Virus record (IMG/VR): IMGVR_UViG_3300028029_000002
Coordinates: 1-64,000 of that record
From: a virus
Length of the DNA stretch: 64,000 bases
Reading direction: 5' to 3' (one strand)
A program made the position numbers and the translations under genes. The number at the start of each line of letters is the position of its first letter. The first letter of the stretch is position 1. The notes beneath the pieces are model-generated. The model saw only the letters and a list, made by a program, of their open reading frames with translations, was not told the DNA's origin and searched no databases. Below, one piece after another: positions 1 to 64,000 of the stretch.

Positions 1-746
1 CCTGGTGGGCAGTTGGAAACAAGTAGCGCATTTGTGTTCTGTGGTGATATTCCTGCATCACCGATTCCTCCGGCTAATACCCAGTCTGTAGTCGTGTCTA
101 AAACTTGGGTGCTGGCGTTCGTTGTTTTAACTGCGCTAACGTGAAGTGGATTTGTCACGATAAACCGTTCTCGAATTGTGACTTGCCAGCTTTCGCTGGC
201 GGTGGTGGATGTGCGTAATATCCACCATACGAAGTCTTTGAATGACTGATTTACATAGTCCTCTTTGTTTGAATAGCTGGCTATGTTGCCTACGTTGCCG
301 GGGGCTTTGCGTTGAGATGCTTCGCTCCACGCTGACGCTGGTGCAATATCTCCGTCTATTTTTACTTGGATGATCTGGTCGTGCCCCCGTTCATAGTAAT
401 GCTCGTATCCCAGCCAAAAAACCTTGTCGCCAGCACCTAGAGTCGCCGTGATGGCTGTTTCGATTTCATATTCTGGAATAGATTGACCTACCATTAAAGA
501 ATGCTCGTCTTTTGAAAGATGATAGAATTCATCATTGCTATCATCTCCACCCTGTTTCTCAGTTGTGTTATTATGAACTATGGCCCCACCTAGCCATATC
601 CAGTCAGTTCCACCGTAGACACCAAATCGCTTGGTGTCAGATGCAAAGGCAGTCATTCCTCTCTCTGATGAAAGAGCTTCGATGTTTGCTTTTGTATCTA
701 CGTAATCCACGAGGGGCAGACCGACGACATGGCCATTATGTATCAT
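1..746 (-). CDS. tail fibre / receptor-binding-like protein, 3' end cut by window edge (absent from ORF track)
   Basis: Minus-strand frame open from ATG 746..744 to base 1. ATGA overlap with the stop of 743..1234. N-terminus MIHNGHVVGLPLVDYV...FGVYGGTDWIWL parallels MIHDDRVYGRPLITYK...IGYYAETEWIWI of 1704..2303. Confidence 0.6.
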   Translation of the reverse strand, partial: MIHNGHVVGLPLVDYVDTKANIEALSSERGMTAFASDTKRFGVYGGTDWIWLGGAIVHNNTTEKQGGDDSNDEFYHLSKDEHSLMVGQSIPEYEIETAITATLGAGDKVFWLGYEHYYERGHDQIIQVKIDGDIAPASAWSEASQRKAPGNVGNIASYSNKEDYVNQSFKDFVWWILRTSTTASESWQVTIRERFIVTNPLHVSAVKTTNASTQVLDTTTDWVLAGGIGDAGISPQNTNALLVSNCPP

Positions 747-1234
747 TGTTTTGCTATGTACTCCACTAAGAAGCCTATGAATCCGACACTAGCATTGATT
801 GTGTCGTTTATGTCGTTCCCTTCTCTGGACACGCAGAGAGTAATAACATCATTAACCTCTACATATCGCAATGGCAAAGTATATAGAACGCTGACTTTAT
901 CTATTGTTACTGGAATTGTTATGTTAATACCTTCTGTTTCTATAGTGTTATCGAAGTCCTCACCTATCTCTCCGTATCTCGCGGCGAGCCATCCTCTGTA
1001 GTCACCCGTTGCGAACGGCACAGCTAACGCCTTTACACTAAGATCGGAATGGAAATTTAACGGACAGATAAAATGACCACAGGCGACGCTGATGACATCG
1101 TTAGGTAGCGTCCAACCTCGCACGCTCATTGCGAGATAATCCTTCGGTGTAATTAAGTCCTCTCCGTGATCGGCTGGTACTAAGAATTTGACGGACTTTA
1201 ATGGTGGATAATATGAGATTGGCATTAGCTCCAC
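743..1234 (-). CDS. hypothetical virion/tail-fibre-associated protein (163 aa)
   Basis: ORF tightly packed between fibre-like genes, with overlapping start/stop codons on both sides. Confidence 0.6.
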   Translation of the reverse strand: MELMPISYYPPLKSVKFLVPADHGEDLITPKDYLAMSVRGWTLPNDVISVACGHFICPLNFHSDLSVKALAVPFATGDYRGWLAARYGEIGEDFDNTIETEGINITIPVTIDKVSVLYTLPLRYVEVNDVITLCVSREGNDINDTINASVGFIGFLVEYIAKQ

Positions 1235-1692
1235 ACCTCCATTTCAATGACAGTACCCGCTACGGCGGATGCGAAATATAATGCACCTGACATGAATACG
1301 CCGTCTTTCCAGTACTCGCTATTTGCTTTTAGGGTCTGATACGGTGCGGTTGGCGCGGCGACCTTTCCAGTTACCCAGGCAAAACGTACATCTTCCGACG
1401 AGCGGCAACGGAACGAAATAGCCTTGCAATTGCTAGGTAACGCTTGGGAGTATTCGGTGTTGGCAAGTGTTAACTCGATATTGTATGTAGTTACCGTCGT
1501 TGCCGGAGCTACATTATCTTCATCCGCGACGCCGACGTGCATTACGCCCACGCGCTGCCCATTTATAAGCTCGCTGGTTACAGCACTGAGTAGAGTGGCC
1601 CATAATCCACCTGCTCCGTCAGACTGTGTGAGAAATAACATTTCGCGTTGGTTTGGGCCACCTTCTTGCGGCGCCGCTGGTATATCAGCCAT
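1225..1692 (-). CDS. hypothetical structural protein (155 aa)
   Basis: RBS AAGGAG upstream of ATG; sits in the tail fibre cluster. Confidence 0.65.
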   Translation of the reverse strand: MADIPAAPQEGGPNQREMLFLTQSDGAGGLWATLLSAVTSELINGQRVGVMHVGVADEDNVAPATTVTTYNIELTLANTEYSQALPSNCKAISFRCRSSEDVRFAWVTGKVAAPTAPYQTLKANSEYWKDGVFMSGALYFASAVAGTVIEMEVWS

Positions 1693-1703
1693 TTACATTC
1701 TCC

Positions 1704-2303
1704 TTATGCAATCCCCATAATCGTCAACAGCGTTGATGTAGTTGACGTGTATTCTGTCAGATTGAGCGTGACACTCAAATTTCTAGCTCCCGTAGCTATT
1801 TGATCTATATTCATCCTAAGCAACGTACCAGGCAACAATATCTGTTCTGCGCTAGTTGCAGAAATTGCAGTGTGATTAGTATCATTATACACTAATTCCG
1901 GTTTGTCGGCAAAATCAAACATGCTTACAAATGCGTTTCCACCATCTGACGACTTCTCGATGTCCACAACGGTCGATCCGCTAGATCCCTTCGATTCAAT
2001 ATACAATATGATGGAATTTACTTTGCAGAGTGCCGGGACTACCCAAATCCCGTCAACCTCATCGTATACAGCTAACGGCCCATCAGCATGCCATCTTGCA
2101 ACAACTCTAGATACACCTCTGCTACCAGATGTTCCTCCCGCAGAGTTGATCCATATCCATTCTGTTTCAGCGTAATATCCGATTTTTTGAATATCAGTAG
2201 CGTATGCAAACATCCCCGTCTCTGAATAAGACGATTCTATTTCAATCCGAGTCGCTTTGTATGTAATTAGCGGTCGGCCATACACCCTGTCATCGTGGAT
2301 CAT
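1704..2303 (-). CDS. tail fibre-like protein (199 aa; start refined from ORF 1704..2366)
   Basis: Start moved to MIHDD (ATG 2303..2301), giving an ATGA overlap with the stop of 2300..2893. The N-terminal block is shared with 1..746. The C-terminal block (GSSGSTVVDIE...YNDT...GARNLSV) is shared with 2906..3877. Confidence 0.6.
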   Translation of the reverse strand: MIHDDRVYGRPLITYKATRIEIESSYSETGMFAYATDIQKIGYYAETEWIWINSAGGTSGSRGVSRVVARWHADGPLAVYDEVDGIWVVPALCKVNSIILYIESKGSSGSTVVDIEKSSDGGNAFVSMFDFADKPELVYNDTNHTAISATSAEQILLPGTLLRMNIDQIATGARNLSVTLNLTEYTSTTSTLLTIMGIA

Positions 2304-2893
2304 GTCGCGGACTTCTCGTATATTGCCACGATTACACCACCGCTCCCGCTGACAGCTTTCGCCCATACTGCCTTATAAGTCAAGGACGGCCCAGCAAATT
2401 CATAGCTATCACCTGGGCCAATTGCTATCCCCGAATTATCAACGGGAGCACTGCCGGTATGCAGAAAAATCCAATCCGCCGTATCCATATTCGTGATTCT
2501 CAAAACACTTCTAGTCGCATTTGCCGATACTAAACTTGCGGCGGTCTCGGAAACTGTAGCCGTAGAAGCTATATCCCCGCCTTCGGACACATGTGGAGCT
2601 ACTACCAAACGCCCACGTGAGTCAACAGCGATCTGGACGGCATCACCCTCGTCAACTGATGATGGAGCAGATGTATATTTGCCGCCGATTATTACCGGGT
2701 AACTAATACTGGCATTTCCACTTTGAGCAGGGCCGCCAACTGCCATAGCAGCAAGGGCTTCCCCATCCTCTGTAACAAGATTACTCCCGGCCATGAAGAT
2801 AGCAGCGTCAACGCTCCCAGCATTTACATAACCCAAAAATAATAATGGAAGTCCTGGTGAATCACCACTCTTTGGAGTTGACGGTAATGTCAT
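2300..2893 (-). CDS. hypothetical structural protein (197 aa)
   Basis: RBS TAAGGAGG upstream; Gly/Ala/Ser-rich and beta-rich sequence. Confidence 0.65.
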   Translation of the reverse strand: MTLPSTPKSGDSPGLPLLFLGYVNAGSVDAAIFMAGSNLVTEDGEALAAMAVGGPAQSGNASISYPVIIGGKYTSAPSSVDEGDAVQIAVDSRGRLVVAPHVSEGGDIASTATVSETAASLVSANATRSVLRITNMDTADWIFLHTGSAPVDNSGIAIGPGDSYEFAGPSLTYKAVWAKAVSGSGGVIVAIYEKSAT

Positions 2894-2905
2894 TGCAAAG
2901 CCTCC

Positions 2906-3877
2906 TTAGCTTTCATATCCAACACCGGTTAGTGTAAGTAAGTTTACCGGCATCGTTCTATAGTCATATATTACCACATTCAAACCTCTGGCTCCATCAG
3001 CGACATCTACGATGTCTAAACGTAGCCACATGCCCTCTCGAAATCCTCCGAGACCGACGACCCCATCAGCGACTAACGTGGTATCATTATACGCCAGCGT
3101 TGGCCGTGTAGATAACAACGTCTCCCACGAGCCAGATAAATCATTAGTGCCTTTTATGTCAATCTCAGTTGAACCTGAATTTCCAAGTACATCGCAAGTG
3201 AGTTTAACACCAGCGGGCCTCGTGGTCACCGGTAGATATTTATATCCACCAACACCATCTAGTGCAACCAGTGCCCCGGTGACGTTCCACTCTATTGGTG
3301 GATAGGGTAACTGTAGTTCCTCTTTTGGAATCTTTCTTCCATGTATCCACTGACTCCATGCGCTCTTGATGAAAGAGTTACTTACCGCTCGGACACGGGC
3401 ATACACGGCAGTATATTGCTCCGTTATAAAAGTACATCCCATAGTAACGGCGGCTGTGTGAGCGTCGTTATGATCGTCGACTTCTGATACTTGTACTTCA
3501 TACCCACCGATAAAATCAGGCCACCCCGACCACCGGAAAATAATAATATTTTCCATTTCAATGACTCGAAATCCAGAAGGCATTCTTGTGATGCCTATGC
3601 TATCATTACCATCGCTACTACTCGGAGAGCCGCCGACGCGACGGATTTGTGCAACCCCAGTTGTTATCCAAACTGGTGACCCAATAGGACGCACGCACAC
3701 GATTCTGTCACCTTCGCTTACAGCAAACGGAACGTTTATTTTGACCGTAGTCCCGTCTGTTAGTATAACACGAGCATTATTGCCCGGCGTCATTGAAAGA
3801 ATTGTACCAAGAACAGAGTCGCGGGGTCTAACCTTGTCCATATATTTGTTTAACGCTTGGGTCAACTCATTGCTCAT
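2906..3877 (-). CDS. tail fibre / baseplate-like protein (323 aa)
   Basis: Located in the tail tip cluster. C-terminal domain is paralogous to 1704..2303 (GNSGSTEIDIK...YNDT...GARGLNV). Confidence 0.6.
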   Translation of the reverse strand: MSNELTQALNKYMDKVRPRDSVLGTILSMTPGNNARVILTDGTTVKINVPFAVSEGDRIVCVRPIGSPVWITTGVAQIRRVGGSPSSSDGNDSIGITRMPSGFRVIEMENIIIFRWSGWPDFIGGYEVQVSEVDDHNDAHTAAVTMGCTFITEQYTAVYARVRAVSNSFIKSAWSQWIHGRKIPKEELQLPYPPIEWNVTGALVALDGVGGYKYLPVTTRPAGVKLTCDVLGNSGSTEIDIKGTNDLSGSWETLLSTRPTLAYNDTTLVADGVVGLGGFREGMWLRLDIVDVADGARGLNVVIYDYRTMPVNLLTLTGVGYES

Positions 3878-4991
3878 AATGCCTCGCTGCTATACGAGCT
3901 TTGTAGCTTCCATTTGTTTCAAGTGTAAAATCCCCGGAATTGTGAATCCATTTTTCGCCATTGGCCAAGAAAACATCTCCGGGTTCCATTAAGGGAAAAG
4001 CATATCCCTGAACCTCCAATGTGCGAAAAGTCTCTCTGGATTTGCGTTGAACCCTTTCGGCTTCAATTAATGCACCTTCGTATGTAAGGATGTTTGGATT
4101 CTGGGCTATATTAAATTGTGAACCAACTTTATCAACGGAATCGACATGTAAATATTCAGCTTCGGGTAATGCGCTTACCGCCCGTACAATCCCAGACAAT
4201 GCTCTGTAATTATTGGTTTGGCGTACTCCCCTGGCTTGGTTAATATAATTAATTAAATTGTATTCTGCATCTCTGGGAACCGGGGAATAGTATCTAGCCG
4301 TGCCGTCATACCTAGCAAATAAATGTAATGGTAATCCAAGTACAAGCCGCCCCAATCCGGATGTTACAGATTCTCCTGGATCAACACTTGCATTTTTGGC
4401 GAACCCACCCAGGTCATTTATTTCTATAAGAACTGTACCCGCGTTATCCATGATTAAATACACACTTTCTGAACTAACGTCATAATCCACTTTGATTGCA
4501 TTCGCGGCCACAAGACTATCGCCCACATACACGGCGACGATTTTGTATTCGACGTTCAATTTATAATTTACTATTTCATGAAATAGAATGCGTGCGTATA
4601 CATCTTCGGAGCCGCGAGGCCAGCGTGAACGAGTAGACCCAGTTGAGTCAAAGAATTCTATATGTGCATCCGTAAAGCGTACACCCACTCCGCTTGCAAT
4701 TGCGTCGGGTGGGCCAGAGCCAACCATGTATGACGCGCCATCAATTATCGAACCGCCGATAATAATGTTACCTCCGGCTTTGCAAAGTTTAATTGTCCCG
4801 TAATCGGTCGCTGTAATATGATGGCCTGAGCGCGAAAACACACCACTGGTTTCCCCGTCTGCTATTGTCCAAGGCCTTGCATCATATAAACATTTATGTA
4901 TTCCAGCGATAGATAACAGCGCAGCTATGCCTTCGGCTATACTTAAAGAGAATTGCGTGTCATAACATTGGAATTTATCGAAGTGAATCAT
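3867..4991 (-). CDS. hypothetical tail/baseplate protein (374 aa)
   Basis: Long ORF whose ends overlap both neighbours; follows the 1257-aa tail gene. Confidence 0.65.
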   Translation of the reverse strand: MIHFDKFQCYDTQFSLSIAEGIAALLSIAGIHKCLYDARPWTIADGETSGVFSRSGHHITATDYGTIKLCKAGGNIIIGGSIIDGASYMVGSGPPDAIASGVGVRFTDAHIEFFDSTGSTRSRWPRGSEDVYARILFHEIVNYKLNVEYKIVAVYVGDSLVAANAIKVDYDVSSESVYLIMDNAGTVLIEINDLGGFAKNASVDPGESVTSGLGRLVLGLPLHLFARYDGTARYYSPVPRDAEYNLINYINQARGVRQTNNYRALSGIVRAVSALPEAEYLHVDSVDKVGSQFNIAQNPNILTYEGALIEAERVQRKSRETFRTLEVQGYAFPLMEPGDVFLANGEKWIHNSGDFTLETNGSYKARIAARHYEQ

Positions 4992-7900
4992 ATTTCCACT
5001 TCCGTGTCATTCGAGTCTATTGCGGTAATTCCGTTCCATGTTTCTCCCTTAAAACTATTATCGGGCATATCAAGGTTACCTGTCTTGTTGATAAATATTC
5101 CGTTATCCCAATCGTATAATAATACTCCATTTTGTCCATACAATGTAACATATGGGCGGCTATTTATATACATTATATCAATTCCGGGATAGGGGTCTCC
5201 TATTACATCAGTGGGAATAATAGCGGTATCATGAGTTGCAAATCCATCGTCAGACAAATAAAGATATGCTCTATTCTTACTAATCGCCGCAAACAAACCG
5301 TTTCGCTGTGCGATATTATGTCCTGCCGACGTTATTGTAATTGGTATATCAAGCGGCTCATAATTGCCGGCCCATTTACACGGCCCCTCTAGCTCATCAA
5401 ATGAAATATAATTATACCCATTTCCACCTGGGGTGGGATCACTCATAATCCATCCCGTGTTTCTAAGTCTAGCCAAGGGGGCGACGGCCCAGTTCGGGCA
5501 TACTGCAATGGCAACATCATTGCTCGGTAAAGTACAACAAGCATAATTTGCGACTTGACAATTTCCACATTCTAAATCTTCAAGGTTACCTGAATATCCA
5601 ACTGGTATAGTATTGTGTAGTACCCGCATGGGGACGGTGTCTCCATAAGGAGGATGATAAACTGCGTTGCCTGCTTGGGAACCACTTTTCGCATCAACAG
5701 AACTGAGCAATACCCAGTATCCATGAATCTCCCATTTTGGATGCATGCCCAGTGCCGAGTAATACACCTGTATTCTTGCCCTTGCCCCATGTTCATATTC
5801 ATCCATGTGCTTCCCCGCGCATCTAAGCAAAAATTCCTTTTCGAGCCATACTGTTTTGCTCATGTTCGGCGTTGTGAAAACATATTTATCCTCAAATGTT
5901 TTCGAGCACTCCCAAGATATATCGCCGGAATTATATATTGCTACCATAGGTTCACAACTTCCGGGATGTACTTTATTAGAGGTTGCTGTTATTTTGATCG
6001 ATACACTTTTCCCACCCCCCGTATCGGGAGAGGCTTCTGCCCACCCATAAAGTTTGATATAAGCATAGTATGCCTTTTCATCATTTTCACGTGCCGCGAA
6101 ATCTAGAGTTATAGCGCCCCCGTTATAGCAATGGTTTCCTGGACGCGGCGGAGGGCATTTTTCTGTTTTTTGATACGCGTCCGGAAAATATGTTCTATCT
6201 CCCGGCTCCCCAGAAGATGAAAAGTTAAACGCCCCGCCAGCGGGATCGTTTAATATTGAATGGCCTGCAAAAATTTCGTTTTCGTTATCGTACCAACTAA
6301 GATACCGCGATGCCGGAATACGTTGGAATCCAGCATAGGTAGATTTTGACTTAACGGATTGACCTTTGTAAGCAAATGTAGCATCAACATCTCCACCAAG
6401 ATAGCGAGTACCTTCTGGATCAAACATCAACATTACTCCAGAAGCGTTGGGACTCTGCAATACACGACCGCCAGTCCTGCAATCATCCGGAGAATAGTCT
6501 GAACATATTGGTTCCCAATGATAGTGGTGATAATCTGAATATGCGGCAAATGGATCATATTTAACTGCTGTTCCAGAATATCCACTTAGATACAACCAGT
6601 AATGGCTTGTTCTTGTTCCAAATTGCAAACTAAAGGGGGCATCATATATAGGGATATAACGCATTAGCCATTCTTCTTCTTCTCCTGGTAACTGATGCCA
6701 ATATCCCTGAACGGGAGAAATGTCAATCCACGTCGGGTTCAATGCACCTATATTACGTGTAATATAAATTTTTGTGGTATATGATTTGTTTTCCGTGTGT
6801 ATCACGAATGCCACGATTCCACCGTTCTGTTCTTCTTCAACGGGTGGCTCCCACGGAGGTGGCGGCCACTCCGGGTCCCCTGGCGGGTCGCCCGGATCAT
6901 CAGGCGGCTCCCACGGAGCTTTGGGTTCTGGAATCTTTCCAACGACACCAAAGTGGCCGGGAAACGCGCCTTTCTCGGAGATGGCTTCTAATAGTAACGA
7001 ATAATTTACTCCGTCTGTCGAATAGTACATTCTGTGCAAGGCGTAACGAACTTGGTAACGAAGCCATGCTTCATTTGCCAGACTCGCGCTCACGGAAGCG
7101 AGAACAAATGACTCTAACTCTTGTGATGTATTACGAGTTCCGGGATAATGCGTAATAGCGGCTGTTCCGCTGTCTGGATTCCAGGTAGCTTGGGTGAGAA
7201 TATACGCGGCTACCCCACGGGCCAAGAGGCCAACCATTTCCTCTGAGGCCGAGTCATACTTGTACCAGGCTTGGCAAAATCCATTCAATGCGTCCGGAAC
7301 GAATGTTGAAAATGCAACGACACGCCCCCCTGTAAATTCAGTTGGCTCCAACACGCGTTTCTCTTCGAGTAGTGGTGTATTCCACGATCCCTCGACAGCC
7401 ACGGTATGTGTCATACCTCCGTAGTTTGTATCAGCCTTAGTGTTGTCTCTGTAGTCATCATGTCCACCCGTGAGGGCGGGTATCTCTACGAAATACCCGC
7501 TCTTTCTATCTAACCATGCAAGCACATCGGTTGCATTGATCGTCACGACGTTCCCGCCGCTGGGGGAATTCTCATACGAGATGGTATTACTCTCGCCAAG
7601 AAATACGGCGGTGCGGATCGACTCGTCTGCATAGTGATAACCAATCTCGAATATTAACATGACCGGTTGTTGATCTGCCAAGAAGTCCATCAGTTCCGTG
7701 CTACCGAATAACTTCAATCCGCTCAGCCCCGCTTTAACACGCAGGTTCAGACTCCCTCCGAGTATTAAATCAGTGACATCCATCTGCACGTTTGGGTTGT
7801 GAACGCTGACTCGATAGTTTGCATGCGAACTATACATGACTCCATCGTTACAACAGTACATCCTATCATCCGTCACCGCAAAGAAACTGCGCTGGCCGTC

Positions 7901-8761
7901 TGTTGGCGGGAACCGTAACGGTGTAGGGATCTCCCATGCTCTTCCGTATGTGCTCATGGTAATGGCGAGCATATTATTTCCATAGGCGTCACTTTCATAG
8001 ATGATGCCAACAGATTGTGGGGTAACAAACATGTTCGCGTTTCTCACTATGTGGTTTATATCCGTTTCTCCCGTAGCAACGGTGTAGTGATCCGAGTAAC
8101 GTTCGTTGATGTATATTAACGTGGCGACCATTGTTGTTTTCTTGATAGTCCAGGCCGCATTAATTCCTTGCGCCTCGGCGGCCTGATACGGGATACCTTC
8201 GCCGGAGATAAGCACAACGTCATGATCCTCACGTGCCTTTGCATCAAACGTATTTATCGCGTAAGGCCAATACACCTCAGACATTATGATGTCTGTACCA
8301 TTCCAACACCCCAAACGAGAAACGGAGTCAGAATGTCTAAAGACAAAATGCACTTTGTCCTTAGCCGCGACCCCGATTTTAACAATCGTGGAGGATGGTG
8401 TCGTTTTAAGTGTTGTTGCACCAGTTGTCAGGTCAATTGCATATAACCCGTTGTTGTGTGTGAAGTATCCTAGTTTTTCTCCATCCGCAACACCCAGATT
8501 GCCGGGAGGCGCACCAATGTCGTATGAGCCAGAGGTAACAGTTGTCCCATCCCATCGCCAATAGTCAATCGAATTCTCATTTATTGCTAAGACGATCACT
8601 GTATTAGAATCGTATAAACCTATCGCGCTCACATTATCCGGGACGGCTGTGGCTGATGCGTTCCAAGAAAAACCAAACTTTTCGAGGATCAACTTCGACT
8701 GCGTGTCCCCAGGGCCGGACAATAATTTATCTATTTGAGCCTGTGTTAAATCTGTAATCAA
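4988..8761 (-). CDS. large tail tip / tail-associated protein (1257 aa) with internal Pro-rich linker
   Basis: Second-largest ORF, two genes downstream of the tape measure. Linker PEPKAPWEPPDDPGDPPGDPEWPPPPWEPP is encoded at about 6840-6935. Confidence 0.65.
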   Translation of the reverse strand: MITDLTQAQIDKLLSGPGDTQSKLILEKFGFSWNASATAVPDNVSAIGLYDSNTVIVLAINENSIDYWRWDGTTVTSGSYDIGAPPGNLGVADGEKLGYFTHNNGLYAIDLTTGATTLKTTPSSTIVKIGVAAKDKVHFVFRHSDSVSRLGCWNGTDIIMSEVYWPYAINTFDAKAREDHDVVLISGEGIPYQAAEAQGINAAWTIKKTTMVATLIYINERYSDHYTVATGETDINHIVRNANMFVTPQSVGIIYESDAYGNNMLAITMSTYGRAWEIPTPLRFPPTDGQRSFFAVTDDRMYCCNDGVMYSSHANYRVSVHNPNVQMDVTDLILGGSLNLRVKAGLSGLKLFGSTELMDFLADQQPVMLIFEIGYHYADESIRTAVFLGESNTISYENSPSGGNVVTINATDVLAWLDRKSGYFVEIPALTGGHDDYRDNTKADTNYGGMTHTVAVEGSWNTPLLEEKRVLEPTEFTGGRVVAFSTFVPDALNGFCQAWYKYDSASEEMVGLLARGVAAYILTQATWNPDSGTAAITHYPGTRNTSQELESFVLASVSASLANEAWLRYQVRYALHRMYYSTDGVNYSLLLEAISEKGAFPGHFGVVGKIPEPKAPWEPPDDPGDPPGDPEWPPPPWEPPVEEEQNGGIVAFVIHTENKSYTTKIYITRNIGALNPTWIDISPVQGYWHQLPGEEEEWLMRYIPIYDAPFSLQFGTRTSHYWLYLSGYSGTAVKYDPFAAYSDYHHYHWEPICSDYSPDDCRTGGRVLQSPNASGVMLMFDPEGTRYLGGDVDATFAYKGQSVKSKSTYAGFQRIPASRYLSWYDNENEIFAGHSILNDPAGGAFNFSSSGEPGDRTYFPDAYQKTEKCPPPRPGNHCYNGGAITLDFAARENDEKAYYAYIKLYGWAEASPDTGGGKSVSIKITATSNKVHPGSCEPMVAIYNSGDISWECSKTFEDKYVFTTPNMSKTVWLEKEFLLRCAGKHMDEYEHGARARIQVYYSALGMHPKWEIHGYWVLLSSVDAKSGSQAGNAVYHPPYGDTVPMRVLHNTIPVGYSGNLEDLECGNCQVANYACCTLPSNDVAIAVCPNWAVAPLARLRNTGWIMSDPTPGGNGYNYISFDELEGPCKWAGNYEPLDIPITITSAGHNIAQRNGLFAAISKNRAYLYLSDDGFATHDTAIIPTDVIGDPYPGIDIMYINSRPYVTLYGQNGVLLYDWDNGIFINKTGNLDMPDNSFKGETWNGITAIDSNDTEVEI
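7815..7832. repeat. palindrome copy 1 (TAGTTTGCATGCGAACTA), intragenic
   Basis: Read directly. Lies inside the 1257-aa ORF, where it encodes SSHANY. Confidence 0.85.
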
Positions 8762-9183
8762 GCAGGAGCCTCCAAGTCAACTAACTCTATAGCCACATCG
8801 AATTTATTTAACAATGGATCAAGGTTGTTTATATCAGATATACTTTTAAGCGCAACGCTCTTGATATACCCGGAATGATCCACTCCGTCGTCGACATGTA
8901 CATTGTCTATGAATTCTAACACTTTTCCAAGCAATGTACATAAGTAGTCGTATTCCGCTCGTGTAACCCGTAGCATGAATCGCCAGTCATGATGCACAAC
9001 CGGTAATCCATTCGAGTTTACAACACGGGCCACGTATGTATACCCGGTGTGAGAACGGCTCACGCCTATTTGGGCAGTTGGTATGTCACTGCGTTTAGTA
9101 GCTTTCCACCTTGCCGCTGGTGCATTGTCAATATCGCGTGGAACCAGTGGATCATCTAAGTGTATATGGCACTTAACAGTCAT
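8758..9183 (-). CDS. distal-tail-like small protein (141 aa)
   Basis: Immediately downstream of the tape measure, with overlapping stop/start codons. Confidence 0.5.
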   Translation of the reverse strand: MTVKCHIHLDDPLVPRDIDNAPAARWKATKRSDIPTAQIGVSRSHTGYTYVARVVNSNGLPVVHHDWRFMLRVTRAEYDYLCTLLGKVLEFIDNVHVDDGVDHSGYIKSVALKSISDINNLDPLLNKFDVAIELVDLEAPA

Positions 9184-12100
9184 TAACTTAACTCCAATTC
9201 CTTAGCTATGGATAATCCTTCGACGGCTCCGGCACGGGCATCGTTGGTGTTCACCGAGACGTTCACACTTCTGACATCCTGGCTAACAATCGCTCCTAGT
9301 ATCTGTTGAAGCACGCTGATAACTCGTGGGTCTCCGCTATTAGCCAGTGCGTTCAGATTCGAGTTCGTCAAAGGCCCAACTCTCTGCTCGAAAGTCTTGG
9401 TCAGATTGCTATTCAGGACATACTCACCCGGATGAAGGACAGCCGTGCCACCCTCACCGGTGTATCCGCCGTTCGCGTAATATTTAATCCGCCCCGTGCT
9501 CACGCCACCGCCCAATGCGCTTCTTAATCTGCGGGCCCCGGCTGCGGCGGAGCGCAATGACGCACTGAGCGAACCAAATATCTCAACGCTCCGCGCCCCC
9601 TCATTGGTAATCTTGCTCACGCCAGCCTGGAAGTTCTGGACTGTCATTTGGATTGCCTGGATTGCTCGCTGTTGTGCATAGGTTAACCGTAGGTGCTGCT
9701 GAGCATTTTGCAGGGATCGTTGCTGACGATTGAGTTGGTTCATCGTCATCGCTCGATTGATCGCATTTAGACGCATGCGCAAAGCCGTTTCCTGCTCGAA
9801 GTATGCGTTTTGCCGAGCGAAACGGGTACTCTCCCATTCCATTCTTTTGTTATGCCGATCTTGCGCTGTGTTGAAGTCTTCTTCTGCCCATTGGCGTTGT
9901 ATGTCTAAGCGACTTCTCTGTTCATCTATCTGTGATTGGCCAAGCGCAAACTTGATAGTCCCTCTGTCCTGTTGCCGGAGCAAGGCCCTCCGTTGCCGTC
10001 CCGTGGCGTATTTGAGGTTTTCCTGTATATCCTCCATAGCCCACGCAAAATCGAGCTGGGACGTATTTTGTCTAAAATTCAGATCGCTTTCAGACCAACC
10101 AATTCGCGTCATGCTACGGTTAAAATTCTTTAGCAAGTCATCCATTCCCCATTGCCATTGAATTTCGAATCGGCTCCACGAATCTTGCATTTGTTCGCGC
10201 TGCTTCTGGACGCCGATGTTGAAGAGTTGATCTTGTATATCCAATTTCTCCGGGACAAACTTCAAGTTGTCGGCTAAGTCCTCGAATTGCAGGCTCAGCT
10301 TAAACATGGAGTCTCGATACCCCTCAGCCGCACTTTCGATTTGAAGCTGTTGTAATCCTTTTCCCTCAACGGCCCCGAACGCAGGCATCATTCCGTCACC
10401 CGATCCAAACTTCTCTATGGCGTCCAGCCCTTTGTGGGCAACCTGTATCGGGATAGCATCTTGAGCGAATCCGACAAAAGCGTTGTGCATTGCGGCCTCG
10501 AATGTACCACCTTGTCCTATGTACGACTCTATGCCTTGATACTGTTCACCATCAACTTTGAACCCATATCGCATTGCTTGCCCTAACTCCGTGTCAGAAC
10601 TTGGCAAATTTTCATATCCGATCTGGAATCCGCGAGTTGTCTGTTTCTGGAAAATTGCAGGCATTGATTCCCCACCGCCGAACCAGCTTTGCAATACATC
10701 CGGGAGCGCATCCCATAAGCTCTCGGATTTCATCTTGCTTGCGGCCCATGGATTCCCGGATTGTACTTGCGTGAGCATACGCATCGCGTCGTTTTGCTTC
10801 TGGACAAACTCTTCGTCTACTGGAAGTGTCTGCATACCATACAGGGGGTCTACGCGCCCCGGTACTGCGACCTCCATTCCAGTGACCAAACTTTGCACCT
10901 CTTTAGTCAATAGCGGAAGCGTGTTGAACATTTGCGCTTCGCTTCTGACCAGGGAATCTCTCTGGCTTTGCAGTGGCAACTGTCCGGCTTGAGCAACAAA
11001 AGAATCGTTGTAAGTTAGGCCAAGCGAGCCGAGTGCGTTTGCTGTACTGTAATATTGCGCAAGACCGGCTCGTTCAGTGACGCTCTGGTTTTCTTGAGAA
11101 AAGTCTTCAATAGACTTTGTGACAACTTGTCCCATTCCCTGTTTTGCGCCTGCGTATTGTAGGAAACCGGACATAGCTTGTGGAAGCATGCCTTTAATTG
11201 ACATGTTTTCGTAAGCCGATCCGGTGAATGCTTGTTTGAGGAAATCCAGTTGCGCCGCTTCTGTAGTCTTTCCTTCTCCCATTGCCTGAACCCAGGACAA
11301 ACTCATTTGATATGTAGCTTCGGGAGAAAGGCCAACCAGTCTTGTGTCTAAGACATTACCAAGCATCGTCCCAATTTCAGCCCCCCTGGACTGAAATTCA
11401 TTTCCGGGTACAGCTCTCCGCATACCAGTTGTTGCGACATTTCCCCACAACGATCCGGCTATTTGCAATCGTTCGTCTCTCATTTCTCCGGTTGCGCCAC
11501 CGGAAATTCCAACACGGAGTGATTCAAATTCCTTTCCCCCACGCGAACCGAACATGTACGACCGTGTGGCACCATTTACATTACCGGTTGATTCAAAGTC
11601 CTTTTTTATGTCAGTCCAGTATGGTAAAGCCGCATCATTGTACGCGGATGTATAATTTCCTTGTTTTGCATATTCTCTAGCTACAAACAGACGGTTTGCT
11701 GGCGATGCGTTTCCAGCCGCAACCTCAGCTTTCATTTTATCTGTGTCTTTTGCTTCCCCGGCGACCCGTAACCCTCCGAGCGTTAGGCCGGTCAGAGTGG
11801 TAGCGGCTAATCCGATTGGCCCAGCTGATCCGGCTATCATTGGAAGCATAGATGCAAGATTAGCAGCAACCAACCCAGTACCAATTGCGGCCCCACCTAT
11901 ACCGAGAACATCAGATACAGTTTGACTCCCAAGCCCATCACCGCCAAGCATGCCATTCGCGCCAGCCATTATGTATCCACCGGTGCGCATGCGAGACATT
12001 TTCATCTGTTGTAAATTTTCGACGACGTTCTGGCTACCTCTATCTATACCTGCGCCTCCCATCATACGATAGGCGTTCATTTGGTTTTGATACTGTTGAT

Positions 12101-15100
12101 ACTGTTCCCCGCCGCCAATCAGCGGTTGCAGAAATTGTCTGAACATCCGGGAAGTAAAGAACAGATCGGAACCCAATCCGGTGCGCGGATTTTTAAGTCG
12201 CTCGAAGAATCCTTTAATCCCACCACGTTCCGGTTTATCCCCGAACATACCTATGCCGAGTGAGGCAACATCGCCACGTTCTACAAGTTGTCTTTCCTCA
12301 TCGGACATCTCCCCCGCTTGCCCGGCAATCTCTTTATATTTCCTGAACACTTCGCGCCCGCGTTGAACCTCAGCAACTTCTTCTTTTGTGAGCTTGCGTT
12401 TGTTATTCTCCAAACTCTTGCTCATCTTTTCTAGGTTCTCTACCCACCCGCGCATTACGGGGGTTGCTTTTTTAAGTAAGGCTACGAACTGCTCATCGGT
12501 CTGCGTTTGCGGGCCGTCTATTCTTCTCTGTGCCGATTGCTGAGCGAAGCGGGTCTCTAAACTTGACATAACATCAGGCGATAGCACATTGGAAAACTTT
12601 CTCGCTAGAGTCATGTCGTCTTTTGATACTTCGCCGTTCAGCAATTTGTCGCTGAGAGCGGTGGCCATAGCAAGTGTTTCAGGATTCACCTCCACCTGCA
12701 CGCCACGCGCACCCCCGGATGTAGTCTTTGTCTTGGAGATGCGCCCGCGTATAACGCCACTTGGTTGAGTTGTTTCTGCCGTTGCCGTTTCCACCTCTGT
12801 AGCTACGGCCTCTGTATCCGGGGCGGTGAATTTTTTAGTTGCCGCTTCGAGGTATCGTTTGCGTATGTTTTCTTTTAGTGCCCCGATCTGTTCCGCCATG
12901 CCCGGTATGCCCGTGAACCCCGGCCCGACTTTTTGCAAGTCGCCAAGTGTCAGGGAGTCCGCGTTCTTGAGTAACACGTCAAGCGTTTCTTGTGCGGCGG
13001 CCAAGCGTTCCTCCGAGACTTTCGGCGCGGGTGCGGCTGAGGATTTTGCGTCGCTACCAACGCTCTGTATACGCCGGATACGCCACTGCTCTTCAAATTT
13101 GGCGACCTCTTTTTCCAGTTCCGGCATGCCCTTGGCGCCAGCTTTCGCCGCAGTGATTTCATTATAATTCAGAGAGTCGGAACGCTCGCGTAAGCTCTGC
13201 ATCATAACGTTAGCTGCTTCCTTGCGCTCCGGGGATACATCAACACGGTTCTGCGCCGCGTCTATCACTTGTTGTTCGTATCGCGCTTTGATTTCAGCGA
13301 CCGCCTTTGGGTCTAATGCGCTCTCAACTATTTTCAACGCGGACAGATCTTTCCTAGATAACACATCTCTACTTTGCAATGTGCTCAGAAGTCCTTGCGC
13401 ACGCGCGGCGTCCTGTTGGCTTATCGGGGCTTGTTTCTTTTCCTTCCCCGTTATGGCGGCATCCAATCTCTGTTGTTTGTACAAGGCCTGGATTTCTTCC
13501 AGGTCTGCCAGGCTTACCGCGTCGCCCTGTTCCTTAAGGACGGCCATATCGGTACTTGTAATCTTCTTGCGCTGACGCAAGGCCGCCACTAACGCCGCCG
13601 CTCGCTTCTGTTGTTCGGGCGCCGGCGGGGGCGGCGCGTCAAGAGCTTTTTGCATGTCGTCAATGCTCAAGTACAACGGCGACATTTGTTTCTTCTGCGT
13701 GGTTGTGAGCGGAGTATAGTTCGTGGGCTTTGATTCAGGCCCTGTGATCGCGGCGTTTAATTCCTGTTTGTCGTATCGTTCTTGGATAGCGTCGAATCGC
13801 TCCTGTCCAATAACGCCGATGTACTTCTTTAATGCCGTGATGTCCTTCGATCTGATCTTGTCGCGTTCCTCTAATGTGGAGGCTAACGACAAAGCCATGT
13901 TGCTTATATCTTCCGGTATCTCTTTCACGGCTTCTGCTCCTGCCGTGTATTCCCCGCTCAATATGGCCTCGCTCGTTTTCTGGAAGCTCGGCAATAGTTT
14001 AGCCATAGGCTCCGCAAATGACTCTATGCTTTTAGCTAAATCCTCGAATCCGGCTTCACGCATGGTCTCCGCTGTGGCAAGGATGGCTTTCGAGGAAGTT
14101 TCTAATCTCTCGGTCATCCTGAACCAATCTTGTTTCCCTTGCTGGGAAGTCGGCTCGCCGATAGCCATCATCTCTTGAGCACGTCGTATCTGCCATTGAT
14201 ATGATTGCGCCATCGCGCCACCCTCGCCAAATTGAGAGTACGCGATCTTGCGGGTCATACCGGCATCCATGTACGGATTGCGCCCTGTAGCCGCCAGTAT
14301 ATTTGCTAGGGTATTGGAAGCATTGACTGTGTGAATCGAAGGGGGCTTCACATTGCTGACAAGATCGACAGCCGCGTCAAATTGCCCGGCAACAACAGAT
14401 TTAGTTCTCCGTGCAAGGCCGGGATCGAATTGCCCGGATGCCATTGCGGATAAGCCTTTTAGGAAACGAGGCCCTACGCTGTTGTAATCCACGACGGGTA
14501 ACGTATACCGTCGTGCCATCTCGAAAATCTGAGCCATTATACCGCCCAATTGTTCACCGATGTCGTTCTGTTGCGCGTTTATCTGGGCTTCGGGTTGGGG
14601 TATGTTCTCCGGGGCTGGCGTAGCTGTCACCGCCTGTGTTTCGTCCGGTGTGGGCACAGTGAAATTGGATGCCTTGAAACCAGCAGCTGCGTCTACGGGT
14701 ATATTCTTTCTTTCCTCTGCGCGTTCGTTCAGCAGGACGTTCCGCCGTCTACCGGGATCAAAGCTGGGAGCAGCAGACGCGGAGGCTATTCTGGCAACCT
14801 CGTCCGCTGGCAGTTTCTCTAAATTGCGTAATAGTTTGGCCTCCCCAGTGGAAATTCTGGCATCGAGCATTTCTCCGGGCAAGTTCCTGTTATAGTATTG
14901 CGGAGTAGCGTTGACCACTTCATCTTTCCACACTCCACCGGTTTCATTCATAGCCCTATCAGCTATCGCGTCTAATACCGTACGTGGTACTACCCTTTCT
15001 ATCAAGTCTTTGATTGTTTTAACAACCGGATTGTCTGACAAATGCTCTGTGCCAATAGACATCGCCAATTCTTCTGGGGAGTATGGGAATCGTTGGTTTA

Positions 15101-18100
15101 TCTTGCCCTCTGCTATAGGTGCTTTAATTGCTTTGATCATGCTTCTGACGTAATGCCCTGCATCATCGCCGCTCGTCATACCCCCTATAATATCCCGAAT
15201 GAACCCGGATTTGAAGCCGCCTAACTGCATGCTGATGATATTATCTTGCGGCCCCATCGCACGAACGGACTTGCCCTCGAATGGGTTAAAGAACGTTCTG
15301 GCCGTTCGGTACAAGCGGGATATGGCATCTTCCTCTCGCTTAGTCAGCCCTTTCAAGTCCAAAGACCGCTGGTATAAGTTTGAAGCCTTTGCAATGTCTT
15401 CGTAGGCCTCAAGCATCTCTTTACCCTTGAGTCTCCCTTCGTCAACCGCGTTGAGAAATGCGCCGTTCAGTACGCGCAGGAAGGTATAAGTTGGCCCCAT
15501 ATTACGCTTAGCTTTAACGTAATCTATTGATCCTTGACTGATCTGTGCTGTTGTCGCAAAGAGTTCGTCTGGATCGTTGTTGACGTATTCACCGTCCCCG
15601 TTTCTCTTCACGAGTTTGAGCGACTTAAGGAATCGCTCCATTGGCGTGCCTTGTTCTGACTCGATCAGATCGTTCATGTCGCTGTAAATTGCCGACATCT
15701 GACTACCCGGAGCCGGATTCTCAGAGGCCATCCGCGCTAACGCCCCGGCAAATCGCTCGTCGTCAGATATGAGGTGTAACATTGCCTTGTCATCGGATGG
15801 ATCAACGCCGAAGGTTGCCCCACGTATTCCAGCACGGAATAATGTAACGTATCGATGCGCCTGCTTTATCGTGTCGACCCCTTGAGGTAACGCGCCCATC
15901 TCTAGCAATCTAGCCAAACTGTGTTTCTCAACTTGCCGGGCAGTCATGGCTTTCCCGCCAATATGCGCCTTGCGTAAATCGCCAGTCTCTTTGTCTAGCG
16001 ACACATTGCGCGTGAATTGAAGCAGGGCGGTGTCGAAGTCAACATCCGCCGACGCCGGTTCGTAAATTGAGTCAGAGGCCATTGTGTGTAACTGTTGGGT
16101 CATCGGGGCGTTCATCAATTCGAGAGCTATGTCAGATAATCCCTCTACCTCAAACGGATTGACCATACGCATTGGCAGAACTGAGTACAGAGGATCGGTT
16201 TCCGGTCTGCGGAAGAATGTTACCGCTTCGCCGTCAAGTTGGCTGTATAAATCGGACAGGATGTTCTGTTGCTCCGCAACATTCTCGGCTCGTGCCAGTT
16301 GCCCGCGCAGGCCGGGAACCATTTCTATCAGGTCTCGCGGCGGTATAAACACTCCACCTTCTGGCATGTTCATGTGGTATTGATAACCGACGTACAGCGC
16401 ATTGCGCAACTGCTTGTTTTGCACTCCGACATGTATGGCTTCTGTGTTAGCGAGTTCTTTCAATCTTGCGCGGTATTTGTCGACTCTGTCTATCTGATAC
16501 TCACCTTTGCTAGTCGTACTCGTCAGCAAACCAAACATCTCCCGGCTCGTACGTTCCAACTCTTCACCGGTTGCCGGATCAATGGTAGACATCTGCGCTA
16601 TTGCCGACAACGATGGCAGATAAACGTCGGTTCCCTCAAGGTGAATTGGGGCAACGGTGTCGAGTCCCTCGTATTTGCCTAGCAACTTCCTGAACAAGTC
16701 GGACGATCTGAAATTTGGCCCCTTCTTCTCGCGGATTTCATCCATCACTTCGTTAACAGTTTGAGCGGGAAGGGTCAGAATATGTTCGTCTTCCTTAACT
16801 GGGCTTCCCTCCATTATCTTGTTCGCCCTAATGATGGATGCGTTGGTCAGTTGCGCACGTCGTGCCTTGCGTTGTATCCCTTCGTACATTTCTGGGTTTG
16901 ACACTTTATACAGCATTGCCTCTTCTGAGTTCAATTGCGTGTTACCATGTGTAAACTCTGCCGTAACCGGGAACAAGGCGTCCATAGTCACGAACGAAAC
17001 TTTGTCTTGGTCTCCCATTTTGAGCGCGTATGATGCTGCCTGTGCGCCAGTCGTCAGGGAAATCTCCCCCTCGCCGGTCTGCGCTCGCTCGAAGAGTTGG
17101 CGCGTAGCCTCAATCATCTCTTCTTCGCTATAATCGCTGGTCAGGAAATCGTTAAATGTGTTGTCCCCGATGGCGTCAGCTACAGCCGTGGCAAATGAGG
17201 GCAGAGACTTTATGTCGTCTGATCCCAATACCATCGTCAGTCGTTTTCCGTCCTCACTCAACGCCTCCGCGTCACTCTCGCCAAAAAGCTCTTCTGCCAT
17301 TTCGTACGTGAGTGTACGCATATACGCCTTGATCCCCATGTGTTTGCTAGTAAAGTTTGAGGTGCGTGCTACCAGGGGCAGTGATATGGAAGCACCCTCA
17401 CCCTTGAAACCTTCCGAGGCGCGAAACTCTTTACTGTCTACGTTTAGCCCGACTTCCGAGTACGAGTTCCCCACAGCGAGATGCACGGGGACTTGTACGC
17501 TCTCACCCTTTTTCTGATCCCACTCCTTGCGGAAGCCTATGCGTATACGTCCATCGGCGGTACGGATTGTGTCACCCGATAGGAATTTATCATCCCAAGT
17601 GAATCCGTCTGGTACATCAAACCGTTTGTTCAATTGCGTTTCTGCCATCACTTGCTTGACGCCCTTCGGGAGGATGATATATCCCATACCCTGAGAGATG
17701 GCTCCGGTGTTTAGCACGGCCAGCCTATAATTATTCCCTCTGTTCGGGCGTGATGAAGACGAAGCTCCTTTGGTAACGCCAATCGCGCTTGTAATGCGGT
17801 CTTGCCTGCCAGCAGTCACCGCAAGTGGGCCTTGCGAGCGGAGGGCTTTCCATGCATCCTTTGCAAATTTCACGGCTTTGTACGACGGACGACCGATGAA
17901 ATATCGACCGCTTGCTGCTTTCGTCATGCCGGGGACTCTACTTAGATATTCATCCACAGGGAAGGCTACGATTCTTGATTCTTTGTCTCCGCCCTCCGTA
18001 TTTGTGTCGTTTGCTGGCCGGTACATAAGTCGACCAGGCTTTAGGTCTTGAATGTTTACGCCCCGCAATTGTATACTATTTGCATCCGTCCATGTCCTCA

Positions 18101-19703
18101 CTGGCGGTGCGCCGGGTGATGTATCCGGTCTAGTCAGCCCGCTGTTTTTGCCCTTAATACGGGCCGCCAGTGCGCGTTCCATTGCCTCGAATACACCCAC
18201 GCTTCGCGGAGTCTCAGCCGCCAATGTCGGGTCTACTCCGCGTTCCGGCTTATCAACGATTGGAGTTGCCGCATATCCGCCGATGACCGGGCCGTGCGGC
18301 GTGAGTTTTATGGGGATATTGTAATCTTGTCCACCCTGCGCAACTACCATAACCGAGTAGCCCGGACTGTATTCTCTGAACCCCATAACGGTATACCCGC
18401 CCGGTATTTCGTCACCGGTTTTCACCGTTTCTCCGCCGATACGTAATGCGCTCTGTGGTTTTCCGGCAATATATGTGAGTTCCGGCGAAAATCCGGTGTG
18501 GCTAATAGAAGTCCCCTGCGCTTGTGTGGCGGTAATAAGTCGTAATGCCTGGCTGGGGTCTCCGGCAACATCGTGTTGTATGGACACTCGACTTATGCTG
18601 ACACCACTATTGATCGTGGACAACAGGGCGTTCAAAGTTTCAAATTCTTTCTCCTCGCCGCCAACTGTTGCGGAGAATTTATCGCCCACTCCCACTCTAA
18701 CTGTTATGGGCACGGGTTTAACCGCTTTGGTCTTTCTGCTGAGTTGTACCGGCTTCCGTATTTTGATTTCCGGGACGGAGAACGTGGGTTGTGAAGACTT
18801 TGCGGTGGGGGCGGCTAAGGCAGCCGCTTGTAGAGCTTTCACGTCATCAGACGTAAGCTCTCCCGCTATAGCATGCTCGACAATCGAGGCTATTGCGGAA
18901 CCTGGCAACACGGAAGCGGCTCGTGCCAACCTAGCCTTCGTTTCCCGTGCATATTCTCCCGTGAGTGTCCAGGTACTGCGCTCGGTGGGCTGGCTTTGTT
19001 TCTCGCGCACGGTTTTGCTGTTGACGATGACTCCGCGTACCTCTATGTCGTCCGGGCCGTACTTGTACCAGTCTTTATATTTTGTCCCGGCAAGTATTGA
19101 TTGCCGTTGACCTTCGGGCAAATCGAACCATCTCTGGCGGTACTCGTCAAGTTGGGCTTGGTAGTTTTTTGTGTACCGGGCCGCGTGTGGCCCTTTGAAG
19201 TCGTCTATGACAATATATCTTTTCCCATTCACCTTAAGCAACACTATGGCATCCGGCCTGAAATAGCCTTGTGAGTGTTTCTTTGCAATGCTCTCTGGGA
19301 TAATGTGTTCCTGCGCGAGTTTACGCAGTGAGCTTTCGCGCTCATACTCTGTGGAACCAGATACTTGTCTGTCAAGGATTTTCTTGGCTTCGCTGGGGTC
19401 GCCCACTATATCTTCTAACGCATATTGCATCAGGTTGTGGGCCGTGTAGTTTCCACCACCTGTCGGATTGGACAGGTCTTTATCTATTGCGTTGTGGATT
19501 ACACTACCGGCTTGGAGCCATTCGGGGTTTACTTCTTCTAATCCGAGGGCACGCCGCAACAGATTACTGGCCTCTAGCGCGGCTGCTCTGTTGTCACGTG
19601 TTACGTTGTTTAGAACATAGTTTACTACTTGAAATACAGCGTCGGTATCAGTCTCGGTGTAACCTAACGAACTGGGCCATATCCCGTTTATATCGAACTT
19701 CAT
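9183..19703 (-). CDS. giant tape-measure-like protein (3506 aa) with a long non-TMP-like N-terminal region
   Basis: Single uninterrupted ORF. It has a Gly-rich hydrophobic segment (GIGGAAIGTGLVAANLASMLPMIAGSAGPIGLAATTL) and a Q/R-rich coiled-coil C-terminus. It sits after the chaperone-like gene and before the tail tip genes. Confidence 0.75.
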   Translation of the reverse strand: MKFDINGIWPSSLGYTETDTDAVFQVVNYVLNNVTRDNRAAALEASNLLRRALGLEEVNPEWLQAGSVIHNAIDKDLSNPTGGGNYTAHNLMQYALEDIVGDPSEAKKILDRQVSGSTEYERESSLRKLAQEHIIPESIAKKHSQGYFRPDAIVLLKVNGKRYIVIDDFKGPHAARYTKNYQAQLDEYRQRWFDLPEGQRQSILAGTKYKDWYKYGPDDIEVRGVIVNSKTVREKQSQPTERSTWTLTGEYARETKARLARAASVLPGSAIASIVEHAIAGELTSDDVKALQAAALAAPTAKSSQPTFSVPEIKIRKPVQLSRKTKAVKPVPITVRVGVGDKFSATVGGEEKEFETLNALLSTINSGVSISRVSIQHDVAGDPSQALRLITATQAQGTSISHTGFSPELTYIAGKPQSALRIGGETVKTGDEIPGGYTVMGFREYSPGYSVMVVAQGGQDYNIPIKLTPHGPVIGGYAATPIVDKPERGVDPTLAAETPRSVGVFEAMERALAARIKGKNSGLTRPDTSPGAPPVRTWTDANSIQLRGVNIQDLKPGRLMYRPANDTNTEGGDKESRIVAFPVDEYLSRVPGMTKAASGRYFIGRPSYKAVKFAKDAWKALRSQGPLAVTAGRQDRITSAIGVTKGASSSSRPNRGNNYRLAVLNTGAISQGMGYIILPKGVKQVMAETQLNKRFDVPDGFTWDDKFLSGDTIRTADGRIRIGFRKEWDQKKGESVQVPVHLAVGNSYSEVGLNVDSKEFRASEGFKGEGASISLPLVARTSNFTSKHMGIKAYMRTLTYEMAEELFGESDAEALSEDGKRLTMVLGSDDIKSLPSFATAVADAIGDNTFNDFLTSDYSEEEMIEATRQLFERAQTGEGEISLTTGAQAASYALKMGDQDKVSFVTMDALFPVTAEFTHGNTQLNSEEAMLYKVSNPEMYEGIQRKARRAQLTNASIIRANKIMEGSPVKEDEHILTLPAQTVNEVMDEIREKKGPNFRSSDLFRKLLGKYEGLDTVAPIHLEGTDVYLPSLSAIAQMSTIDPATGEELERTSREMFGLLTSTTSKGEYQIDRVDKYRARLKELANTEAIHVGVQNKQLRNALYVGYQYHMNMPEGGVFIPPRDLIEMVPGLRGQLARAENVAEQQNILSDLYSQLDGEAVTFFRRPETDPLYSVLPMRMVNPFEVEGLSDIALELMNAPMTQQLHTMASDSIYEPASADVDFDTALLQFTRNVSLDKETGDLRKAHIGGKAMTARQVEKHSLARLLEMGALPQGVDTIKQAHRYVTLFRAGIRGATFGVDPSDDKAMLHLISDDERFAGALARMASENPAPGSQMSAIYSDMNDLIESEQGTPMERFLKSLKLVKRNGDGEYVNNDPDELFATTAQISQGSIDYVKAKRNMGPTYTFLRVLNGAFLNAVDEGRLKGKEMLEAYEDIAKASNLYQRSLDLKGLTKREEDAISRLYRTARTFFNPFEGKSVRAMGPQDNIISMQLGGFKSGFIRDIIGGMTSGDDAGHYVRSMIKAIKAPIAEGKINQRFPYSPEELAMSIGTEHLSDNPVVKTIKDLIERVVPRTVLDAIADRAMNETGGVWKDEVVNATPQYYNRNLPGEMLDARISTGEAKLLRNLEKLPADEVARIASASAAPSFDPGRRRNVLLNERAEERKNIPVDAAAGFKASNFTVPTPDETQAVTATPAPENIPQPEAQINAQQNDIGEQLGGIMAQIFEMARRYTLPVVDYNSVGPRFLKGLSAMASGQFDPGLARRTKSVVAGQFDAAVDLVSNVKPPSIHTVNASNTLANILAATGRNPYMDAGMTRKIAYSQFGEGGAMAQSYQWQIRRAQEMMAIGEPTSQQGKQDWFRMTERLETSSKAILATAETMREAGFEDLAKSIESFAEPMAKLLPSFQKTSEAILSGEYTAGAEAVKEIPEDISNMALSLASTLEERDKIRSKDITALKKYIGVIGQERFDAIQERYDKQELNAAITGPESKPTNYTPLTTTQKKQMSPLYLSIDDMQKALDAPPPPAPEQQKRAAALVAALRQRKKITSTDMAVLKEQGDAVSLADLEEIQALYKQQRLDAAITGKEKKQAPISQQDAARAQGLLSTLQSRDVLSRKDLSALKIVESALDPKAVAEIKARYEQQVIDAAQNRVDVSPERKEAANVMMQSLRERSDSLNYNEITAAKAGAKGMPELEKEVAKFEEQWRIRRIQSVGSDAKSSAAPAPKVSEERLAAAQETLDVLLKNADSLTLGDLQKVGPGFTGIPGMAEQIGALKENIRKRYLEAATKKFTAPDTEAVATEVETATAETTQPSGVIRGRISKTKTTSGGARGVQVEVNPETLAMATALSDKLLNGEVSKDDMTLARKFSNVLSPDVMSSLETRFAQQSAQRRIDGPQTQTDEQFVALLKKATPVMRGWVENLEKMSKSLENNKRKLTKEEVAEVQRGREVFRKYKEIAGQAGEMSDEERQLVERGDVASLGIGMFGDKPERGGIKGFFERLKNPRTGLGSDLFFTSRMFRQFLQPLIGGGEQYQQYQNQMNAYRMMGGAGIDRGSQNVVENLQQMKMSRMRTGGYIMAGANGMLGGDGLGSQTVSDVLGIGGAAIGTGLVAANLASMLPMIAGSAGPIGLAATTLTGLTLGGLRVAGEAKDTDKMKAEVAAGNASPANRLFVAREYAKQGNYTSAYNDAALPYWTDIKKDFESTGNVNGATRSYMFGSRGGKEFESLRVGISGGATGEMRDERLQIAGSLWGNVATTGMRRAVPGNEFQSRGAEIGTMLGNVLDTRLVGLSPEATYQMSLSWVQAMGEGKTTEAAQLDFLKQAFTGSAYENMSIKGMLPQAMSGFLQYAGAKQGMGQVVTKSIEDFSQENQSVTERAGLAQYYSTANALGSLGLTYNDSFVAQAGQLPLQSQRDSLVRSEAQMFNTLPLLTKEVQSLVTGMEVAVPGRVDPLYGMQTLPVDEEFVQKQNDAMRMLTQVQSGNPWAASKMKSESLWDALPDVLQSWFGGGESMPAIFQKQTTRGFQIGYENLPSSDTELGQAMRYGFKVDGEQYQGIESYIGQGGTFEAAMHNAFVGFAQDAIPIQVAHKGLDAIEKFGSGDGMMPAFGAVEGKGLQQLQIESAAEGYRDSMFKLSLQFEDLADNLKFVPEKLDIQDQLFNIGVQKQREQMQDSWSRFEIQWQWGMDDLLKNFNRSMTRIGWSESDLNFRQNTSQLDFAWAMEDIQENLKYATGRQRRALLRQQDRGTIKFALGQSQIDEQRSRLDIQRQWAEEDFNTAQDRHNKRMEWESTRFARQNAYFEQETALRMRLNAINRAMTMNQLNRQQRSLQNAQQHLRLTYAQQRAIQAIQMTVQNFQAGVSKITNEGARSVEIFGSLSASLRSAAAGARRLRSALGGGVSTGRIKYYANGGYTGEGGTAVLHPGEYVLNSNLTKTFEQRVGPLTNSNLNALANSGDPRVISVLQQILGAIVSQDVRSVNVSVNTNDARAGAVEGLSIAKELELS

Positions 19704-20408
19704 GCGTGTTCCCGTTCGTATCTAGCTGCTATCTCGCGGTTGAGTTCAGCTAGTTTGGCGGCTTCCACCTCAAGTTGAAAGGCGGCTTCATAGTACATGG
19801 AGAGAACGTGCGGAAGCTCTAAATATGGGGTCGGTGCGGATTTGTTATGTTGATAGAGCACCCATTCGTAGGGCACTCTATCAACAGATTCGGGTTCATT
19901 TAGTATTTTTTCTACCGTAGCTTTGAAGTGGTCTATTCGTTGTGTCAGTTTCTTCGTCTCGAAACGGATCCCATGTTGGGTTGGCCCGCCATACCACTTC
20001 CATGATCATGTCCCGAATTGAATACTTTTTCATGTCGACTTTTCCATCTTTTGGTCGCCATGTCATCATCTGTTTGTCGAGATCGGTTAACCCCCACACC
20101 TTCCGGTATTCCGTGAATGTCAGAGATTCCTTGAAGATCAAATCGCCGTTCTCGTCAACGATGTCGGTTTCAACGGACGCGCAGAAAGCGTCAACCATGC
20201 TACGATAAAGGGCGGGGAGCATTGAAACTTTGTAACTCCCATCGTTGTCAGACGCGGGACTCCAAGTGTTAGTCAAAAGCTCTCCGCGTCTGATGTTCAA
20301 CTCAGAGCTTGCTTGCTTAGCCTGAATGGTGATCGTGTCTCCACTGTCGAGTGTGAATATCTGCGTAGCGGTTAGTGGTACGTCTAGCTTATGGATTAGT
20401 ACAGCCAT
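19700..20408 (-). CDS. putative +1 frameshift fusion product of the chaperone gene (G-T-like)
   Basis: An A6 run (plus-strand T6 at 19906-19911) lies 3 codons before the stop. The +1 frame stays open for about 70 codons (ILNEPESVDRVPYEW...ARYEREHA) and ends in an ATGA overlap with the TMP start codon. Confidence 0.35.
19896..20408 (-). CDS. tail assembly chaperone-like protein (170 aa)
   Basis: RBS AAGGAG. Lies directly upstream of the tape measure. An A6 run sits near its stop, and an open overlapping frame continues to the TMP start. Confidence 0.55.
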   Translation of the reverse strand: MAVLIHKLDVPLTATQIFTLDSGDTITIQAKQASSELNIRRGELLTNTWSPASDNDGSYKVSMLPALYRSMVDAFCASVETDIVDENGDLIFKESLTFTEYRKVWGLTDLDKQMMTWRPKDGKVDMKKYSIRDMIMEVVWRANPTWDPFRDEETDTTNRPLQSYGRKNTK

Positions 20409-20436
20409 TTTTATCTCCTTGCAATGTGATATTGTG

Positions 20437-20445
20437 ATTGTATCA
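20437..20445 (-). promoter_or_regulatory. extended -10 promoter element TGATACAAT
   Basis: Minus strand reads gtgTGATACAATcaca 28 nt upstream of ATG 20408. The same motif lies upstream of terL. Confidence 0.4.
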
Positions 20446-20456
20446 CACTTTTGGGA

Positions 20457-20726
20457 TTAGAAGAAGTACGCGCTGTCTTCCTCCGCATCTGGCATAACCA
20501 CCATCACTCCACTCCCCGTTGCGCGGAAGCTGCTTAACGCCCGTTGTTTCAGGTGGAATATAGTGTTCGCCGCGACATCAATACCTTGAGCCGGGGCTGT
20601 GACCGGATCGCTTCCCCACCATAATTTAGCAGAACTTTTCACTTGAATGGTTGCTCCATACATACCTGCGGCCCCAGGGACGATGCTGTCTTCCGGATCG
20701 GATGTTAGCGTAATTGCTATTGACAT
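20457..20726 (-). CDS. hypothetical small structural protein (89 aa)
   Basis: RBS GAGGTG; lies between the major tail candidate and the chaperone. Confidence 0.6.
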   Translation of the reverse strand: MSIAITLTSDPEDSIVPGAAGMYGATIQVKSSAKLWWGSDPVTAPAQGIDVAANTIFHLKQRALSSFRATGSGVMVVMPDAEEDSAYFF

Positions 20727-20738
20727 AGTTCACCTCAA

Positions 20739-20758
20739 ATAGTTCGCATGCGAACTAT
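20739..20758. repeat. palindrome copy 2 (ATAGTTCGCATGCGAACTAT, perfect 20 bp)
   Basis: Read directly; intergenic between 20800..23091 and 20457..20726. Adjacent to hairpin ATGGGCTAC/GTAGCCCAT at 20757-20780. Confidence 0.9.
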
Positions 20759-20799
20759 GGGCTACATAACGGTAGCCCATAGTGCATACGAGAGTTAAG

Positions 20800-23091
20800 T
20801 TACGGAGTTTGTGGGACATCGTCGCCGTAGGGGGTGGAGCGGGAGTTGGTGATGGTGATAACGGAATAGTGAGATTCAATAACAAACGTGTCGCCGGTGG
20901 CAGGAGCGGTAATCCACGGACGTTGCGGGATGACAGTACCTTCGCTCGTGCCGTCACGATACCCGGCAATGAAACGAACTTGCCCGGCCCCGTTCCCGGA
21001 TGTGATGCGGATAAACTTCCCGATCACGTCGTCTTCGGATAAGGCGTCGAGGTCTGCGTGGGTCAACGCGCCGGTGACAATGTTAGCGTCTGCCGCCAAA
21101 GTCATCGGGCCGTAAATCGGGTTATTCGTACCACAGGGCTGAACGGGGCGACCGACGAACTCAAGTTCAACAATGTCGTTACCCTGCAACCTCGGAGCAC
21201 CCTGCAATTCCCAGACAGTCTCCGGGAAGTACCCCTCGATACCGAACACTTCATTCGTTCCGGTAATCTTTTGCGGAGACACACAACGGAAGTAGCTATC
21301 GGATTTGAACACATCAGGAGAGAACCGACGCATCACCTGAGTAATGCTTCCACCCGTTGCAATCAAGGAGAACAGTTCGTGAGAACGTACGCGATAGGTG
21401 TAGCGCAACTCCGCGCTGGCTCCTTGAACCGTGATGTCGTCCTGCTCATAAGCACCGACCAACATCTCTTGGGCTGCGTCCAATGCCTGATACGCATAAT
21501 TCACGGTCAACTGGCGAACCGGCAACTTCCGACCGGCAAAAGGTTCCTTGAATGTCTTGAAGACACTTTCGGGAATAGAGGTTTTTGGAATAGTGATGGG
21601 ACACTCAGCCTCAAGCCAATTCACGTCAACTTCTTCCATGAAAATAGCGTAAGCCATAGCAGATGTAGGAGCCAGAGCAAAAGAGCCGTCAACATGGGCC
21701 GTAGTAGTCCCGGCAACAATACCGGAGATTACATACATACCCACGGAATCGCCGTTAGCATCCCACACCTCGATCCAGTGACCCTTGTACAAATCATCGG
21801 TCGTGAAGGCCGCACTGTCCACAACGCTGGTGAGCGTGCCACCAGTCGGGTGCGTAGAATCCAAGATGATGTAGTAGTCGCCATTTTCGCACTCTTCAAA
21901 CATTTCGCCATCAACGCGCAATACGTAGTTACCATCAGAATCAACGACCTTCTGATTTACACGGCGCGTACCTTTGCCGAGGATACTAATCCAGTCGTTC
22001 ACGTTAACAGCAGCGTACACGTCAGGCTGTACGTAAATTTGGCGGATGTTCCCACCAAGAGCTTGCGCACCCAGCGCATACATCGCGCCGGACGACACGA
22101 CAACGGCAGGTGGTTCAAATGTGATTACGGTTGCGGTATTCGTAGTAACCGTTCGCCAGCCCACACCTTCAATATAGACACCGGCGCCGACGAGAGAATC
22201 AACGGCGTAAGAAGCCGCACTGTCAGTCAGGGTTGTCGCCGTCGTGTCTGCCGTGGTCGCGGCCCACATCGGAGCATCAACCAAGTAGTCAGTTCCGGTC
22301 GCAATCAGAGCACTGGCAGCGGGGCTGAACGTAATCTCAGTCGTGGTGTGGGAAACGATAGTTCTCCACCCCACGCCGTCAATATAAACGCGCATCCCCA
22401 CAAGCCCCACGAAGTTGGCGGTCGAATCAATCAACGTGTTAACTGTACCGTCAGAGTCCGTAGTGCTCATTGTGGTCGCAGAAGTGGGGGCCTTCGGGCC
22501 AATCAAACTAGAGCGATCAACAAACTTCATCGCTCCGTTAATCCCGAACACCCGTGCCCGCTGGTTAATATCCACCGTCATCAATCCAGCGGCAGGAATA
22601 TTCAGGACCGCCGAGATAATACGGGAATCCTCGTGAACCTCAAGTGCGTCCGAGGCCGGGCCGATACCGGGCAAGTACTTGAAGAAGGAAAGCCACGGCA
22701 AATTACCGGCCCGTGAACTTTCGTCCAGCATAAACGAGTGCTCGCCAATCCCCGTGCCTTCATACTCAGACAGGATCGCGCCGCTCAAAGCGTATAGAAT
22801 CCACCCGAAAGTGTCTTCCATACGTGGTTGCAAGGTATAAGACCCAGCGACGTTGTACCCCGCACGATACGCGCCCGTGGGGAACATCGTCCCGCCAATT
22901 TCAGCCTCAAGCATCCGCTGGTCAATTTGCGGGGACACATCAACAGTCGTGGCATTGAAAGTTAATATATTGCCACCAGTTGGGTAGTACGTAATAGCAT
23001 CGGGGGACGGAGAACCGTCCTTCGACAAGTACCCCAAACGGTTACTTTGTAACAAAAAACCCATCCTTCCTTTAGTCGAGATCAGAGCCAT
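20800..23091 (-). CDS. major tail (tube) protein candidate with four inserted ~55-aa repeats (763 aa)
   Basis: Lies after two connector-sized genes and before the chaperone and TMP. Internal repeats include DSTANFVGLVGMRVYIDGVGWRTIVSHTTTEITF and DSAASYAVDSLVGAGVYIEGVGWRTVTTNTATVITF. Confidence 0.45.
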   Translation of the reverse strand: MALISTKGRMGFLLQSNRLGYLSKDGSPSPDAITYYPTGGNILTFNATTVDVSPQIDQRMLEAEIGGTMFPTGAYRAGYNVAGSYTLQPRMEDTFGWILYALSGAILSEYEGTGIGEHSFMLDESSRAGNLPWLSFFKYLPGIGPASDALEVHEDSRIISAVLNIPAAGLMTVDINQRARVFGINGAMKFVDRSSLIGPKAPTSATTMSTTDSDGTVNTLIDSTANFVGLVGMRVYIDGVGWRTIVSHTTTEITFSPAASALIATGTDYLVDAPMWAATTADTTATTLTDSAASYAVDSLVGAGVYIEGVGWRTVTTNTATVITFEPPAVVVSSGAMYALGAQALGGNIRQIYVQPDVYAAVNVNDWISILGKGTRRVNQKVVDSDGNYVLRVDGEMFEECENGDYYIILDSTHPTGGTLTSVVDSAAFTTDDLYKGHWIEVWDANGDSVGMYVISGIVAGTTTAHVDGSFALAPTSAMAYAIFMEEVDVNWLEAECPITIPKTSIPESVFKTFKEPFAGRKLPVRQLTVNYAYQALDAAQEMLVGAYEQDDITVQGASAELRYTYRVRSHELFSLIATGGSITQVMRRFSPDVFKSDSYFRCVSPQKITGTNEVFGIEGYFPETVWELQGAPRLQGNDIVELEFVGRPVQPCGTNNPIYGPMTLAADANIVTGALTHADLDALSEDDVIGKFIRITSGNGAGQVRFIAGYRDGTSEGTVIPQRPWITAPATGDTFVIESHYSVITITNSRSTPYGDDVPQTP

Positions 23092-23638
23092 AATATTTAC
23101 TCCTATAAGGGTTGTAATAAGCGGACGCCTCCCAGAACACGAAGTACGTCCATATCCATGACTTGTCGCCGCCCTGTTCTTTTACATCAACATGATCAAC
23201 GACAATATCCATAACTGACCACCGTCCGTCTGTACTAGAGAACACGTCCGGCATTACATTGATAATGTCCTGCGTCTGAGCTTTGTAATACTCGGCTTCG
23301 ACCAGGGCTTCCTCGCGTGCCTTCTTACTGCGGGCGAAGTTGAATTGTAGATGAGCTACGCCGCGCAATAACCAAGCTTGGTTTCCACCAATCTCGTCAT
23401 CTGCCATTTTGAACCTGCGTTTGTCTGTAGGGACGGTGGCATAACGCCGGTCAATCCATCCACTGCTCAGAGATGACGGATCCATGTCCCGTAGCGTGAT
23501 CGCCTGAACGGTTTTCACTGGAGATGCGTGTAGCGGGCCTTTCTTGATAATCCCGGTATCGTTTCCTAGCGCGTCTTGTAACGCTTTTAGCATACGATCC
23601 GAAATATCAACCTTCACGCTGTTAACGATTTCGGCCAT
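23072..23638 (-). CDS. head-tail connector/completion-like protein (188 aa)
   Basis: Position between the capsid and tail genes; overlapping ends. Confidence 0.45.
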   Translation of the reverse strand: MAEIVNSVKVDISDRMLKALQDALGNDTGIIKKGPLHASPVKTVQAITLRDMDPSSLSSGWIDRRYATVPTDKRRFKMADDEIGGNQAWLLRGVAHLQFNFARSKKAREEALVEAEYYKAQTQDIINVMPDVFSSTDGRWSVMDIVVDHVDVKEQGGDKSWIWTYFVFWEASAYYNPYRSKYYGSDLD

Positions 23639-24269
23639 AAGTACCTCTCGGATTAGGTAACATCAGTTCCCGTTTCTGTTTAGGCCAGTGGCGCATTTCC
23701 TCTTCGTATTGATCGCGCAGGAATTTAATTGCAAGGATAAGCGGAATGTCTTCCGGATTCCCACTATCAAGCCCTGTGTTGAATTGGTTTAGCGTGCTGT
23801 CAGATATTACTTTAGGGAACTGCATGTAGGCTGATGATAACAACAAAACACCCTTGACCGACCAGGCCGGAATCGGGATAATCAGATTCTTATCTTCCGG
23901 GTCAATGATTTGCGGGTAATACGAGTAGTAAAAGACTTGCACTTCGCCCGTGAAGTTAACGAAATGCAATGTGCCAGACGGAAATTCGTACCAACCCAAC
24001 GCATCATCATCATCATCGGGGATGGACGGATAGCGAATCATCAACAAGCCTTCGCCAACCGCCCGTACCCCGTGCATTTGAAGATAGTCGGACGGCATCA
24101 ACAACGACCCCGTATTGGTTACGGTGGCGTTATAGATTCCACCGTAAGCCCAATGCGAAGCCAGTGTGCGCAATGCTGCATTGACTGAGGATACACCGTT
24201 TGACTCCGGCAACGTATCTTCGTCAATTTCGGCTGCTATCAGCCGCTCCAACTCTCCCCAAGTTAACAT
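23622..24269 (-). CDS. head-tail adaptor-like protein (215 aa)
   Basis: Immediately downstream of the capsid candidate, start abutting its stop. Confidence 0.45.
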   Translation of the reverse strand: MLTWGELERLIAAEIDEDTLPESNGVSSVNAALRTLASHWAYGGIYNATVTNTGSLLMPSDYLQMHGVRAVGEGLLMIRYPSIPDDDDDALGWYEFPSGTLHFVNFTGEVQVFYYSYYPQIIDPEDKNLIIPIPAWSVKGVLLLSSAYMQFPKVISDSTLNQFNTGLDSGNPEDIPLILAIKFLRDQYEEEMRHWPKQKRELMLPNPRGTYGRNR

Positions 24270-25828
24270 TAGAACGTCAGTGCCGCCGCGCGATTACCGA
24301 AGCTGCCAGCGCAGAAGTAAACCTCGTAGAGATCAGGGTTCCACACATTCGGCGCACCGCGCATATTCCAGGACATGCGCCACATTGCCTCGAAATCGTC
24401 AACGGGCACTGGTTCGTGGAACTTCACCTTTTGCGTCATAGCAAATACGTGAGCACCACGCGCCGCGTTGATGACTACGGGGTGAATATGTTGTGCTTTG
24501 GTCAAGAAGGCAACGACACTCCGGTCTGCCGTGATCGTTGTGGTTGTTCCGTTAGCGGAGTCCGCAATAGGAACAGATGCGCCACTCGCCGCAATCTCGG
24601 TGGTGTAATCGAGCAATACTGGGGTGCGGAAGGTGATCTTCGTCAAGGCGTCCCCGCTTTCGGTGACATTCTCAACGCTTTCAACTTCCAACGTATGCGT
24701 CATGCCATCGTACCATGCGACGCCGTAGTTGATGCCGAAATAATCGTAACCCAGCGTCCCAGAAGGCAACGTTTGGACGGTGTGCAAGGTAACTCGCTCG
24801 CCCGGCACAATGGTTCCCGCTGCAAGTTGCGACACTAGAATATAGTGCATCGCCTTGTCTGAACCGAGGCCAACATATTGATACCCATCTACTGCCCGTA
24901 CCTCCGGGTCTGGTGCGCCATCATTAGCCACGATACCGCTATCAGTTCCACGAGTTGCAACAAAATTCGTGTCCGTTGATAGATACTTATATACCAACGC
25001 CTGCGCATCAACCATGCCGGAGTTCCACAGCGCAGATACATCCCACGGCCCCTCAGCAAAGGTAAAGCCCTTGTAGTCAATTTGGCTTCCGCGCACCAAC
25101 AAGCGAGGATCGCGCAAGGTGCGTAAGTCAACCATGAAGTCGTTCTTTTGGTTCCACAAGTCATGAATGACACCGGGGGTGGTCATCGCAAGCAGTTGCC
25201 CGGCTTTACCGGGGATTGGTTGCAAGTATGTACCATACTGTTGCATAGTCGCCTGAACTCGTGCGCTCAAGCGGAGTTTGATTTGCCCAAGCATGGACAA
25301 TTGGAATGTGCTTTGGGTGTCCCGGCCAATATCGGCGAAGGAACTACCTTGCCCTTGCGGGCCGTAGAATTGATGTAACGCACGACGCAGGAATTGATTG
25401 CGTGCAATATGTTCCATCGTCCAGACTACGGAGTAGCCAAGTTGCTGTGCGGCAACCGACATCAGCAACTGTTCTTTGCTGATACCACCTTCAATCCACT
25501 GGTTCAACAATGGGTCGAGGTCGTGCATTTGAACTTTTTGCCCGTAGTGTTTGTGGCCCGTCAGTTTCTTGTTTCTCGATCCCCAGGTCATAGGATCAAC
25601 ATAAAGCTGACGAGTCCCAATCGGATTCGCGTTAACCATTCCCGGCAAAGCCTCAAAAGCTGTGACCGTATTCTTTTCCGGTGATGCTTTCAGGTCAACG
25701 TATTGCAACATCGGCGACCAGAAAGCGGCTTTGTGAAAGCCGGTAGCTAGAATCGCGTCATAGACATCCCATTGGTTTCTATCGAATACCTCAACGGGAT
25801 TCGCGCTGTAATAAGCGTCAAGTGACAT
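24269..25828 (-). CDS. major capsid protein candidate (519 aa)
   Basis: RBS GGAGG; directly follows a coiled-coil scaffold-like gene. Call rests on size and position in the head module. Confidence 0.6.
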   Translation of the reverse strand: MSLDAYYSANPVEVFDRNQWDVYDAILATGFHKAAFWSPMLQYVDLKASPEKNTVTAFEALPGMVNANPIGTRQLYVDPMTWGSRNKKLTGHKHYGQKVQMHDLDPLLNQWIEGGISKEQLLMSVAAQQLGYSVVWTMEHIARNQFLRRALHQFYGPQGQGSSFADIGRDTQSTFQLSMLGQIKLRLSARVQATMQQYGTYLQPIPGKAGQLLAMTTPGVIHDLWNQKNDFMVDLRTLRDPRLLVRGSQIDYKGFTFAEGPWDVSALWNSGMVDAQALVYKYLSTDTNFVATRGTDSGIVANDGAPDPEVRAVDGYQYVGLGSDKAMHYILVSQLAAGTIVPGERVTLHTVQTLPSGTLGYDYFGINYGVAWYDGMTHTLEVESVENVTESGDALTKITFRTPVLLDYTTEIAASGASVPIADSANGTTTTITADRSVVAFLTKAQHIHPVVINAARGAHVFAMTQKVKFHEPVPVDDFEAMWRMSWNMRGAPNVWNPDLYEVYFCAGSFGNRAAALTF

Positions 25829-25840
25829 TGTATGCCTCCA

Positions 25841-26446
25841 TTATTTTCTGATGACGGCCATTCGTTCGGAGGACAACCGCATTACGGTATTAGTGTCTCC
25901 GCTAAAGATAGCCTGTTGAATTTCGTTGTCGATCTCGTCAAGAGTGCGAGCTTTCCCGAAGGCCGCCGCACCGTTCTGTGTCGGAGGTTGCTGCGGTAAC
26001 GCGGACTCCTCCTCCTTCTTGGCCTCCGGTTGCGCAACAGGTTCGGGTTTAACCTCGTCCGATTGCGGCGCGGGTTTCAAGAAGGCTTCGAGTTTAGGTA
26101 AAGACTCCGCCAGTTCCTCGACGGGCAGGGTGCTTGACAATACTAAGTCGCGCACAGCCGCACTGCTCATAAGTTCCGCATGATCGGCGAGGGCGGACAG
26201 TCTTTCGTACTTCTTGCGAGCGGCTTCTAACTCTGGGATAGCCTCAAGTCGTTTGGCTTGCTCTTCCAGCTTCGTCGTGAGATCGGTAACGATCTTTGAT
26301 TCTTCGGTTAATCGTTGCTGTAGTTGTTCCTGCGTGCCTTTGTATCCATTGACGGCATCTGCATGCTTGGCAATAGCGGCTTCCGCTTTGCTTAACTGAG
26401 CAACGAGTTCATCGAGTTTTTCTTGAGTAAGGTCTTTCAACTTCAT
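25841..26446 (-). CDS. scaffolding-like protein (201 aa)
   Basis: A/E/K/L-rich helical sequence; RBS AAGGAG; immediately upstream of the capsid candidate. Confidence 0.55.
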   Translation of the reverse strand: MKLKDLTQEKLDELVAQLSKAEAAIAKHADAVNGYKGTQEQLQQRLTEESKIVTDLTTKLEEQAKRLEAIPELEAARKKYERLSALADHAELMSSAAVRDLVLSSTLPVEELAESLPKLEAFLKPAPQSDEVKPEPVAQPEAKKEEESALPQQPPTQNGAAAFGKARTLDEIDNEIQQAIFSGDTNTVMRLSSERMAVIRK

Positions 26447-26661
26447 GATTCTCCTTTGAATGTCACGGCCTGTTCGGTCATGGCTCTATTGGCATCTCTA
26501 GTGATCGCCTGTTGTGCTTGGACTATAACGTCCGACCAGCCATTCTCACGGGCCGCATCGAGAATGATGTGCAATACTCGGATTGCCGGGATTCTCTTCG
26601 CGTGCCGTTGTGTAATAGCAAGCAAGGCATTACGTCGTGTGCTTACGTCAATTCCATACAT
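26443..26661 (-). CDS. hypothetical protein (72 aa)
   Basis: ORF packed within the head module, overlapping the scaffold gene start. Confidence 0.5.
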   Translation of the reverse strand: MYGIDVSTRRNALLAITQRHAKRIPAIRVLHIILDAARENGWSDVIVQAQQAITRDANRAMTEQAVTFKGES

Positions 26662-26666
26662 ACGAA

Positions 26667-27044
26667 TTAACCAAACGCAACAATACGCACGTGCGCGGTT
26701 TGGTCTCCGGCTGGAAGTTCAACAGTCAGGGCGAATGGGGACGCAACGCTCATGCCGGGATTGTCTAGCCCGGTAGCGAAGAATGGATACGCTCCCAAAA
26801 CTGCGGTTTCGCCGGTGGCCGTGGTGACGTTCGCCACAACGCCATCGCGGTCAGATTTCACCAAAATGAACTTTGCTTTAGATGCCACACCTAACTGCGC
26901 AAGAATTGCCTCAAGCGCAATGGCGGAAGCCCCAGGCGCAACGTTGAGCGTTTGCTGGGCCAGTTCGTTGTATTCGGTTGCGTGGGTGACGTTTTCAGTA
27001 ACGTCGTTACTCGCAATACCTAATGTAATATTAGCAGTAGCCAT
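26667..27044 (-). CDS. hypothetical head-module protein (125 aa), paralog of 27055..27468
   Basis: RBS AAGGAG. Shared C-terminal block LGAYPFFATG...GMSVASPF...TAHVRIVAFG. Confidence 0.65.
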   Translation of the reverse strand: MATANITLGIASNDVTENVTHATEYNELAQQTLNVAPGASAIALEAILAQLGVASKAKFILVKSDRDGVVANVTTATGETAVLGAYPFFATGLDNPGMSVASPFALTVELPAGDQTAHVRIVAFG

Positions 27045-27054
27045 GTTTCACTCC

Positions 27055-27468
27055 TTAATAAAAAGCTATAACTCGCAGGTGCGCGGTCTCATCGCTTGCA
27101 GCTACGGGTAAAACTACGCCAAATTCAAATGGAGTCGCAACGCTCATACCGGCCTCGGACGCGGTAAAGAAGAATGGATACGCGCCAGTCACAACGATGT
27201 TGTCATCGTCAGTTGCTAAGTCAGCCATAGTTTTAAGCTGAACGAGCACTCCATCAATATCAGATGATACAAACAACGCCTTGATCTTCGTCGGCGCCCC
27301 CATCTGAGCCAAAATCGCGGTTAGGTCAGTAACCGTATCGTCCGGTTTCAGGTTAAGGCGATGGTCTAGTTTCTCGGCAAAATCAAAAGTTTTATCGACT
27401 TCATGTTCGCCGACAACCACACCACCATCCGTATCCGTGAGAACCATGTGCATTCTTGTCTGTGGCAT
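27055..27468 (-). CDS. hypothetical head-module protein (137 aa), paralog of 26667..27044
   Basis: Shared block VTGAYPFFFT...GMSVATPF...TAHLRVIAFY. Confidence 0.65.
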   Translation of the reverse strand: MPQTRMHMVLTDTDGGVVVGEHEVDKTFDFAEKLDHRLNLKPDDTVTDLTAILAQMGAPTKIKALFVSSDIDGVLVQLKTMADLATDDDNIVVTGAYPFFFTASEAGMSVATPFEFGVVLPVAASDETAHLRVIAFY

Positions 27469-27821
27469 TAACTAGCCTCCTTTGCTATCACGAGGCGGAT
27501 TTCAGTACCGGAATCCGCAGACACAAGAATACCCTTAGGAAAGAACCCATGCACAAAGAAGAAGTCTGTGACGTGCCCCTCAATGCTGATACCGTAGTAT
27601 ACGGTGATGGGTTTGCTCGCCCGTAGGTAAATAAGATTTGCTCCAATCGTCATTGCCATTTGTTTACGCTTCAATAGTCCGGTAGTCATTACGTCAATAA
27701 CATGCTCGGACATTTGCATCTTCAAGGCAATGTCGTCAAGATGAAAAGGGCCTTCTTGCGCATCACGAGTGATGCGCATCTGCCCGGTTACTTCAAGTAG
27801 TTGCGGTGGGGTATCAGCCAT
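27468..27821 (-). CDS. hypothetical protein (117 aa)
   Basis: ORF packed between the portal and scaffold genes. Confidence 0.55.
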   Translation of the reverse strand: MADTPPQLLEVTGQMRITRDAQEGPFHLDDIALKMQMSEHVIDVMTTGLLKRKQMAMTIGANLIYLRASKPITVYYGISIEGHVTDFFFVHGFFPKGILVSADSGTEIRLVIAKEAS

Positions 27822-28083
27822 TGTTTACGTACCTGAAAATACCAACGAGTGCGCCTTTGGTGACAGATATTACCTTGACGCTCATTCCCGGCAGGATTTT
27901 CGTTCCACCAGCAGGAATCACTATATCGAAGTCTGACGTACTGATCGCTGTCTTTACGTCCCGCATACATACCAATATATCGTCCGCTGCTTCACCGCTC
28001 GAAATTACAACATCTCGCGGTTGTGACGAAGCGAACTCATAAAAGTCATTCAGCGTTCCCGTTGTCTTGATCGGCTTTTCCAT
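27814..28083 (-). CDS. hypothetical protein (89 aa)
   Basis: ORF overlapping the portal 3' end. Confidence 0.5.
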   Translation of the reverse strand: MEKPIKTTGTLNDFYEFASSQPRDVVISSGEAADDILVCMRDVKTAISTSDFDIVIPAGGTKILPGMSVKVISVTKGALVGIFRYVNNG

Positions 28084-29503
28084 CGTTCTCTTTACCTCCT
28101 TGTATAATTTGTTCTTCGGCCCGGATTATTTCTTGTTCTTCAATGGGATCAGGGATGTCACCGAATTGTTGCATTGCTCTCAGCTGACTTATCAAACCGG
28201 CTGATCGTCGTTGCACCATTTCATTTAGCAACTCCAACCTGTCTTGCGGTAACATGTCGGGCCATGTTTGGCTTATGCTGGTATCGTTGCCGTTAGACGA
28301 AGCGATACCTAAGGCATGTAAACCCAATATTGTGATGCGGGCTAATTCGTTTAACCCACGTTCGGCGTACGTGCGCTCCACTGTACTGTGCGCAACAAGG
28401 GGCCAGAATCGGGATCGTAATGTCATACTGCTACGCTGTGACCCTTCGTCTACACCCAATGCTACTAGGGGGATGCGGCTGAGATACAAAATCATATCCC
28501 ACATCCAATCAGCGAACGCCGCCCCGTCCTTGATCGTGCTACCGGAACTCATAGTCTCGATATGCGGAGCACGGCGACTATCAAGGTTTTCTCCAAGCGC
28601 GTACACTTTGCGTCGTCCGAAATATATTTGTTCGGGGGCCGCTACGTTATATCCCCATGCCTCAAACGTGGCTCCGTCGCGCACGCTGTCACTTACATCT
28701 GCGACTCTGGCATTGAACTCTTTAATGAGGGCATCTATTCCCAGCAATTGGCTCTGTCCCCACTCGGAGGATTTGCGGAGATGAGGAATATACACGGCAG
28801 GCGCGACACCAAAAATATTTTCGCCCTTCATCTTGTTTCCGTCGCTGTAGTACGCCGTTCGGTTGTTGATCCGCACCTCATATCGCCGGGGATTCCAATA
28901 CTCCGTATAGTACGGAACTTCATGATCCGGGATCGTAACCCCGTAAATCCAGCGTGCTTCTGAATGTGTAATACGTCGGTGAATGAAGAATTCGATCACG
29001 TTGTTTCGGGAGTCGAGGATTGGGTAGAATTCCATTGGGGGGATAGGCTCGTACATAATCGGTATTCCGCCACGTCCCTTTTGAATCCGTGCCATAAGCC
29101 CATATCCACCGTATACATTCGTGTTGTAGAATAAAGTCCACATCAGGGACGGGTCACTATTCCGCCATGCCTCGGCAATGTACTCAGTGAATTTGATTGC
29201 GCGTTTCTGCGCACGCTTAGTCGCCCCGGTAAATAGTGTGATGGGCGGCATGTTTCCGCCGTCCCCAACCACCATAGTCGCGTGCGTCTCGCACACAAAG
29301 TCATACAGGTCGATCTCTAGCGGGTAGAGCGGGTCTCGTGTACGCGGGTCTTTCGCCTTCAACGCCATGCCACTGATAAGCATTTGCGCCTTCGCGTACT
29401 GTAATTGTGCTACTCCCCATCTCTCCGTAGGCCACGGGCCAGCAAAGCCGAAGTCATTCGGGTTGAACGCGCTGAGCGGCGAACTTGAAAAATCAGAAGG
29501 CAT
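28046..29503 (-). CDS. portal protein candidate (485 aa)
   Basis: RBS AGGAG. First large gene after terL. Call rests on size and order. Confidence 0.55.
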   Translation of the reverse strand: MPSDFSSSPLSAFNPNDFGFAGPWPTERWGVAQLQYAKAQMLISGMALKAKDPRTRDPLYPLEIDLYDFVCETHATMVVGDGGNMPPITLFTGATKRAQKRAIKFTEYIAEAWRNSDPSLMWTLFYNTNVYGGYGLMARIQKGRGGIPIMYEPIPPMEFYPILDSRNNVIEFFIHRRITHSEARWIYGVTIPDHEVPYYTEYWNPRRYEVRINNRTAYYSDGNKMKGENIFGVAPAVYIPHLRKSSEWGQSQLLGIDALIKEFNARVADVSDSVRDGATFEAWGYNVAAPEQIYFGRRKVYALGENLDSRRAPHIETMSSGSTIKDGAAFADWMWDMILYLSRIPLVALGVDEGSQRSSMTLRSRFWPLVAHSTVERTYAERGLNELARITILGLHALGIASSNGNDTSISQTWPDMLPQDRLELLNEMVQRRSAGLISQLRAMQQFGDIPDPIEEQEIIRAEEQIIQGGKENDGKADQDNGNAE

Positions 29504-29517
29504 GTATTCTCCTAGTA

Positions 29518-29559
29518 AACGAAAAGCGGGCCGTGTGGTTATTGGCTCACACGGCCCGC
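29518..29559 (-). terminator. intrinsic terminator-like hairpin upstream of portal
   Basis: Minus strand reads GCGGGCCGTGTG-agccaataac-CACACGGCCCGC followed by TTTTCGTTT. Confidence 0.55.
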
Positions 29560-29575
29560 TGAAAATGCGTAACGA

Positions 29576-29866
29576 TTACTGATTAAATCTAGTGATGGGA
29601 ACTGACAGTCCGATAATTATGCTCGGAACTGAATTCGCAGTTTCAAGTCGTATCCCTGCGATACTTCCAACGACATATTCCCTTCCATCACTGCGATTTT
29701 TTAGATAGACGGTATTTGATTTGAAATCAAGCCTCAATAAGGGCTGGTCTCTCTGTTGCGCTGAACCATCCGCCCGCTTTACTCCACGAGGGATGACGAC
29801 CAAACCGTCCCTTTTCATCGCTAAGTGAATAATAGCAGGTTGTTTGTTGTTTGTCAAGTTTTTCAT
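29576..29866 (-). CDS. hypothetical protein (96 aa)
   Basis: ORF overlapping the terL stop. Confidence 0.5.
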   Translation of the reverse strand: MKNLTNNKQPAIIHLAMKRDGLVVIPRGVKRADGSAQQRDQPLLRLDFKSNTVYLKNRSDGREYVVGSIAGIRLETANSVPSIIIGLSVPITRFNQ

Positions 29867-31620
29867 CTTTCGTGCCCTCTGGTACGAGTCGCGTCATGAC
29901 TGCCGTGTCTCTGAGTAAGTATGTATTGCTGAACGGCGTCTTCAACTTGTTGCTTGGCAAATGCACGGAGAGAATCCGACGATGTGGCCGCTCTACGCCA
30001 ATCCGCAAACACCATCATCATAGATATGAGGTCTTGCGGGAGGCTCTTGTTTGAATCGCTCCAAGTGTAACTCCGCATCTGACGCCGGAAGTACGAGTAA
30101 TTAGGAACTCGAATCAGGCCAGATGTTGCGTCTTCTCTGAGCATAACTTGTATGGAGCGTTTTATATTTGCTGGGTACGCACAACCTAATAAGCGCGTGG
30201 ACACATCAGCTAACTCAGTGCGACCGAGTATCAAGTATTGCGGCCCAGTCGTGTCAATGCTGGCTGTACAAGCATATAAGTCAATCCATTCTCTTATTTT
30301 GTATAGGTAGTGTGTGGGATCGCCCTCTATAATCGCACCCCAGTATAGCCCGACTAGATAAGTGCTGTTCAAATCTGTAACATCCCACACCCCAATCGTC
30401 GGCGCGTTTCTGCGCGGGGCGAACGAGACGCCTGGATCAACTGAGATGGTGTAACGATGCCCGGACATAGGCGGAATGAAGAACTCAAAATTCCCGCTTC
30501 CTTGAGAGCCATACAGACTGCGGACGACATATTCAGTTATGTCGTACCCGCTATCTACGGTGCGCTCAATTGTAGCTTTCGAGAACACTTCCCCGCCACC
30601 AATTGAGTCCTGACTACCGCTCAGAATTGCCTCGGCATCCTCTATATCTCCATGCTGAGCAACGACGGCGGCTATCACTCGATCTCGCACGATGGCTCCC
30701 TGTGTTTGCGTGATTGCCTTGTTTGAGTCAGTGGACACTTCCATGACCTTGAATCCGGGAGCGGTTGCAGTGTAATTGACAAATTCATCCCAGGCAATAT
30801 TGTTCGGGTTTGGATTTGAAATGAGGAGCATCATTGTGATGCGTTCGCCGTTGGGATATGTAATGCCACGCGGTGTGCCATCAGAGCGCGTCCCGCGCAT
30901 ACGAGTGCCCAATACCTGGAAGTTTACAGGGAAACGTTCATCAATACCGGCCTCATCGTATGCGCCTGCGTCGCCCTCTTTCCCTAAATTCTTTGTGCCA
31001 GCGCGTGCGCCACCGGCAAATGCACTCGTGGTGAATAGTTGTGTAGATGATCCGTTCTTGAATTTGATGACCAGGGGTTTGTTCGCGGTCTTGGCAGATA
31101 TGTCAGTTTCCAGAAATACTTGGCTGAACCGTGTCCCGTGAAAGTGTTTCACGGCCTCTCTCAATACCGCGCTGTTCTGCTCTGATGTCGGGGCGGGACA
31201 CAGGCCGATGAATCCGGGGTTCAATGCACCCCACATCATATTCGCGGTCGCCAGCAAAAGACTCTTGCCACACCCCGGCCCGCCGAGTATGGTGATGGTG
31301 TGGGCCGGGTTCCCGTACATATCCTCCATGTTTCCCATTATGACATTCACTTGCCACGGGAACAGTTGCAGTCCACGCCGTATCCAATATCCCCCTGAGT
31401 GCTTTTTGGGATACCGGCATGTGCCAGACCCACATTGGCAAATCCGACAGTACTGTTGATCTTCCCCGCCTCGCAATGTCCAATATCCCAAAAATATATT
31501 CGGGTCATCGGCCTCATTTGCGCGGATACACACCTCAAACTCGTGCGCGGAAATGACTTCGCGGGCCAGCAGTTCTTCGAGATGGTGAATTCCGCTTTTG
31601 CTGATCAATCTGTTTGCCAT
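29863..31620 (-). CDS. terL: terminase large subunit (585 aa)
   Basis: Walker A ILGGPGCGKS. Size and position at the head of the packaging/head module. Cys-rich insert CRICQCGSGTCRYP near the N-terminus. Confidence 0.8.
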   Translation of the reverse strand: MANRLISKSGIHHLEELLAREVISAHEFEVCIRANEADDPNIFLGYWTLRGGEDQQYCRICQCGSGTCRYPKKHSGGYWIRRGLQLFPWQVNVIMGNMEDMYGNPAHTITILGGPGCGKSLLLATANMMWGALNPGFIGLCPAPTSEQNSAVLREAVKHFHGTRFSQVFLETDISAKTANKPLVIKFKNGSSTQLFTTSAFAGGARAGTKNLGKEGDAGAYDEAGIDERFPVNFQVLGTRMRGTRSDGTPRGITYPNGERITMMLLISNPNPNNIAWDEFVNYTATAPGFKVMEVSTDSNKAITQTQGAIVRDRVIAAVVAQHGDIEDAEAILSGSQDSIGGGEVFSKATIERTVDSGYDITEYVVRSLYGSQGSGNFEFFIPPMSGHRYTISVDPGVSFAPRRNAPTIGVWDVTDLNSTYLVGLYWGAIIEGDPTHYLYKIREWIDLYACTASIDTTGPQYLILGRTELADVSTRLLGCAYPANIKRSIQVMLREDATSGLIRVPNYSYFRRQMRSYTWSDSNKSLPQDLISMMMVFADWRRAATSSDSLRAFAKQQVEDAVQQYILTQRHGSHDATRTRGHER

Positions 31621-31626
31621 GCTGAC

Positions 31627-31655
31627 ATTGTATCACAAGTTACGGTGACTGGCAA
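31627..31655 (-). promoter_or_regulatory. sigma70-like promoter (-35 TTGCCA, 17 nt spacer, TG-extended -10 TACAAT) abutting the terL ATG
   Basis: Minus strand reads TTGCCAgtcaccgtaacttgTGaTACAATgtcagcATG. Only 6 nt separate the -10 from the start codon, and no SD is present. Confidence 0.5.
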
Positions 31656-31685
31656 AGAAATACCCCCTGGTGTGCCACCAGGGGG
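31654..31685 (-). terminator. intrinsic terminator after the early leftward operon
   Basis: Minus strand reads CCCCCTGGTG-gca-CACCAGGGGG followed by TATTTCTTT. Confidence 0.7.
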
Positions 31686-31702
31686 TCACTCAGGAGGAGC
31701 GT

Positions 31703-32386
31703 CTACGCAAGAACTCGCGCCAATGGATGCTCTTGCGGTAAGACCCAATAGCTACCTTTGCGTTTAAGCTCAAAGGCCCCGAACGCTGTGCCGACTGTAA
31801 TATCATGTTCGCGCAGAGCTTTCCGGCTGTGCGACCCGTTATAATAATGGAGCGTACCTACGTTTGCTAGGCGTTCGATCTCGTTCCACTTCGCAATCCA
31901 ATGAGATAGCGGGATTAGATAGGCATGTCGTTTATCTCTTGCGGCACGAGTGGAAAAACTTTGCGGGGGTGTGTCGTCTTCATAGCCCCACAGGAAAATC
32001 CAATAAGCAGCCCCCCAAGTCGTCTTTTCAGCCCACTGTAGTTGATTCTCCCGCAGAGTTTTTCGCTTTAAGGCCCCATAGAAGCCTTTTACTTCCACAG
32101 CGAGGGCTACAGGGATTCCGCCCTTCGCTGGGAGGCAGACGAATAGGTCGGGCTTGCCAGATTCTTGCAGATGTCGGCTAAACAGAGATGAGAGCCGACG
32201 TGTTATTTCCGCCACGGCCCCTCTAATATGCGGATTTGACTGCCCGACACCTTGCAATGTATTCCGAACGTCGTTGACGATAGCGACTATATTAGTCGTC
32301 GGCGACACTGTAAATCCTTCGGCCCAAGAGTTAATAGATCGAGTCGCTTCTGATCTTGCGTATTTTACTTCTGCTCCGACATTCAC
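31703..32386 (-). CDS. VRR-NUC / PD-(D/E)xK-like nuclease (227 aa)
   Basis: Motif GKPDLFVCL...VALAVEVKG...LRENQLQW matches the VRR-NUC pattern (PD...ExK...Q..W). Confidence 0.55.
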   Translation of the reverse strand: MNVGAEVKYARSEATRSINSWAEGFTVSPTTNIVAIVNDVRNTLQGVGQSNPHIRGAVAEITRRLSSLFSRHLQESGKPDLFVCLPAKGGIPVALAVEVKGFYGALKRKTLRENQLQWAEKTTWGAAYWIFLWGYEDDTPPQSFSTRAARDKRHAYLIPLSHWIAKWNEIERLANVGTLHYYNGSHSRKALREHDITVGTAFGAFELKRKGSYWVLPQEHPLARVLA

Positions 32387-32772
32387 TGTTTCATCTCTCC
32401 TAGCAATCGTTTAAAATTGCGGTTGAAGTGGGCCGCGTTGACATTGGCGGCTTTTACTGCGGCGGTGGCAATAGCTGGGGCATAGAGGAATTTCCGCTCA
32501 ATCTGCAACAAGACAACAACGATTCCGCTTAGCATGTCGGCTGGCCCCGCGTAACTGCCGACTGGCATACCCGGCTCGAAGTATTCCAGGGACGCTAGAC
32601 AAATCCCACTTATCTTGACGGCCAGATCGTCGTAGCTCCCGCCGCTTTTCATGTATTCCGTCATCATTTCCAACGCGGTGATGGCGACTCTCTGCGGTTT
32701 TATTCCAGGAAGTTCTTTTCGGGCGAGTGCATGCGCGGCCTTAAAATCAATTACGACTTTCCTCTTTCTCAT
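32383..32772 (-). CDS. hypothetical protein (129 aa)
   Basis: ORF with overlapping stop/start codons inside the operon. Confidence 0.55.
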   Translation of the reverse strand: MRKRKVVIDFKAAHALARKELPGIKPQRVAITALEMMTEYMKSGGSYDDLAVKISGICLASLEYFEPGMPVGSYAGPADMLSGIVVVLLQIERKFLYAPAIATAAVKAANVNAAHFNRNFKRLLGEMKQ

Positions 32773-33104
32773 TTCTGGCTTTCCTCATTCGCCCAGGCAA
32801 ACAACCGGGCATTAGCTATCACGAGGGCGCGGAGCACACCGGCTTTCGACTTCTTTGTGATGGCGGCGAGCCTCGCTAGTTTTTGCACAACTGGTTTCGG
32901 GCTGTGCCCGCCATTGAACTGATACTCCCCCGCCTTTCCGACCGTTTTCCCCACGGCCTTCTTGACATGTTCCGGTGTAGCCATCATGACCAATATGCGT
33001 AAAAGCGAAGCTACCGGGACTCCCAGTAGCTTCGCCTGGCGTTTCATCTCTGTGTATTCTTCAATGGTGCATGTTCCACCAATATATCTCGTAACTTTCC
33101 TCAT
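32769..33104 (-). CDS. putative tandem ribbon-helix-helix DNA-binding protein (111 aa)
   Basis: RBS AAGGAG. Two RHH-like segments: CTIEEYTEMKRQAKLLGVPVASLLRILV and VVQKLARLAAITKKSKAGVLRALVIANA. Confidence 0.4.
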   Translation of the reverse strand: MRKVTRYIGGTCTIEEYTEMKRQAKLLGVPVASLLRILVMMATPEHVKKAVGKTVGKAGEYQFNGGHSPKPVVQKLARLAAITKKSKAGVLRALVIANARLFAWANEESQK

Positions 33105-33113
33105 CCAATCTCC

Positions 33114-33311
33114 TTATTTGATACCGTGCATACTAAACCATTCGCCGTTAAGCCCTTCGGCTGAGCACACACCGTTCCGAACCTCAAAATGTGTATTCGG
33201 GAATACTTCACGGTACTGATCGCACATCCGATGCTCTCCGTGAAGTACTCCCGCCGCTAACCCGGCAATCAATAGGGCGCATGTTAGTATTAGCAGGGCG
33301 ATAACCTTCAT
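33114..33311 (-). CDS. small secreted/membrane protein (65 aa)
   Basis: N-terminal hydrophobic segment MKVIALLILTCALLIAGLAAGVL. Confidence 0.55.
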   Translation of the reverse strand: MKVIALLILTCALLIAGLAAGVLHGEHRMCDQYREVFPNTHFEVRNGVCSAEGLNGEWFSMHGIK

Positions 33312-33523
33312 GTGTTGTGTCCTTGAAAATAAAAGCCGATTGACCCCCAGGGGATTATTATACCCAATAATCCGAGTATAATTCCGCGCATGACATGCTT
33401 CGACATTTTAAGCGATACAGAGATGATGTTAGACATTGCATAGGTCTTTTGGCCCAACACAACCCGTGCGCTTGTTACATGAACACTACCATCCTGGTAA
33501 TATGTCTTTTCATCCTGTGCCAT
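33308..33523 (-). CDS. small membrane protein (71 aa)
   Basis: C-terminal TM-like segment GIILGLLGIIIPWGSIGFYF. Confidence 0.55.
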   Translation of the reverse strand: MAQDEKTYYQDGSVHVTSARVVLGQKTYAMSNIISVSLKMSKHVMRGIILGLLGIIIPWGSIGFYFQGHNT

Positions 33524-33792
33524 TATCCTTTTCTCCCTTGTTGTAGTTCCACAATTTCAATGTCTTCGACGACCACGCCGAACTTTCGCGGGGTAGTGGG
33601 TACATCTATCTTTGCCCCAAAGTCTGACATTGCCGAGTTAACAGCCACCATGTATGTCGTTATCGGATCTCCAATGAGGTCTGTGATTTCCCCATCGTCG
33701 AACAGATGCTTGCATAGTATGTGCGTCGCTTTGGTGCTTTTGCCGTCCGTATCGATCATCTCTGCCGTGTATGTGAATTTTAATCCATGCAT
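33523..33792 (-). CDS. hypothetical protein (89 aa)
   Basis: ORF packed within the operon. Confidence 0.55.
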   Translation of the reverse strand: MHGLKFTYTAEMIDTDGKSTKATHILCKHLFDDGEITDLIGDPITTYMVAVNSAMSDFGAKIDVPTTPRKFGVVVEDIEIVELQQGRKG

Positions 33793-33807
33793 GTTTGTGC
33801 CTCATCC

Positions 33808-34050
33808 CTATTCTACTACCTCTTTCTTAGTAGTCAACTTGTCTATGATGTACTGCCATCCGTTAGGCCCATGCGGGATTAAACAATTTGAGCAATCCTT
33901 TACGCCGTTTTCTAGGATTGTATAGTTTCCACCACAATCCATATTATAGAGGGGACAGAAGCAGAACAGGCAATTCACCTCATCTATCCCCTTATGGCAT
34001 GGATAGTATTGGCACTCTTTGTTGCTAAAGAACTTGAAAGACGATTTCAT
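33808..34050 (-). CDS. cysteine-rich small domain protein (80 aa)
   Basis: Pattern ECQYYPCH...NCLFCFCPLY...CGG...GVKDCSNCLIPH matches the 'cysteine-rich small domain' family (PF04071-like) as I recall it. Confidence 0.55.
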   Translation of the reverse strand: MKSSFKFFSNKECQYYPCHKGIDEVNCLFCFCPLYNMDCGGNYTILENGVKDCSNCLIPHGPNGWQYIIDKLTTKKEVVE

Positions 34051-35695
34051 CTTCTGGCACTTTTGAACATTCTTTGCAAGCGACTAGCGGCTCTTCTTCA
34101 CGGCTCTGGGCGCGATAGACAATGATGTTCTTGATCCCGTTTTCCCATGCGTAGCTCACGGCAAACTCAACGTCGGCTTCCGTCGCATCGTATGGCATGT
34201 TCACAGTCTTTGAGATGGACTCCGTGATGAACGCTTGGGCGGATGCCACAATAGACAGGTGTTCAACGATGTTCAACTCGTGGGCGGCTACAAATGCAGG
34301 ATAGCGCGTCAAGGCCGTTCCTTCAATCGCTTGGGAACCATCACCGAAGTTCCTGACATAGCCCGGAGCGAAAATCGGTTCGATGCCGTAACCTTCTGTA
34401 CTCATGGTCTGACTCCCGAATGAACTGGGAGCGGCTACGGTAAATCCGCAGTTACGGATACCATCGGGTAGGTGCCGCTCGACGATTTCCCAATCTAGGT
34501 ATGGACGATTAAAGTCGTAATGTTCCTTGTTCCACGGGCGCGGTTTCTCCCATTCTCCGTAAGCATATATGCTATCTTCAAACAACGGGAAAGCTCCACG
34601 TTCTACGGCTAACTTTTCGCTCTCAAGCATGGAATGATAGAGGATGAATTCGTACAATTGTCCTACTAAATCAACGCTCTCGTCACTGCCGTATTTGATT
34701 CCCATCAATACCAGCATGTCCGCAAAGCCGGTGATGCCATTCCCCATTCGGCGCGTTTGTTTGGCAATGCGGCTCATTTCAGGCACGCTCGGAATATAAT
34801 GATTGGCGTCAATCAAATCGTCCATTGCACGTGTGGCAATACGTACAGTTTTCGCAAGTTTATCCCAATTCACTTTGCCCTGTTTTACAAACTTCGTCAT
34901 GTTGATGTATCCGGGTTGGCATGATTCGCTGCTGAACAGGAAGAACTCAGAACACGGGTTCGTTCCTTGCAATGGGCCGTATCCGGGAATAGCATTGTGC
35001 CGGTTGGCGGTGTCGATGAACTGCACGCCAATCCCGCCGTTGACCCACATTGCATGGATCAGCGCGTTCCACACTACGGGATCTGGGTTTTCCATGAACG
35101 AATCCGTGACCAGGAGGTTCGTGTTGAATACGCTCAAGGAGTTCTCGTCAAGTTTCGCGTTGATAAAGCGCAAGAGTTCTTTCTGATCGGGGTAATCACT
35201 GTGCAGGGCCACATTATTCGCGCCCTGCAAGTATCCACCCTGCTGAACGGTTTTTAAGATCGGGACAAAGGATTTAATGAATTCCAATGGCCCTGTGGCT
35301 CTACCACCAGTACTTCGCACAATGTCGCCCGGAGGACGTAGATTTGATACGCCCCATCCGACGCCGCTACCGAGTTGCTGTGCTGACAGTGCTTTCTTGA
35401 GAGTGTTGACAATGGAATCGGCCCCGTCTATGAAGCTGTCTTCCATCTCGAAAAACGTACACGCCGATGTTAATCCCGTGCGTCCAGCTCCGAACCACGC
35501 CGGGCGATTAGGAACCCATTCCAGGTTGTGCATCACACGATGTAGGAACGGGTAAAATTTACCGGGATGATAATCGTAAGTGGCGATTGCCATTGCGACG
35601 CGCTCGAATGAGGTTTCAACTGATTCAATCACGTTGCCGTTGATGTCCCGACGAAGGTACTTCTGGAAAATCCTCTTTGCTTGCTCTGTTAACAT
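34025..35695 (-). CDS. nrdJ: ribonucleotide reductase, class II-like (556 aa)
   Basis: Active-site block GTNPCSEFFL...SCQPGYINM (the NPC-E thiyl Cys/Glu motif). C-terminal Cys pair ACKECS. RBS AAGGAG. Confidence 0.7.
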   Translation of the reverse strand: MLTEQAKRIFQKYLRRDINGNVIESVETSFERVAMAIATYDYHPGKFYPFLHRVMHNLEWVPNRPAWFGAGRTGLTSACTFFEMEDSFIDGADSIVNTLKKALSAQQLGSGVGWGVSNLRPPGDIVRSTGGRATGPLEFIKSFVPILKTVQQGGYLQGANNVALHSDYPDQKELLRFINAKLDENSLSVFNTNLLVTDSFMENPDPVVWNALIHAMWVNGGIGVQFIDTANRHNAIPGYGPLQGTNPCSEFFLFSSESCQPGYINMTKFVKQGKVNWDKLAKTVRIATRAMDDLIDANHYIPSVPEMSRIAKQTRRMGNGITGFADMLVLMGIKYGSDESVDLVGQLYEFILYHSMLESEKLAVERGAFPLFEDSIYAYGEWEKPRPWNKEHYDFNRPYLDWEIVERHLPDGIRNCGFTVAAPSSFGSQTMSTEGYGIEPIFAPGYVRNFGDGSQAIEGTALTRYPAFVAAHELNIVEHLSIVASAQAFITESISKTVNMPYDATEADVEFAVSYAWENGIKNIIVYRAQSREEEPLVACKECSKVPEDEIVFQVL

Positions 35696-35710
35696 TCACT
35701 GCTCCTTATA

Positions 35711-35747
35711 TAAAATAAACCGCACGAGTTTTCTGGACTCGTGCGGG
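35711..35747 (-). terminator. intrinsic terminator upstream of the RNR gene
   Basis: Minus strand reads CCGCACGAG-tccagaaaa-CTCGTGCGG followed by TTTATTTTAT. Confidence 0.65.
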
Positions 35748-35758
35748 TGTCAACTCGA

Positions 35759-36175
35759 TTATTGGTCTCGTAACACTGCGTACTCTCTATAACTACTTAT
35801 CGCGGCCCAAAATTCCGCCTCGATTTCCGTAGTGGCCGCGCCGTTACTGCGTAGCACAAACGCATTTCGTGTGTGCTGTAGCGAATCCATAAAATGAATA
35901 TTCGCATCCTCGACACACTTCCCCACTTTGAATTGCTTGGCTTCTTTGATTAGACTGTCCATATCGTTCAAAATGTCGAATATCGGAACTTCATGATAAT
36001 TGTATTCATCCATAATAAACGATACTTGCTCATACGCGAGTTCTGTCTGAGTATAATAATCATCTTTGTTGCACTGCCTCTCGGAATTACCTAAAGCAAG
36101 TACTGTAAGTCCGGCTGTCGCCACCATCATCACGATTACAGCAACTATTAACATTAACACTTTAGTGCTTTTCAT
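35759..36175 (-). CDS. membrane-anchored protein (138 aa)
   Basis: RBS AGGAG. N-terminal TM segment VLMLIVAVIVMMVATAGLTVLAL. Confidence 0.6.
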   Translation of the reverse strand: MKSTKVLMLIVAVIVMMVATAGLTVLALGNSERQCNKDDYYTQTELAYEQVSFIMDEYNYHEVPIFDILNDMDSLIKEAKQFKVGKCVEDANIHFMDSLQHTRNAFVLRSNGAATTEIEAEFWAAISSYREYAVLRDQ

Positions 36176-36681
36176 TTGTTTTCTCCTGCTATCTTACGGA
36201 TTAGTTGTAATACGGTATGAGCTTCTTCTAACCGTGTACATAGTCCCTCTCTCTTTGCAACTACAGCGAGGGAGTATTTCTTGAAATCCCGTGTGGTATA
36301 GTCCCACTTCGCGTTATATTCAGCGTACAGTTCGCTGATGTCAAAGCCGATATATGGATACACCCAGCGCAGTCCATTGTGTCTGGCCGTTTGCTTGAGT
36401 GCATTCATATTACAATCCAGATGATACGCGCAGACCATACGATTGGCTATATATTTGCGGAGGTTGTAATGCACGTCTTCGTAGTGGCGTTCTCCTCGTG
36501 CGCACGGAGCATCTCTAGCGGGCTGTACCGCTCCGTAGACTCCATAGGCATTTGTGTCGGCTTCGACCGTGCATATAAAGGTCACGTCGCCTTCATCGTT
36601 GGTTTTGAGGCTTAATACAACGGGGTTTCTACTTAAAATGTCACGCGCCAACTCTACGTCGGTCAGGTGATTAGTTCGCAT
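36172..36681 (-). CDS. hypothetical protein (169 aa; start refined from ORF 36172..36762)
   Basis: ATG 36681..36679 is preceded by GGAG and lies in the centre of palindrome copy 3. The upstream part of the track ORF overlaps 36671..37117. Confidence 0.5.
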   Translation of the reverse strand: MRTNHLTDVELARDILSRNPVVLSLKTNDEGDVTFICTVEADTNAYGVYGAVQPARDAPCARGERHYEDVHYNLRKYIANRMVCAYHLDCNMNALKQTARHNGLRWVYPYIGFDISELYAEYNAKWDYTTRDFKKYSLAVVAKREGLCTRLEEAHTVLQLIRKIAGENK

Positions 36682-37117
36682 GCAAACTCCTACTCCTTTG
36701 ATACTCTTCCATTTCCCGCAATAATGTTTCTGCGGCTGTGTAATTGAGGGCCGGGGAACCATTATATCCCACCGTGCGCAATTTGGCGATCTGTTCGCCT
36801 GTTGCTAGTTTGACTCTACAATCATCATACAGTACACACTTGCCATTTGCTGGGTATCTTGCTGTATGTCCGTCCGGCCACTCTGCCATACGCGGGCTAA
36901 TCTTTACAAGTACTTCAAGCAAATCTTCCATGTGCATCAATGTCCCTAATCTATCGGCCTCGATAAATTCGTCGCCAATTTTCAGGTTCTTGAATAGGAT
37001 CATTACTTGGTCGTACACTGTGTACTGGCAATGGTCACACGCTATCGCCCCAGCCGTTTGTTCCATTATGCCGTTCCTGCAACGTGGGCACTCGCACCCA
37101 GCTTCCAACACTTTCAT
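36671..37117 (-). CDS. zinc-ribbon protein (148 aa)
   Basis: CxxC pairs CECPRC...CDHC; RBS AGGAG. Confidence 0.6.
   Translation of the reverse strand: MKVLEAGCECPRCRNGIMEQTAGAIACDHCQYTVYDQVMILFKNLKIGDEFIEADRLGTLMHMEDLLEVLVKISPRMAEWPDGHTARYPANGKCVLYDDCRVKLATGEQIAKLRTVGYNGSPALNYTAAETLLREMEEYQRSRSLHAN
36672..36689. repeat. palindrome copy 3 (TAGTTCGCATGCAAACTC; 2 mismatches to TAGTTCGCATGCGAACTA)
   Basis: Read directly. On the minus strand it contains the stop codon of 36671..37117 and the start codon of 36172..36681. Confidence 0.85.
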
Positions 37118-37506
37118 TCTAACTCCTGTGTGCGAACGGTGAGTTTCCGACCATTGTCTAAACGCACGGTCGTTTCTCGTGCGTTGCTTCTCACTACAGT
37201 CACTGGTACACCTCGGTATGTCCGTTCTTCTCCAACTACGCTGTGTGCCATGCGTTTTATCACTCTTTCCCCGGCTAGTGTCAACTTACCATCTTCCACC
37301 AACTCGCGATCTCTCAGTTTCTTAATCCCTTTACTTTTGCCCTGCTTGACTTTACTCAATCCCTCCTCCTCCGCTTTGGTCAGAGCTAACACCATGACGT
37401 ATCCCTCTTGTTTTCCTCGACATACGGGACACTCTGTCATGTGTATCTCGTTCCCACATACCGGGCAAATCCCATCCTCAACTATCGCAAATCTGATCTT
37501 GTCCAT
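37114..37506 (-). CDS. zinc-ribbon protein (130 aa)
   Basis: CPVC...CPVC; RBS GGAGG. Confidence 0.6.
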   Translation of the reverse strand: MDKIRFAIVEDGICPVCGNEIHMTECPVCRGKQEGYVMVLALTKAEEEGLSKVKQGKSKGIKKLRDRELVEDGKLTLAGERVIKRMAHSVVGEERTYRGVPVTVVRSNARETTVRLDNGRKLTVRTQELE

Positions 37507-37539
37507 TTCCTTGCCTCCATACTATGGTTGTTATCTCTA

Positions 37540-37905
37540 TTATCCACCTCCTATGCTTTTGTCAATAAATACAGCCATTGTGATCCCATCTACATACCGG
37601 AAGTATAAACATATCCCTCCTTCACAATATATCGAGGTCTCTGGCGCGGCTTTGATCATTTGCGCGGCTTCATGTATCCCTATTGCCTTCGTCCTGATCT
37701 CAATCCCGTTCCCAATTGCAATGTCTGTATATCGCTTCACTACCATATCTAGCACATCGGTCGGTAGTGCGGTCAACGGTACATCCACTCGTACCTCCCG
37801 CTTCTTTACCTTCGTTCGCTCGCCGGTGTCCAGTAGGTAGACGCGACCGTTGCCTATGTAGATACCTTCGCCCTTTGGGGTGGTTACGGTTGTGCCTTGT
37901 TTCAT
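37540..37905 (-). CDS. hypothetical protein (121 aa), paralog of 37915..38262
   Basis: RBS AAGGAG. MKQGTTVTTPKGEGIYIGNGRVYLLD...GNGIEIRT is shared with the neighbouring gene. Confidence 0.65.
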   Translation of the reverse strand: MKQGTTVTTPKGEGIYIGNGRVYLLDTGERTKVKKREVRVDVPLTALPTDVLDMVVKRYTDIAIGNGIEIRTKAIGIHEAAQMIKAAPETSIYCEGGICLYFRYVDGITMAVFIDKSIGGG

Positions 37906-37914
37906 ATTGGCTCC

Positions 37915-38262
37915 TTATTCCATAATTCTGTCTATGAGTACGGCGGTCATGATGTCTCCCCGCTCCACAAAATACAAACACACTTCTCCTTTGCAATATG
38001 GAGTCGTGATGTCCGGTGTGGCTTTGATCTCTATCTTCGGCGTTCGGATTTCTATTCCGTTCCCAGTTACTACCCGCGTGTAACGACGGATTGCTAGGTC
38101 TAACACGTTGCTCGGTAAGGCCATCGCCGAAAAGTCAATCTTGACCTCGCGGCGTAATCGCTTCACTCGCTCGTATGTCCCTCTGTCTATTATGTATACG
38201 AGATCGTCTCCAATATAAATGCCGTTCCCGCGTGGCGTGCTGACGAATGTTCCTTTTTTCAT
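37915..38262 (-). CDS. hypothetical protein (115 aa), first gene of the leftward operon
   Basis: RBS GGGAG. MKKGTFVSTPRGNGIYIGDDLVYIID...GNGIEIRT. Confidence 0.65.
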   Translation of the reverse strand: MKKGTFVSTPRGNGIYIGDDLVYIIDRGTYERVKRLRREVKIDFSAMALPSNVLDLAIRRYTRVVTGNGIEIRTPKIEIKATPDITTPYCKGEVCLYFVERGDIMTAVLIDRIME

Positions 38263-38289
38263 ACATACTCCCGGTACTGTGGTATTGAT

Positions 38290-38317
38290 AGTATAACACG
38301 GGTAGAGGGATTGTCTA
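38290..38317 (-). promoter_or_regulatory. sigma70-like leftward promoter (-35 TAGACA, 16 nt, TGt-TATACT)
   Basis: Minus strand reads TAGACAatccctctacccgTGtTATACT, 27 nt upstream of ATG 38262, in an AT-rich divergent region. Confidence 0.55.
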
Positions 38318-38427
38318 GTTTAAATTTTTTTTCGCGGGAAGAGAGGATTAGTGTCTGGTTCACGATGTCAAAGTGAACCGGGGGGTATCTTTATATCTCT
38401 CATGGACGCTTGGATGTTGTCAGCAAA

Positions 38428-38709
38428 CCCACCTAGCAATAGGAAGGGACAATAAGAACACAAGCCGGGACGCCTGATGAGGGAAATACCCGTGAAGTTG
38501 TTCGACCACCACGTTGTGATACTCGCGTGGCTAAACAAGTCTAGTATCACCCCACGTTTCACAGGGTAGCGTGGTTAATCTTCACCCTGGTGTCGTTGTT
38601 CGCCGTTGACAAAGCTTCGGTCAACCGCGTGTAGTATCCAGAAGCCGTTGTGCTGATGCCTCACCGCAAGGGAGGAACAAGTAGGCATGACGCAACCATG
38701 GAGGTTGAA
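38428..38709 (+). ncRNA. conserved structured leader element, copy 1
   Basis: Shares blocks with 39529..39817: an identical 21-mer, the loop ACGCCTGATGAGGGAA and an identical 38-mer. At least three helices show compensatory differences between copies. Confidence 0.6.
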
Positions 38710-39030
38710 ATGTATTCCAATAAAGAAATTCGTGCCACGTCGTCCGCTAAGGTTGTTCAGATGCTGTTTGTTATTGCTGCAATCATTGTGTTTGTGGCGA
38801 TAGCGGTTCCGTATGTTCTCTCGACCGTTCGCACGGTCGAAGTCGCCAGCGGTGGCGACTTAACGGCGGTGGGTTGTCAGGCGGAGTACACCACCTGGCA
38901 AGATGGGGGCGAATTCCCCTCACAGACGTGCTCCGAAAGCACGTCCGGTATTGAGTTGTGGTGTGAGAACCACAACGTTACCGATGGAAAAATGGCGCAG
39001 GCATGCGCCAACGTCAAGGCGGGTAAGTAA
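38710..39030 (+). CDS. membrane-anchored Cys-containing small protein (106 aa; start refined)
   Basis: GGAGGT-5 nt-ATG at 38710. TM segment VVQMLFVIAAIIVFVAIAVPYVL. Confidence 0.6.
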   Translation: MYSNKEIRATSSAKVVQMLFVIAAIIVFVAIAVPYVLSTVRTVEVASGGDLTAVGCQAEYTTWQDGGEFPSQTCSESTSGIELWCENHNVTDGKMAQACANVKAGK

Positions 39031-39031
39031 G

Positions 39032-39223
39032 ATGGCCCGCCTTGAAGCGTCATCGAACGGCGTGTTCCTCTTCACGTGGGAAGGGGAGATCGTGCGGGAG
39101 AAAACAGCCGCAGTGCGTTATGCGCTGTGGCACGGTGTCCGTATTTCAGCCGAGGCTCGGAAATTGCTTGCGGCTGAGATCGCCCTCGTCATGTCCGAAT
39201 TGGAGGCGCAGTATGACCTCTAA
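39032..39223 (+). CDS. hypothetical protein (63 aa)
   Basis: ATG lies 1 nt after the preceding stop; in-frame portion of track ORF 38903..39223. Confidence 0.45.
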   Translation: MARLEASSNGVFLFTWEGEIVREKTAAVRYALWHGVRISAEARKLLAAEIALVMSELEAQYDL

Positions 39224-39467
39224 TTCAGTCGTGGCGCACCGGGTCACACCAGACCCGGTGTTGGACGAATGGTTCCCCCGCCAGCATAACGTCAGTGCGA
39301 TTGACGTTATGCTGGCACACGCCCTGTCAGAGAAACGGCAGGGCGTTCGGGTTGAATGGGACGTGTATCAAGCGGCCCAGCACGAGGGGTATACCCTCAA
39401 GAACGTTGTGGTGGTGGGTGCGCCGATGCCCCCGAAGCCGCAACGGCGGGGGCTACGTTGGCGGTAG
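39213..39467 (+). CDS. hypothetical protein (84 aa)
   Basis: GGAGG-6 nt-ATG at 39213; in-frame portion of track ORF 39042..39467. Confidence 0.5.
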   Translation: MTSNSVVAHRVTPDPVLDEWFPRQHNVSAIDVMLAHALSEKRQGVRVEWDVYQAAQHEGYTLKNVVVVGAPMPPKPQRRGLRWR

Positions 39468-39484
39468 CCCCCATTCATGCGTAG

Positions 39485-39511
39485 CCCCCTCACATTGCGA
39501 TGTAGAGGGGG
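39485..39511 (+). terminator. terminator-like hairpin
   Basis: CCCCCTC(acat tgcg atgta)GAGGGGG followed by TTGGTGTTGG. Confidence 0.5.
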
Positions 39512-39528
39512 TTGGTGTTGGCATAAAG

Positions 39529-39817
39529 CCCACCTAGCAATAGGAAGGGCGTATATAGGACACTAGCCTGGGACGCCTGATGAGGGAAGTACCCAGGAAG
39601 CATGTCCGCACACCACGTATGTTCTGACGTGGCTAAACAATGTGCAGAACACCCCCACGTTCTATAGGGTAGCGTGGTTAATCTTCACCCTAGCGGATGT
39701 CCATCCAATCCATTGCAGAGATTACTCCGCTTGGCAATGTGTGCGTTAGGAGTTGCCGTGCTGATGCCTCACCGCAAGGGAGGAACAAGTAGGCACGGTA
39801 TGACCCAGGAGGTCGAA
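39529..39817 (+). ncRNA. conserved structured leader element, copy 2
   Basis: See copy 1. It precedes the RNAP-like gene directly and ends in GGAGGT-5 nt-ATG. Confidence 0.6.
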
Positions 39818-42097
39818 ATGTCCAAGATTTATAAAGCAGTAGAGTTGGTAGTTAAGAATACCTCGATCACGATTGAGGATAAGGGCAGCACTAATGCCGC
39901 CCGTGATGACCGCATGAAGCGGTACATCACATCCGAGGTAGAGAGAGAGTGTCTAGCCGCCCACATCGGGTGGTTGGACAGCAGCACTTTCGTCAGTATC
40001 CCCCACACGGGCGTCGATGGCAAAGCAATTGACGTTGACTCCTACCAGCAGTTATTGGTAGGGGCACAGGGTAGTGGCGTATTAGTCGCCACACAAAGTG
40101 GCGAAAAGGCGGGGAACTACATCCGCCTGACCGCCGAGGCGTGGGAGCGGTTCGCCGCGCCCCTGCGGGGGAAAGTCAGGGGCGCGAAAGCCTTGCAGGT
40201 GGCGGGGTTGTTATTCTCCGCCACGACGAAGGATCAATATTCCGTTGAGTCCGCAGTCGTCATCACCCCCGGCCATCCCCTTGACCGGGGGCAAGATGGT
40301 AATGGGATGGCCCCGAAATCCCTGACCCCCACCACCGTCCAGGTGCGGTTCGCCGCCCTGGACGCGGCTGGCGAAGTTGACGCCAGCCGTGTGGGTAAGG
40401 GGATTCTCAGCCCCACGTCCCCCGATGGGAGGGTGTATTTGCACCACTCCCAATTGAAAGGGGCATGGGACATTGCCCCCTGGGAAGAAGGACAAGAGGA
40501 AATCGTTGTCAGCGTCCTCGTTCTTCGGAATGAGGGCGTTTCCGCTGAGCGCATTATGCGCGACCCGGAGACCGGAAAGGTCTCACTCCGCGCAAAGCGG
40601 AGTTGGATGAGCAGTGAAGTCACCGCCCTCTTCTCACCGTCAGCCAATCTTCACCTGGCGGAAGGCGGGGAGGGGATTCATTCCCAGAAAGTCCGCCGTG
40701 AGGTCGAGAACCTCACGGGGATGTTCAGCGAGGAGGGGCGTGTTTCCCTTCTCAAACGCTGGGGCGGGCTAGAGTTGGACGAGGAGGGCCATTTGCTGCC
40801 CTCCAAGAACGCGGGCATTGAGGCTCTTCGTACCCCCCTGCCCTGGTGCAGGGAAGTAGAGGAATTGCTGGGGCGTTTCGCTGTACCAGAAGTGGTACAG
40901 ATAGCTCACGGGGCTGGCATCCCCGTGAAGGTATCGCTTCTCGTCCAAGACGAGAAGTACGGACGCAAGCCCATCTCCCTGAAAGCCGCCCTGAAGAGGG
41001 TGGCGGAAGGGAAGCGGGTTTGGGGACTCTATCGGGTTCCCGTAACGGGCACACAGGCGATCCAGTGGTTCACCCGCGCCCCTTATAAGAGGGGTATCGG
41101 GTTCGTGATCGCTCCGTCCGCCGCGAAAGGCATGGACGGGGATAGCGACGGAGACCCCGGATACCAAATTGACCCAAAGGACGCGCCCGCAGTGGCGCAG
41201 TCCCTGGATACGCGCTTGAGCGGGTCTGGCAAGCCCGCTAAACAGGCGAAGCCGGATTTTCCGCTCAATAGTATGTCCGTCTTGGAGTATTGGATGGACA
41301 TGCTTGTCCATCACCCCCTCGTGGGGCGTGCCACGACCCTGTCGTGGCGTCTCATGCGGGATGGTCGCCACGAGGACGCTGTGTTAGCGTCCACGGCGGC
41401 CAACGCCGCCCCGATGCTGGCGAAGCATCGGGTGGACATTGACGGCGAAGCCGTCTCCGACATCGTGTACCGTCTTTCGGAGGAGGAACGTGCCCGCGCT
41501 CCGAAGACCGGAGATGGATACTCCATCATTGCGCCATTGCAATGGCGCGATTGGAAGGCGGCGTCGAAGCCGCTCCGTTCCCTGCGCCAAATGGCGTGGG
41601 GCAACGGTTCCCCGGAGAGCGTTCTCGACGAGTTGTCCATCGTCGCCACCCGCGCTGTCGAAGCGTGGGCGGCGAAGCCCGTTGGGGAACTCACGTTCAG
41701 CCGCACCGCCCGGTTGGTCTTCGCCCGTCGAGGGCGGTTGTTGCCGGGATGGGCGGTGCGCTCCGCCGCTCGGATCCGGGCCGAGTGGGCGAACTTCTGG
41801 ATCGCCCACATCCGCCGCGAAGGAGATAAAGTCTCCTTCATCGGCAATGATTTTGATACGATCTACAACGCCGTCCGCGAGTGGGGCGCGGCGGCTGATG
41901 TAGAGAGTCTTGCGGCATTGATGTCGCACCGCCGCAAGAGCGGCGAATCAATGCGGCTCAAGTGGGCCGCAATCTTCGACACCCACCGAGGTGTCGAAGT
42001 GTTGGGCCTCCACCCAGCGGTGGAGGAGGCATTGGGCGCGGACTACAAACGCGCCAAGTTAGTGGACGCGCTGGTTGCGTCCCTTGAAGAGGAGTAA
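39818..42097 (+). CDS. YonO / RdRP-like single-subunit two-barrel RNA polymerase candidate (759 aa; start refined from 39674)
   Basis: Motif ...GLYRVPVTGTQAIQWF...GFVIAPSAAKGMDGDSDGD, with DSDGD encoded at 41141-41155. This resembles the R-x-P...aP....DxDGD catalytic loop of the DPBB RNAP/RdRP family. Size is similar to YonO. Confidence 0.55.
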   Translation: MSKIYKAVELVVKNTSITIEDKGSTNAARDDRMKRYITSEVERECLAAHIGWLDSSTFVSIPHTGVDGKAIDVDSYQQLLVGAQGSGVLVATQSGEKAGNYIRLTAEAWERFAAPLRGKVRGAKALQVAGLLFSATTKDQYSVESAVVITPGHPLDRGQDGNGMAPKSLTPTTVQVRFAALDAAGEVDASRVGKGILSPTSPDGRVYLHHSQLKGAWDIAPWEEGQEEIVVSVLVLRNEGVSAERIMRDPETGKVSLRAKRSWMSSEVTALFSPSANLHLAEGGEGIHSQKVRREVENLTGMFSEEGRVSLLKRWGGLELDEEGHLLPSKNAGIEALRTPLPWCREVEELLGRFAVPEVVQIAHGAGIPVKVSLLVQDEKYGRKPISLKAALKRVAEGKRVWGLYRVPVTGTQAIQWFTRAPYKRGIGFVIAPSAAKGMDGDSDGDPGYQIDPKDAPAVAQSLDTRLSGSGKPAKQAKPDFPLNSMSVLEYWMDMLVHHPLVGRATTLSWRLMRDGRHEDAVLASTAANAAPMLAKHRVDIDGEAVSDIVYRLSEEERARAPKTGDGYSIIAPLQWRDWKAASKPLRSLRQMAWGNGSPESVLDELSIVATRAVEAWAAKPVGELTFSRTARLVFARRGRLLPGWAVRSAARIRAEWANFWIAHIRREGDKVSFIGNDFDTIYNAVREWGAAADVESLAALMSHRRKSGESMRLKWAAIFDTHRGVEVLGLHPAVEEALGADYKRAKLVDALVASLEEE

Positions 42098-42397
42098 AAT
42101 CCTCCCCCCTGACACCGTGGGGGTCACAGCAAAGGTGTCGGTGCGCCGCATTGCGGTTCCTGTGCAACTCAGGATTAAAGCACCGTGTCGGTAGTCAAAC
42201 CGACGCTCAGGTTGGTGTAAGCAAGCATTTGCCGTGTCCTGACTTCCTGGGAAGCAGAACATAGCAAATGTGCGGTAGGACAACGGGACGATCTCCTGGG
42301 AGACGCGAAGTTGTTCCTGCCCGCTTGCACCAACCTGCCGCTCCACAGGAGTGGGGCCAGGGGTATGGTCAGCGATTGCGTAAGACCTCCTCCTTAA

Positions 42398-42441
42398 GGG
42401 GGATACAAGGTATAACGCAGCCTTGTATCCCCCGCTTTTTC
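42398..42441 (+). terminator. intrinsic terminator
   Basis: GGGGGATACAAGG-tataacgcag-CCTTGTATCCCCC followed by GCTTTTTCT. Confidence 0.75.
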
Positions 42442-42549
42442 TAAGGGACGGTGAACAGGCGGGCGCATGAAGCAGCTTGCCATATCACCGCCCCTTAGAA
42501 AAGGCCGGGAGGATCGGCCTATTATTCATTATAACCTGGGAGGTTTATT

Positions 42550-42855
42550 ATGTTTTCCATTAGCTATACGAAACATGGTGATGTTGAGACTGTGGTGTAT
42601 CAATGTGGCTGCGTGAAAGTCAACAATCAATTGCGTCGTTGTGCCGCGCATCAACGCGAGCACGAACGGCAAGTTGAGGCCAAACGCCTGCGCTTGCAAG
42701 CACGAGCCGTGCTGCACTTGCGCTCCCCACTGTCGTTTAGCGAGGGCGCATGGGTCGTCCGCACCCTCCGTGGAAAGAGTACTGTTGCGGAGTACCGCAA
42801 CCTCGTCACCCTGCACCGCACGCCGCGTGAAGCGGCGCGTGCGGTGTGTCATTAG
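42550..42855 (+). CDS. hypothetical protein (101 aa)
   Basis: RBS GGGAGG upstream of ATG. Confidence 0.6.
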   Translation: MFSISYTKHGDVETVVYQCGCVKVNNQLRRCAAHQREHERQVEAKRLRLQARAVLHLRSPLSFSEGAWVVRTLRGKSTVAEYRNLVTLHRTPREAARAVCH

Positions 42856-42973
42856 TCTGATTTGGGGGCGGGTAGCAATACTCGCCCCCAACCTTTTTCT
42901 CGGCCCATCACCCGCTGGTAGGCCGAGAAAAGGGCTGCTGTTCCTGCCCCTCACACACCATATAGGAGATATT

Positions 42974-43387
42974 ATGACAACCAAGAAGCAAGTATTCACC
43001 ACTATCGCCGTCGAGCGCGGCGATATTATCACCGGCGTTTACAAGACGCCGGGGCGTCCCAAGCAAACCGTGACTCTCGAAGTTGAAGCGGTCGTGAAAA
43101 CCGACCGTCGAGAGTACGTGATCGGCACCCCCCTGTCCGGGATGGACTGGGCGGGTTCTCGTGTGGCCTTGAAGCCTCAGTGCTTCTGGGCCAGCACGCT
43201 AGAGGTGTCGAAGGGCACGGCGGATCTCCGCCCGTTGCCCGAAAACCTGTTCGTTTTCGCCTCCTACTCCGCGTCCTTCGGGATGATGGAAGAGGTAGAA
43301 GATGAAGACGTTGCGGAAGCCGAGATTCAGGGCGGTGTCCGCATTGAAACCTTGCTCGTCCCGTTCGCGGAGATGAAGCAACTGTAG
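42974..43387 (+). CDS. hypothetical protein (137 aa; start refined from 42641)
   Basis: RBS AGGAG-6 nt-ATG at 42974. Confidence 0.6.
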   Translation: MTTKKQVFTTIAVERGDIITGVYKTPGRPKQTVTLEVEAVVKTDRREYVIGTPLSGMDWAGSRVALKPQCFWASTLEVSKGTADLRPLPENLFVFASYSASFGMMEEVEDEDVAEAEIQGGVRIETLLVPFAEMKQL

Positions 43388-43397
43388 TACATACCCT

Positions 43398-43429
43398 ACA
43401 GCCCCCAGCAATTCACCGCTGGGGGCTGT
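43398..43429 (+). terminator. strong hairpin (terminator candidate, weak U-tract)
   Basis: ACAGCCCCCAGC-aattcacc-GCTGGGGGCTGT. Confidence 0.45.
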
Positions 43430-43443
43430 GAGGTGCGTATTAC

Positions 43444-43471
43444 TTGCACCCTGCGGGCGTTGTGCTATCAT
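43444..43471 (+). promoter_or_regulatory. sigma70-like promoter (-35 TTGCAC, 16 nt, TGc-TATCAT)
   Basis: Read directly. Palindrome copy 4 starts about 14 nt downstream of the -10. Confidence 0.45.
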
Positions 43472-43484
43472 TGTGATAGTACAT

Positions 43485-43502
43485 TGGTTCGCATGCGAAC
43501 TA
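43485..43502. repeat. palindrome copy 4 (TGGTTCGCATGCGAACTA) followed by TTTTT
   Basis: Read directly. Confidence 0.85.
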
Positions 43503-43744
43503 TTTTTAAGGCCGGAGCGTGCCTCCCTCTAGCACAGGGGCATGACGCTTGAGTACCGGCCAAAATCATTGCTAGGTGAGTGCTAGACACCCAGCAAGCG
43601 GTAGTGGCTTTCATCGCGGGTATCTGCCACCGTTTACACGGCAATCCTGTGTCCCGTCAGGTAAGCCACCCCGCACAAGGGCGACCGCGGCCCAATCGAG
43701 TTACCCCAGCCCCGTGGTGCAAGCTGGGATAAAAAGGAGAAAAG

Positions 43745-44062
43745 ATGGAATTTGTCAATCTAACACCTCATACGATCAATATTCACAACGAGAGCGATGA
43801 ACTCGTTCTCACCGTTCCCCCCAGCGGAAAAGTAGCGCGAGTAGCAGCCCCGCGTCGTCAGTTCGCCCAGATCGACGGCGTCGGCATCTACACCGTCGCC
43901 TACGGGGAGATCGAAGGTCTCCCCGCGCCCCAAGAGGGCGTCCGTTACATCACCAGCGGTCTCGTGCGCACTCGCGCCGACCGCAGTGATGTATTCTCCC
44001 CCGGCCCGCTGTTGCGGGACGAGGACGGTCGCCCGATGGGGTGCATCGGGCTGAATGGATGA
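43745..44062 (+). CDS. hypothetical protein (105 aa)
   Basis: RBS AAGGAG; preceded by a leader of about 270 nt. Confidence 0.65.
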   Translation: MEFVNLTPHTINIHNESDELVLTVPPSGKVARVAAPRRQFAQIDGVGIYTVAYGEIEGLPAPQEGVRYITSGLVRTRADRSDVFSPGPLLRDEDGRPMGCIGLNG

Positions 44063-44406
44063 AATTCTGGCATTACGCCAGAGTGCCAGACACCGTCATG
44101 GCCAGCGATGAATACGCGCTGGTGGACGGTGAGTTCTGGTATTTTCCCGAACTCGACATCCCAGAGGAGGCAACGCGAGTTGTGTTCGCCGCCCCTGTGG
44201 GATACGGGTGGTGGAAAAGAGATCGGCGCGAACACCTGATCGTCATCGATGTTCCCGATGACACGCTGGTGTTTGCCGGGTTCCCCAGCCGCAAGCGGGT
44301 CAAGATGACCGCCCGCGAAGCGGCTCAGTTGCCTGTAGAAGTAACAACGGGCAACTGGGATGGGTACGAGGTCATCATTCCAGAGGATTTAGTACAGCGC
44401 GTCTAA
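44059..44406 (+). CDS. hypothetical protein (115 aa; start refined)
   Basis: ATGA overlap with the preceding stop. Confidence 0.55.
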   Translation: MKFWHYARVPDTVMASDEYALVDGEFWYFPELDIPEEATRVVFAAPVGYGWWKRDRREHLIVIDVPDDTLVFAGFPSRKRVKMTAREAAQLPVEVTTGNWDGYEVIIPEDLVQRV

Positions 44407-44428
44407 CCCACGCGCTGTACTTTTTTTT
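44392..44428 (+). terminator. intrinsic terminator
   Basis: GTACAGCGCG-tctaaccca-CGCGCTGTAC followed by TTTTTTTT. Confidence 0.8.
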
Positions 44429-44650
44429 ACCGGCCCTACACCTGTTTCTGGGCTTTCCAGAGACCCTCACGTCGTGCCACGATGCGGAGGTGCTTACCAC
44501 ACCTCGCGGCTACAGGGGAGTTATGCCCCCCTAATGAGGCCCGACTCGCCACCGGGTATAAACCGCGTGAGGGTTTTCGGAAAGGTTGGAAACCGGCTAG
44601 AGGGCGTTAGGCAAAACTTGGAGAATGGTTGGAACAAAAGGAGAAAAACA

Positions 44651-44959
44651 ATGGATAAAATGAAATTCAATGAGCTGCTCGACATTGCGAACGCCGAGAT
44701 CAATGACGACCATAGCTTCTACCTAATCGCCGCGTTGCGAGCGTGCAACAACGGCGATTTGCAGGAGGCGGCGAATCTCGTAGTGCTAGAAATAGCACGA
44801 GCGAGGCTGTTGAATACCCCACCGAACCGGATTGGTCATACAGAGTACATCTCTGTAGAAATCACAGGAACCATCGCTTCCTGTAAATACGGAGATAAAG
44901 ACCACACTGTAGACATCAGCGTAGACATCAGCGATGTAGCTGATTTCTACATGCCTTGA
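44651..44959 (+). CDS. hypothetical protein (102 aa; start refined)
   Basis: RBS AAGGAG-8 nt-ATG at 44651. Confidence 0.6.
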   Translation: MDKMKFNELLDIANAEINDDHSFYLIAALRACNNGDLQEAANLVVLEIARARLLNTPPNRIGHTEYISVEITGTIASCKYGDKDHTVDISVDISDVADFYMP

Positions 44960-44965
44960 TGAAAG

Positions 44966-45349
44966 ATGACTCGCAAATCCACCAGATTTGCCAACTTCGT
45001 GTTTCAGCTAGTTGCAGCGGCTGAATACACCGGGCAAATCTCTGACCTGCAAGCCACCAACTTCCTGCGCGGGCTACTGAAAGCGTGGCACGTGCAGGAT
45101 GACGAGGTGGCCGAGTTCCTGTGGCGCACCTACACCCGCTATCTCAGCAATGGATACGCGGGCGGTGCGCTAATTGACGCCGAAAGCGCACGCTGGATTG
45201 TTAACCAGCTTGTCGCCAAAGGCGTAGACGTGGATTGGGAGCGGCTGGCAGTGTCCTTGTACCTATCCCGCCGCACGTCAAAAGCCGATGGACGCGAGTC
45301 TCTAGCATCGCGTCCGCATGGGCAGTGGTGGGTTGCCGTCTGCGAATAG
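44966..45349 (+). CDS. hypothetical protein (127 aa)
   Basis: ORF directly following the previous gene; weak RBS. Confidence 0.5.
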   Translation: MTRKSTRFANFVFQLVAAAEYTGQISDLQATNFLRGLLKAWHVQDDEVAEFLWRTYTRYLSNGYAGGALIDAESARWIVNQLVAKGVDVDWERLAVSLYLSRRTSKADGRESLASRPHGQWWVAVCE

Positions 45350-45380
45350 TAGTGTATACTATCAAGTAGATAGCACGTTT

Positions 45381-45442
45381 ACACCCGAAATGCACGAATT
45401 TGCACGCTTTTGTGTGATTTTGTCGCCTTTTCGGGTGTTTTT
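45381..45442 (+). terminator. long-loop hairpin with U-tract (terminator candidate)
   Basis: ACACCCGAAA ... TTTCGGGTGT followed by TTTT, with a 38-nt loop. Confidence 0.35.
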
Positions 45443-45542
45443 ACACAGAGGATAGCGTAAGTCGACCAAGTCAACACATTCCGACCACTTTCTATCCATC
45501 GCCGAGTTACGATCCTCGGTTCGCAACTCGAATAGGAGGAGC

Positions 45543-46100
45543 ATGAAAAGCTACATTGACCGATACAGCGACGCTGTATACAATTTCAACGAGGCTTGGT
45601 TCAGATACTTCTCTGAACTAAAGAAACTCGTGGGCGAGAAAGCCCACACCCACAAAGTCTGTCCAACCTGCGGCAACAGCATCGCCCGCACGGAAAACGG
45701 ATACAAGTGCGAGTGTGGATGGACAGTAGAGTGGCGGATGGTACACCACTCAGGAGGTATAGAAGACTATTCCATGCGCGGGGAGGTAGTAGGGTCTATC
45801 TATATGGACGCCTACTCACGCAAAGAGCGGTTCGGAACTCCCCCACGAATCGTACAGACGGAGTGGGAAGACGAAGACGGAGTAACCCGCGCCGCGTATC
45901 CAGTCTTCGGACGAGGAGTAAGCTCCTCATACTACTGGATAGAGAGGGGGCACAAAGAAAACCCCTCCCTATACGAGGAATATCTGAATTTCATATTAAC
46001 GACCCGCCCGCCAGAGATCACGGGGCCGTTAACATTTGAGGAGGCGTGCGATATAGCAAGGGCGGCCTCCCCAATAAACAAAGCAAGGATTGTGCCATGA
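45543..46100 (+). CDS. zinc-ribbon protein (185 aa)
   Basis: RBS AGGAGGAG; CPTCG...CECG. Confidence 0.65.
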   Translation: MKSYIDRYSDAVYNFNEAWFRYFSELKKLVGEKAHTHKVCPTCGNSIARTENGYKCECGWTVEWRMVHHSGGIEDYSMRGEVVGSIYMDAYSRKERFGTPPRIVQTEWEDEDGVTRAAYPVFGRGVSSSYYWIERGHKENPSLYEEYLNFILTTRPPEITGPLTFEEACDIARAASPINKARIVP

Positions 46101-46447
46101 AAAACATTCTATTCAAATATGCCCAGCATCTATCCCAGCACCGAGAGAGCATACTGTACATCGACATGCTCTCTCTCCACGGAACAAGATACGAGAAGCC
46201 ATATATCACCCAAGTCCCAGCAGACGCACAATGCGTCGTGCTAGACAAGGGGACAAACGGGAAACGACCCTTGTATTATATCTGGGATAAGACATCCCAG
46301 TGGTTCGGGATCGGGACATACTTCGGACGGCAGTCTTCATTTTATGTCGTCCAACGACTCGAAAAAGTAGCAAAGCGGCTATTGCCACTATCCGTCCAAA
46401 ACCGTCTACTGGCAAGGATGGAAATTGATCCCTGGTGGCCGCAATGA
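46097..46447 (+). CDS. hypothetical protein (116 aa; start refined)
   Basis: ATGA overlap with the preceding stop. Confidence 0.55.
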   Translation: MKNILFKYAQHLSQHRESILYIDMLSLHGTRYEKPYITQVPADAQCVVLDKGTNGKRPLYYIWDKTSQWFGIGTYFGRQSSFYVVQRLEKVAKRLLPLSVQNRLLARMEIDPWWPQ

Positions 46448-46755
46448 ACGGGAGTCATATCATGACCATCCCGTCCGACGTATATGAGCACTGGATACAC
46501 CAGAAAGTGCTGAGTGACCCAGAGCCAACATCCAGGTGGTTTACTTGGCGAGAAGCAGAGGCCGCTGTTCAGTGGGAAGCTCTCTACGCCTTGCGAAGCG
46601 TGGAAGAGGGAAACGACGACGACTGGGACACTATCAACGAAGATGGTATCATCACCAGACATATAGCAGAAAAGGCTCTGGTAGAAGCCACCACGCTATA
46701 TAAGTCAGGCGAAACAGTATACCGTCTGACACTACAACTAGGAATAAGAAGATAA
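46444..46755 (+). CDS. hypothetical protein (103 aa; start refined)
   Basis: ATGA overlap with the preceding stop. Confidence 0.55.
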   Translation: MNGSHIMTIPSDVYEHWIHQKVLSDPEPTSRWFTWREAEAAVQWEALYALRSVEEGNDDDWDTINEDGIITRHIAEKALVEATTLYKSGETVYRLTLQLGIRR

Positions 46756-46757
46756 CA

Positions 46758-47123
46758 ATGACAATTAAGAAATTTGAAGACTGGGATTTCACGCTGGCTG
46801 TACCGAGCAATTATGCGACCATATATGCCGCTGAACGCGATAATCGCACCGCTCCATCACCGGAATACGAGAGTAAGATATTCCGAGAAGATGAAGTGGA
46901 CGACATTATCAGAACCGCTATCCAAGCGGCACTGAAAAATGTCAAACGAAACAAAAGAGGGAACCCTTCGTTCCCAAAAGAGGCCACATACGGCGGGATC
47001 ACCGTAGAGTGGAAAAAGAAACACTGGCAGTTAAGAGCATCGGCTTTATACAACTCCCACAGAGGAGTGATGAAAGCCACTCTAACAGTGTTCGTGCCAG
47101 GCGTAACAAACTTGCGACGATAA
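46758..47123 (+). CDS. paralog family A member 1 (121 aa)
   Basis: Shares the P.PEY....I...E.D.I...A and LRASALY blocks with 47135..47686. Confidence 0.6.
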   Translation: MTIKKFEDWDFTLAVPSNYATIYAAERDNRTAPSPEYESKIFREDEVDDIIRTAIQAALKNVKRNKRGNPSFPKEATYGGITVEWKKKHWQLRASALYNSHRGVMKATLTVFVPGVTNLRR

Positions 47124-47134
47124 AGGAACTACTC

Positions 47135-47686
47135 ATGACGCTAAAACAAATCAGCTTGAAAAATTTATCTCTATATTTCATTCCCATCATGCCAAGTGAA
47201 ATATGGACAGTCGAAATTGCACGCGCTATCAACCAGAACGAGGTCAATGCGACCACACACGCCGTTAACCTAGGCGTACATGTTACAATCCCGATGCCGG
47301 AATACGACCAGCCAATTCTGGATCGTGACAAAGTGGACGCCATCGTCACAACTGCGGCCTACGACGCATTAGATAACGTAGAGATTAACGAACGCCATCA
47401 ACCCGTCGTAAAAGAGGGATGGTATGGCGATGTGTACATCGAGAAACATCGGCACTATCTACGTGCATCCGCGCTATACGAAACGCATGAAAGCATTAGG
47501 AAAGTAACGCTCTCTCTCAACATAGCAGTACAAAGCCGCCCGCTCCGAGAATCCGACGTATCGCCCGAAGAATGGGAACAAGTACAGAAAGCTCGCGCAA
47601 AATACCGCGAAGAGCAAGAGAGGATAAACACTCGCTTTCAACAACGCGAGCGCGAAAGACTCTTAGAAAAATTCGGAGGAAATTAA
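47135..47686 (+). CDS. paralog family A member 2 (183 aa; start refined)
   Basis: IPMPEYDQPILDRDKVDAIV and HYLRASALYETH. The C-terminal tail EEWEQVQKARAKYREEQ...LLEKFG parallels member 3. Confidence 0.6.
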   Translation: MTLKQISLKNLSLYFIPIMPSEIWTVEIARAINQNEVNATTHAVNLGVHVTIPMPEYDQPILDRDKVDAIVTTAAYDALDNVEINERHQPVVKEGWYGDVYIEKHRHYLRASALYETHESIRKVTLSLNIAVQSRPLRESDVSPEEWEQVQKARAKYREEQERINTRFQQRERERLLEKFGGN

Positions 47687-47687
47687 G

Positions 47688-47918
47688 ATGAAGACAAATA
47701 CTTTCATCTGTCCCACATGCGGGAAACTGAAAAGCTCAGGCGCGTGGAATACTCCACACTGCCAATGTGGGGCGGAGATGGTCTCGCTCGGAGCGAGAGA
47801 AGAAGCGGCGGCATCCACGCAAATCAAGGGTGACGCCAAGCGGTTGAAATGGTTTCGCGCCGGGTGCAAATATCGGCGCGAGAACGGTCGTCGTAAGTGG
47901 CGACCAGTATTCAAGTAA
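47688..47918 (+). CDS. zinc-ribbon protein (76 aa)
   Basis: RBS GGAGG; CPTCG...CQCG. Confidence 0.6.
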   Translation: MKTNTFICPTCGKLKSSGAWNTPHCQCGAEMVSLGAREEAAASTQIKGDAKRLKWFRAGCKYRRENGRRKWRPVFK

Positions 47919-47934
47919 GGAGGAGGCCAACGCA

Positions 47935-48504
47935 ATGAAACCATACGTTGATCTTGAAAACGAAACCGTCTACATAGTAGACAAAAGAGCGTTCAACTAC
48001 TGCCACCGCGCTTATCCCACCAACCTCGACACCATCCGCGAAGTCAAACGCGCACGCCATTTGGGGATCAATGCAACAATTCCAGAGCCAGTCTACCACA
48101 GCCCAATCCTAGGGTCACGCGCCCAGGCAGAAAAGGCCGTGATAGACACGATGGATAAGCTGTTGGGCAAAATGGAGATCCGCTTAGATAAAGAGGACTA
48201 CCCATACATAGCCAATATTCATACGGGCGAGATCGATCAGTGCCACGTATGGCACAGCAGAGGAGATGACGAAGGAACATTCGCCGTACAAGCCGACTTC
48301 GCTGAAGACGGACGTGTGTATACACAAACATGTCGTATTGACTTAGGCATCTACGGACGGGACATCAAGGAAACTGATGTCCCACCAGAAACCTGGCAAG
48401 CAATTCAGGCGAAGCGTCAACAAGAAACCGCCGACTACGAGGAAACACGGCGGCGGATCAAGCAGGCGGAATACGAATACTTGCTAGAGAAGTATGGGAA
48501 ATAA
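47935..48504 (+). CDS. paralog family A member 3 (189 aa)
   Basis: RBS AAGGAGGAGG; IPEPVYHSPILGSRAQAEKAVI and ETWQAIQAKRQQE...LLEKYG. Confidence 0.65.
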   Translation: MKPYVDLENETVYIVDKRAFNYCHRAYPTNLDTIREVKRARHLGINATIPEPVYHSPILGSRAQAEKAVIDTMDKLLGKMEIRLDKEDYPYIANIHTGEIDQCHVWHSRGDDEGTFAVQADFAEDGRVYTQTCRIDLGIYGRDIKETDVPPETWQAIQAKRQQETADYEETRRRIKQAEYEYLLEKYGK

Positions 48505-48515
48505 GGAGAACAATA

Positions 48516-48785
48516 ATGTTGATTATCAATTACTCGAAACCCATTACGGAAAATCATGTCCATCAGATATGCAACACTCTGAACAAGGATGAAACATACC
48601 CCACGATCTTCAATGCCCCCCGTGCGGTAACAGAAAAGCCGTTGCTGTATTCGGGTGATGTGATTGTTCTACCTGAAAGTTCCATAACTGCAAAACGGAT
48701 TATGGACAACTTAACAAACGCCCTCTACGCACTTCCGCCAGTTTTCCAAATCGTGAACGGAAAGCTGACGCAACTAAACGGGTAA
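48516..48785 (+). CDS. small protein, tandem paralog B1 (89 aa)
   Basis: RBS AAGGAG; N-terminus MLIINYSKPIT. Confidence 0.65.
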   Translation: MLIINYSKPITENHVHQICNTLNKDETYPTIFNAPRAVTEKPLLYSGDVIVLPESSITAKRIMDNLTNALYALPPVFQIVNGKLTQLNG

Positions 48786-48789
48786 AACC

Positions 48790-49116
48790 ATGATCATCAT
48801 CCTCAATACGTCCCACAATCTGTCAAATTACACACTACAACAAATCAATGCCGTCCACCCCACCAATTGCCTCATCACCGAAATCATCGAACCAGTCCCG
48901 TATCAGAAGCTGATTCCTCAAGTCCGCGCCCTCGTGGACAAAGTAATCGAGGAACACGGAGTCGTAGGTTGCCCAGAGGATATTGATTGTCTGATCCTGG
49001 CGGGTATCCCGGATTTTGATGCAGTGTTAGCCCGAATGTTACCGTGGGCTAATATCCTGCGTATTCACCACGGAGCTTTGTTGGAAACAATCCATCCGCG
49101 AGAGATTAAGGAGTAA
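48790..49116 (+). CDS. small protein, tandem paralog B2 (108 aa)
   Basis: N-terminus MIIILNTSHNLS. Confidence 0.6.
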   Translation: MIIILNTSHNLSNYTLQQINAVHPTNCLITEIIEPVPYQKLIPQVRALVDKVIEEHGVVGCPEDIDCLILAGIPDFDAVLARMLPWANILRIHHGALLETIHPREIKE

Positions 49117-49117
49117 G

Positions 49118-49423
49118 ATGTCCACTCTAGTTATTAACTTTTCGAGAACGTCTTTGTCACCCTCTGCCATCAAAACCGCAGAACAGGTGATCAAAGATAA
49201 AGTTGTCGAGTTATTCGTAATCGTCCGCAATAAGACCATCAAGGAGATGGCGGACGAATTCGAGAAGAATCTTGGCAATGCGATCATCTTGCCAGAAAAC
49301 CCAGTGCTTGCCGCACTCCTGTTGGTCGAGTTAAGCATTGGACAATCTGACGCTTTCGCGCCACTACATCCGCCTGTGCTTGAGTTAGACTCACGCGGGA
49401 ACCCAGTGGGGTATTTCGAGTAA
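49118..49423 (+). CDS. small protein, tandem paralog B3 (101 aa)
   Basis: RBS AAGGAG; N-terminus MSTLVINFSRTSLS; ...IILPENPVLAALLLVEL. Confidence 0.65.
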   Translation: MSTLVINFSRTSLSPSAIKTAEQVIKDKVVELFVIVRNKTIKEMADEFEKNLGNAIILPENPVLAALLLVELSIGQSDAFAPLHPPVLELDSRGNPVGYFE

Positions 49424-49455
49424 AGTACCCACCACTCTCAACGCAAAGGAGCAAT

Positions 49456-49791
49456 ATGAAATACACCGATGTCGTAACCAACCATGCTCTTCCCACAAAC
49501 AACCTCGCCATCCACAGCACACGAAAGTCCGGGCACACGCCACCTACTCCACAATACATATCCGATGTAGCCAGTTCATACGAAGACGCAATTCGTATCC
49601 TAGACAAGTTCACATTGAATGTGCTAGACCCAACTATGCATGTCAATGGCGAACTACACATGCCAGTCGCCATCAAGCATGGCGGCGAAATCAACATCAC
49701 GGCAACTATGGGAATTACCATTCTCCAAGTTGCTTACAACGATGACGGATGGGTGCGAAGCATAGCGCGAACCATCAACACCATACCGTAA
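49456..49791 (+). CDS. hypothetical protein (111 aa)
   Basis: RBS AAGGAG. Confidence 0.65.
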   Translation: MKYTDVVTNHALPTNNLAIHSTRKSGHTPPTPQYISDVASSYEDAIRILDKFTLNVLDPTMHVNGELHMPVAIKHGGEINITATMGITILQVAYNDDGWVRSIARTINTIP

Positions 49792-49799
49792 GGAGAATA

Positions 49800-50276
49800 A
49801 TGACACTCAATATAGACGAAGAAATCAGAGCCATAGAATCAATGTTCCTCACTTCTGAACAGATAGAAGGTTACATCGATATGGCCCTTCACCCGAAAGA
49901 GGGCTGGCTTGACAACCTAGCATTCTCAAGCGCATGCATGGCATCGCAAATCAGAATGGAACGGTTCAAAAAAGGTTTTCCGTTAGAAAGCTTTGTCACT
50001 CAACGGGCCGCAACAGAGGCAGTTAAATGTCTCTATATGTCACAGCAAGACAAAGAGCGGGCACTGGCGATCATACGCGAGAGAACTATATCGCAAGCCA
50101 ATGTAGCAGTCGCGTTTGCGAGAGCAAGTTCACTCCTATCAATTCTGGACGAGATCGAAGAACTCGACCTCGACCACAACGATTACGGCGAATTGTTAAG
50201 AATCTTATATCACACTCCGCCATGCGAATACGCCGATGTATTAAAGTCCGCAAAGCGTAAATACGTACGGAATTAG
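49800..50276 (+). CDS. hypothetical protein (158 aa; start refined)
   Basis: RBS AAGGAG-5 nt-ATG. Its stop codon TAG is the first triplet of palindrome copy 5. Confidence 0.6.
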   Translation: MTLNIDEEIRAIESMFLTSEQIEGYIDMALHPKEGWLDNLAFSSACMASQIRMERFKKGFPLESFVTQRAATEAVKCLYMSQQDKERALAIIRERTISQANVAVAFARASSLLSILDEIEELDLDHNDYGELLRILYHTPPCEYADVLKSAKRKYVRN

Positions 50277-50291
50277 TTCGCATGCAAACTA
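50274..50291. repeat. palindrome copy 5 (TAGTTCGCATGCAAACTA)
   Basis: Read directly. The 5' flank CGGAAT is shared with copy 6. Confidence 0.85.
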
Positions 50292-50315
50292 TTCTAAATT
50301 GAAGGAGAACAAAAA

Positions 50316-50786
50316 ATGAACACAGAAGAAAGAATTTTCAACCGCTACTATGGCACAAACACGACAGAATATTTCCGTGATTCAAAAACGGAAGCCATCT
50401 CGAAGTGGCTAAGCGGAAAACCTACAAATGAGTTCGCAGAATTATATAGCGACTGGTGTGAACTCAACCGCGTCACGGAAACCGACGTTGAACAATGCAA
50501 CCTAGCACGATTCACGCAAGACAAAGCTGATGAATACACAAAGTTCACGCGCTACTTCCCGTTTGCCGACAACGGGGACTTATGCGACGGGGATTCGTTC
50601 ATCATAGAGTGGAATGACGATTGCGAAGACTACGGAAAAGTTTCTCGCATCGTCGGATACCGGGTTCCCCACTACGTAGGAAACCGCCCCGCCAATGTGA
50701 AAAATTGGGCCGGGTTTTCAAGTCAAGATCAAGCTTTCGCACTCGACTTGAAAACGGCACTCGAAATTCTCCGAGTGAATTCATAG
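50316..50786 (+). CDS. hypothetical protein (156 aa)
   Basis: RBS GAAGGAG. Confidence 0.65.
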   Translation: MNTEERIFNRYYGTNTTEYFRDSKTEAISKWLSGKPTNEFAELYSDWCELNRVTETDVEQCNLARFTQDKADEYTKFTRYFPFADNGDLCDGDSFIIEWNDDCEDYGKVSRIVGYRVPHYVGNRPANVKNWAGFSSQDQAFALDLKTALEILRVNS

Positions 50787-50794
50787 GAGACGTA

Positions 50795-51178
50795 ATGTAC
50801 AAAATCACCAGTGCGACCATCTCAATATATCCAACGCAAGTTAAGCAAAACAATATTTTTTCAATATTCTCTACACCCGTCACCACACTCACTAACAGCG
50901 TGAGTGCTGGGGATATTGTACACATTCGTCTTCCTCAAGGAGTATTGACTATCTTCATATATGAAATAGTCGAGGATAGTCAAGCTGTCAACCTAACCGG
51001 CCCCGTAACATGGACGGGAACGAAAGAGGAGCTGAATAATCTACCAGAGGGAGTAGATATGATCCACACACGCCCTGTACAGATCACGGAGTCGAACATC
51101 CACAGCTATATCATGATGTTAGAGTTTCGACTTCTAACCCTGGAAGTCGAGGAAAGGCAAAAACCAGATGATATATAA
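50795..51178 (+). CDS. hypothetical protein (127 aa; start refined), paralog of 51168..51440
   Basis: RBS AGGAG; MYKITSATISIY versus MIYKIANATIYL. Confidence 0.6.
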   Translation: MYKITSATISIYPTQVKQNNIFSIFSTPVTTLTNSVSAGDIVHIRLPQGVLTIFIYEIVEDSQAVNLTGPVTWTGTKEELNNLPEGVDMIHTRPVQITESNIHSYIMMLEFRLLTLEVEERQKPDDI

Positions 51179-51440
51179 AATCGCCAATGCCACCATCTAC
51201 TTATCCAACAGGAAGAAATGGCACGACGCCATTCTATTCAAGTTCCAGGAAGTAGCCAGAATAGAAGAAATCGAGCCAGGCGACGTGATCCAGGCCATCA
51301 CGCTATTCAGCCGAATCGTCATTGGCGTAAATAGCGTTGAAATCGCTGGCAGCATAGCGAAAGTAGAGGGTTCCGTGATCTGGCATGGATTGCGAAAACT
51401 TCCCGACAACATGGAGATTGAAAATGATAAAACTCTTTGA
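51168..51440 (+). CDS. hypothetical protein (90 aa)
   Basis: Overlaps the preceding gene end; N-terminal similarity to 50795..51178. Confidence 0.55.
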   Translation: MIYKIANATIYLSNRKKWHDAILFKFQEVARIEEIEPGDVIQAITLFSRIVIGVNSVEIAGSIAKVEGSVIWHGLRKLPDNMEIENDKTL

Positions 51441-51861
51441 GACCCCGCACAACGATCACCACTGCGCAGGATCGAGCGTGACCATCCGCCAAATCTCTGA
51501 CGAATTAGGCATTGTTATTGCCGGGGTAAGCTGTACCGTTTGCGGGGACGGCTCTTCCACAATCAAAATCGGCAGTACAGTACAGTTGCCGACTTGGGAA
51601 GAAATCACAGCAGAATACAAATGGTCACTCAATACCCCAGTATGGTTACACGGATACCAAGAATACCCATTCACGATCCTCGAATTAATGGATCAACACA
51701 TTGGGGCAATGGTAAATTCTTGGTCTATTCTAACTCGCGGGATGACAGCGTGGGAAGTAGCAGCCGCCCCCACCGGATACTCCCACGACTTAGATAAAGA
51801 AGCATTGGTTGGGCCAGACTGCTCTCTGGTCAAACCACAATATCTACATATTAAGGAATAG
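51424..51861 (+). CDS. hypothetical protein (145 aa; start refined)
   Basis: GGAG-7 nt-ATG at 51424. Confidence 0.55.
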   Translation: MIKLFETPHNDHHCAGSSVTIRQISDELGIVIAGVSCTVCGDGSSTIKIGSTVQLPTWEEITAEYKWSLNTPVWLHGYQEYPFTILELMDQHIGAMVNSWSILTRGMTAWEVAAAPTGYSHDLDKEALVGPDCSLVKPQYLHIKE

Positions 51862-51864
51862 CTA

Positions 51865-52530
51865 ATGTTTTATAAATTCCCCCGCACACCACATCTGAGA
51901 TGGCTAAGCAGTTCACCAATCAAGGATGATCGCCTTTTAAGCGACGCACAGAGAAAAGACATCCTCAGCAGCCCACTAATCATCGAAGAGAAAATTGACG
52001 GAGCCAATCTCGGATTCTCCCTATCCGAGGATGGGAAAATTCTAGCTCAGAAACGGGGGGCGTATATAGACTCTGTTGGACAGTTCGCGGAACTCGACAG
52101 ATGGCTGAGAACACACGAAGATCATCTATTCGATGCCATCTCAACCAATTTGATTCTGTTCGGTGAATGGTGCGCTATAAAACACAGTCTGTACTATACA
52201 AAATTGCCAGACTTGTGGATCATGTTCGACGTATACGACATCAACGAAGAAAAATTCTATAACGCCGAACGAAGAAACACCCTCGCTAGAAACGCCGGGG
52301 TGAGCACTGTTCATCGCATAGCAACAAGGCGGTTCACAGAACACGAATTATTAGATTTGCTAGGCACAGATAGTACCTACAAAAAAGGAGCTATCGAGGG
52401 TCTAGTGATACGCTCCGAGAATGAAAGGTGGCTGGAAAAACGCGCAAAATTAGTCCGACCTGAATTCACTCGAATCTCTACCCACTGGACACGAAAACGA
52501 TGGGTGAGAAATACAATACAAAGGAGGTAA
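51865..52530 (+). CDS. ATP-dependent RNA (or DNA) ligase-like nucleotidyltransferase (221 aa)
   Basis: N-terminal FPRTPHL and motif I EEKIDGANLG (KxDG), then GEWC. This matches the pattern of the small RNA_ligase family. Confidence 0.6.
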   Translation: MFYKFPRTPHLRWLSSSPIKDDRLLSDAQRKDILSSPLIIEEKIDGANLGFSLSEDGKILAQKRGAYIDSVGQFAELDRWLRTHEDHLFDAISTNLILFGEWCAIKHSLYYTKLPDLWIMFDVYDINEEKFYNAERRNTLARNAGVSTVHRIATRRFTEHELLDLLGTDSTYKKGAIEGLVIRSENERWLEKRAKLVRPEFTRISTHWTRKRWVRNTIQRR

Positions 52531-52533
52531 TTA

Positions 52534-52713
52534 ATGACATACATGAAACCCTGGGACAAGATGGACAACGACGAGAAAACTGAAATCCGCGTCATTGCCG
52601 AGAAGATGTTCTGTAGTATCGAAACTGCCCAATATATCAACGGGCTAGAAAATCGATTACATCGGATCGAGCAACGACTAAAGGAATTGTGGGATGACTA
52701 TCAACAACGATAA
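52534..52713 (+). CDS. small hypothetical protein (59 aa; below ORF-track cutoff)
   Basis: RBS AAGGAGG-7 nt-ATG; fills the gap between genes. Confidence 0.5.
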   Translation: MTYMKPWDKMDNDEKTEIRVIAEKMFCSIETAQYINGLENRLHRIEQRLKELWDDYQQR

Positions 52714-53056
52714 GATTTTACAGCTACCAGTAAATACAATCGTCTGCTTAAGCAAATCAACTCGTCCGAGCAGACGAACGCCAAAACTCGGAGATAAGGG
52801 GTATCGAATCACCCGCCACGGCATAGAAAGTGTTGTGTTCACAAACAAGGTGGCTTATATTCCAATCGATCCGCCCGCATGGATCGCGGACTTCGCAGGA
52901 TTTGAACGTCTGTACTGGTACGGCGACCGCCTAATGGTAAGTGATTACCCTCCACGCATAAATGCAAAAACATTCGACTACTACGACTTTACTAAAAGCG
53001 GAGCAACCTGCCTAGTGGCAGACAGAGATGGATTTTTATACTTAGGAGCATCATGA
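52694..53056 (+). CDS. hypothetical protein (120 aa)
   Basis: ORF in the packed array. Confidence 0.55.
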   Translation: MTINNDKILQLPVNTIVCLSKSTRPSRRTPKLGDKGYRITRHGIESVVFTNKVAYIPIDPPAWIADFAGFERLYWYGDRLMVSDYPPRINAKTFDYYDFTKSGATCLVADRDGFLYLGAS

Positions 53057-53649
53057 CAAAAAATGAAATAATCACCAAAATTGACGACTGTACAGTATAC
53101 ACAGTTACATTTCACCTTCACTTCCGCACGAGACCAGCAAGCCCAGACAACGCGAATGAACGCTATACCGCCATAGCCGCGAGACATTATGGATTCGACG
53201 TCGACATTCCCGATCCCATCTACTCAAATGGAATATTAGATAGCGAGAAAGAAGCAAGGGAAATAATCACTAAAGCTCTACACAAAATTTGGGAACACTC
53301 TACATTTATCCCAGAAAACAACTTTCTCCAAACCCCAGACTTCGTCTTTCCGTTTGTGAGAACCAGAAAACTGGAAATCGACATAGATAGGGGAATACCA
53401 GAACTGCGGCAACTAATAGCAAGTGCAGATTATCGCTGGGGTAAAAGCATAAAAACATTAGAGGGAATTCTTGATATACTACCGGAGCAAGAGCTTCTAA
53501 CGCTACGCAACGCCAAACGGTTTGGAGTGTCGCTGAAGAAGGCGGAACAGATCATAATCTCCTCAGAGACCATGCACGAAAGTCTCGAAACTTTACATAC
53601 AAATAGCAAAATGAATACCCTGTACTTGTACACTCAGAAATGCGCGTAG
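53053..53649 (+). CDS. paralog family A member 4 (198 aa)
   Basis: DIPDPIYSNGILDSEKEAREII block matches members 1-3. Confidence 0.55.
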   Translation: MTKNEIITKIDDCTVYTVTFHLHFRTRPASPDNANERYTAIAARHYGFDVDIPDPIYSNGILDSEKEAREIITKALHKIWEHSTFIPENNFLQTPDFVFPFVRTRKLEIDIDRGIPELRQLIASADYRWGKSIKTLEGILDILPEQELLTLRNAKRFGVSLKKAEQIIISSETMHESLETLHTNSKMNTLYLYTQKCA

Positions 53650-53705
53650 CTTTACGTCAGTGGCTGTGCGTAGCGTTGCATAATGGTATAAACCAAAGGA
53701 GTAAA

Positions 53706-54050
53706 ATGACCGGAAAGTTCAGCATCGTAATAAAATACGATGAATATTGGGACAATAACGGACAAGCTGAATACGATGGTACACTGTGGGAGTTATCCCG
53801 AATATACAGTGTTGAACACGGGGTAGTCGATCTATACGAGTTAACAGCTTTCTTAGACTTGGCCTGCGATAAAAACGCCCTCATTTACGCAGAGCTTGAC
53901 GGTGCGCTTATGCACCCGCGATTTACGCTCAAACATCGCCTGTATACAACAAGCGAAATCGTTGCAGAGATTCTGCAACGATGCGAGCCACATTCCCGCA
54001 ACGATGAAAACGCCATCGCCTGGTTAACAGCAATGGATGTCTCCAAATGA
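53706..54050 (+). CDS. hypothetical protein (114 aa; start refined)
   Basis: RBS AAGGAG-5 nt-ATG. Confidence 0.6.
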   Translation: MTGKFSIVIKYDEYWDNNGQAEYDGTLWELSRIYSVEHGVVDLYELTAFLDLACDKNALIYAELDGALMHPRFTLKHRLYTTSEIVAEILQRCEPHSRNDENAIAWLTAMDVSK

Positions 54051-54406
54051 AACAAAGTAAAGAGAAACTCATGCTTTACGCCAGGCAGATCGCACAAAAC
54101 AAAAACGAACTACCCGCCAAGCCAGTTACCGCGCTTCGCAAGTTGTTCTACCAAGAGAAGCGCGACTGGTCGCAACCATCCGGCCCACAGATCGGATGGA
54201 AGCGCGGGGAATTATTCGAGGTCGCCGACGCCATTCTCACTCATGGCAACATAGCTTCCGAGTGGGGAGATGTTGGATATTATATTGCACAGACTTGGCA
54301 ATGGCTATGGGAGTTATACGATTTTGTTACCCCGCAAGCCATCATAGACAATGCTGTTGCCAAGTTTCAAAACAGGGCGGCTAAAGGAGCACAACATGAT
54401 CGTTAA
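54047..54406 (+). CDS. MazG-like NTP pyrophosphohydrolase candidate (119 aa)
   Basis: Acidic helix pattern GELFEVADAI...EWGDVGYYI resembles the MazG E..E/D..D motifs. ATGA overlap with the preceding stop. Confidence 0.35.
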   Translation: MKQSKEKLMLYARQIAQNKNELPAKPVTALRKLFYQEKRDWSQPSGPQIGWKRGELFEVADAILTHGNIASEWGDVGYYIAQTWQWLWELYDFVTPQAIIDNAVAKFQNRAAKGAQHDR

Positions 54407-54485
54407 GACCGTTATTGCCACACACACCTTTATTGACAACACATATCGACTGGGACAATCTGCTCACAGAGGCAAATAAGCCATT

Positions 54486-54746
54486 ATGAACACGATAATC
54501 ATATCCAACGTGCTGAAACAACACATATCACCAGTACTCGTCATCCGGAATGTTCCGAATAAAGAAAGCGTGCTGACAATTAAACGCCTCTATCTCCAAG
54601 CTGGATTATTAGACCCACAAAACGACGCTAGCAACATAATGATACAAACTGCTTCCGAGGCAGAAAGTAACATAATAGGACTGGCTCGAAAAGCTCCAAC
54701 AATCGATTGGAGCGATCTACTCACAAAGGCAAACAAACCACTATGA
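54486..54746 (+). CDS. hypothetical protein (86 aa) flanked by ~45-bp direct repeats
   Basis: ORF. Its last 15 codons are repeated, degenerate, immediately upstream of its own start. Confidence 0.55.
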   Translation: MNTIIISNVLKQHISPVLVIRNVPNKESVLTIKRLYLQAGLLDPQNDASNIMIQTASEAESNIIGLARKAPTIDWSDLLTKANKPL

Positions 54747-55033
54747 AGTTTAACCCAGATCACATCACCATGGAGGTTTTCACCCCATACGATAACGGTG
54801 AACCCACTCTGGTTCGCTCATACCACGAGTTGTTTACGACTCTGGCCGAAATGACCAAACCGCACCCGCATGACGATACAGTCATTCCGGGGCAATCAAG
54901 TTTCGGTCAGGTCGAGATTTATGTCGCATGGTATCGCTCGTACGACGAGTGGGAACGACTACACCATGATCCAGAATTCGATTCGTCAACACGAGTAATT
55001 CTCGACATTGACAACATTTATCCACCAAAGTAA
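54743..55033 (+). CDS. hypothetical protein (96 aa; start refined)
   Basis: ATGA overlap with the preceding stop. Confidence 0.55.
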   Translation: MKFNPDHITMEVFTPYDNGEPTLVRSYHELFTTLAEMTKPHPHDDTVIPGQSSFGQVEIYVAWYRSYDEWERLHHDPEFDSSTRVILDIDNIYPPK

Positions 55034-55047
55034 AAAAGGAGTTTTCC

Positions 55048-55161
55048 ATGCTAAAGAATATCATCATTCTGTTTACCATTCTAATCGGTATCCTATTCTT
55101 CATCTTCATCACATACTGGATTATGCAGTTCTGGTTTGCGATTGGGCTGGGGGTATACTAA
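55048..55161 (+). CDS. small hydrophobic membrane peptide (37 aa; below ORF-track cutoff)
   Basis: RBS AAGGAG-7 nt-ATG. Sequence MLKNIIILFTILIGILFFIFITYWIMQFWFAIGLGVY. TAATG overlap with the next gene. Confidence 0.5.
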   Translation: MLKNIIILFTILIGILFFIFITYWIMQFWFAIGLGVY

Positions 55162-55397
55162 TGTATATCCGAACATACGACAAAGGGCTTATGGACATAA
55201 CTAATTGTTACCTCTATATTTTTCGGTTCCACGGAGATAAGTGCGCCGTCCTAGTAAGGAATCTCACCAACGCCAATGAGGATAGCGAAGACCCCGCCGT
55301 ATATTATGGTACAGAGAAGCAGTGTATAGCATATCTCGATATCGTATCTGAGTCATTGCTAACGTTCGATAAACTATTAATGCAAAGGAGAAGTTAA
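55161..55397 (+). CDS. hypothetical protein (78 aa; start refined), paralog of 55397..55642
   Basis: DITNCYLYIF...AVLVRNLTNANEDSEDP versus EVTNCRIYIN...VVVIENLANPNENIDPP. Confidence 0.55.
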   Translation: MYIRTYDKGLMDITNCYLYIFRFHGDKCAVLVRNLTNANEDSEDPAVYYGTEKQCIAYLDIVSESLLTFDKLLMQRRS

Positions 55398-55642
55398 TGT
55401 TTGTAGAGACGACTAGCGGAGAAATTATAGAAGTAACTAATTGTCGTATCTATATCAACGATATATACCGAGATGGAGAAATGAAATTCGTTGTCGTCAT
55501 TGAGAACCTAGCTAATCCCAACGAAAACATCGATCCGCCAATCGCATGTATCGGAACAAGAGAGGTATGCGAAAAATACATGTCGGAGTTCAGAAAATCA
55601 TTGATAAACCTCTCGGAATTGATGGTACGTATAGGAAAATAA
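55397..55642 (+). CDS. hypothetical protein (81 aa)
   Basis: RBS AAGGAG; paralog of the preceding gene. Confidence 0.6.
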   Translation: MFVETTSGEIIEVTNCRIYINDIYRDGEMKFVVVIENLANPNENIDPPIACIGTREVCEKYMSEFRKSLINLSELMVRIGK

Positions 55643-55644
55643 CT

Positions 55645-55869
55645 ATGTCAAAACGACCAGAAATCAAATACTTCGGACTCGACCTCGACAGATTGTTCGA
55701 CGATCTATTCTTCGAGATGGAACGAGTACAAGACGGGCGTGGCTCCCACACCATTGCAATGTTGGGAACAAACAGATACAAGGCTGCTGCGAGCTTGGCA
55801 AATCAACTAATACATTTCTTGTCAACGAGAATGTATCCGTCAGATGAGTATGGTCAGGAGAAAGAGTAA
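55645..55869 (+). CDS. hypothetical protein (74 aa; start refined), paralog of 58945..59298
   Basis: YFGLDLDRLFDDLFFEMERVQDGRGSHTI versus HYGIDLDVFADTWWDAMLCVQDGRDRHNI. Confidence 0.55.
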   Translation: MSKRPEIKYFGLDLDRLFDDLFFEMERVQDGRGSHTIAMLGTNRYKAAASLANQLIHFLSTRMYPSDEYGQEKE

Positions 55870-56297
55870 TGAATGACTATGCAGTATATACCCCAGAGCA
55901 CATGCACTCCCCAGTTTTCGAGTCCGATAACATTTGGGGAAACCTCAAGAAAAACGGCATCGCAGTAGATAGCGACCCGTTTATCACCCGCACCGACGAA
56001 TTTGTGTTTAACACTTTCAACACGCAGCCGAAGGCAATTTTCGGCAAGTCGGTTCAGGGACGCGGGCTATACTTGAGAGAAGATGCTACTCTTGACGAGT
56101 TCGATTTGACAGGGATCAAATACTATGAAATCTCCAACCCCGAAATCAAACAGCACCTAGAAGCAGCCGGAGCGACCCCAGGCAAGAATTTCCCGGCAAC
56201 TTCCTATCAGATGTTTACCGGGACGCAGGGAAACAGCTATCTGGTGGTCGATCAGTTTCCGGATGTGTATCTGGTTACATGCATTAACGAATATTAA
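55869..56297 (+). CDS. hypothetical protein (142 aa), tandem paralog
   Basis: RBS GGAG; FNTFNTQPKAIFGK...LVTCINEY. Confidence 0.65.
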   Translation: MNDYAVYTPEHMHSPVFESDNIWGNLKKNGIAVDSDPFITRTDEFVFNTFNTQPKAIFGKSVQGRGLYLREDATLDEFDLTGIKYYEISNPEIKQHLEAAGATPGKNFPATSYQMFTGTQGNSYLVVDQFPDVYLVTCINEY

Positions 56298-56306
56298 AGG
56301 AGAACT

Positions 56307-56756
56307 ATGACTGTATATTACGTATACGACGACGATCTCAATTACATTTTTGAAAGTCCCGCTCCACTCGAAGATTTTGAAGATTACGGGATCATGAAAG
56401 CGGATCCAATTATTATTGAAAGCGAAGACACAATTTTCCGAACTTTCAACCTAAACCCGGTGGCGATCTTTGGCAAGATGCTTACCGGGCAAGGACTGCG
56501 TTTACAAGAAGCACAAACGCTCAACAAGTTCGACATTGCCGGGCTACCATACTACGACATTGATGATCCAGACACCGAAGAGGCCCTAAAACGACTAGGA
56601 GCGTCTCAGGGGACTCAACGGAACGCACATGTTAAATTGGCAGACACACCTAGCAAATGTTACATCTATATCGACAACAATGAAGTTGCCGGATATAACA
56701 TGCGCGTCATTCTCGTGACATGCATTAACCGAGGAACGCTCGTGTGGTACAAATAA
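56307..56756 (+). CDS. hypothetical protein (149 aa), tandem paralog
   Basis: RBS AAGGAG; FRTFNLNPVAIFGK...LVTCINRG. Confidence 0.65.
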   Translation: MTVYYVYDDDLNYIFESPAPLEDFEDYGIMKADPIIIESEDTIFRTFNLNPVAIFGKMLTGQGLRLQEAQTLNKFDIAGLPYYDIDDPDTEEALKRLGASQGTQRNAHVKLADTPSKCYIYIDNNEVAGYNMRVILVTCINRGTLVWYK

Positions 56757-56764
56757 TCCACACC

Positions 56765-56791
56765 GCCCGGCCTGTAATACGCAGGCCGGGC
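56765..56791 (+). terminator. GC-rich hairpin (terminator/processing candidate, no U-tract)
   Basis: GCCCGGCCTG-taatacg-CAGGCCGGGC, immediately upstream of the tRNA. Confidence 0.35.
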
Positions 56792-56797
56792 AATTAT

Positions 56798-56870
56798 GCG
56801 GGTATAGCCTAATGGATAAGGCGACTGTCTTCTAAACAGTAGAGTGCAGGTTCGAGTCCTGCTACCCGTA
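56798..56870 (+). tRNA. tRNA-Arg (anticodon UCU)
   Basis: Cloverleaf read by eye: acceptor GCGGGTA/TACCCGT (one G-U), D stem GCCT/AGGC, anticodon stem ACTGT/ACAGT with loop CTTCTAA, T stem GCAGG/CCTGC with loop TTCGAGT, discriminator A. Confidence 0.85.
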
Positions 56871-56894
56871 CATCCTAGTAAAGGAGAAAATATT

Positions 56895-57296
56895 ATGAAA
56901 TACGATCAAGTAGATAAACAAATTTCGAGCAAGATTTTCAACGAGGCTGTCTGCCCATACTGCCACGGCGATGGGTGCAAAGAGTGTAACAACGCTGGAC
57001 ATATTTTCTATCAATACCCAAGTAGTCGCAGGAAATATAACCTCAGTTCATCCCTGACCGACAGAGTTTCATTCGATGAAGCCATTGAACAATATACAGA
57101 ATTCAAGCTAGAAGCACTAACGGTCTCTGAAATTGCAGAGATCGACACCGAAGACTTTATCGAAGATATTTGTGAATCACTCCTGAATGAAACCTGTACC
57201 GATGACACAAGCGAGGCTTATGCGCGGTGTATGTACACAGCCCGCCGAACCACGAAATCGGCAATCAAAGCACTCAAGGAAGAAGCCAATGAATAA
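56895..57296 (+). CDS. hypothetical protein with CxxCxGxG zinc-finger motif (133 aa; start refined)
   Basis: RBS AAGGAG-8 nt-ATG; CPYCHGDGCKEC. The track ORF start at 56844 lies inside the tRNA. Confidence 0.6.
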   Translation: MKYDQVDKQISSKIFNEAVCPYCHGDGCKECNNAGHIFYQYPSSRRKYNLSSSLTDRVSFDEAIEQYTEFKLEALTVSEIAEIDTEDFIEDICESLLNETCTDDTSEAYARCMYTARRTTKSAIKALKEEANE

Positions 57297-57717
57297 GCAA
57301 CTACGCCTCAACCTCAAAGTCGCCCTAACTGTGGGGTATGGATGGTACGCATTGAAGGACACACCGAGCAACAAGAAAGTCGCTTGTCTACGCAAAACGA
57401 ACGGGAGGGACGAAAGCTGGGTGTATCTCGGACACTCCTTCCAACCGCCTCGTGGCTACAGACGCACATCCGGGTGGGAAGCAGACATTCCCGACTATTG
57501 CCGCGATCTCAACTTAGCAATAACGCTGGCTGAGCCAGATTGGAAGTTCGCATTCACCGAATACGAAGATCATTTTAACGTCATGGTATTAACAGAGCAC
57601 GTCTTCAACGTAGACTTCAATTTAGACTATGATAACTACGAATCCAGACGCGAGATGTACGCCACTGCGCGTTGTCTTGCATGGTTACAATATTACAGCG
57701 ATGAAAGGATGGAATAA
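57289..57717 (+). CDS. hypothetical protein (142 aa; start refined)
   Basis: ATG overlaps the end of the preceding gene. Confidence 0.5.
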   Translation: MNKQLRLNLKVALTVGYGWYALKDTPSNKKVACLRKTNGRDESWVYLGHSFQPPRGYRRTSGWEADIPDYCRDLNLAITLAEPDWKFAFTEYEDHFNVMVLTEHVFNVDFNLDYDNYESRREMYATARCLAWLQYYSDERME

Positions 57718-57718
57718 C

Positions 57719-58141
57719 ATGTCACAAATCAAACTGAGCGACAATGTATACAACATCACCAACATTTATAACGAAAACCTTCACGTCGTCATCGAAACAG
57801 AATCCGGCACTATCTTCTGGGCATTTAACGACGACAACACATACAAAGAAATATACGCACATTTCAAAGATATGCTACATCAGTCGCCGAGTGAATTCAT
57901 GGCAACATTCGGGGATAAAACCCCAGAAATGGCTTGGCGACTAGGTATTGCTCACGAACAGGTGCGCCGCACTAATGACTACTCCGGGATCACAGAATTA
58001 GATAGCCCTCTTTACTTCTTCTCATCCGATCTCGACGATTACGAATTCGAGGGATACAGAGAAGAGGAAACAGACGAGTGGGGTGAAGCTCCATTCCCAT
58101 TCGAGATCACCGAAACGTCAGAAATCTACGCGCGGAATTAG
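57719..58141 (+). CDS. acidic hypothetical protein (140 aa; start refined)
   Basis: ATG lies 1 nt after the preceding stop. Its stop codon TAG is the first triplet of palindrome copy 6. Confidence 0.55.
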   Translation: MSQIKLSDNVYNITNIYNENLHVVIETESGTIFWAFNDDNTYKEIYAHFKDMLHQSPSEFMATFGDKTPEMAWRLGIAHEQVRRTNDYSGITELDSPLYFFSSDLDDYEFEGYREEETDEWGEAPFPFEITETSEIYARN

Positions 58142-58156
58142 TTCGCATGCGAACTA
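58139..58156. repeat. palindrome copy 6 (TAGTTCGCATGCGAACTA, perfect)
   Basis: Read directly. Confidence 0.9.
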
Positions 58157-58160
58157 ATAC

Positions 58161-58219
58161 AAAAAACCAAGAAGGAGAACACGAGCAAGAAGTTTTGACC
58201 GCGTTCCTTCTTGGTTTTC
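58161..58219. terminator. possible bidirectional terminator hairpin (long loop)
   Basis: AAAAAACCAAGAAGGA ... TCCTTCTTGGTTTT: a 12-bp stem with A-tract and T-tract flanks and a 28-nt loop. Confidence 0.4.
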
Positions 58220-58274
58220 TCTCGGCCACAATCGTAGCCGGGATTATATATCTAATCATACCATAAGGAGAAAT

Positions 58275-58628
58275 ATGGAATTCACATGGTTGCTTAGCGA
58301 CGGAACGGAAACCCAAGAAAGATATGGATATTGCGCGTTCGGTATTCTGTTAAACAAACCCGAACTTATAGCCCCGGCATTTGAAGATGGAACCATTCTC
58401 ATTAGGATTCCGCAAAAGGGGCATGTCCATATAATAAAGGGCAAAGAAGCTCCGACAGTAGCTCAACGCGATGCGCTAGAAAAATTCATCGGCGAAAACA
58501 CTATCGAATTAAAAATAACCAGATACGACACCCCGGAACAATATATATTCGATAACACAAAAGCGGGACTACTCTATCTGCTTGACCCAATCGCATACTA
58601 CGTAGCCGTACAATACAATGAAATCTAA
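58275..58628 (+). CDS. hypothetical protein (117 aa)
   Basis: RBS AAGGAG. Confidence 0.65.
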   Translation: MEFTWLLSDGTETQERYGYCAFGILLNKPELIAPAFEDGTILIRIPQKGHVHIIKGKEAPTVAQRDALEKFIGENTIELKITRYDTPEQYIFDNTKAGLLYLLDPIAYYVAVQYNEI

Positions 58629-58842
58629 AATCCTATCGAGAACAATAGATACAAAGGCCAAGGTCGAAGCCCGTTTAATAGAAACCGAAAAAACCTATGC
58701 TGTCGGCGTATTCGATTTAGACGCGCAGGAGTATTACCCGCCCCTGCAAATATATCCGAAAAGCATACCGCTCGCCCTGGAAAAAGCAACTGAGCAGTAT
58801 GCACATTGCAAGGAGATATATGAACATATCAAAACTAATTAA
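58618..58842 (+). CDS. hypothetical protein (74 aa)
   Basis: ORF overlapping the preceding gene end. Confidence 0.5.
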   Translation: MKSKILSRTIDTKAKVEARLIETEKTYAVGVFDLDAQEYYPPLQIYPKSIPLALEKATEQYAHCKEIYEHIKTN

Positions 58843-58945
58843 ACTAGGACAAGCTGCATCCAATACATTCCCACTCGTGACATATCTAGCATTTGCCGTG
58901 TTACTAGACGACAACATGGTTTCTGATTTGCTGAGGTTACTATAA
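58820..58945 (+). CDS. small hypothetical protein (41 aa; below ORF-track cutoff)
   Basis: RBS AAGGAG-5 nt-ATG; TAATG overlap with the next gene. Confidence 0.4.
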   Translation: MNISKLIKLGQAASNTFPLVTYLAFAVLLDDNMVSDLLRLL

Positions 58946-59298
58946 TGAATCACTACGGGATCGACCTCGATGTATTCGCTGACACTTGGTGGGATGCCAT
59001 GCTCTGCGTCCAAGACGGCAGAGACCGGCACAACATCATGATTGAGGGTAACTCATTGGAAGAAGCCGCACAAACGTTGTCCATGCGATTAACGCACTAC
59101 CTGAAATCGCTAATGTACATCGCCGACGAGGATGGCAACCTTGCAAAGATGCAAAAATACACCGTGCTCTATACAGGAACCAGAGACGGATTACGCATTA
59201 ACGCAATGAACGAAAACAATGCGGCGTTCATTGCCAATGAGAAGCGTCCGGGGAAACCCTTTAGAATCACCAGGATTATCGAAATGGACATATCGTAA
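58945..59298 (+). CDS. hypothetical protein (117 aa), paralog of 55645..55869
   Basis: Shared N-terminal block (see 55645..55869). Confidence 0.6.
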   Translation: MNHYGIDLDVFADTWWDAMLCVQDGRDRHNIMIEGNSLEEAAQTLSMRLTHYLKSLMYIADEDGNLAKMQKYTVLYTGTRDGLRINAMNENNAAFIANEKRPGKPFRITRIIEMDIS

Positions 59299-59342
59299 AA
59301 CTGCTGTATACTATCAATATCACAGTACAACATGGAGGTATA

Positions 59343-59498
59343 ATGGAAAAAGCAAACATTCTATACGAAGTAGCACTCGAAGCAATTCAGGAATTATTCG
59401 CGTTAACGTCTATAACTATAGACGAGACCAAAGATTATCTTAACGATCTCATCGGCGAGATCGAAATAATGTTGGAAAGCATGGAAAGAGACGAATGA
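59343..59498 (+). CDS. small hypothetical protein (51 aa; below ORF-track cutoff)
   Basis: RBS GGAGG-5 nt-ATG; ATGA overlap with the next gene. Confidence 0.45.
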   Translation: MEKANILYEVALEAIQELFALTSITIDETKDYLNDLIGEIEIMLESMERDE

Positions 59499-60130
59499 TG
59501 TTTAAGTTACTGGGAACTGCCGGGCTGTACTTTGCCACTAAGGCAATGCGGCTGTCACGCCACAGTAGGGGGGATAGTTCCACCCTTCTCAGAGAGGGCG
59601 ATATTCTCGGCCCGGAAGACAGAAAGCTACTAGAAAACCTGATCCTTGCCGGGGACTCCCACGCGAAGGCTCTGCGCATCGCAAAGATTTTCTTCGAGGT
59701 AACGGGAACACTCTCGTGGTGGCATCATTTCGACACCTACCGCTATGACGTATTCGCTCCATCATTTGACTCCGAATTGGGATTTGAGGCCGACGCTGCA
59801 TCAGAGTCAACGATGTACACGCTCAAGAAGACCATAGAAAATGGCAACCTAGACGAGATTACCTCTCTATTCAGCGACAAGGTTTTCCCGTCAACCGTTA
59901 AAAATTTCGTCAGGCGTGTAAAGCGTGACAATCTCTCTATCGCAGAAATCAGAGCAAATCTACCCTGGGGCTTTCTGCAAACGCGGATCGGCGCAATGTC
60001 GTATACAGCAGCGCGGAGAATTTATCTTGACCGACACACGCATGCATTGCAAGAATGGCGTGTGTTTTGCCAGGACATGATTAAGCAAGTGCCATACAGC
60101 CATTTACTCAAGCTGACGAAGGAGAAATAG
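59495..60130 (+). CDS. divergent ThyX-like (flavin-dependent thymidylate synthase fold) protein (211 aa)
   Basis: Blocks LILAGDSHAKALRIAKIFFEVTGTLSWWHHFDTYRY and LPWGFLQTRIGAMSYTAARRIYLDR...QEWR follow the ThyX layout. The canonical RHRxxS motif is replaced by HHFDTY. Confidence 0.35.
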   Translation: MMFKLLGTAGLYFATKAMRLSRHSRGDSSTLLREGDILGPEDRKLLENLILAGDSHAKALRIAKIFFEVTGTLSWWHHFDTYRYDVFAPSFDSELGFEADAASESTMYTLKKTIENGNLDEITSLFSDKVFPSTVKNFVRRVKRDNLSIAEIRANLPWGFLQTRIGAMSYTAARRIYLDRHTHALQEWRVFCQDMIKQVPYSHLLKLTKEK

Positions 60131-60877
60131 ATGAACAAACTGATAGCGTTCGACATCGAAACGGCGCACGAAGCAGGATATAAAAATTGGAACGAGTCGC
60201 CGGGCATTACATGTATTAGCGCATCACTTTTCTCTGCTGGTCAACACACTGTGCTTACCGCGCATAGCAATTATCAGCCCGTGATGACACAGAAAGACAT
60301 CCATCACTTCGTCGACAGTCTACATGACAGGTACAGGGATGGATATGATGTGGTAGCAATCAACATGACTGGATTCGACTCCCGTGTTCTGTTCTTAGAA
60401 TCAGACAGAGAACATCGAAGAAAAATTCAGGAGTTTACACTGTTCGGCTACGATCCATACTGGACTGTGTTTTGTCAACGCGGGTATGGCCCAGGTCTGC
60501 AAGCCATGGCGGACGGAATGGGCGTAGAAGGAAAACTCGACGGAATGAACGGGCTTGAAGCTATCACTGCATGGCAAGAGAATCGTGAGCGACAACAGCT
60601 TGTACTGCACTATGTGGAACAAGACGCAAGAGCTACATTAGACGTATTCAGAGCAATACGAAAATCTGGCGGGAGCATCTACTGGACGAGCAAACGAGGA
60701 AACCAAATGGGCTGCCACGCTGGTAGAAACGTGATTGATTCACTGGGTTATCCAAAACCCAACACGTCATGGATGACGAACCCGCGCACGCGAGAAAGCA
60801 CAATTGGATGGATGTTGGAGGAATCCAACGAATTCTCGGAATTACTTACGCAAGAACTGGAGAAAACAAATGGCTAA
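60131..60877 (+). CDS. DEDD-family 3'-5' exonuclease-like protein (248 aa)
   Basis: Exo I motif IAFDIET; a later HYVEQDARATLDVF resembles Exo III. RBS GAAGGAG. Confidence 0.55.
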   Translation: MNKLIAFDIETAHEAGYKNWNESPGITCISASLFSAGQHTVLTAHSNYQPVMTQKDIHHFVDSLHDRYRDGYDVVAINMTGFDSRVLFLESDREHRRKIQEFTLFGYDPYWTVFCQRGYGPGLQAMADGMGVEGKLDGMNGLEAITAWQENRERQQLVLHYVEQDARATLDVFRAIRKSGGSIYWTSKRGNQMGCHAGRNVIDSLGYPKPNTSWMTNPRTRESTIGWMLEESNEFSELLTQELEKTNG

Positions 60878-61034
60878 AATCACAGATGAATACGAAGAAC
60901 TCACCTTATACGAAAAACAACGTATTGACAAAATCATGAAATTCTACGAGTGCAATTTACGAGCCGCGTTATACATTAACGCTCTCGAAAAATACATCGG
61001 ACTCGGAAAAGATGAAGATATTCCGCTGGAATGA
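60870..61034 (+). CDS. small hypothetical protein (54 aa; start refined)
   Basis: GGAG-8 nt-ATG. Confidence 0.45.
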   Translation: MAKITDEYEELTLYEKQRIDKIMKFYECNLRAALYINALEKYIGLGKDEDIPLE

Positions 61035-61621
61035 TTAAACGGAATCAGCTACCAGATATATGCAACAATGTCGAATCCGCCATCAATACACTTGGCTGTA
61101 AGGGCCGTATTGATAGCGGAACACTCTCTGTAGACGAGAACGAGTTAGTATTGCATTACATCCCAGCCCCACAGATACGCTTCTCAACAGTGCAATCTGC
61201 CTGTGGGAAGCTGGGGCTTCAAGCTGTTGACAACAACGGTATCATAGAAATAAGGGAAGGATACATGAAAACAATTATCACCAACGCTTTCTCGCTAAAC
61301 ATGCTCGACCGAAAGCGGGGCCAAACAAAATTCGTGTTCACGCCAATCTCTCTGCGCGAAGCGGTTATTATTGCTAGGCGCACAAACAATTTAACGGTTG
61401 GGATTGGACACGAGAATACAGCCGCTATCGTTGCGGAACTGCTTAATCGTAAAGCTGATACTAAAGCCTGGCAAGCGATTGCGAAGACGCGACCAAATGT
61501 CAGCGCAAATGACAACCAGTTACTCGTGGCTCAATACACCGGGCCGCGATTACAAGAAGGAGCCAAACAACTACCAGAAGGAGCCGTAATTGAATTCTGG
61601 CACATCGTGGAGGAAAAATAA
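61031..61621 (+). CDS. acrIII-1: AcrIII-1 / DUF1874-like viral ring nuclease with a 78-aa N-terminal extension (or internal start at 61265)
   Basis: The C-terminal 118 aa (MKTIITNAFSLNML...GIGHENTAAIVAELL...LLVAQYTGPRLQEGA...IEFWHI) match the blocks I recall from SIRV1 gp29: NAFSINML, SIGHDSTIQLINSL, LYVVQISQRLEEG, QFFEI. Confidence 0.65.
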   Translation: MIKRNQLPDICNNVESAINTLGCKGRIDSGTLSVDENELVLHYIPAPQIRFSTVQSACGKLGLQAVDNNGIIEIREGYMKTIITNAFSLNMLDRKRGQTKFVFTPISLREAVIIARRTNNLTVGIGHENTAAIVAELLNRKADTKAWQAIAKTRPNVSANDNQLLVAQYTGPRLQEGAKQLPEGAVIEFWHIVEEK

Positions 61622-62112
61622 TGGAAGACACACAAGCCCTATCCGCTAACGACGTTATGCGACTCAATGATATTTACACCATGAAAATGCAAAGTCTCAG
61701 CAATGTGTTCAACGCTCTCGTTCTAAGATGGCCCGGTGATACAGGAGTAAGTTACCTCATCGACAATGACGCGCCCGTAATATCGCTTGCGCAACTATCG
61801 AGAATTGCATACAATACATACGACGCTGACTTGTACGAACAGTACCCAGTCATCAAAGTTTTTCACCGTGATGGCAATACTCTGCGCCCCGGCCCGTACC
61901 CGCCAATTCCGTATCTTAAGGTTGAACGCATCGAAGAAGATAATTCGCGTTCGTTTTATTATGTCAAGCTCAAAGATATGGATTCCTACGATCACATCAC
62001 ACTGGCGAACTTTATGGATTATGCTCTGACTCGCCCTCCGGCCCCGAAAATCATGGAACCCGGAGGCGTCATTGTAAAAACGCTAAAATACTATTCATCG
62101 ACAAGTACATAA
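61621..62112 (+). CDS. hypothetical protein (163 aa)
   Basis: RBS GGAGG; TAATG overlap with the preceding gene. Confidence 0.65.
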   Translation: MEDTQALSANDVMRLNDIYTMKMQSLSNVFNALVLRWPGDTGVSYLIDNDAPVISLAQLSRIAYNTYDADLYEQYPVIKVFHRDGNTLRPGPYPPIPYLKVERIEEDNSRSFYYVKLKDMDSYDHITLANFMDYALTRPPAPKIMEPGGVIVKTLKYYSSTST

Positions 62113-62220
62113 CGGGCAGTTATCAGGCGACAAAAACGCTTGATAAATGAGCTGATACAAATTAACCAGCAGGCGTTTTTATTCGCTTACATAACATTGT
62201 TATACGATTTGGAGGCAATT

Positions 62221-62430
62221 ATGAAACTTAAAGAAGGTGGCGCACTTAGTAATTTAATTAGACACGACGGAAGCCCAAAACAGCGGCTTGAATCAATAAG
62301 GGTAAGCCCAGGTGATGGACATTTAGAACTCTGGTTAAATGATGATATGTTAAGTTATTTAAGCCTGACGGAAGCAATTGAATTAAGAAATGAACTTAAT
62401 CAAGGAATTAAAGAAGCCACTGGAGTATAA
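62221..62430 (+). CDS. hypothetical protein (69 aa; start refined) in a low-GC insert
   Basis: RBS GGAGG-6 nt-ATG; flanked by hairpins. Confidence 0.5.
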   Translation: MKLKEGGALSNLIRHDGSPKQRLESIRVSPGDGHLELWLNDDMLSYLSLTEAIELRNELNQGIKEATGV

Positions 62431-62520
62431 CATGTGGTACACTTCCGTTCACCACATTAACAAGCGAATAGAAGCCAGCAGAGTTTGTGTTCTACCGGCT
62501 TTTATATTCAGGAATATAAT

Positions 62521-62712
62521 ATGACAATACAAAGATTTCAAGAACTCGTCGAGAAAAATTCCCCAACGCTTTCAGTAAACACCCTGATGAATTCTGCATT
62601 CATAGCAAATGAGAGTCCACTGCTCGGACTCGATTTTGTTATGGTAATAACATCAGTATTGGCAAAACGCATGAATATAGATGAATTCACGGCGTTTTGT
62701 AGTAAACTATAA
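62521..62712 (+). CDS. hypothetical protein (63 aa; start refined)
   Basis: ATG preceded by AGGAA. Confidence 0.45.
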   Translation: MTIQRFQELVEKNSPTLSVNTLMNSAFIANESPLLGLDFVMVITSVLAKRMNIDEFTAFCSKL

Positions 62713-62725
62713 ATAGGAGGTATGA

Positions 62726-63115
62726 ATGGACACGTTTGAACTGTTAACGAACGCACACAACCAATATGCAGAAGCATTAACCCGCCATCAGGACGCGCTA
62801 GAGTTGGTACATGAGGCACAGCACGATCTCGATCTTGTAGTACACAAAACGGTGATTGAGCAATTTGATGTACTGACAAGCGCGAGAAATGAACGCGAAT
62901 ACAAGTTACGTTATGCTAAATACATTGACGGAAACGAAGCTGTAACCGAAGCTCGCGCCGCGTTTGTTGATGCACAAATCTACGCTACTGAAACGGAAGC
63001 GAATAAGAAGGTGGCGTACGACTGGACACTGATGGCGAGAACATTCGTCAATTCCCTATCGCAACAGGGAACTATCACCACAGGAGACTTAAATGGAAAT
63101 CCACGCGCCGAATGA
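62726..63115 (+). CDS. hypothetical helical protein (129 aa)
   Basis: RBS AGGAGG. Confidence 0.65.
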   Translation: MDTFELLTNAHNQYAEALTRHQDALELVHEAQHDLDLVVHKTVIEQFDVLTSARNEREYKLRYAKYIDGNEAVTEARAAFVDAQIYATETEANKKVAYDWTLMARTFVNSLSQQGTITTGDLNGNPRAE

Positions 63116-64000
63116 CAACAAAGTCGATTTTCTATATGTCGGGGTTGTAGGAGACCCCGGCTCTGGAAAAACCCAACTATGCGGAACTATTCCGCACGCC
63201 TTCTTCATTGATGCTGACGACGGGGCCAGCAACATCAACCGTCCCTCCGTCACATTCCCATATAATGCACGCGGGTATGAAGAAATCAAGCAACTCGTGC
63301 AAGCTATGGTCAGGCTCCAACCCGATGAAAACAACATGCTGACCGTCCCCGGAACAAGCTACAAGTTCCGAACCCTCGTGATCGACACACTTAACCTCGT
63401 GCAACAACGACTCGCCATCTCTATCCCGCCAGAGCGAAACACAATGCGCTGGTATGGAAAACTGCTGAAAACGCTAGTAGATGACATTATCACGCCGACC
63501 AAGCAAATCAATGCAAACGTTGTACTGATTATGCACAGCGCGAAGGAAGAGACTGAAAGCCTCAAGCTGGAAAGTCGCGGCGAGGTAAAAGAACGAGAGC
63601 TAGACGGAACGCTTTCGCTTCCCTCTATGAAAATCTCCCTAGCGGGTTCCATCAGCAAGTTATTGCCGGGTCTGTTCGACGCAACCGCATACATCGCTCT
63701 TACCCAAACTGGCAAGCGGCTCATCATCACGCAACCCCGCCAGATCGGAACGCGGTACATCAGCGGAGACGTAGCAAAAGACCGCTACTATCTGTTTGGC
63801 GGACGTGACATCGAATGGACGTTCGTGAACGGGAAACCTAACACCGATGTATTTGCCAAGATTTTCGAGAAAACTCGCGGCGGCACACGTGATGCGTCCA
63901 AGCAAGCGGTCGTTGACGAACAAACCGCAATCGTCCTAGAAGCCGCGAAAGAAGCAGGCTTCTATAATAAGGGACAGATTGCAGGTGATAACACTATGGA
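63093..64000 (+). CDS. Sak4-like / AAA_24-type RecA-fold ATPase, 3' end cut by window edge (absent from ORF track)
   Basis: GGAG-6 nt-ATG at 63093; frame open to base 64000. Walker A GVVGDPGSGKT, then FFIDADDG and a hydrophobic strand ending in D (FRTLVIDTLN). Confidence 0.6.
   Translation, partial: MEIHAPNDNKVDFLYVGVVGDPGSGKTQLCGTIPHAFFIDADDGASNINRPSVTFPYNARGYEEIKQLVQAMVRLQPDENNMLTVPGTSYKFRTLVIDTLNLVQQRLAISIPPERNTMRWYGKLLKTLVDDIITPTKQINANVVLIMHSAKEETESLKLESRGEVKERELDGTLSLPSMKISLAGSISKLLPGLFDATAYIALTQTGKRLIITQPRQIGTRYISGDVAKDRYYLFGGRDIEWTFVNGKPNTDVFAKIFEKTRGGTRDASKQAVVDEQTAIVLEAAKEAGFYNKGQIAGDNTM

Follow-up and report, generated by a model that had tools for sequence, protein, structure and literature searches.

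The analysed stretch of DNA (hereafter the window) comprises 64 kb of a circular and very divergent phage genome of 80,515 bp, of which the whole circle was rebuilt. A search of the window with the 18-mer TAGTTCGCATGCGAACTA, allowing up to two mismatches, revealed six matches, at positions 7815, 20740, 36672, 43485, 50274 and 58139, and no seventh match appeared in the window even when three mismatches were allowed. These are the six copies reported in the initial annotation, which had also considered their recurrence by chance as negligible and described a perfect 20-mer at 20739-20758. The 20-mer was found as described, and dinucleotide-preserving shuffles gave a mean of 0.01 expected matches, none of 100 shuffles reaching six. 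Outside the window, two extra perfect copies were found at genome positions 65354 and 75200 (window numbering continued; copies 7 and 8), bringing the total in the circle to eight near-identical copies, five of them perfect. The inter-copy distances range from 6.8 to 15.9 kb around the circle and are evener than random (coefficient of variation 0.33, P = 0.002, a post hoc statistic), the smallest gap of 6.8 kb having a P of 0.0004 for a circle of eight sites. The copies of the window and their neighbouring features are as follows, the palindromes being given without strand.

7815..7832: copy 1, TAGTTTGCATGCGAACTA, 1 mismatch; intragenic, in the 1257-aa ORF 4988-8761 (minus strand), where it encodes YSSHANY
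20740..20757: copy 2, perfect, within the 20-bp palindrome 20739-20758; in a 73-nt intergenic gap between a 763-aa gene (stop at 20800) and an 89-aa gene (start at 20726)
20759..20778, minus strand: GC-rich hairpin GGGCTAC-N6-GTAGCCC; on the transcribed strand it precedes copy 2 by one base
36172..36681, minus strand: orphan 169-aa gene, reading MRT... from the central ATG of copy 3, with GGAG 5 nt upstream
36671..37117, minus strand: 148-aa gene upstream of the 169-aa gene; reads through copy 3 (...SLHAN*), its stop codon overlapping the palindrome end
36672..36689: copy 3, TAGTTCGCATGCAAACTC, 2 mismatches; the 169-aa gene has its called start at the central ATG
43444..43480, plus strand: promoter-like sequence directly adjoining copy 4; TTGCAC-16-TATCAT, which overlaps an extended -10-like TGTGATAGT
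43485..43502: copy 4, TGGTTCGCATGCGAACTA, 1 mismatch, then TTTTT; within a structured 357-nt non-coding stretch, 43388-43744
50274..50291: copy 5, TAGTTCGCATGCAAACTA, 1 mismatch; gene 49749-50276 stops at the first TAG of the copy, and the following gene starts at 50316 with AAGGAG ahead
58139..58156: copy 6, perfect, within a perfect 22-bp palindrome, 58137-58158; the 140-aa gene 57719-58141 stops at the first TAG of the copy
58165..58216, plus strand: long hairpin 8 nt downstream of copy 6, with TTTTCTCT after it; resembles an intrinsic terminator

Gene junctions hold six of the eight copies, and the five window copies assigned to junctions in the initial annotation could be recognised as copies 2 to 6. 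Contact with non-coding DNA or a gene boundary is seen for four to six of the eight, whereas random placements reach it in 9.4% of cases (P = 1.6e-5 for six). Two copies are found deep within genes, in the 1257-aa ORF and in a RecD2-like helicase gene, and copies are present on both arms irrespective of the direction of transcription. At copies 3 and 7 the centre coincides with the start codon of the gene that follows; three copies overlap the stop codon of the preceding gene or come directly after it. A promoter-like sequence lies directly upstream of a single copy (1/8), copy 4; it is a consensus-level match at which the scan tool made no call, and relative to it the palindrome would lie at about +1 to +25. 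Terminator-type hairpins adjoin copies 2 and 6, TTT follows copies 2, 7 and 8, and the T-rich runs and neighbouring hairpins previously noticed at copies 2 and 4 are both present. The pairing of the hairpin 20759..20778 can reach into the left arm of copy 2, which ends at 20757.

The symmetry of the motif runs beyond its core, an 18-bp perfect dyad, into both flanks, and the full dyad is 22 bp long, AWTAGTTCGCATGCGAACTAWT. Of the 16 flanks, 15 carry A or T at the first base and 13 carry T at the second, while the sole variable position of the core is position 6 of the half-site (C to T in 3/16). The 9-mer half-site is confined to the palindromes, barring one stray variant 9-mer, TAGTTTGCA, at 6624. 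On the transcribed strand, the variants of copies 3 and 4 give G-U pairs whereas those of copies 1 and 5 give A-C mismatches, in agreement with the statement that the single-base variants are not consistently G-U compatible. The RNA folds around copies 1, 3 and 5 are not more stable than those of shuffled sequences (z = +0.15 to +0.46). The 22-bp symmetry, the rarity of lone half-sites, the junction placement and an RNA folding unsupported at three copies argue for a DNA site recognised by a dimeric protein. The preference given initially to a dimeric-regulator site over an RNA hairpin is thereby reinforced, and the presence of the same 18-mer at bacterial MarR-family promoters goes in the same direction.

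The exact 18-mer was found in 71 bacterial and metagenomic loci (25 GTDB genomes and 46 metagenome contigs). A MarR-family ORF, its family membership given by NCBIfam, lies at most 300 bp from the palindrome in 53 of the 71, mostly at 0-24 bp, the palindrome being located on the 5' side of the gene and usually abutting its start. The MarR proteins concerned form at least five sequence clusters at below 45% identity and belong to several phyla, the loci coming from Alphaproteobacteria, Actinobacteria, Companilactobacillus, Riflebacteria/Spirochaetes and an Enterobacterales-like organism. A -35/-10 pair runs directly over the left arm of the palindrome in the loci of Alphaproteobacteria. As a control, 32 viral loci containing the 14-bp core with different flanks were inspected, and MarR was nearby in none of them. 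The bacterial instances are thus compatible with autoregulatory operators, the same sequence lying at or upstream of marR genes, and each of the independent lineages indicated MarR and no other regulator family; MarR operators are very numerous in nature, so that the exact-match recurrence could partly reflect a dense sampling of palindrome space.

MarR dimers bind dyads of 16-20 bp, with the recognition helices in consecutive major grooves and the wings in the flanking A/T-rich minor grooves. The phage site has the corresponding architecture, a dyad of about this length (~16-20 bp) with half-sites one helical turn apart. Besides the identical 18-bp sequence, the bacterial MarR-family operators share with it the A/T-rich flanks and the location over the start codon or the -10/+1 region of the neighbouring gene; at some of the bacterial MarR loci, a protein beginning with MRT starts at the central ATG, as in phage copies 3 and 7. 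In bacteria, however, one or two copies stand beside the marR gene, whereas the phage has eight dispersed copies and no marR gene. With two MarR HMMs run unfiltered on the six frames of the whole 80.5-kb phage, no MarR homologue was detectable (best E = 1.3), and Pfam returned no MarR in the genes flanking the copies, so that no cognate MarR gene is detectable in the same genome as the sites.

No other recognisable DNA-binding domain was found in the phage either, most of its proteins being orphans. The two readers put forward initially did not gain support: for the RHH-like protein 32769-33104, the only Pfam hit was NikA-like and below threshold (E = 0.04), the model was of low confidence (pLDDT 50) and no link to the motif emerged, and for the supposed phage RNAP, the 3506-aa and 807-aa ORFs gave no significant Pfam, PHROG or PDB-sequence match. 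Absence of the motif from related phages, together with a lack of protein binding and of associated transcript ends, had been named initially as grounds for refutation. The first half of this applies, as the only relatives available do lack the motif, but they are very distant (portal 44-48% identical), and their lack of the motif therefore shows lineage-specificity and not lack of function. At the copy 2 junction, the relatives have only a GC-rich hairpin.

Our preferred reading, to which we give about as much belief as doubt, is that the palindromes should be dispersed operators for a MarR-type winged-helix dimer, probably that of the host, at transcription-unit boundaries. A symmetric dimer would bind each operator with one half-site, TAGTTCGCA, per subunit, between A/T-rich flanks, and its specificity would be that of a MarR-family winged-helix repressor. 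Since a MarR gene is undetectable in the phage, the reader would most likely be a MarR-type repressor of its host. Because the sites lie mostly between gene blocks, the bound dimer would block initiation or act as a roadblock against read-through from one transcription unit to the next, and the progress of the phage programme would hinge on the state of the repressor. The sequences show the sites, their symmetry and placement, the bacterial association with MarR and the lack of a detectable MarR in the phage; that the sites are bound, that their reader comes from the host and that regulation follows from it is what we infer. MarR-type repressors usually leave the DNA upon a small-molecule or oxidative signal. 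Several observations speak against this reading. With five perfect sites out of eight, the conservation is of a degree that would rather be expected for a regulator encoded by the phage itself, two sites are deep in genes, a promoter-like neighbour exists at one site only, the near-regular spacing hints at a genome-wide, non-transcriptional role, and a reader of cryptic structure may be encoded among the mostly orphan proteins of the phage.

The main alternative is a phage-encoded dimeric DNA-binding protein devoid of detectable homology, as in phages with their own many-site regulators, which we consider possible but rather unlikely. The uniformity of the sites is what would be expected of such a dedicated regulator, and two genes start exactly at an operator centre, as is typical of autoregulated regulators, although likewise of bacterial marR genes. 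One of them starts at the centre of copy 7 and encodes an orphan protein of 168 aa, a candidate reader. By eye, the N-terminus of this protein resembles an HTH, and two helices predicted with confidence at its C-terminus could form a ribbon-helix-helix (the P0015 C-terminal helices are modelled at pLDDT 77-87). The 169-aa gene starting at the copy 3 centre is another candidate, as is the RHH-like 111-aa protein (32769-33104), of which the first motif is predicted as strand-helix-helix. Two RHH dimers on one dyad, as exemplified by the Arc operator, could also read an 18-bp site. However, none of the candidates has a family-level match, the two proteins starting at operator centres are orphans without homologues, the structure models of the 168-aa and 111-aa proteins are both of low overall confidence, and the 18-mer would have to be identical by coincidence to operators beside at least five MarR clades. 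An architectural or chromosome-level site, serving compaction, plasmid-like partition, replication or packaging on the model of the dispersed palindromic centromere sites of phage N15, is improbable in our view. The even spacing, the two intragenic copies far from junctions and the presence of copies on both arms whatever the direction of transcription would suit this role, but the spacing statistic is post hoc and the strong junction enrichment is unexpected for a purely architectural element. N15 combines its palindromic sites with ParA/ParB-type proteins (SopA/SopB), whereas here only the dispersed palindromes are present: neither ParA or ParB nor any further family of segregation or condensin-like proteins turned up among the scanned proteins and the precomputed Pfam hits.

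An action at the RNA level, in which the transcript would fold into a 7-bp stem with a CAUG loop and, at operon junctions, either terminate transcription intrinsically, weakly and in both directions, or be processed by an RNase, appears more improbable still. Copy 4, a stem followed by TTTTT, fits a terminator-like pattern, and both the TTT after copies 2, 7 and 8 and the stronger junction hairpins adjoining copies 2 and 6 would agree with it. The stable GC-rich stem plus U-tract of Rho-independent terminators is nevertheless matched at copy 4 only; copies 1, 3 and 5 fold at shuffle level, the variants of copies 1 and 5 break the pairing on the transcribed strand, two copies lie within long genes, no Rfam family matched, and the symmetric flank conservation and the position upstream of bacterial marR starts fit DNA recognition. 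Finally, the palindromes might be hairpin or cruciform promoters for a virion-packaged RNA polymerase in the style of phage N4, read by the giant 3506-aa protein, which we judge very improbable. The size of this ORF is similar to that of the N4 vRNAP, and spacer-less perfect palindromes can extrude as cruciforms. However, the ORF has no PHROG or PDB-sequence match and, in Pfam, a sub-threshold hit to a death effector domain only (E = 0.0098), so that no virion RNAP is recognisable. The promoters of N4, with a 5-7-bp stem and a 3-nt loop, are directional and restricted to the early region, whereas the loop of the phage sites would be 4 nt and the sites are symmetric, spread over both arms and in part inside late genes.

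Among described systems, the closest published analogues of the dispersed sites are the 17-bp repeats of Cluster O mycobacteriophages and the stoperators. The Cluster O repeat, TGTTCGGNNNCCGAACA, is a dyad present in more than 30 copies in genomes of roughly 70 kb and was read as the site of a dimeric protein, with no function assigned (PMC4351075). Like the palindrome described here, it is an invariant inverted repeat scattered genome-wide over both transcription arms, partly in short intergenic gaps and partly within genes, and both have a GTTCG...CGAAC core. The phage palindrome differs in its copy number (8), in the spacing of its half-site cores (4 nt instead of 5 nt) and in its outer bases, and is therefore not a member of the Cluster O type. 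Furthermore, the Cluster O site was reported absent from host genomes (PMC4351075) while the present one is identical to bacterial marR operators, and Cluster O phages encode recognisable DNA-binding proteins while this phage encodes none. The Cluster A stoperators (L5, Bxb1) are repressor sites distributed genome-wide, mostly in short intergenic regions, and block elongation as well as initiation (PMC9283540, PMC6550527). The phage palindrome is similarly dispersed, multi-copy and mostly intergenic (eight copies, six at junctions), but stoperators are asymmetric 13-14 bp sites with an orientation bias, and the phage site is a perfect dyad with symmetric flanks. The stoperator reader is the monomeric immunity repressor encoded by a temperate phage, whereas a MarR-type dimer is probable here; no repressor or integrase family was detected among the scanned or precomputed proteins, a weak negative in a largely orphan proteome.

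Host regulators have been linked to phage genomes before, CtrA boxes in phages of Alphaproteobacteria having been proposed to couple the phage programme to host physiology (PMC9437464). There too, the motif of a bacterial regulator occurs in multiple copies in promoter or junction regions of the phage. CtrA, however, belongs to the response regulators and has the site TTAA-N7-TTAA, and a CtrA of their own is encoded by some of these phages, while the present sites would belong to the MarR family and the regulator gene is absent. A cyanophage (PMC9692554) and LUZ100 (PMC10134795) encode MarR-type regulators; the link between phage and MarR is common to these cases, with the protein encoded there and apparently the DNA sites alone here.

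Dispersed dyad repeats were thus already described, for instance in Cluster O, with neither reader nor function assigned. The new element is the tie, by sequence identity, to the MarR family through dozens of independent bacterial loci, which turns an anonymous repeat into a directly testable hypothesis. Were a host MarR to bind, the palindrome would also offer a host-prediction handle for a phage of nearly all-orphan proteins. We tentatively propose that the phage, having no regulator gene of its own, set eight host-MarR operators near-regularly around its genome, the outcome being a gate or a sponge. As a gate, a ligand-sensing stress repressor of the host would control the phage transcription units, so that phage gene blocks would be subordinated to a small-molecule or oxidative-stress sensor and the phage would eavesdrop on the chemical state of its host. 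As a sponge, the replicating phage DNA would sequester this sensor by titration and de-repress the host MarR regulon. As a by-product, the comparison points to a putative, uncharacterised and widely distributed MarR operator, AWTAGTTCGCATGCGAACTAWT-like, which contains the start codon in some bacterial genes.

The window was searched with the query TAGTTCGCATGCGAACTA, allowing up to 3 mismatches, and six matches were obtained, at 7815, 20740, 36672, 43485, 50274 and 58139 (copies 1 to 6, with respectively 1, 0, 2, 1, 1 and 0 mismatches), whereas shuffled sequence gave a mean of 0.01. The six dispersed copies described in the initial annotation were all recovered at their places and no extra one appeared at this threshold. 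Symmetry is perfect over 20 bp in copy 2 and over 22 bp in copy 6. The window is contained in the ENA metagenome contig ERZ27262693 k141_1023144 (80,656 bp); with a 141-bp overlap between the contig ends, the genome closes to an 80,515-bp circle. This overlap, a k-mer overlap from the MEGAHIT assembly, falls at window 62708-62848, where the window crosses the circular join, and an identical Logan contig of the phage exists. The whole circle carries eight copies, and the two outside the window (numbering continued round the circle) are both perfect:

Genome 65354 (contig L079, 2647-2664): copy 7, at the junction following a 186-aa gene
Genome 75200 (contig L078, 16991-17008): copy 8, within the RecD2-like helicase gene

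The palindrome set is real and non-random. Folding both arms to one half-site gave T15 A15 G16 T16 T16 C13/T3 G16 C16 A16. The flanks are symmetric too, with A or T at base 1 in 15 of 16 and T at base 2 in 13 of 16, which extends the motif to a symmetric 22-mer, AWTAGTTCGCATGCGAACTAWT; the 22-mer form of the palindrome is AATAGTTCGCATGCGAACTATT. The 9-mer half-site is confined to the palindromes, except for one stray variant 9-mer, TAGTTTGCA, at 6624. Gaps between copies round the circle range from 6.8 to 15.9 kb (coefficient of variation 0.33); random placement was equally even in 0.2% of trials and gave as large a smallest gap in 0.04%, but these comparisons are post hoc and the even spacing is suggestive only. 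Two other perfect palindromes, CTATTTCATGAAATAG (window 4571-4586) and GCGCCATTGCAATGGCGC (41531-41548), occur in single copy.

The genes are organized in two arms, which converge at about 77.86 kb. The leftward arm, from about 38.3 kb, encodes ribonucleotide reductase, portal and structural proteins, a 3506-aa orphan ORF and an amidase, and the rightward arm, from about 38.6 kb, encodes many orphans, RNA ligase, a tRNA, an AAA_24 ATPase, SSB, primase, DnaB, the RecD2-like helicase and an MT-A70 methylase. Two of these features are:

9183-19703, minus strand: 3506-aa ORF, of N4-virion-RNAP-like size
56798-56871, plus strand: tRNA-Arg gene, anticodon TCT, in the rightward arm

Non-coding DNA is touched by 9.4% of random 18-mer placements and by six of the eight copies (P = 1.6e-5); counting the four unambiguous copies only, P is roughly 4e-3, as estimated from the same rate. 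Copy 2 is located in a 73-nt gap, after a GC-rich hairpin and before the ribosome-binding site of the gene that follows. Copy 3 and the stop of a 148-aa gene overlap, and a 169-aa gene (36172-36681) starts at the central ATG of this copy, 5 nt downstream of a GGAG, in agreement with an independent gene call. Copy 4 is found within 357 nt of structured non-coding DNA, immediately preceded by a promoter-like TTGCAC-16-TATCAT overlapping TGTGATAGT and followed by TTTTT. The first TAG of copy 5 serves as the stop codon of the gene before it, as does that of copy 6, and a long terminator-type hairpin is found 8 nt downstream of copy 6. Copy 7 starts 2 nt past a stop codon and its central ATG opens, with no Shine-Dalgarno, an orphan 168-aa ORF (MRTIYDN...). 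Copies 1 and 8 are intragenic, in long genes; the central ATG of copy 8 is in frame with the RecD2-like helicase and would yield a 455-aa product including the helicase core. The central ATG of copy 6 also opens a putative 39-codon ORF, MRTNTKNQEGEHEQEVLTAFLLGFLSATIVAGIIYLIIP (window 58147-58266, plus strand), with a hydrophobic segment, which overlaps the terminator-like hairpin. The genes flanking the copies are not paralogues, so the spread of the palindrome by gene duplication was ruled out.

Scans for sigma-70 and terminator consensus sequences showed no enrichment over shuffles. An extended -10-like family (TGTGATACAAT, TGTTATACT, TGTATACTAT) was observed on the coding strand of intergenic gaps, one member adjoining copy 4, and suggests that the host sigma-70 holoenzyme may transcribe the phage:

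20447, 31637 and 38298, minus strand: extended -10-like sequences
43472, 45353 and 59305, plus strand: extended -10-like sequences

The predicted RNA folds at copies 1, 3 and 5 do not surpass those of shuffles (z = +0.15, +0.46 and +0.29), and adjacent hairpins account for the folds that reach significance, at copies 2, 4 and 6. The variants of copies 1 and 5 create A-C mismatches on the transcribed strand, and no Rfam family covers any of the sites. Combined with flank symmetry and strictly paired half-sites, these results favour a double-stranded DNA site for a symmetric dimer, as the initial annotation had proposed in preference to an RNA hairpin. A restriction or methylation explanation was abandoned since GCATGC and CATG are not depleted.

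Among species-representative bacterial genomes, 25 contain the exact 18-mer, as do 46 metagenome contigs. In 53 of these 71 loci, taken without selection for any gene, a MarR-family ORF lies within 300 bp, mostly at 0-24 bp and with the palindrome on its 5' side; contig ends truncate several of the loci that have none. NCBIfam assigns the neighbouring proteins to the MarR family, in which they form at least five clusters at <45% identity:

Alphaproteobacterial/actinobacterial: a large cluster
Companilactobacillus: 18-mer between marR and an ABC-transporter gene
Riflebacteria/Spirochaetes: a perfect copy on either side of marR in the Riflebacteria locus L026
Enterobacterales-like, about 52% GC: 18-mer between a marR-ClC operon and pqqU
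High-GC singleton

For a rough control, the 14-bp core alone, in other flanks, was inspected in 32 viral loci, and MarR was nearby in none. The alphaproteobacterial loci have a TGACAA...TAGATA promoter, which overlaps the palindrome's left arm. At some of the loci, marR is in frame with the central ATG and its product accordingly starts with MRT; this ATG is the apparent start codon in L006, L008, L022, L027, L052, L055 and L061. A -10-like box ending 6-7 nt upstream of such starts would suggest leaderless mRNAs. No solved structure is closely related to the neighbouring MarR proteins, and a literature search with the 12-bp core retrieved no bacterial paper and a single one on eukaryotic NRF1. 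This class of MarR operator seems to be uncharacterised.

No close relative of this very divergent phage was revealed by megablast and tblastn searches of INPHARED or by scanning IMG/VR with the portal; neither database gave a nucleotide or useful protein match, and most of the phage proteins have no family match. The sole long contigs of relatives, L004, L005 and L081, were obtained via portal homologues (portal 44-48% identical) and contain neither the palindrome nor a recurring dyad of any kind; at the junction orthologous to that of copy 2, they have just a GC-rich hairpin. The proposed motif search thus added two copies in the complete genome and found none in the distant relatives. As the motif is missing from these contigs, the palindrome is, on a comparison with very distant relatives, a lineage-specific addition. 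Scans of IMG/VR with the exact 18-, 16- and 14-mers returned unrelated single-copy matches only; no other viral contig has the dispersed multi-copy pattern and no 14-mer match is close to a MarR.

In our reading, to which we give about even credence, the copies are dispersed operators of MarR-type specificity, read by a MarR-family dimer of the host; that the sites are bound, where the reader comes from and how transcription responds are points that we infer. Placed at transcription-unit boundaries, the sites could serve as a promoter-proximal operator, a start-codon occluder or an elongation roadblock. The palindrome agrees with MarR operators at the sequence level, and no cognate gene was detected in the same genome: six-frame translation of the complete genome contained no MarR with two unfiltered HMMs, built from six and 47 sequences (best E-value 1.3). 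The main alternative, a phage-encoded dimer that escapes detection, is possible but rather unlikely. No other repressor or partition family was found in the phage, and about 50 of its proteins yielded no DNA-binding, ParAB, integrase or RNAP family in Pfam, PHROGs or PDB-sequence searches. The 168-aa and 169-aa genes opening at operator centres are orphans, homologue searches returning essentially the query alone, with one marginal match for the 169-aa protein (E = 7.6e-4); the single-sequence AlphaFold model of the 168-aa protein has low confidence overall, two C-terminal helices alone being confident. Neither reader named by the initial annotation gained support. The RHH-like 111-aa protein (32769-33104) has a plausible strand-helix-helix pattern, but its single-sequence AlphaFold model is of low confidence and its NikA-like hit is sub-threshold. 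As to a phage RNAP, the 3506-aa ORF matches nothing in PHROGs or among PDB sequences and has just one sub-threshold Pfam hit, and an 807-aa orphan ORF has no match in any of the three, so the label is putative.

An architectural or segregation role, suggested by the even spacing, appears improbable, and the palindrome lacks the defining features of N15-type centromeres. It lacks those of intrinsic terminators and of N4 promoters as well. A terminator or processing hairpin acting as RNA is a distinctly improbable explanation, and an N4-like hairpin promoter is the most doubtful proposal. Dispersed dyad operators in phages are of a known kind. Among published systems, the palindrome comes closest to TGTTCGGNNNCCGAACA, the 17-bp dyad repeat of Cluster O mycobacteriophages, present in >30 intergenic and intragenic copies with no known function (PMC4351075); a GTTCG/CGAAC core is common to both, whereas the spacing differs, and the palindrome fails the definition of these repeats. 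It also fails that of stoperators, which offer a similar functional model but, unlike the phage palindrome, are asymmetric and bound by a phage repressor (PMC9283540). CtrA boxes in alphaproteobacterial phages are conceptually alike (PMC9437464). The unusual and testable twist is a site identical to putative bacterial MarR operators in a phage that apparently encodes no MarR.

Other features were also observed. The 807-aa orphan ORF is contained in a GC-rich island (window 39674-44400, 57-62% versus about 49%), and this region has three strong terminator-like hairpins, at 42398-42433, 42862-42891 and 44391-44421. A direct repeat of about 300 nt (38415-38713 and 39516-39821; blocks 86-92% identical, 1.1 kb apart) spans the leaders and first codons of two consecutive rightward ORFs. 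It includes a hammerhead-like CUGAUGAGGGAAAUACCC...GAAG core, with no Rfam match, and the Logan assembly of the phage breaks within it, at 38679.

Follow-up and report, generated by a model that had tools for sequence, protein, structure and literature searches.

A Duplicated, Complex-Folded Non-Coding RNA Upstream of Two Translation Units in a Viral Genome

In the window, that is the whole 64-kb stretch of viral DNA analyzed here, two similar elements (copies A and B) stand shortly upstream of two translation starts, which raises the question of what kind of element was placed there twice and what it might do. According to our analysis, the two are copies of a single complex-folded non-coding RNA of ~265 nt, encoded on the + strand. 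Across the element 206 of 293 aligned columns are identical (70%), and the copies have identical runs of 38, 26, 21, and 19 nt in common. The shared blocks start at 38428 and 39529 (21-mer; copies A and B, respectively), 38470 and 39573 (ACGCCTGATGAGGGAA), 38529 and 39631 (GGCTAAACAA), 38563 and 39666 (26-mer), and 38650 and 39758 (38-mer), and GGAGGT at 38700 and 39808 is followed by ATG at 38710 and 39818. When re-located in the sequence, all coordinates and strings that a preliminary description of this DNA had given for blocks, stem strands, GGAGGT, and ATG proved to be exact. The differences between the copies are strongly clustered outside loops and junctions; spreading them at random produced a 38-nt identical run in 0 of 5000 shuffles. 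A repeat finder returned the same shared blocks and no third copy of the leader in the 64-kb window. The indels between A and B are 1, 1, 1, 1, 7, 2, and 2 nt long, and both copies contain stop codons in all six frames. Therefore, the element is not coding, and a protein-coding reading of the leader is ruled out.

The Fold and its Conservation

Read from 5' to 3', the fold comprises P1, P2/P3, two H-type pseudoknots, a variable hairpin, and a 3' domain in which P5 is joined to P6 by an internal loop. The features of the two copies are:

38428..38691, + strand: structured core of leader copy A, from P1 to the 3' strand of P5
38428..38448, + strand: P1, GNRA tetraloop hairpin CCC-A-CCUA-GCAA-UAGG-AA-GGG
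38456..38503, + strand: P2, GAACA (38456-60) / UGUUC (38499-503), enclosing P3
38466-69 / 38489-92, + strand: P3, CGGG / CCCG
38470-88, + strand: conserved 19-nt P3 loop, ACGCCUGAUGAGGGAAAUA
38509..38550, + strand: pseudoknot unit 1
38509-14 / 38525-30, + strand: S1 of unit 1, CCACGU / GCGUGG
38516-23 / 38543-50, + strand: S2 of unit 1, GUGAUACU / AGUAUCAC
38552..38588, + strand: pseudoknot unit 2
38552-57 / 38569-74, + strand: S1 of unit 2, CCACGU / GCGUGG
38563-67 / 38584-88, + strand: S2 of unit 2, AGGGU / ACCCU
38601..38629, + strand: variable hairpin, GUUGAC (38605-10) / GUCAAC (38620-25), with a CGC/GCG extension
38647..38691, + strand: 3' domain, P5 plus internal loop plus P6
38647-53 / 38685-91, + strand: P5, GUUGUGC / GCAUGAC
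38659-75, + strand: P6, GNRA hairpin CCUC-A-CC GCAA GG-GAGG
38693..38712, + strand: translation-initiation hairpin of copy A, CAACC (38693-97) / GGUUG (38703-07)
39529..39799, + strand: core of leader copy B
39529-49, + strand: P1 of copy B
39558-62 / 39603-07, + strand: P2 of copy B
39567-72 / 39592-97, + strand: P3 of copy B
39613-50, + strand: pseudoknot 1 of copy B
39655-91, + strand: pseudoknot 2 of copy B
39692-39754, + strand: variable region of copy B
39755-99, + strand: P5/P6 of copy B
39801..39820, + strand: translation-initiation hairpin of copy B, UGACC (39801-05) / GGUCG (39811-15)

The 58 base pairs of the proposed structure are formed in 99.1% of the cells across copies A and B, compared to 35–40% in slid controls. 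Fifteen substitutions fall into stems and keep the pairing, as five double compensatory and five single G-U-compatible changes, and nine G-U pairs are compatible with the + strand only. Homologous leaders in other metagenomic phages were found solely in L003, which has two copies, and in L005, where the leader is partial, so that the comparison covers five instances from three phages. In these leaders P3, S2, P5, and P6 are preserved with differing sequences; P5 has five sequences in the five leaders and keeps its pairing in all of them. Minimum-free-energy z-scores (−0.9 for copy A, −2.7 for copy B) are weak evidence. The preliminary description had proposed a + strand leader RNA under structural selection, and both the retained pairing between A and B and the helices kept in L003 and L005 bear this out.

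Taken part by part, P1 is unchanged in copy B (39529-39549), and its inner stem reads CCCA/UGGG and CCCUA/UAGGG in the two L003 leaders (L3a and L3b, respectively). The P2 strands, described as GAACA/TGTTC versus GGACA/TGTCC, lie where they had been placed, and an A-U pair of copy A is G-C in copy B. P3 occurs as CCUGGG/CCCAGG in copy B and as CUGUGU/ACACAG in L003, always adjoining a conserved ACGCCU. Here the helices stand as described (CGGG/CCCG versus CCTGGG/CCCAGG), but the supposed clean C:G to U:A swap does not, since an indel and a bulged U in copy A are involved. Similarly, the double changes reported for GTGATACT/AGTATCAC versus GTTCTG/CAGAAC, i.e., S2 of unit 1, include two true ones, and the helices overlap in register instead of being wholly different.

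Both pseudoknots combine the invariant stem CCACG/CGUGG with an A-rich third loop, which in copy A is CUAAACAAGUCU in unit 1 and UUAAUCUUC in unit 2. As S1 never varies in the window-type units, it is without proof by covariation there. The L003 equivalents of unit 2 carry UACUGU/ACAGUG in L3b, and in L3a both another S1 (GGCAA/UUGCC) and another S2 (ACCCUG/CAGGGU). The sequence of the copy A variable hairpin is not kept in copy B, L003, or L005. In the 3' domain UGAUG faces AACAAGUAG across the internal loop of copy A, and P6 has one extra C-G pair in L003; the invariant loop and junction bases are ACGCCUGAUGAGGG, UGAUG, and AACAAGUAG. Each core ends 1–2 nt 5' of a Shine-Dalgarno hairpin. In copy A the Shine-Dalgarno sequence GGAGGU (38700-05) lies half within the hairpin loop, with the ATG (38710) following; in copy B it occupies 39808-13, ahead of the ATG at 39818. 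The preliminary description included neither of the pseudoknots, nor P5, the outer stem that covaries, nor the Shine-Dalgarno hairpin as a separate element. In four leaders the P3 loop can also pair over a long range (UGAGGG / GGUAGC) with sequence 26–36 nt upstream of P1, but this does not exceed chance in shuffles (p 0.12–0.66) and is no more than a possibility.

Operon Setting and Distribution

The copies belong to a single rightward operon that extends from a clade-specific promoter-like motif (~38380) to a strong terminator (~42440):

38371..38388, + strand: conserved promoter-like motif AAGTGAAC-N-GGGGGG-TAT
38710-39030, + strand: ORF1, predicted membrane protein of 106 aa
39032-39223, + strand: ORF2, 63 aa
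39213-39467, + strand: ORF3, 84 aa
39448..39511, + strand: two G+C-rich hairpins between ORF3 and copy B
39818..42097, + strand: gene for a 759-aa protein
42398..42443, + strand: strong intrinsic terminator, 14-bp stem followed by GCUUUUUCU

The promoter-like motif, whose G run spans 38380-38385, lies partly inside an inverted repeat (GGTTCAC, 38357-63 / GTGAACC, 38373-79). The window has this motif a single time, and in L001, L002, L003, L004, and L007 it likewise occurs once, heading the rightward genes. The early transcript putatively starts here, and the early operon probably ends at the terminator at 42398..42443. Each leader copy fronts one translation unit: copy A precedes the small, coupled ORF1-3, which overlap or abut and whose order is shared by their homologs in L003 and L001, and copy B precedes the 759-aa gene, which stands alone. 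The hairpins ahead of copy B (GGGGGCUAC/GUAGCCCCC at 39448-72, and CCCCCUC/GAGGGGG at 39485-91 / 39505-11, then UUGGUGUUGG) were not called by the terminator scan; judged by their sequence, they may terminate transcription weakly or be a site of processing.

The preliminary description had placed the leaders upstream of a phage RNAP gene. Copy B does precede the large gene, but copy A precedes the 106-aa membrane protein. Moreover, the RNAP label of the 759-aa product finds no support from any tool and goes back solely to an invariant G-D-x-D-G-D at residues 441-446, which was seen by eye. Neither Pfam, PHROGs, and the PDB sequence search nor tblastn on phages returned a match for this protein. 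Its AlphaFold model is poor (pLDDT 52.8), and a Foldseek search with that model was empty.

The closest relative, L002, has kept the Shine-Dalgarno hairpins but is devoid of the leader core, which shows the core to be an accessory insert. Since the hairpin forms a unit of its own that this core-less relative also has, the core is independent of translation initiation. Beyond L003 and L005, homologs of the leader are rare: none were found among GenBank phages by DNA or protein search, in GTDB genomes, or in IMG/VR by exact blocks or protein/profile searches, and all 25 matches of a hairpin-pattern search in IMG/VR were due to chance. A metagenome scan together with a protein database yielded only nine related contigs. 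In L001 the leader of the homologous gene contains a pistol ribozyme (53.9 bits, gathering level). A larger element of L001, L004, and L008 shares a GNRA hairpin followed by CAAGUA with the window leader, but was dropped as a homolog because it gives no support for the outer stem.

Known Families and Possible Roles of the Core

If the fold is real, the core is a cis-RNA of unusual size and complexity that no catalogue contains, and it is part of the very first transcript in a phage lineage without sequenced phage relatives. Rfam models did not match the leader, either at gathering score in the whole window or at E ≤ 10 in segments of 1.65 kb and 166 nt; the single hit in the window was a tRNA away from the leader. 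The absence of a recognizable Rfam family noted in the preliminary description holds at both levels. A hammerhead-like CUGAUGA sits in the P3 loop (38474-80), but stem I cannot form, the candidate stem II is followed by GUGAAG or AGGAAG instead of the GAAA core, and there is no Rfam hammerhead match. ARAGORN and the Rfam tRNA model gave no tRNA- or tmRNA-like element.

Tentatively, we favor the core as a cis-acting maturation or protection module for the polycistronic early transcript. It would delimit each downstream cistron on its 5' side and shield it there, whether by cutting itself or by serving a host nuclease or another protein as a site. Such a role would resemble that of the RNase III sites before gene 0.3 and gene 1 in T7 early mRNA, and also what the pistol ribozyme would do in the equivalent L001 leader. 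Each T7 site is one interrupted hairpin of ~60 nt; the sites front gene 0.3 and gene 1 (the polymerase gene), and the polycistronic early transcript containing them runs to a terminator. Likewise, the window has structured elements before the first early gene and a later gene in a terminator-ended transcript; however, the T7 sites are much simpler, and cleavage of the window RNA is hypothetical. In favor of maturation we count the one copy per unit, the hairpins before copy B, the 14-bp terminator bounding the operon, the separate Shine-Dalgarno hairpin, and the gathering-level pistol in the L001 leader; against it, the pistol argument is positional only. Furthermore, mere processing leaves most of the leader's complexity unexplained, because RNase III sites need neither 265 nt nor pseudoknots and conserved loops.

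Possible, but rather unlikely, is a nascent RNA of the type of HK022 putL and putR, which binds the transcribing polymerase and makes it resist pausing and termination. The put RNAs are ~70 nt long and occur in two similar copies per genome, 3' of early promoters (PMC9378689). By cryo-EM, put stem I pairs 3-7 with 15-19 and holds 21-25 as third strand in the minor groove of this duplex, and the polymerase interface consists mainly of stem II and the A9-G35 pair, where stem II (~37 nt) and the A9-G35 platform bind the β' zinc-binding domain (PMC9378689). In the HK022 sequence, stem I reads AGACG-AA-CGGCG-CGUCU-UUAAACCAUG-CGUCG, in agreement with this numbering. The window units share its H-type topology, with a first stem of 5–6 bp and a second stem starting within 0–2 nt, and they match stem I in element order and lengths; the triplex itself is putative in the window. 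The third loop UUAAAC of putL corresponds to window-type CUAAACAA, AUAAACAU, and AUAAAUAU. As in put, the first window copy is near the promoter. The other lies deeper in the operon, and hairpins lie 3' of copy A and strong terminators 3' of copy B. However, the first stem of put differs (AGACG/CGUCU in putL, UACCG/CGGUA in putR), and the window element, at four times the size, adds GNRA hairpins and a second pseudoknot. No conserved counterpart of stem II or of the A-G platform follows the window pseudoknots, which instead precede the second pseudoknot or the variable hairpin, and P5/P6 has different apical and internal loops.

A pseudoknot similar to the window units was found in enterobacterial lambdoid prophages, promoter-proximal between gene Q and the holin gene (alignment A9). 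There it forms the start of a short late-promoter RNA, as a stand-alone unit of 35 nt followed by a terminator or a Shine-Dalgarno sequence. Its first stem, CCACG/CGUGG, is identical to that of the window and its third loop (NUAAAYAU) is near-identical, a likeness that is partly by construction because the search pattern was derived from the window. The second stem covaries, with double changes in four of six pairs. A covariance model of these pseudoknot-only relatives (R1; 28 members), run on 87 kb, scored L005 with 14.2 bits (E 0.11), L003 with 12.6 bits (E 0.32), copy B with 10.7 bits (E 1), and copy A with 9.5 bits (E 2.1), and it missed putL. Since the pseudoknot directly precedes the terminator in the lambdoid late leaders, the module alone gives no read-through, which further weakens the analogy to put.

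An RNA with pseudoknots and invariant loops beside covarying stems could also be a translational operator or riboswitch, in which a bound phage or host protein or a small molecule switches translation of both downstream units; we consider this unlikely. An H-type pseudoknot with an A-rich third loop is the aptamer architecture of preQ1-I and SAM-II, which the window pseudoknots resemble. In addition, a CCUC resembling an anti-Shine-Dalgarno is paired in P6 with GGGAGG, which resembles a Shine-Dalgarno and lies 25 nt 5' of the real one, and each copy stops just before the Shine-Dalgarno hairpin. However, that hairpin is self-contained and persists in core-less L002, there is no conserved alternative pairing between the core and the Shine-Dalgarno sequence and no terminator after the core, and P6 of L005 is without a Shine-Dalgarno-like sequence. 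Neither the preQ1-I/II/III, SAM-II/V, and fluoride models nor any other Rfam riboswitch matched.

Ribozymes and sophisticated sensors have often been the outcome where a large RNA combined pseudoknots with GNRA loops and invariant junctions. That the core represents a new class of self-processing ribozyme, with a pistol-like pseudoknot and GNRA-hairpin domains, that cuts before each cistron appears doubtful. As in pistol, where the loop of the P1 hairpin pairs downstream, the CCACG/CGUGG hairpins of the window units pair through their loops, and the pistol linker AUAAAUA recurs in L005 (GCGUGG-AUAAAUA) and less exactly in the window (CUAAACA, UUAAUCU). In contrast to pistol, the window is without P2, the UUAG-G segment, and the GAGCG-U cleavage region, and there is no room for the 5' strand of P2 and UUAG between linker and pseudoknot. 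The sequence 3' of the window pseudoknots is not conserved between the copies, and this includes the region after pseudoknot 2, which is pistol's cleavage position. The pistol model (RF02679; gathering score 34.5 bits, with L001 at 53.9 bits as positive control) gave no window match even at E ≤ 10 on 1651 and 166 nt, and no Rfam ribozyme has a catalytic-core match. Tested against the pistol and put families, the window leader belongs to neither.

Put stem I, the pistol P1/pseudoknot, and the lambdoid prophage late-transcript pseudoknot, here newly set side by side, resemble variants of a single pseudoknot module whose third strand is A-rich. The prophage pseudoknot is widespread and apparently undescribed. 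This resemblance suggests that phages reuse the module at the 5' side of transcripts, and the module offers concrete constructs with which self-cleavage, polymerase binding, and RNA stabilization can be addressed.

As doubtful as the new ribozyme is a trans-acting RNA, in which the core would be released from the early transcript as a stable decoy or sponge for a host factor, in takeover or anti-defense. By its position it would be among the first RNAs expressed in infection, and in two copies; its accessory distribution, with absence from the closest relative, and a compact fold with nuclease-resistant modules would also suit such a function. Type III toxin-antitoxin systems use repeated pseudoknot antitoxins, of which phage mimics exist, and the two tandem ~43-nt units with invariant sequence recall both. 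The ToxI-like repeats are near-identical, 34–45 nt long, and lie upstream of an endoribonuclease toxin or are directed against one. However, each leader has no more than two units, which have diverged (about half identical), and L003 has one, which led us to reject a ToxI-like antitoxin or phage mimic. No ToxN-like gene was found nearby, and a decoy would leave the rest of the conserved fold unaccounted for.

Least probable by far is a DNA-level repeat (operator, promoter, replication or packaging site) or a neutral recent duplication: the CCACG...CGTGG inverted repeats could bind protein and gene conversion could yield long identical blocks, but the stem changes are compensatory with G-U intermediates that are A-C mismatches on the other strand, other phages keep the helices with unrelated sequences, and the A/B differences avoid loops and junctions.

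Leader copies and their genomic setting

The leader is a real, uncatalogued, complex RNA, of which three uncultured phages have yielded five instances; it is built partly from a reusable phage pseudoknot module and belongs among the structured phage leader RNAs. The positions of both elements in the preliminary description, with all quoted blocks and stem strands, were exact on re-examination, and a repeat search of the window recovered the same common blocks and no third copy within 64 kb. Copies A and B are identical in 206 of 293 aligned columns, with identical runs of 38, 26, 21, 19 and 13 nt. Random placement of the 87 differing columns never produced a 38-nt run (0/5000 randomisations), and the differences are thus strongly clustered. 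Given indels of 1, 1, 1, 1, 7, 2 and 2 nt and stops in all six frames of both copies, the copies are non-coding.

The window is part of a ~80-kb metagenomic contig from an essentially unannotated phage lineage. No DNA or protein relatives of the leader region were found among 50,697 GenBank phages, the sole match is that of the portal to Streptomyces phages (25% identity), and a 3506-aa ORF (9183-19703, -) lacks Pfam and PHROG matches. Leftward genes stop at 38262 and rightward genes start past the motif AAGTGAAC-N-GGGGGG(-TAT). The window has a single copy of the motif, and every related contig has one ahead of its rightward genes (L001 7616, L002 580, L003 778, L004 662, L007 577); it probably serves as a clade-specific early promoter from which transcription starts within the G run.

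Features of the rightward region
38371-38388, promoter-like motif
38428-38691, +, copy A
after copy A, +, a coupled trio of small ORFs, beginning with the one for a 106-aa membrane protein
39448-39511, +, two G+C-rich hairpins between the small ORFs and copy B
39529-39799, +, copy B
39818-42097, +, 759-aa gene
42098-42397, +, conserved non-coding stretch of ~300 nt
42398-42433, +, strong intrinsic terminator (to 42443) with 14-bp stem
42862-42891 and 44391-44421, +, further strong intrinsic terminators between rightward genes

This arrangement looks like a single early operon with one copy ahead of each translation unit. The 39300-46000 interval holds 15 terminator-like sites where 6.1 would be expected. 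For the 759-aa protein, 5.8 billion protein clusters yielded only five relatives (a family of six clusters), and there is no match in Pfam, PHROG, PDB or Foldseek and no confident fold; the earlier label "RNA polymerase" has the G-D-x-D-G-D motif, invariant in this family, as its sole basis and is unsupported by these searches.

Genomic contexts of the 759-aa homologues were retrieved for comparison. A clearly homologous leader is present in contig L003 (L3b, ~2100-2356; nhmmer E 4e-8). This contig carries two leaders at the same two positions as the window, the other (L3a, ~845-1014) being more diverged, and L005 starts within a leader copy. Searches of IMG/VR, GTDB genomes and the JGI metagenome collection yielded no additional relatives. 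The closest protein (52% identity) occurs in L002 and L007, whose short leaders lack the element, and L001, L004, L008 and L009 carry other large conserved non-coding elements instead. L006, an independent assembly of the window phage (79,429-bp contig), begins at window position 39766, 52 nt upstream of the 759-aa gene and within the 38-nt block common to both copies, probably through an assembly break at the repeat.

Fold of the leader and the start-site hairpin

The complementarity of every helix given here was verified by script.

Stems of the leader, 5' to 3'
P1: CCC-A-CCUA-GCAA-UAGG-AA-GGG in copies A and B; inner stem CCCA/UGGG in L3a
P2: GAACA/UGUUC in copy A, GGACA/UGUCC in copy B
P3: CGGG/CCCG in copy A, CCUGGG/CCCAGG in copy B, CUGUGU/ACACAG in L3b
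S2 (pseudoknot units): GUGAUACU/AGUAUCAC, GUUCUG/CAGAAC, AGGGU/ACCCU, UACUGU/ACAGUG
P5: GUUGUGC/GCAUGAC in copy A, GCCGUGC/GCACGGU in copy B; GCAUGC/GCAUGU, CCUACUC/GAGUAGG and CAUUGCGUUG/CAACGCAAUG in other leaders
P6: CCUC-A-CC GCAA GG-GAGG in the window; one additional C-G pair in L003

P3 adjoins ACGCCU of its conserved loop in every case. Two units follow 3' of P2/P3, in which CCACGU pairs with GCGUGG (S1) and the sequence between the S1 strands pairs with a segment 9-12 nt downstream (S2). Such pairing predicts an H-type pseudoknot for each unit, the third loop being A-rich (CUAAACAA, UUAAUCUUC, AUAAACAU, AUAAAUAU). The L3a unit has the same topology with another S1 (GGCAA/UUGCC), the only covariation for this stem. 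A variable hairpin comes next, and P5 then surrounds an internal loop (UGAUG x AACAAGUAG) and P6; its shuffle p-values per sequence range from 0.008 to 0.16. Over 58 pairs, the two-copy alignment gives 99.1% standard pairs, against 35-40% with partners slid. The stem changes between the copies comprise 5 double and 5 single compatible ones, bearing out the claim that helices are kept by double changes, and the observed values were reached in 9 of 500 shuffles. Nine G-U pairs are compatible with the + strand only; energy z-scores taken alone gave weak support.

Directly 3' of P5, a 5-6 bp hairpin lies 2-5 nt upstream of the start codon, with the Shine-Dalgarno GGAGG in its loop and the 3' half of that sequence in its stem (window 38693-38707, 39801-39815; L002 647-662, 1300-1315; L003 1022-1037, 2357-2375). 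Its differing paired stems (CAACC/GGUUG, UGACC/GGUCG, UGACC/GGUCA, CAAUCC/GGAUUG) show that it covaries. It is kept at early genes of several relatives, with or without the large leader. Since L002 has this hairpin without the core, the core is an accessory insertion that precedes an initiation region complete in itself; this weakens a direct translational-switch model.

The pseudoknot module and the possible function of the core

A pattern derived from the window unit, CCACG-N5-20-GCGTGG-NTAAAYA, matched more than 119 IMG/VR contigs, most of the hits forming one family in enterobacterial prophages, with CCACG-(N)-GCCGGG-CGUGG-NUAAAYAU-CCCGGC (L039-L157, e.g. L043 5237, L054 11337, L061 4268; E. 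coli NZ_CP063503.1 ~2232059, L158). This widespread 35-nt H-type unit of lambdoid prophages has a second stem, outside the search pattern, that covaries (double changes in 4/6 pairs; score reached in 0/500 shuffles). One annotated E. coli genome has it between gene Q and the holin gene, which places it where the late transcript begins, with a terminator after it; other sites lie 8-10 nt upstream of a Shine-Dalgarno sequence. Rfam gave no gathering match for it, only a weak likeness to isrK, and there is a resemblance to stem I of HK022 putL. When a covariance model was built from the prophage family, the units of the window, L003 and L005 scored no more than 9.5-14.2 bits (E 0.1-2), and putL was missed.

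In the cryo-EM structure of HK022 put RNA, residues 3-7 and 15-19 of stem I form a duplex, with 21-25 as a third strand in its minor groove (PMC9378689). The putL located in HK022, AU-AGACG-AA-CGGCG-CGUCU-UUAAACCAUG-CGUCG-G, matches this numbering exactly; put stem I, the prophage unit, the P1/pseudoknot/AUAAAUA arrangement of the pistol ribozyme and the window units thus have one common architecture. The pistol model itself has no match in the window. A gathering-level pistol ribozyme (RF02679, 53.9 bits; 9557-9629, +) sits in L001, within the 774-nt non-coding leader of a 760-aa homologue of the 759-aa gene.

T7 early RNA carries RNase III sites. By analogy with these, we tentatively favour a core that may act in cis as a maturation or protection module of a polycistronic early RNA, because there is one leader per cistron, the core is independent of the initiation hairpin and accessory in distribution, and L001 has a pistol ribozyme in the corresponding position. 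Put-like action on the polymerase, which the common stem I architecture would suit, appears unlikely: put stem II has no counterpart in the leader, and the prophage pseudoknot directly precedes a terminator, so that the module alone does not imply antitermination. An operator or riboswitch is rather doubtful, given that initiation has its own hairpin, separate from the accessory core. Simple processing does not explain the size and invariant junctions of the leader, which counts against the maturation or protection model and leaves some room for a new self-cleaving ribozyme, improbable as this is; release as a decoy RNA is just as improbable. A DNA-level element is very unlikely.

Further conserved elements

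The stretch at 42098-42397 is kept in L002/L007 (nhmmer E 5e-18) and L003 (2e-12). Its near-invariant core, GGUGCGCC...GGUUCCUGUGCAACUCAGGAUUAAAGCACCGUGYCGGUA, forms a putative multi-hairpin junction, hairpins of the CYCCUGGGRG type recur, and ARAGORN and Rfam returned nothing for it. The early regions of distant relatives contain a larger element (~300-470 nt; L004 1056-1529, L008 925-1385, L009 1-285, L001 9228-9556) with the blocks GUCUGGGCCUGAWGAC and GGGCGGAAUGCNCCCCUGAAAYCUGAUAGAYAUGGGG and no Rfam match; in L004 and L008 its 3' end is a pseudoknot with third loop CCUAAA (CUGGC/GCCAG, CUCAGA/UCUGAG). Another structured leader of ~160 nt (AGCCCUGACCGAUGGGC...GGUAGGCUGCUUGGCGAUGGUCAAGCAGU...) is conserved in L001-type phages (L001 8060-8220, L035 570-720). 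L002 (1210-1265) and L003 (1935-2000) have in common a 55-nt element upstream of the large gene, CCCCUGCUCAGAGGAUGCUNGCUGG...CCAGGGCAGGGAUUA, which folds into a hairpin whose 5' internal loop is conserved; the window lacks this element.

The palindrome TAGTTCGCATGCGAACTA has six copies in the window (7812, 20737, 36669, 43482, 50271, 58136). Those at 50271 and 58136 lie ~25 nt upstream of a Shine-Dalgarno sequence and ATG, and a TTTTT run comes after that at 43482; the palindrome may serve the later genes as a promoter, an operator or a bidirectional terminator. The window also encodes a phage tRNA (56798-56870, +; RF00005, 74.6 bits), with anticodon UCU (Arg) as read from the alignment.

Follow-up and report, generated by a model that had tools for sequence, protein, structure and literature searches.

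Alternating complementary pentamers in a twice-carried phage leader: a tentative case for two tandem H-type pseudoknots

Folded leaders and compact pseudoknots are documented in several systems. The leader of the T2/T4 gene 32, subject to autogenous translational control, provides an H-type pseudoknot in a phage mRNA leader. This knot (PDB 2TPK) has stems of 6–7 bp; a loop 1 of 1 nt bridges the deep groove of stem 2, and a longer loop runs along stem 1. It is a single knot that begins a leader otherwise unstructured and A/U-rich, and its reader is a single-strand-binding protein. The preQ1-I and SAM-II pseudoknot aptamers are also compact H-type knots, whose conserved recognition surface is built from stem 1 and loop 3, and tandem repetition of one unit is known among pseudoknot riboswitch aptamers. 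Head-to-tail H-type knots joined by short linkers, and maybe stacked as a rod, are found in tmRNA (PK1-4) and in the upstream pseudoknot domain of the tobamovirus 3' UTR. Lastly, phage HK022 carries two folded RNA copies in its early region, putL and putR, each heading an operon; the put RNAs are about 70 nt long and consist of two stem-loops without any pseudoknot.

The locus described here is a leader of about 300 nt that is found twice in a 64-kb window (the whole stretch of DNA that was analysed), the first part of a viral record of 80.6 kb that has direct terminal repeats. In each leader, the complementary words CCACG and CGTGG alternate. The best explanation, to which we give a probability of about 45%, is that these pentamers are RNA-level features closing two tandem H-type pseudoknots, hereafter units A and B. 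Unit A would come near the gene 32 knot, with a stem 1 of 5–6 bp, a loop 1 of 1–2 nt and a stem 2 of 7–8 bp. However, two knots would here occupy the centre of a 300-nt leader that is highly folded, shows no sequence similarity with the gene 32 leader and has no gene for a single-strand-binding protein downstream. A gene 32-type autoregulatory leader was rejected, as the knots are internal, the 120 nt downstream of them are folded with compensatory changes and the downstream genes match no Pfam or PHROGs family. Unlike the preQ1-I and SAM-II aptamers, which are widespread, the element has no Rfam match and no expression platform tied to the knots, and is present as two paralogues in one phage. 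It also differs in position and in neighbouring genes from the knot arrays of tmRNA and of the tobamovirus 3' UTR. As for the HK022 put RNAs, they share no sequence similarity with the element, which adjoins a start codon and not a promoter.

Contigs from three DNA metagenome runs (labels: epibiont, hydrothermal vent) are 100% identical over the stretch. All population contigs being identical, there are no population variants to compare, and no RNA run is listed among the sequencing runs that contain the stretch. The genes diverge near 38.3 kb: the leftward genes end at 38262, and the rightward genes, which start at 38710, comprise small ORFs of 106, 63 and 84 aa, then a 759-aa ORF at 39818. 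Searches of Pfam and PHROGs gave no family match for the three small ORFs or for the 759-aa ORF. We take the 759-aa protein to be a candidate single-chain two-barrel RNA polymerase; a G-D-x-D-G-D block is invariant in its six-member family, and a profile of this family, compared by sequence with solved structures, gave no match. The leaders and the hairpins at their 3' end are as follows:

38405-38709, plus strand: leader copy 1, a structured 5' untranslated region and paralogous block, ending in GGAGGT-N5-ATG, ahead of the start codon (38710) of the membrane-like 106-aa ORF of the small-ORF operon
39506-39817, plus strand: leader copy 2, ahead of the 759-aa gene (start codon 39818), also ending in GGAGGT-N5-ATG
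38650-38687, plus strand: 38-nt block identical in both copies, a GCAA-loop hairpin just 5' of the ribosome-binding site
38693-38707, plus strand: small hairpin CAACC-AUGGA-GGUUG, in which the ribosome-binding site is half-buried; one compensatory pair

The two copies share about 78% of their alignment columns, identical blocks of 13–38 bases (13, 26 and 38 nt) alternating with variable segments, and the indels of 1, 2 and 7 nt that separate them exclude a coding function. The structure that was counted consists of the RNAalifold helices plus the two knots. In this structure, 98.7% of cells are paired and 12 of the 77 pairs are compensatory, i.e. changed on both sides and still paired, compared with 0–1 in slid controls whose partners were moved by 1–3 columns. 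Furthermore, G.U pairs occupy about nine positions at which the other strand would give A.C. Together, these data point to an RNA structure of the plus strand, the fold being derived from the same two sequences on which it is judged. The folding energy of the whole leader is not unusual (z-scores of -0.38 and -1.66). The outer stem of the 38650-38687 hairpin contains two compensatory pairs. So does a helix that would close the knot domain (38503-06/38592-95), which is tentative and overlaps a neighbouring helix in copy 2. A pairing of GUGAAG (38492) with CUUCAC (38580) was discarded because it is not maintained, copy 2 having only 4 of the 6 bp that copy 1 can form.

Upstream of leader copy 1, at 38357-38396, a hairpin (GGTTCAC-N9-GTGAACC) is followed by a run of six G and TATC. 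An equivalent layout (GTTCAC-N8-GTGAAC, G9, TATC) is located at the equivalent place in a related metagenomic locus, L003 (positions 564-596). As the scan of the leader region revealed no sigma-70-like rightward promoter, this conserved hairpin may be an early promoter or a regulatory site. Two other observations concern the 1.1-kb unit comprised between the identical 38-mers (38650-39795): its word depth reaches 61.8 in one sequencing run (X1), versus 38 elsewhere in the genome, and a 487-nt contig from another run (X3) links 39757 back to 38650 via the 38-mer. These reflect either a low-coverage assembly-graph effect of the repeat or variants in which the unit is tandemly duplicated.

The pentamers, numbered here 1 to 4 from 5' to 3', are read directly from the sequence where an earlier note on this DNA had placed them: in copy 1, CCACG at 38509-13 and 38552-56, and CGTGG at 38526-30 and 38570-74. 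In copy 2, CCACG, CGTGG, CCACG and CGTGG start at 39613, 39628, 39655 and 39673, respectively. The order is therefore the same, as that note had claimed, but the start-to-start spacing is only nearly so (17/26/18 in copy 1, 15/27/18 in copy 2), the first distance changing from 17 to 15 because the length of the intervening stem differs between copies. The first CGTGG does lie inside the loop, 19 nt long, of the covarying helix 38516-23/38543-50. The second was correctly assigned to the loop of AGGGT...ACCCT, but this helix has 6 bp and not 5 (CAGGGT/ACCCTG, 38562-67/38584-89).

The succession CCACG..CGTGG..CCACG is found only at these two places per strand in the window (0.03 expected), and alternation of all four words, seen at two sites of the 80.6-kb genome, was never produced in 300 first-order simulations. 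The words themselves are not enriched genome-wide (88 and 75 occurrences versus about 80 expected). As the two leaders are paralogues, the pattern counts as one independent event. The words belong to longer motifs, C[A/C]CCACGU[U/A] (motif X) and [G/A]CGUGG[C/U]UAA[A/U]C (motif Y). The complementary stretches, CCACGU(U) and (A)RCGUGG, hence exceed the pentamers, and any choice of X:Y partners would give 6–8 bp. A third, strongly folding cluster of five pentamers in 80 nt lies inside the 759-aa gene (41318-41395), with an 8-bp hairpin GCCACGAC/GTCGTGGC within CTCGTGG/CCACGAG. This hairpin is not kept in L003 or in another related locus, L004, where only the codon-forced GCCA/TGGC remains, and the cluster was taken as a coincidence.

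The elements of the two units are given below, with copy 1 coordinates first:

38509-38514 (copy 2: 39613-39618), plus strand: X1, CCACGU, 5' strand of unit A stem 1, identical in the copies
38516-38523 (copy 2: UGUUCUG, 39620-39626), plus strand: 5' arm of unit A stem 2, GUGAUACU
38525-38530 (copy 2: ACGUGG, 39627-39632), plus strand: Y1, GCGUGG, 3' strand of unit A stem 1
38531-38542, plus strand: unit A loop 3, of 12 nt in each copy and beginning with 8 identical nt, CUAAACAA
38543-38550 (copy 2: CAGAACA, 39645-39651), plus strand: 3' arm of unit A stem 2, AGUAUCAC
38552-38558 (copy 2: 39655-39661), plus strand: X2, CCACGUU, 5' strand of unit B stem 1
38562-38567 (copy 2: UAGGGU, 39665-39670), plus strand: 5' arm of unit B stem 2, CAGGGU
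38568-38574 (copy 2: 39671-39677), plus strand: Y2, AGCGUGG, 3' strand of unit B stem 1, identical in the copies
38584-38589 (copy 2: ACCCUA, 39687-39692), plus strand: 3' arm of unit B stem 2, ACCCUG

Stem 2 covaries in both units. In unit A, it corresponds to the covarying helix mentioned above (8 bp in copy 1, 7 bp in copy 2) and includes three compensatory pairs; in unit B, it has 6 bp, the terminal pair of which changes from C-G to U-A (one compensatory pair). Stem 1 of unit A (X1:Y1) has five invariant pairs, the sixth changing from U.G to U-A. Its loop 1 (1–2 nt) would span a stem 2 of 7–8 bp and its loop 3 (12 nt) a stem of 5–6 bp, with an inter-stem linker of 1 nt in copy 1 and 0 nt in copy 2. 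In unit B, loop 1 (3–5 nt) would span 6 bp and loop 3 (9 nt) 5–7 bp, with a linker of 0 nt; this loop 3, UUAAUCUUC, is identical in the copies and lies directly 5' of the 3' arm of stem 2. When the domain is folded with nested pairs, the top folds of both copies also contain X2:Y2 as a 7-bp local hairpin. Over 38550-38589, the copies show only four differences: two in loop 1 and one on each side of a single stem-2 pair. Units A and B have motif X, motif Y and the first bases of loop 3 in common but not stem 2, which, judging from their sequences, suggests that one knot unit was duplicated internally long ago and that its stem 2 was free to drift.

In both units and both copies, the strands succeed one another in the crossing order of an H-type pseudoknot, with perfect Watson-Crick cores. 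Judged by general rules and by known examples, the loop lengths appear comparable to those of solved pseudoknots. According to the general rules, the deep groove of stem 2 is spanned by loop 1, and the stems stack when the inter-helix loop does not exceed 1 nt (PMC6007934). A strict genome-wide scan of the plus strand for H-type layouts (at least 5 bp in stem 1 and 6 bp in stem 2, loop ranges as in the units) retrieved the four units and only two other sites, simulations giving about two sites per strand. Two adjacent sites that are repeated in a paralogue are therefore not attributable to chance. One of the two other sites (42104-42139) is located in a 450-nt non-coding stretch after the 759-aa gene.

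The isolated hairpins 1:2 (-7.2 kcal/mol in copy 1, -8.3 in copy 2) and 3:4 (-8.6 and -7.7) are predicted to be as stable as the covarying stems of unit A (-7.0 and -6.1) and unit B (-7.9 and -5.8). In a nested model, the pentamer hairpins would compete with helices supported by the comparison of the copies; a pseudoknot would satisfy both. When the covarying stems were fixed and the rest refolded, using a crude model that ignores sterics, 1:2 plus 3:4 formed the best second layer in both copies (-17.8 in copy 1, -25.0 in copy 2). A layer combining 1:4 and 2:3 scored -17.4 in copy 1, i.e. 0.4 kcal/mol behind the best, and was absent from the top suboptimal structures of copy 2. The earlier note proposed that each CGTGG can pair with either CCACG. 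This holds on paper, and 1:4 can feasibly coexist with the covarying helix. However, 2:3 clashes with it: the link across this 8-bp helix would be 1 nt long (3 nt in copy 2), so that 2:3 cannot coexist with the helix and was judged not feasible beside it. Only 1:2 plus 3:4 uses all four words and both covarying stems. The pseudoknots suggested by that note thus stand as the best model, given the topology, the apparently suitable loop lengths, the compensation in stem 2 and the best second layer in both copies. From this, we infer that the pentamer stems truly pair and that they do so as 1:2 and 3:4. The pentamer stems never vary and so offer no covariation of their own, and the G-to-A change at 38589, which maintains stem 2 of unit B, is compensated in a competing 4-bp helix too.

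An unlikely but serious alternative is a nested fold in which ACCACGU (38508-14) would pair with GCGUGGU (38569-75). This 7–8-bp helix (1:4) would enclose the covarying hairpin and leave one knot only, with CAGGGU/ACCCUG, the inner words (the first CGTGG and the second CCACG) being unpaired or otherwise used. RNAalifold, which considers nested pairs only, prefers this 1:4 helix (7 bp) for the two-copy alignment, and 1:4 is the longest of the four possible duplexes, reaching 8 bp in copy 1. Single-sequence ensembles disagree with one another, giving 2:3 a probability of 0.62 in copy 1, and 1:2 one of 0.22 and 3:4 one of 0.33 in copy 2. However, the nested fold offers no reason why the two inner words are invariant, has to close a loop of about 55 nt and ranks below 1:2 plus 3:4 by score in both copies; it would also probably form later in synthesis than the local hairpins.

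It is rather improbable that the words are conserved without pairing with each other, whether through single-stranded contacts with RNA or protein, tertiary contacts or gene conversion between the copies. Such a reading would account for the long identical blocks that surround the words (13, 26 and 38 nt), loop residues included, and the count of pairs gives no direct sign of pairing by the pentamers. However, identity forms a mosaic at the scale of 10–40 nt, interspersed with compensatory double changes, a pattern more suggestive of selection than of conversion tracts, and exact complementarity occurs in the right topology twice per leader.

The earlier note also compared the architecture to that of riboswitches and attenuators, but we found no support for this half of the proposal. 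No terminator-like (intrinsic) site was found on the plus strand of either leader, nor any pairing between the pentamers and the ribosome-binding-site hairpin, which is self-contained and also precedes both homologous genes in L003, a relative devoid of the leader. Rfam 15 returned nothing over 38250-39850, either at gathering scores or at E up to 10, and the searches provided no homologue in which partners might be seen to exchange. Given the lack of terminator, ribosome-binding-site link and Rfam match, and the leaderless relative, a riboswitch or attenuator reading is unsupported. A true conformational switch, in which a ligand, a protein or the timing of transcription would shift the leader between 1:2 plus 3:4 and 1:4 and alter downstream expression, appears decidedly unlikely. 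In its favour, reuse of one pentamer pair in neighbouring knots invites mispairing unless exchange is intended, little energy separates the competing pairings of copy 1, and the nested ensembles are heterogeneous. However, besides the terminator, link and match that the leaders lack, they contain no antiterminator, and the internal duplication of one unit explains the identical words equally well. Near-equal energies and disagreeing ensembles are compatible with a switch without being evidence for it.

Three overlapping G/C-rich hairpins (39445-39515) follow the third small ORF's stop codon, ahead of leader copy 2: GCCCCCG/CGGGGGC, GGGGGCTAC/GTAGCCCCC, and CCCCCTC/GAGGGGG followed by TTGGTGTT. 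As GTAGCCCCC is present twice in this stretch, the pairings are mutually exclusive, and these hairpins look more attenuator-like than the pentamers.

A DNA-level role of the words is very improbable. They would then form two inverted-repeat operators, to which a dimeric regulator of the early operons would bind as a DNA-binding protein; this would fit the fact that CCACG and CGTGG are one word on opposite strands, arranged in two convergent pairs. However, the spacer of the first pair changes from 12 to 10 bp between copies (better tolerated by a fold than by a rigid DNA site), the flanks match X with X and Y with Y but not across (only the complementary core being common), and a covarying helix occupies the space between half-sites. 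In addition, about 130 nt separate the sites from the likely promoter region upstream of them, and the surrounding helices contain G.U pairs.

Other identities were examined and rejected. The sequence CUGAUGA (38472-78) recalls a hammerhead ribozyme, but the region (38472-38497; 39576-39600 in copy 2) carries two extra bases and GAAG instead of GAAA, the GGG..CCC stem being followed by GUGAAG in copy 1 and by AGGAAG in copy 2, and it has no Rfam match; nor can a K-turn be recognized there, as the flanking stem has only 2 bp. A group I intron is opposed by the lack of Rfam match and by start codons that align with those of the relatives. A 31-codon frame (38477-38569, ATG to TAG) spans both knots of copy 1; an indel breaks it in copy 2, where about 16 codons are left, and it is therefore not a conserved leader peptide. 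Finally, ARAGORN detected no tRNA or tmRNA gene in 38000-40000.

Homologues of the leader were sought in several ways. Neither blastn and megablast searches of GenBank phages nor tblastn searches with the 759-aa protein provided any, and searches of IMG/VR with three exact conserved blocks yielded no further copies. Likewise, no homologue was found at polymerase-related loci of IMG/VR and GTDB genomes or at ribonucleotide reductase-related loci of IMG/VR, and nhmmer with a two-copy profile detected no further copy. When a covariance model of the knot domain was run with filters off against the whole genome and three relatives, only the two copies scored, the next-best matches having an E of 0.05 or worse and lying inside genes.

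A metagenome scan for relatives yielded three loci, L003, L004 and L005. In L003, the closest of them (polymerase 52% identical, same gene order), the leaders are only about 50–110 nt long and contain nothing resembling the 300-nt element. The same gene order without the leader implies that the latter is an accessory module and not a requirement of the operon. L004 (2860-2960) and L005 (1735-1850), whose polymerases are 44–46% identical, display a different folded leader of about 180 nt before the polymerase gene. In both loci, two hairpin loops of this leader are complementary over 7 nt (TATCCGG at 2886-92 and CCGGATA at 2951-57 in L004), which gives them the potential to form a kissing-loop complex, as judged from their sequences. 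L004 also contains non-coding modules (1-2400) repeated along about 3 kb upstream of the polymerase gene, including a GGCACGG-loop hairpin with differing stems in at least four copies (173, 571, 1718 and 2053) and a block of 50 nt found at both 945 and 2316. Repetition of folded leaders may be a trait of the clade.

If the pentamers close tandem pseudoknots, each unit would be laid out as CCACGU, 1–5 nt, the 5' arm of stem 2, 0–2 nt, RCGUGG, a loop of 9–12 nt and the 3' arm of stem 2. As the RNA is made from 5' to 3', the first structure to form may well be the local CCACGU:RCGUGG hairpin, and the strand made later would then pair with the loop of this hairpin. The product would be two knots, 1:2 with 38516-23/38543-50 and 3:4 with 38562-67/38584-89, separated by 1–3 nt. 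In the four units of the genome, stem 1 and the start of loop 3 are identical in sequence while stem 2 drifts, which suggests a recognition platform rather than a mere scaffold. The twin knots would thus be a repeated platform recognized by one trans-acting partner, which would co-regulate the translation or the stability of two early messages, one of them encoding the candidate RNA polymerase. The location of the whole leader directly 5' of two start codons suggests joint control by one such partner. Our guess is that it is more likely a protein than a small ligand, and putative autogenous control by the downstream polymerase is attractive. A further idea, which we regard as highly speculative, is that the twin knots are paired sensors of a new class of regulatory RNA, involving binding of a trans-factor, exchange of word partners and a flip of the leader between open and closed forms. 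The trans-factor, possibly the phage's own single-chain two-barrel RNA polymerase, would act on the stem 1/loop 3 surfaces, and the flip would set the levels of the polymerase and of the second early operon together.

An element without relatives permits neither the building of a family nor comparative testing, which limits its value as it stands. If the knots are real, however, this leader would be an uncatalogued, unusually large and modular control RNA. It would stand before genes with which a rare phage lineage starts its infection, among them the gene of a candidate cell-type single-chain RNA polymerase, and in it one folded unit, duplicated within and between leaders, would tie two messages to one signal.
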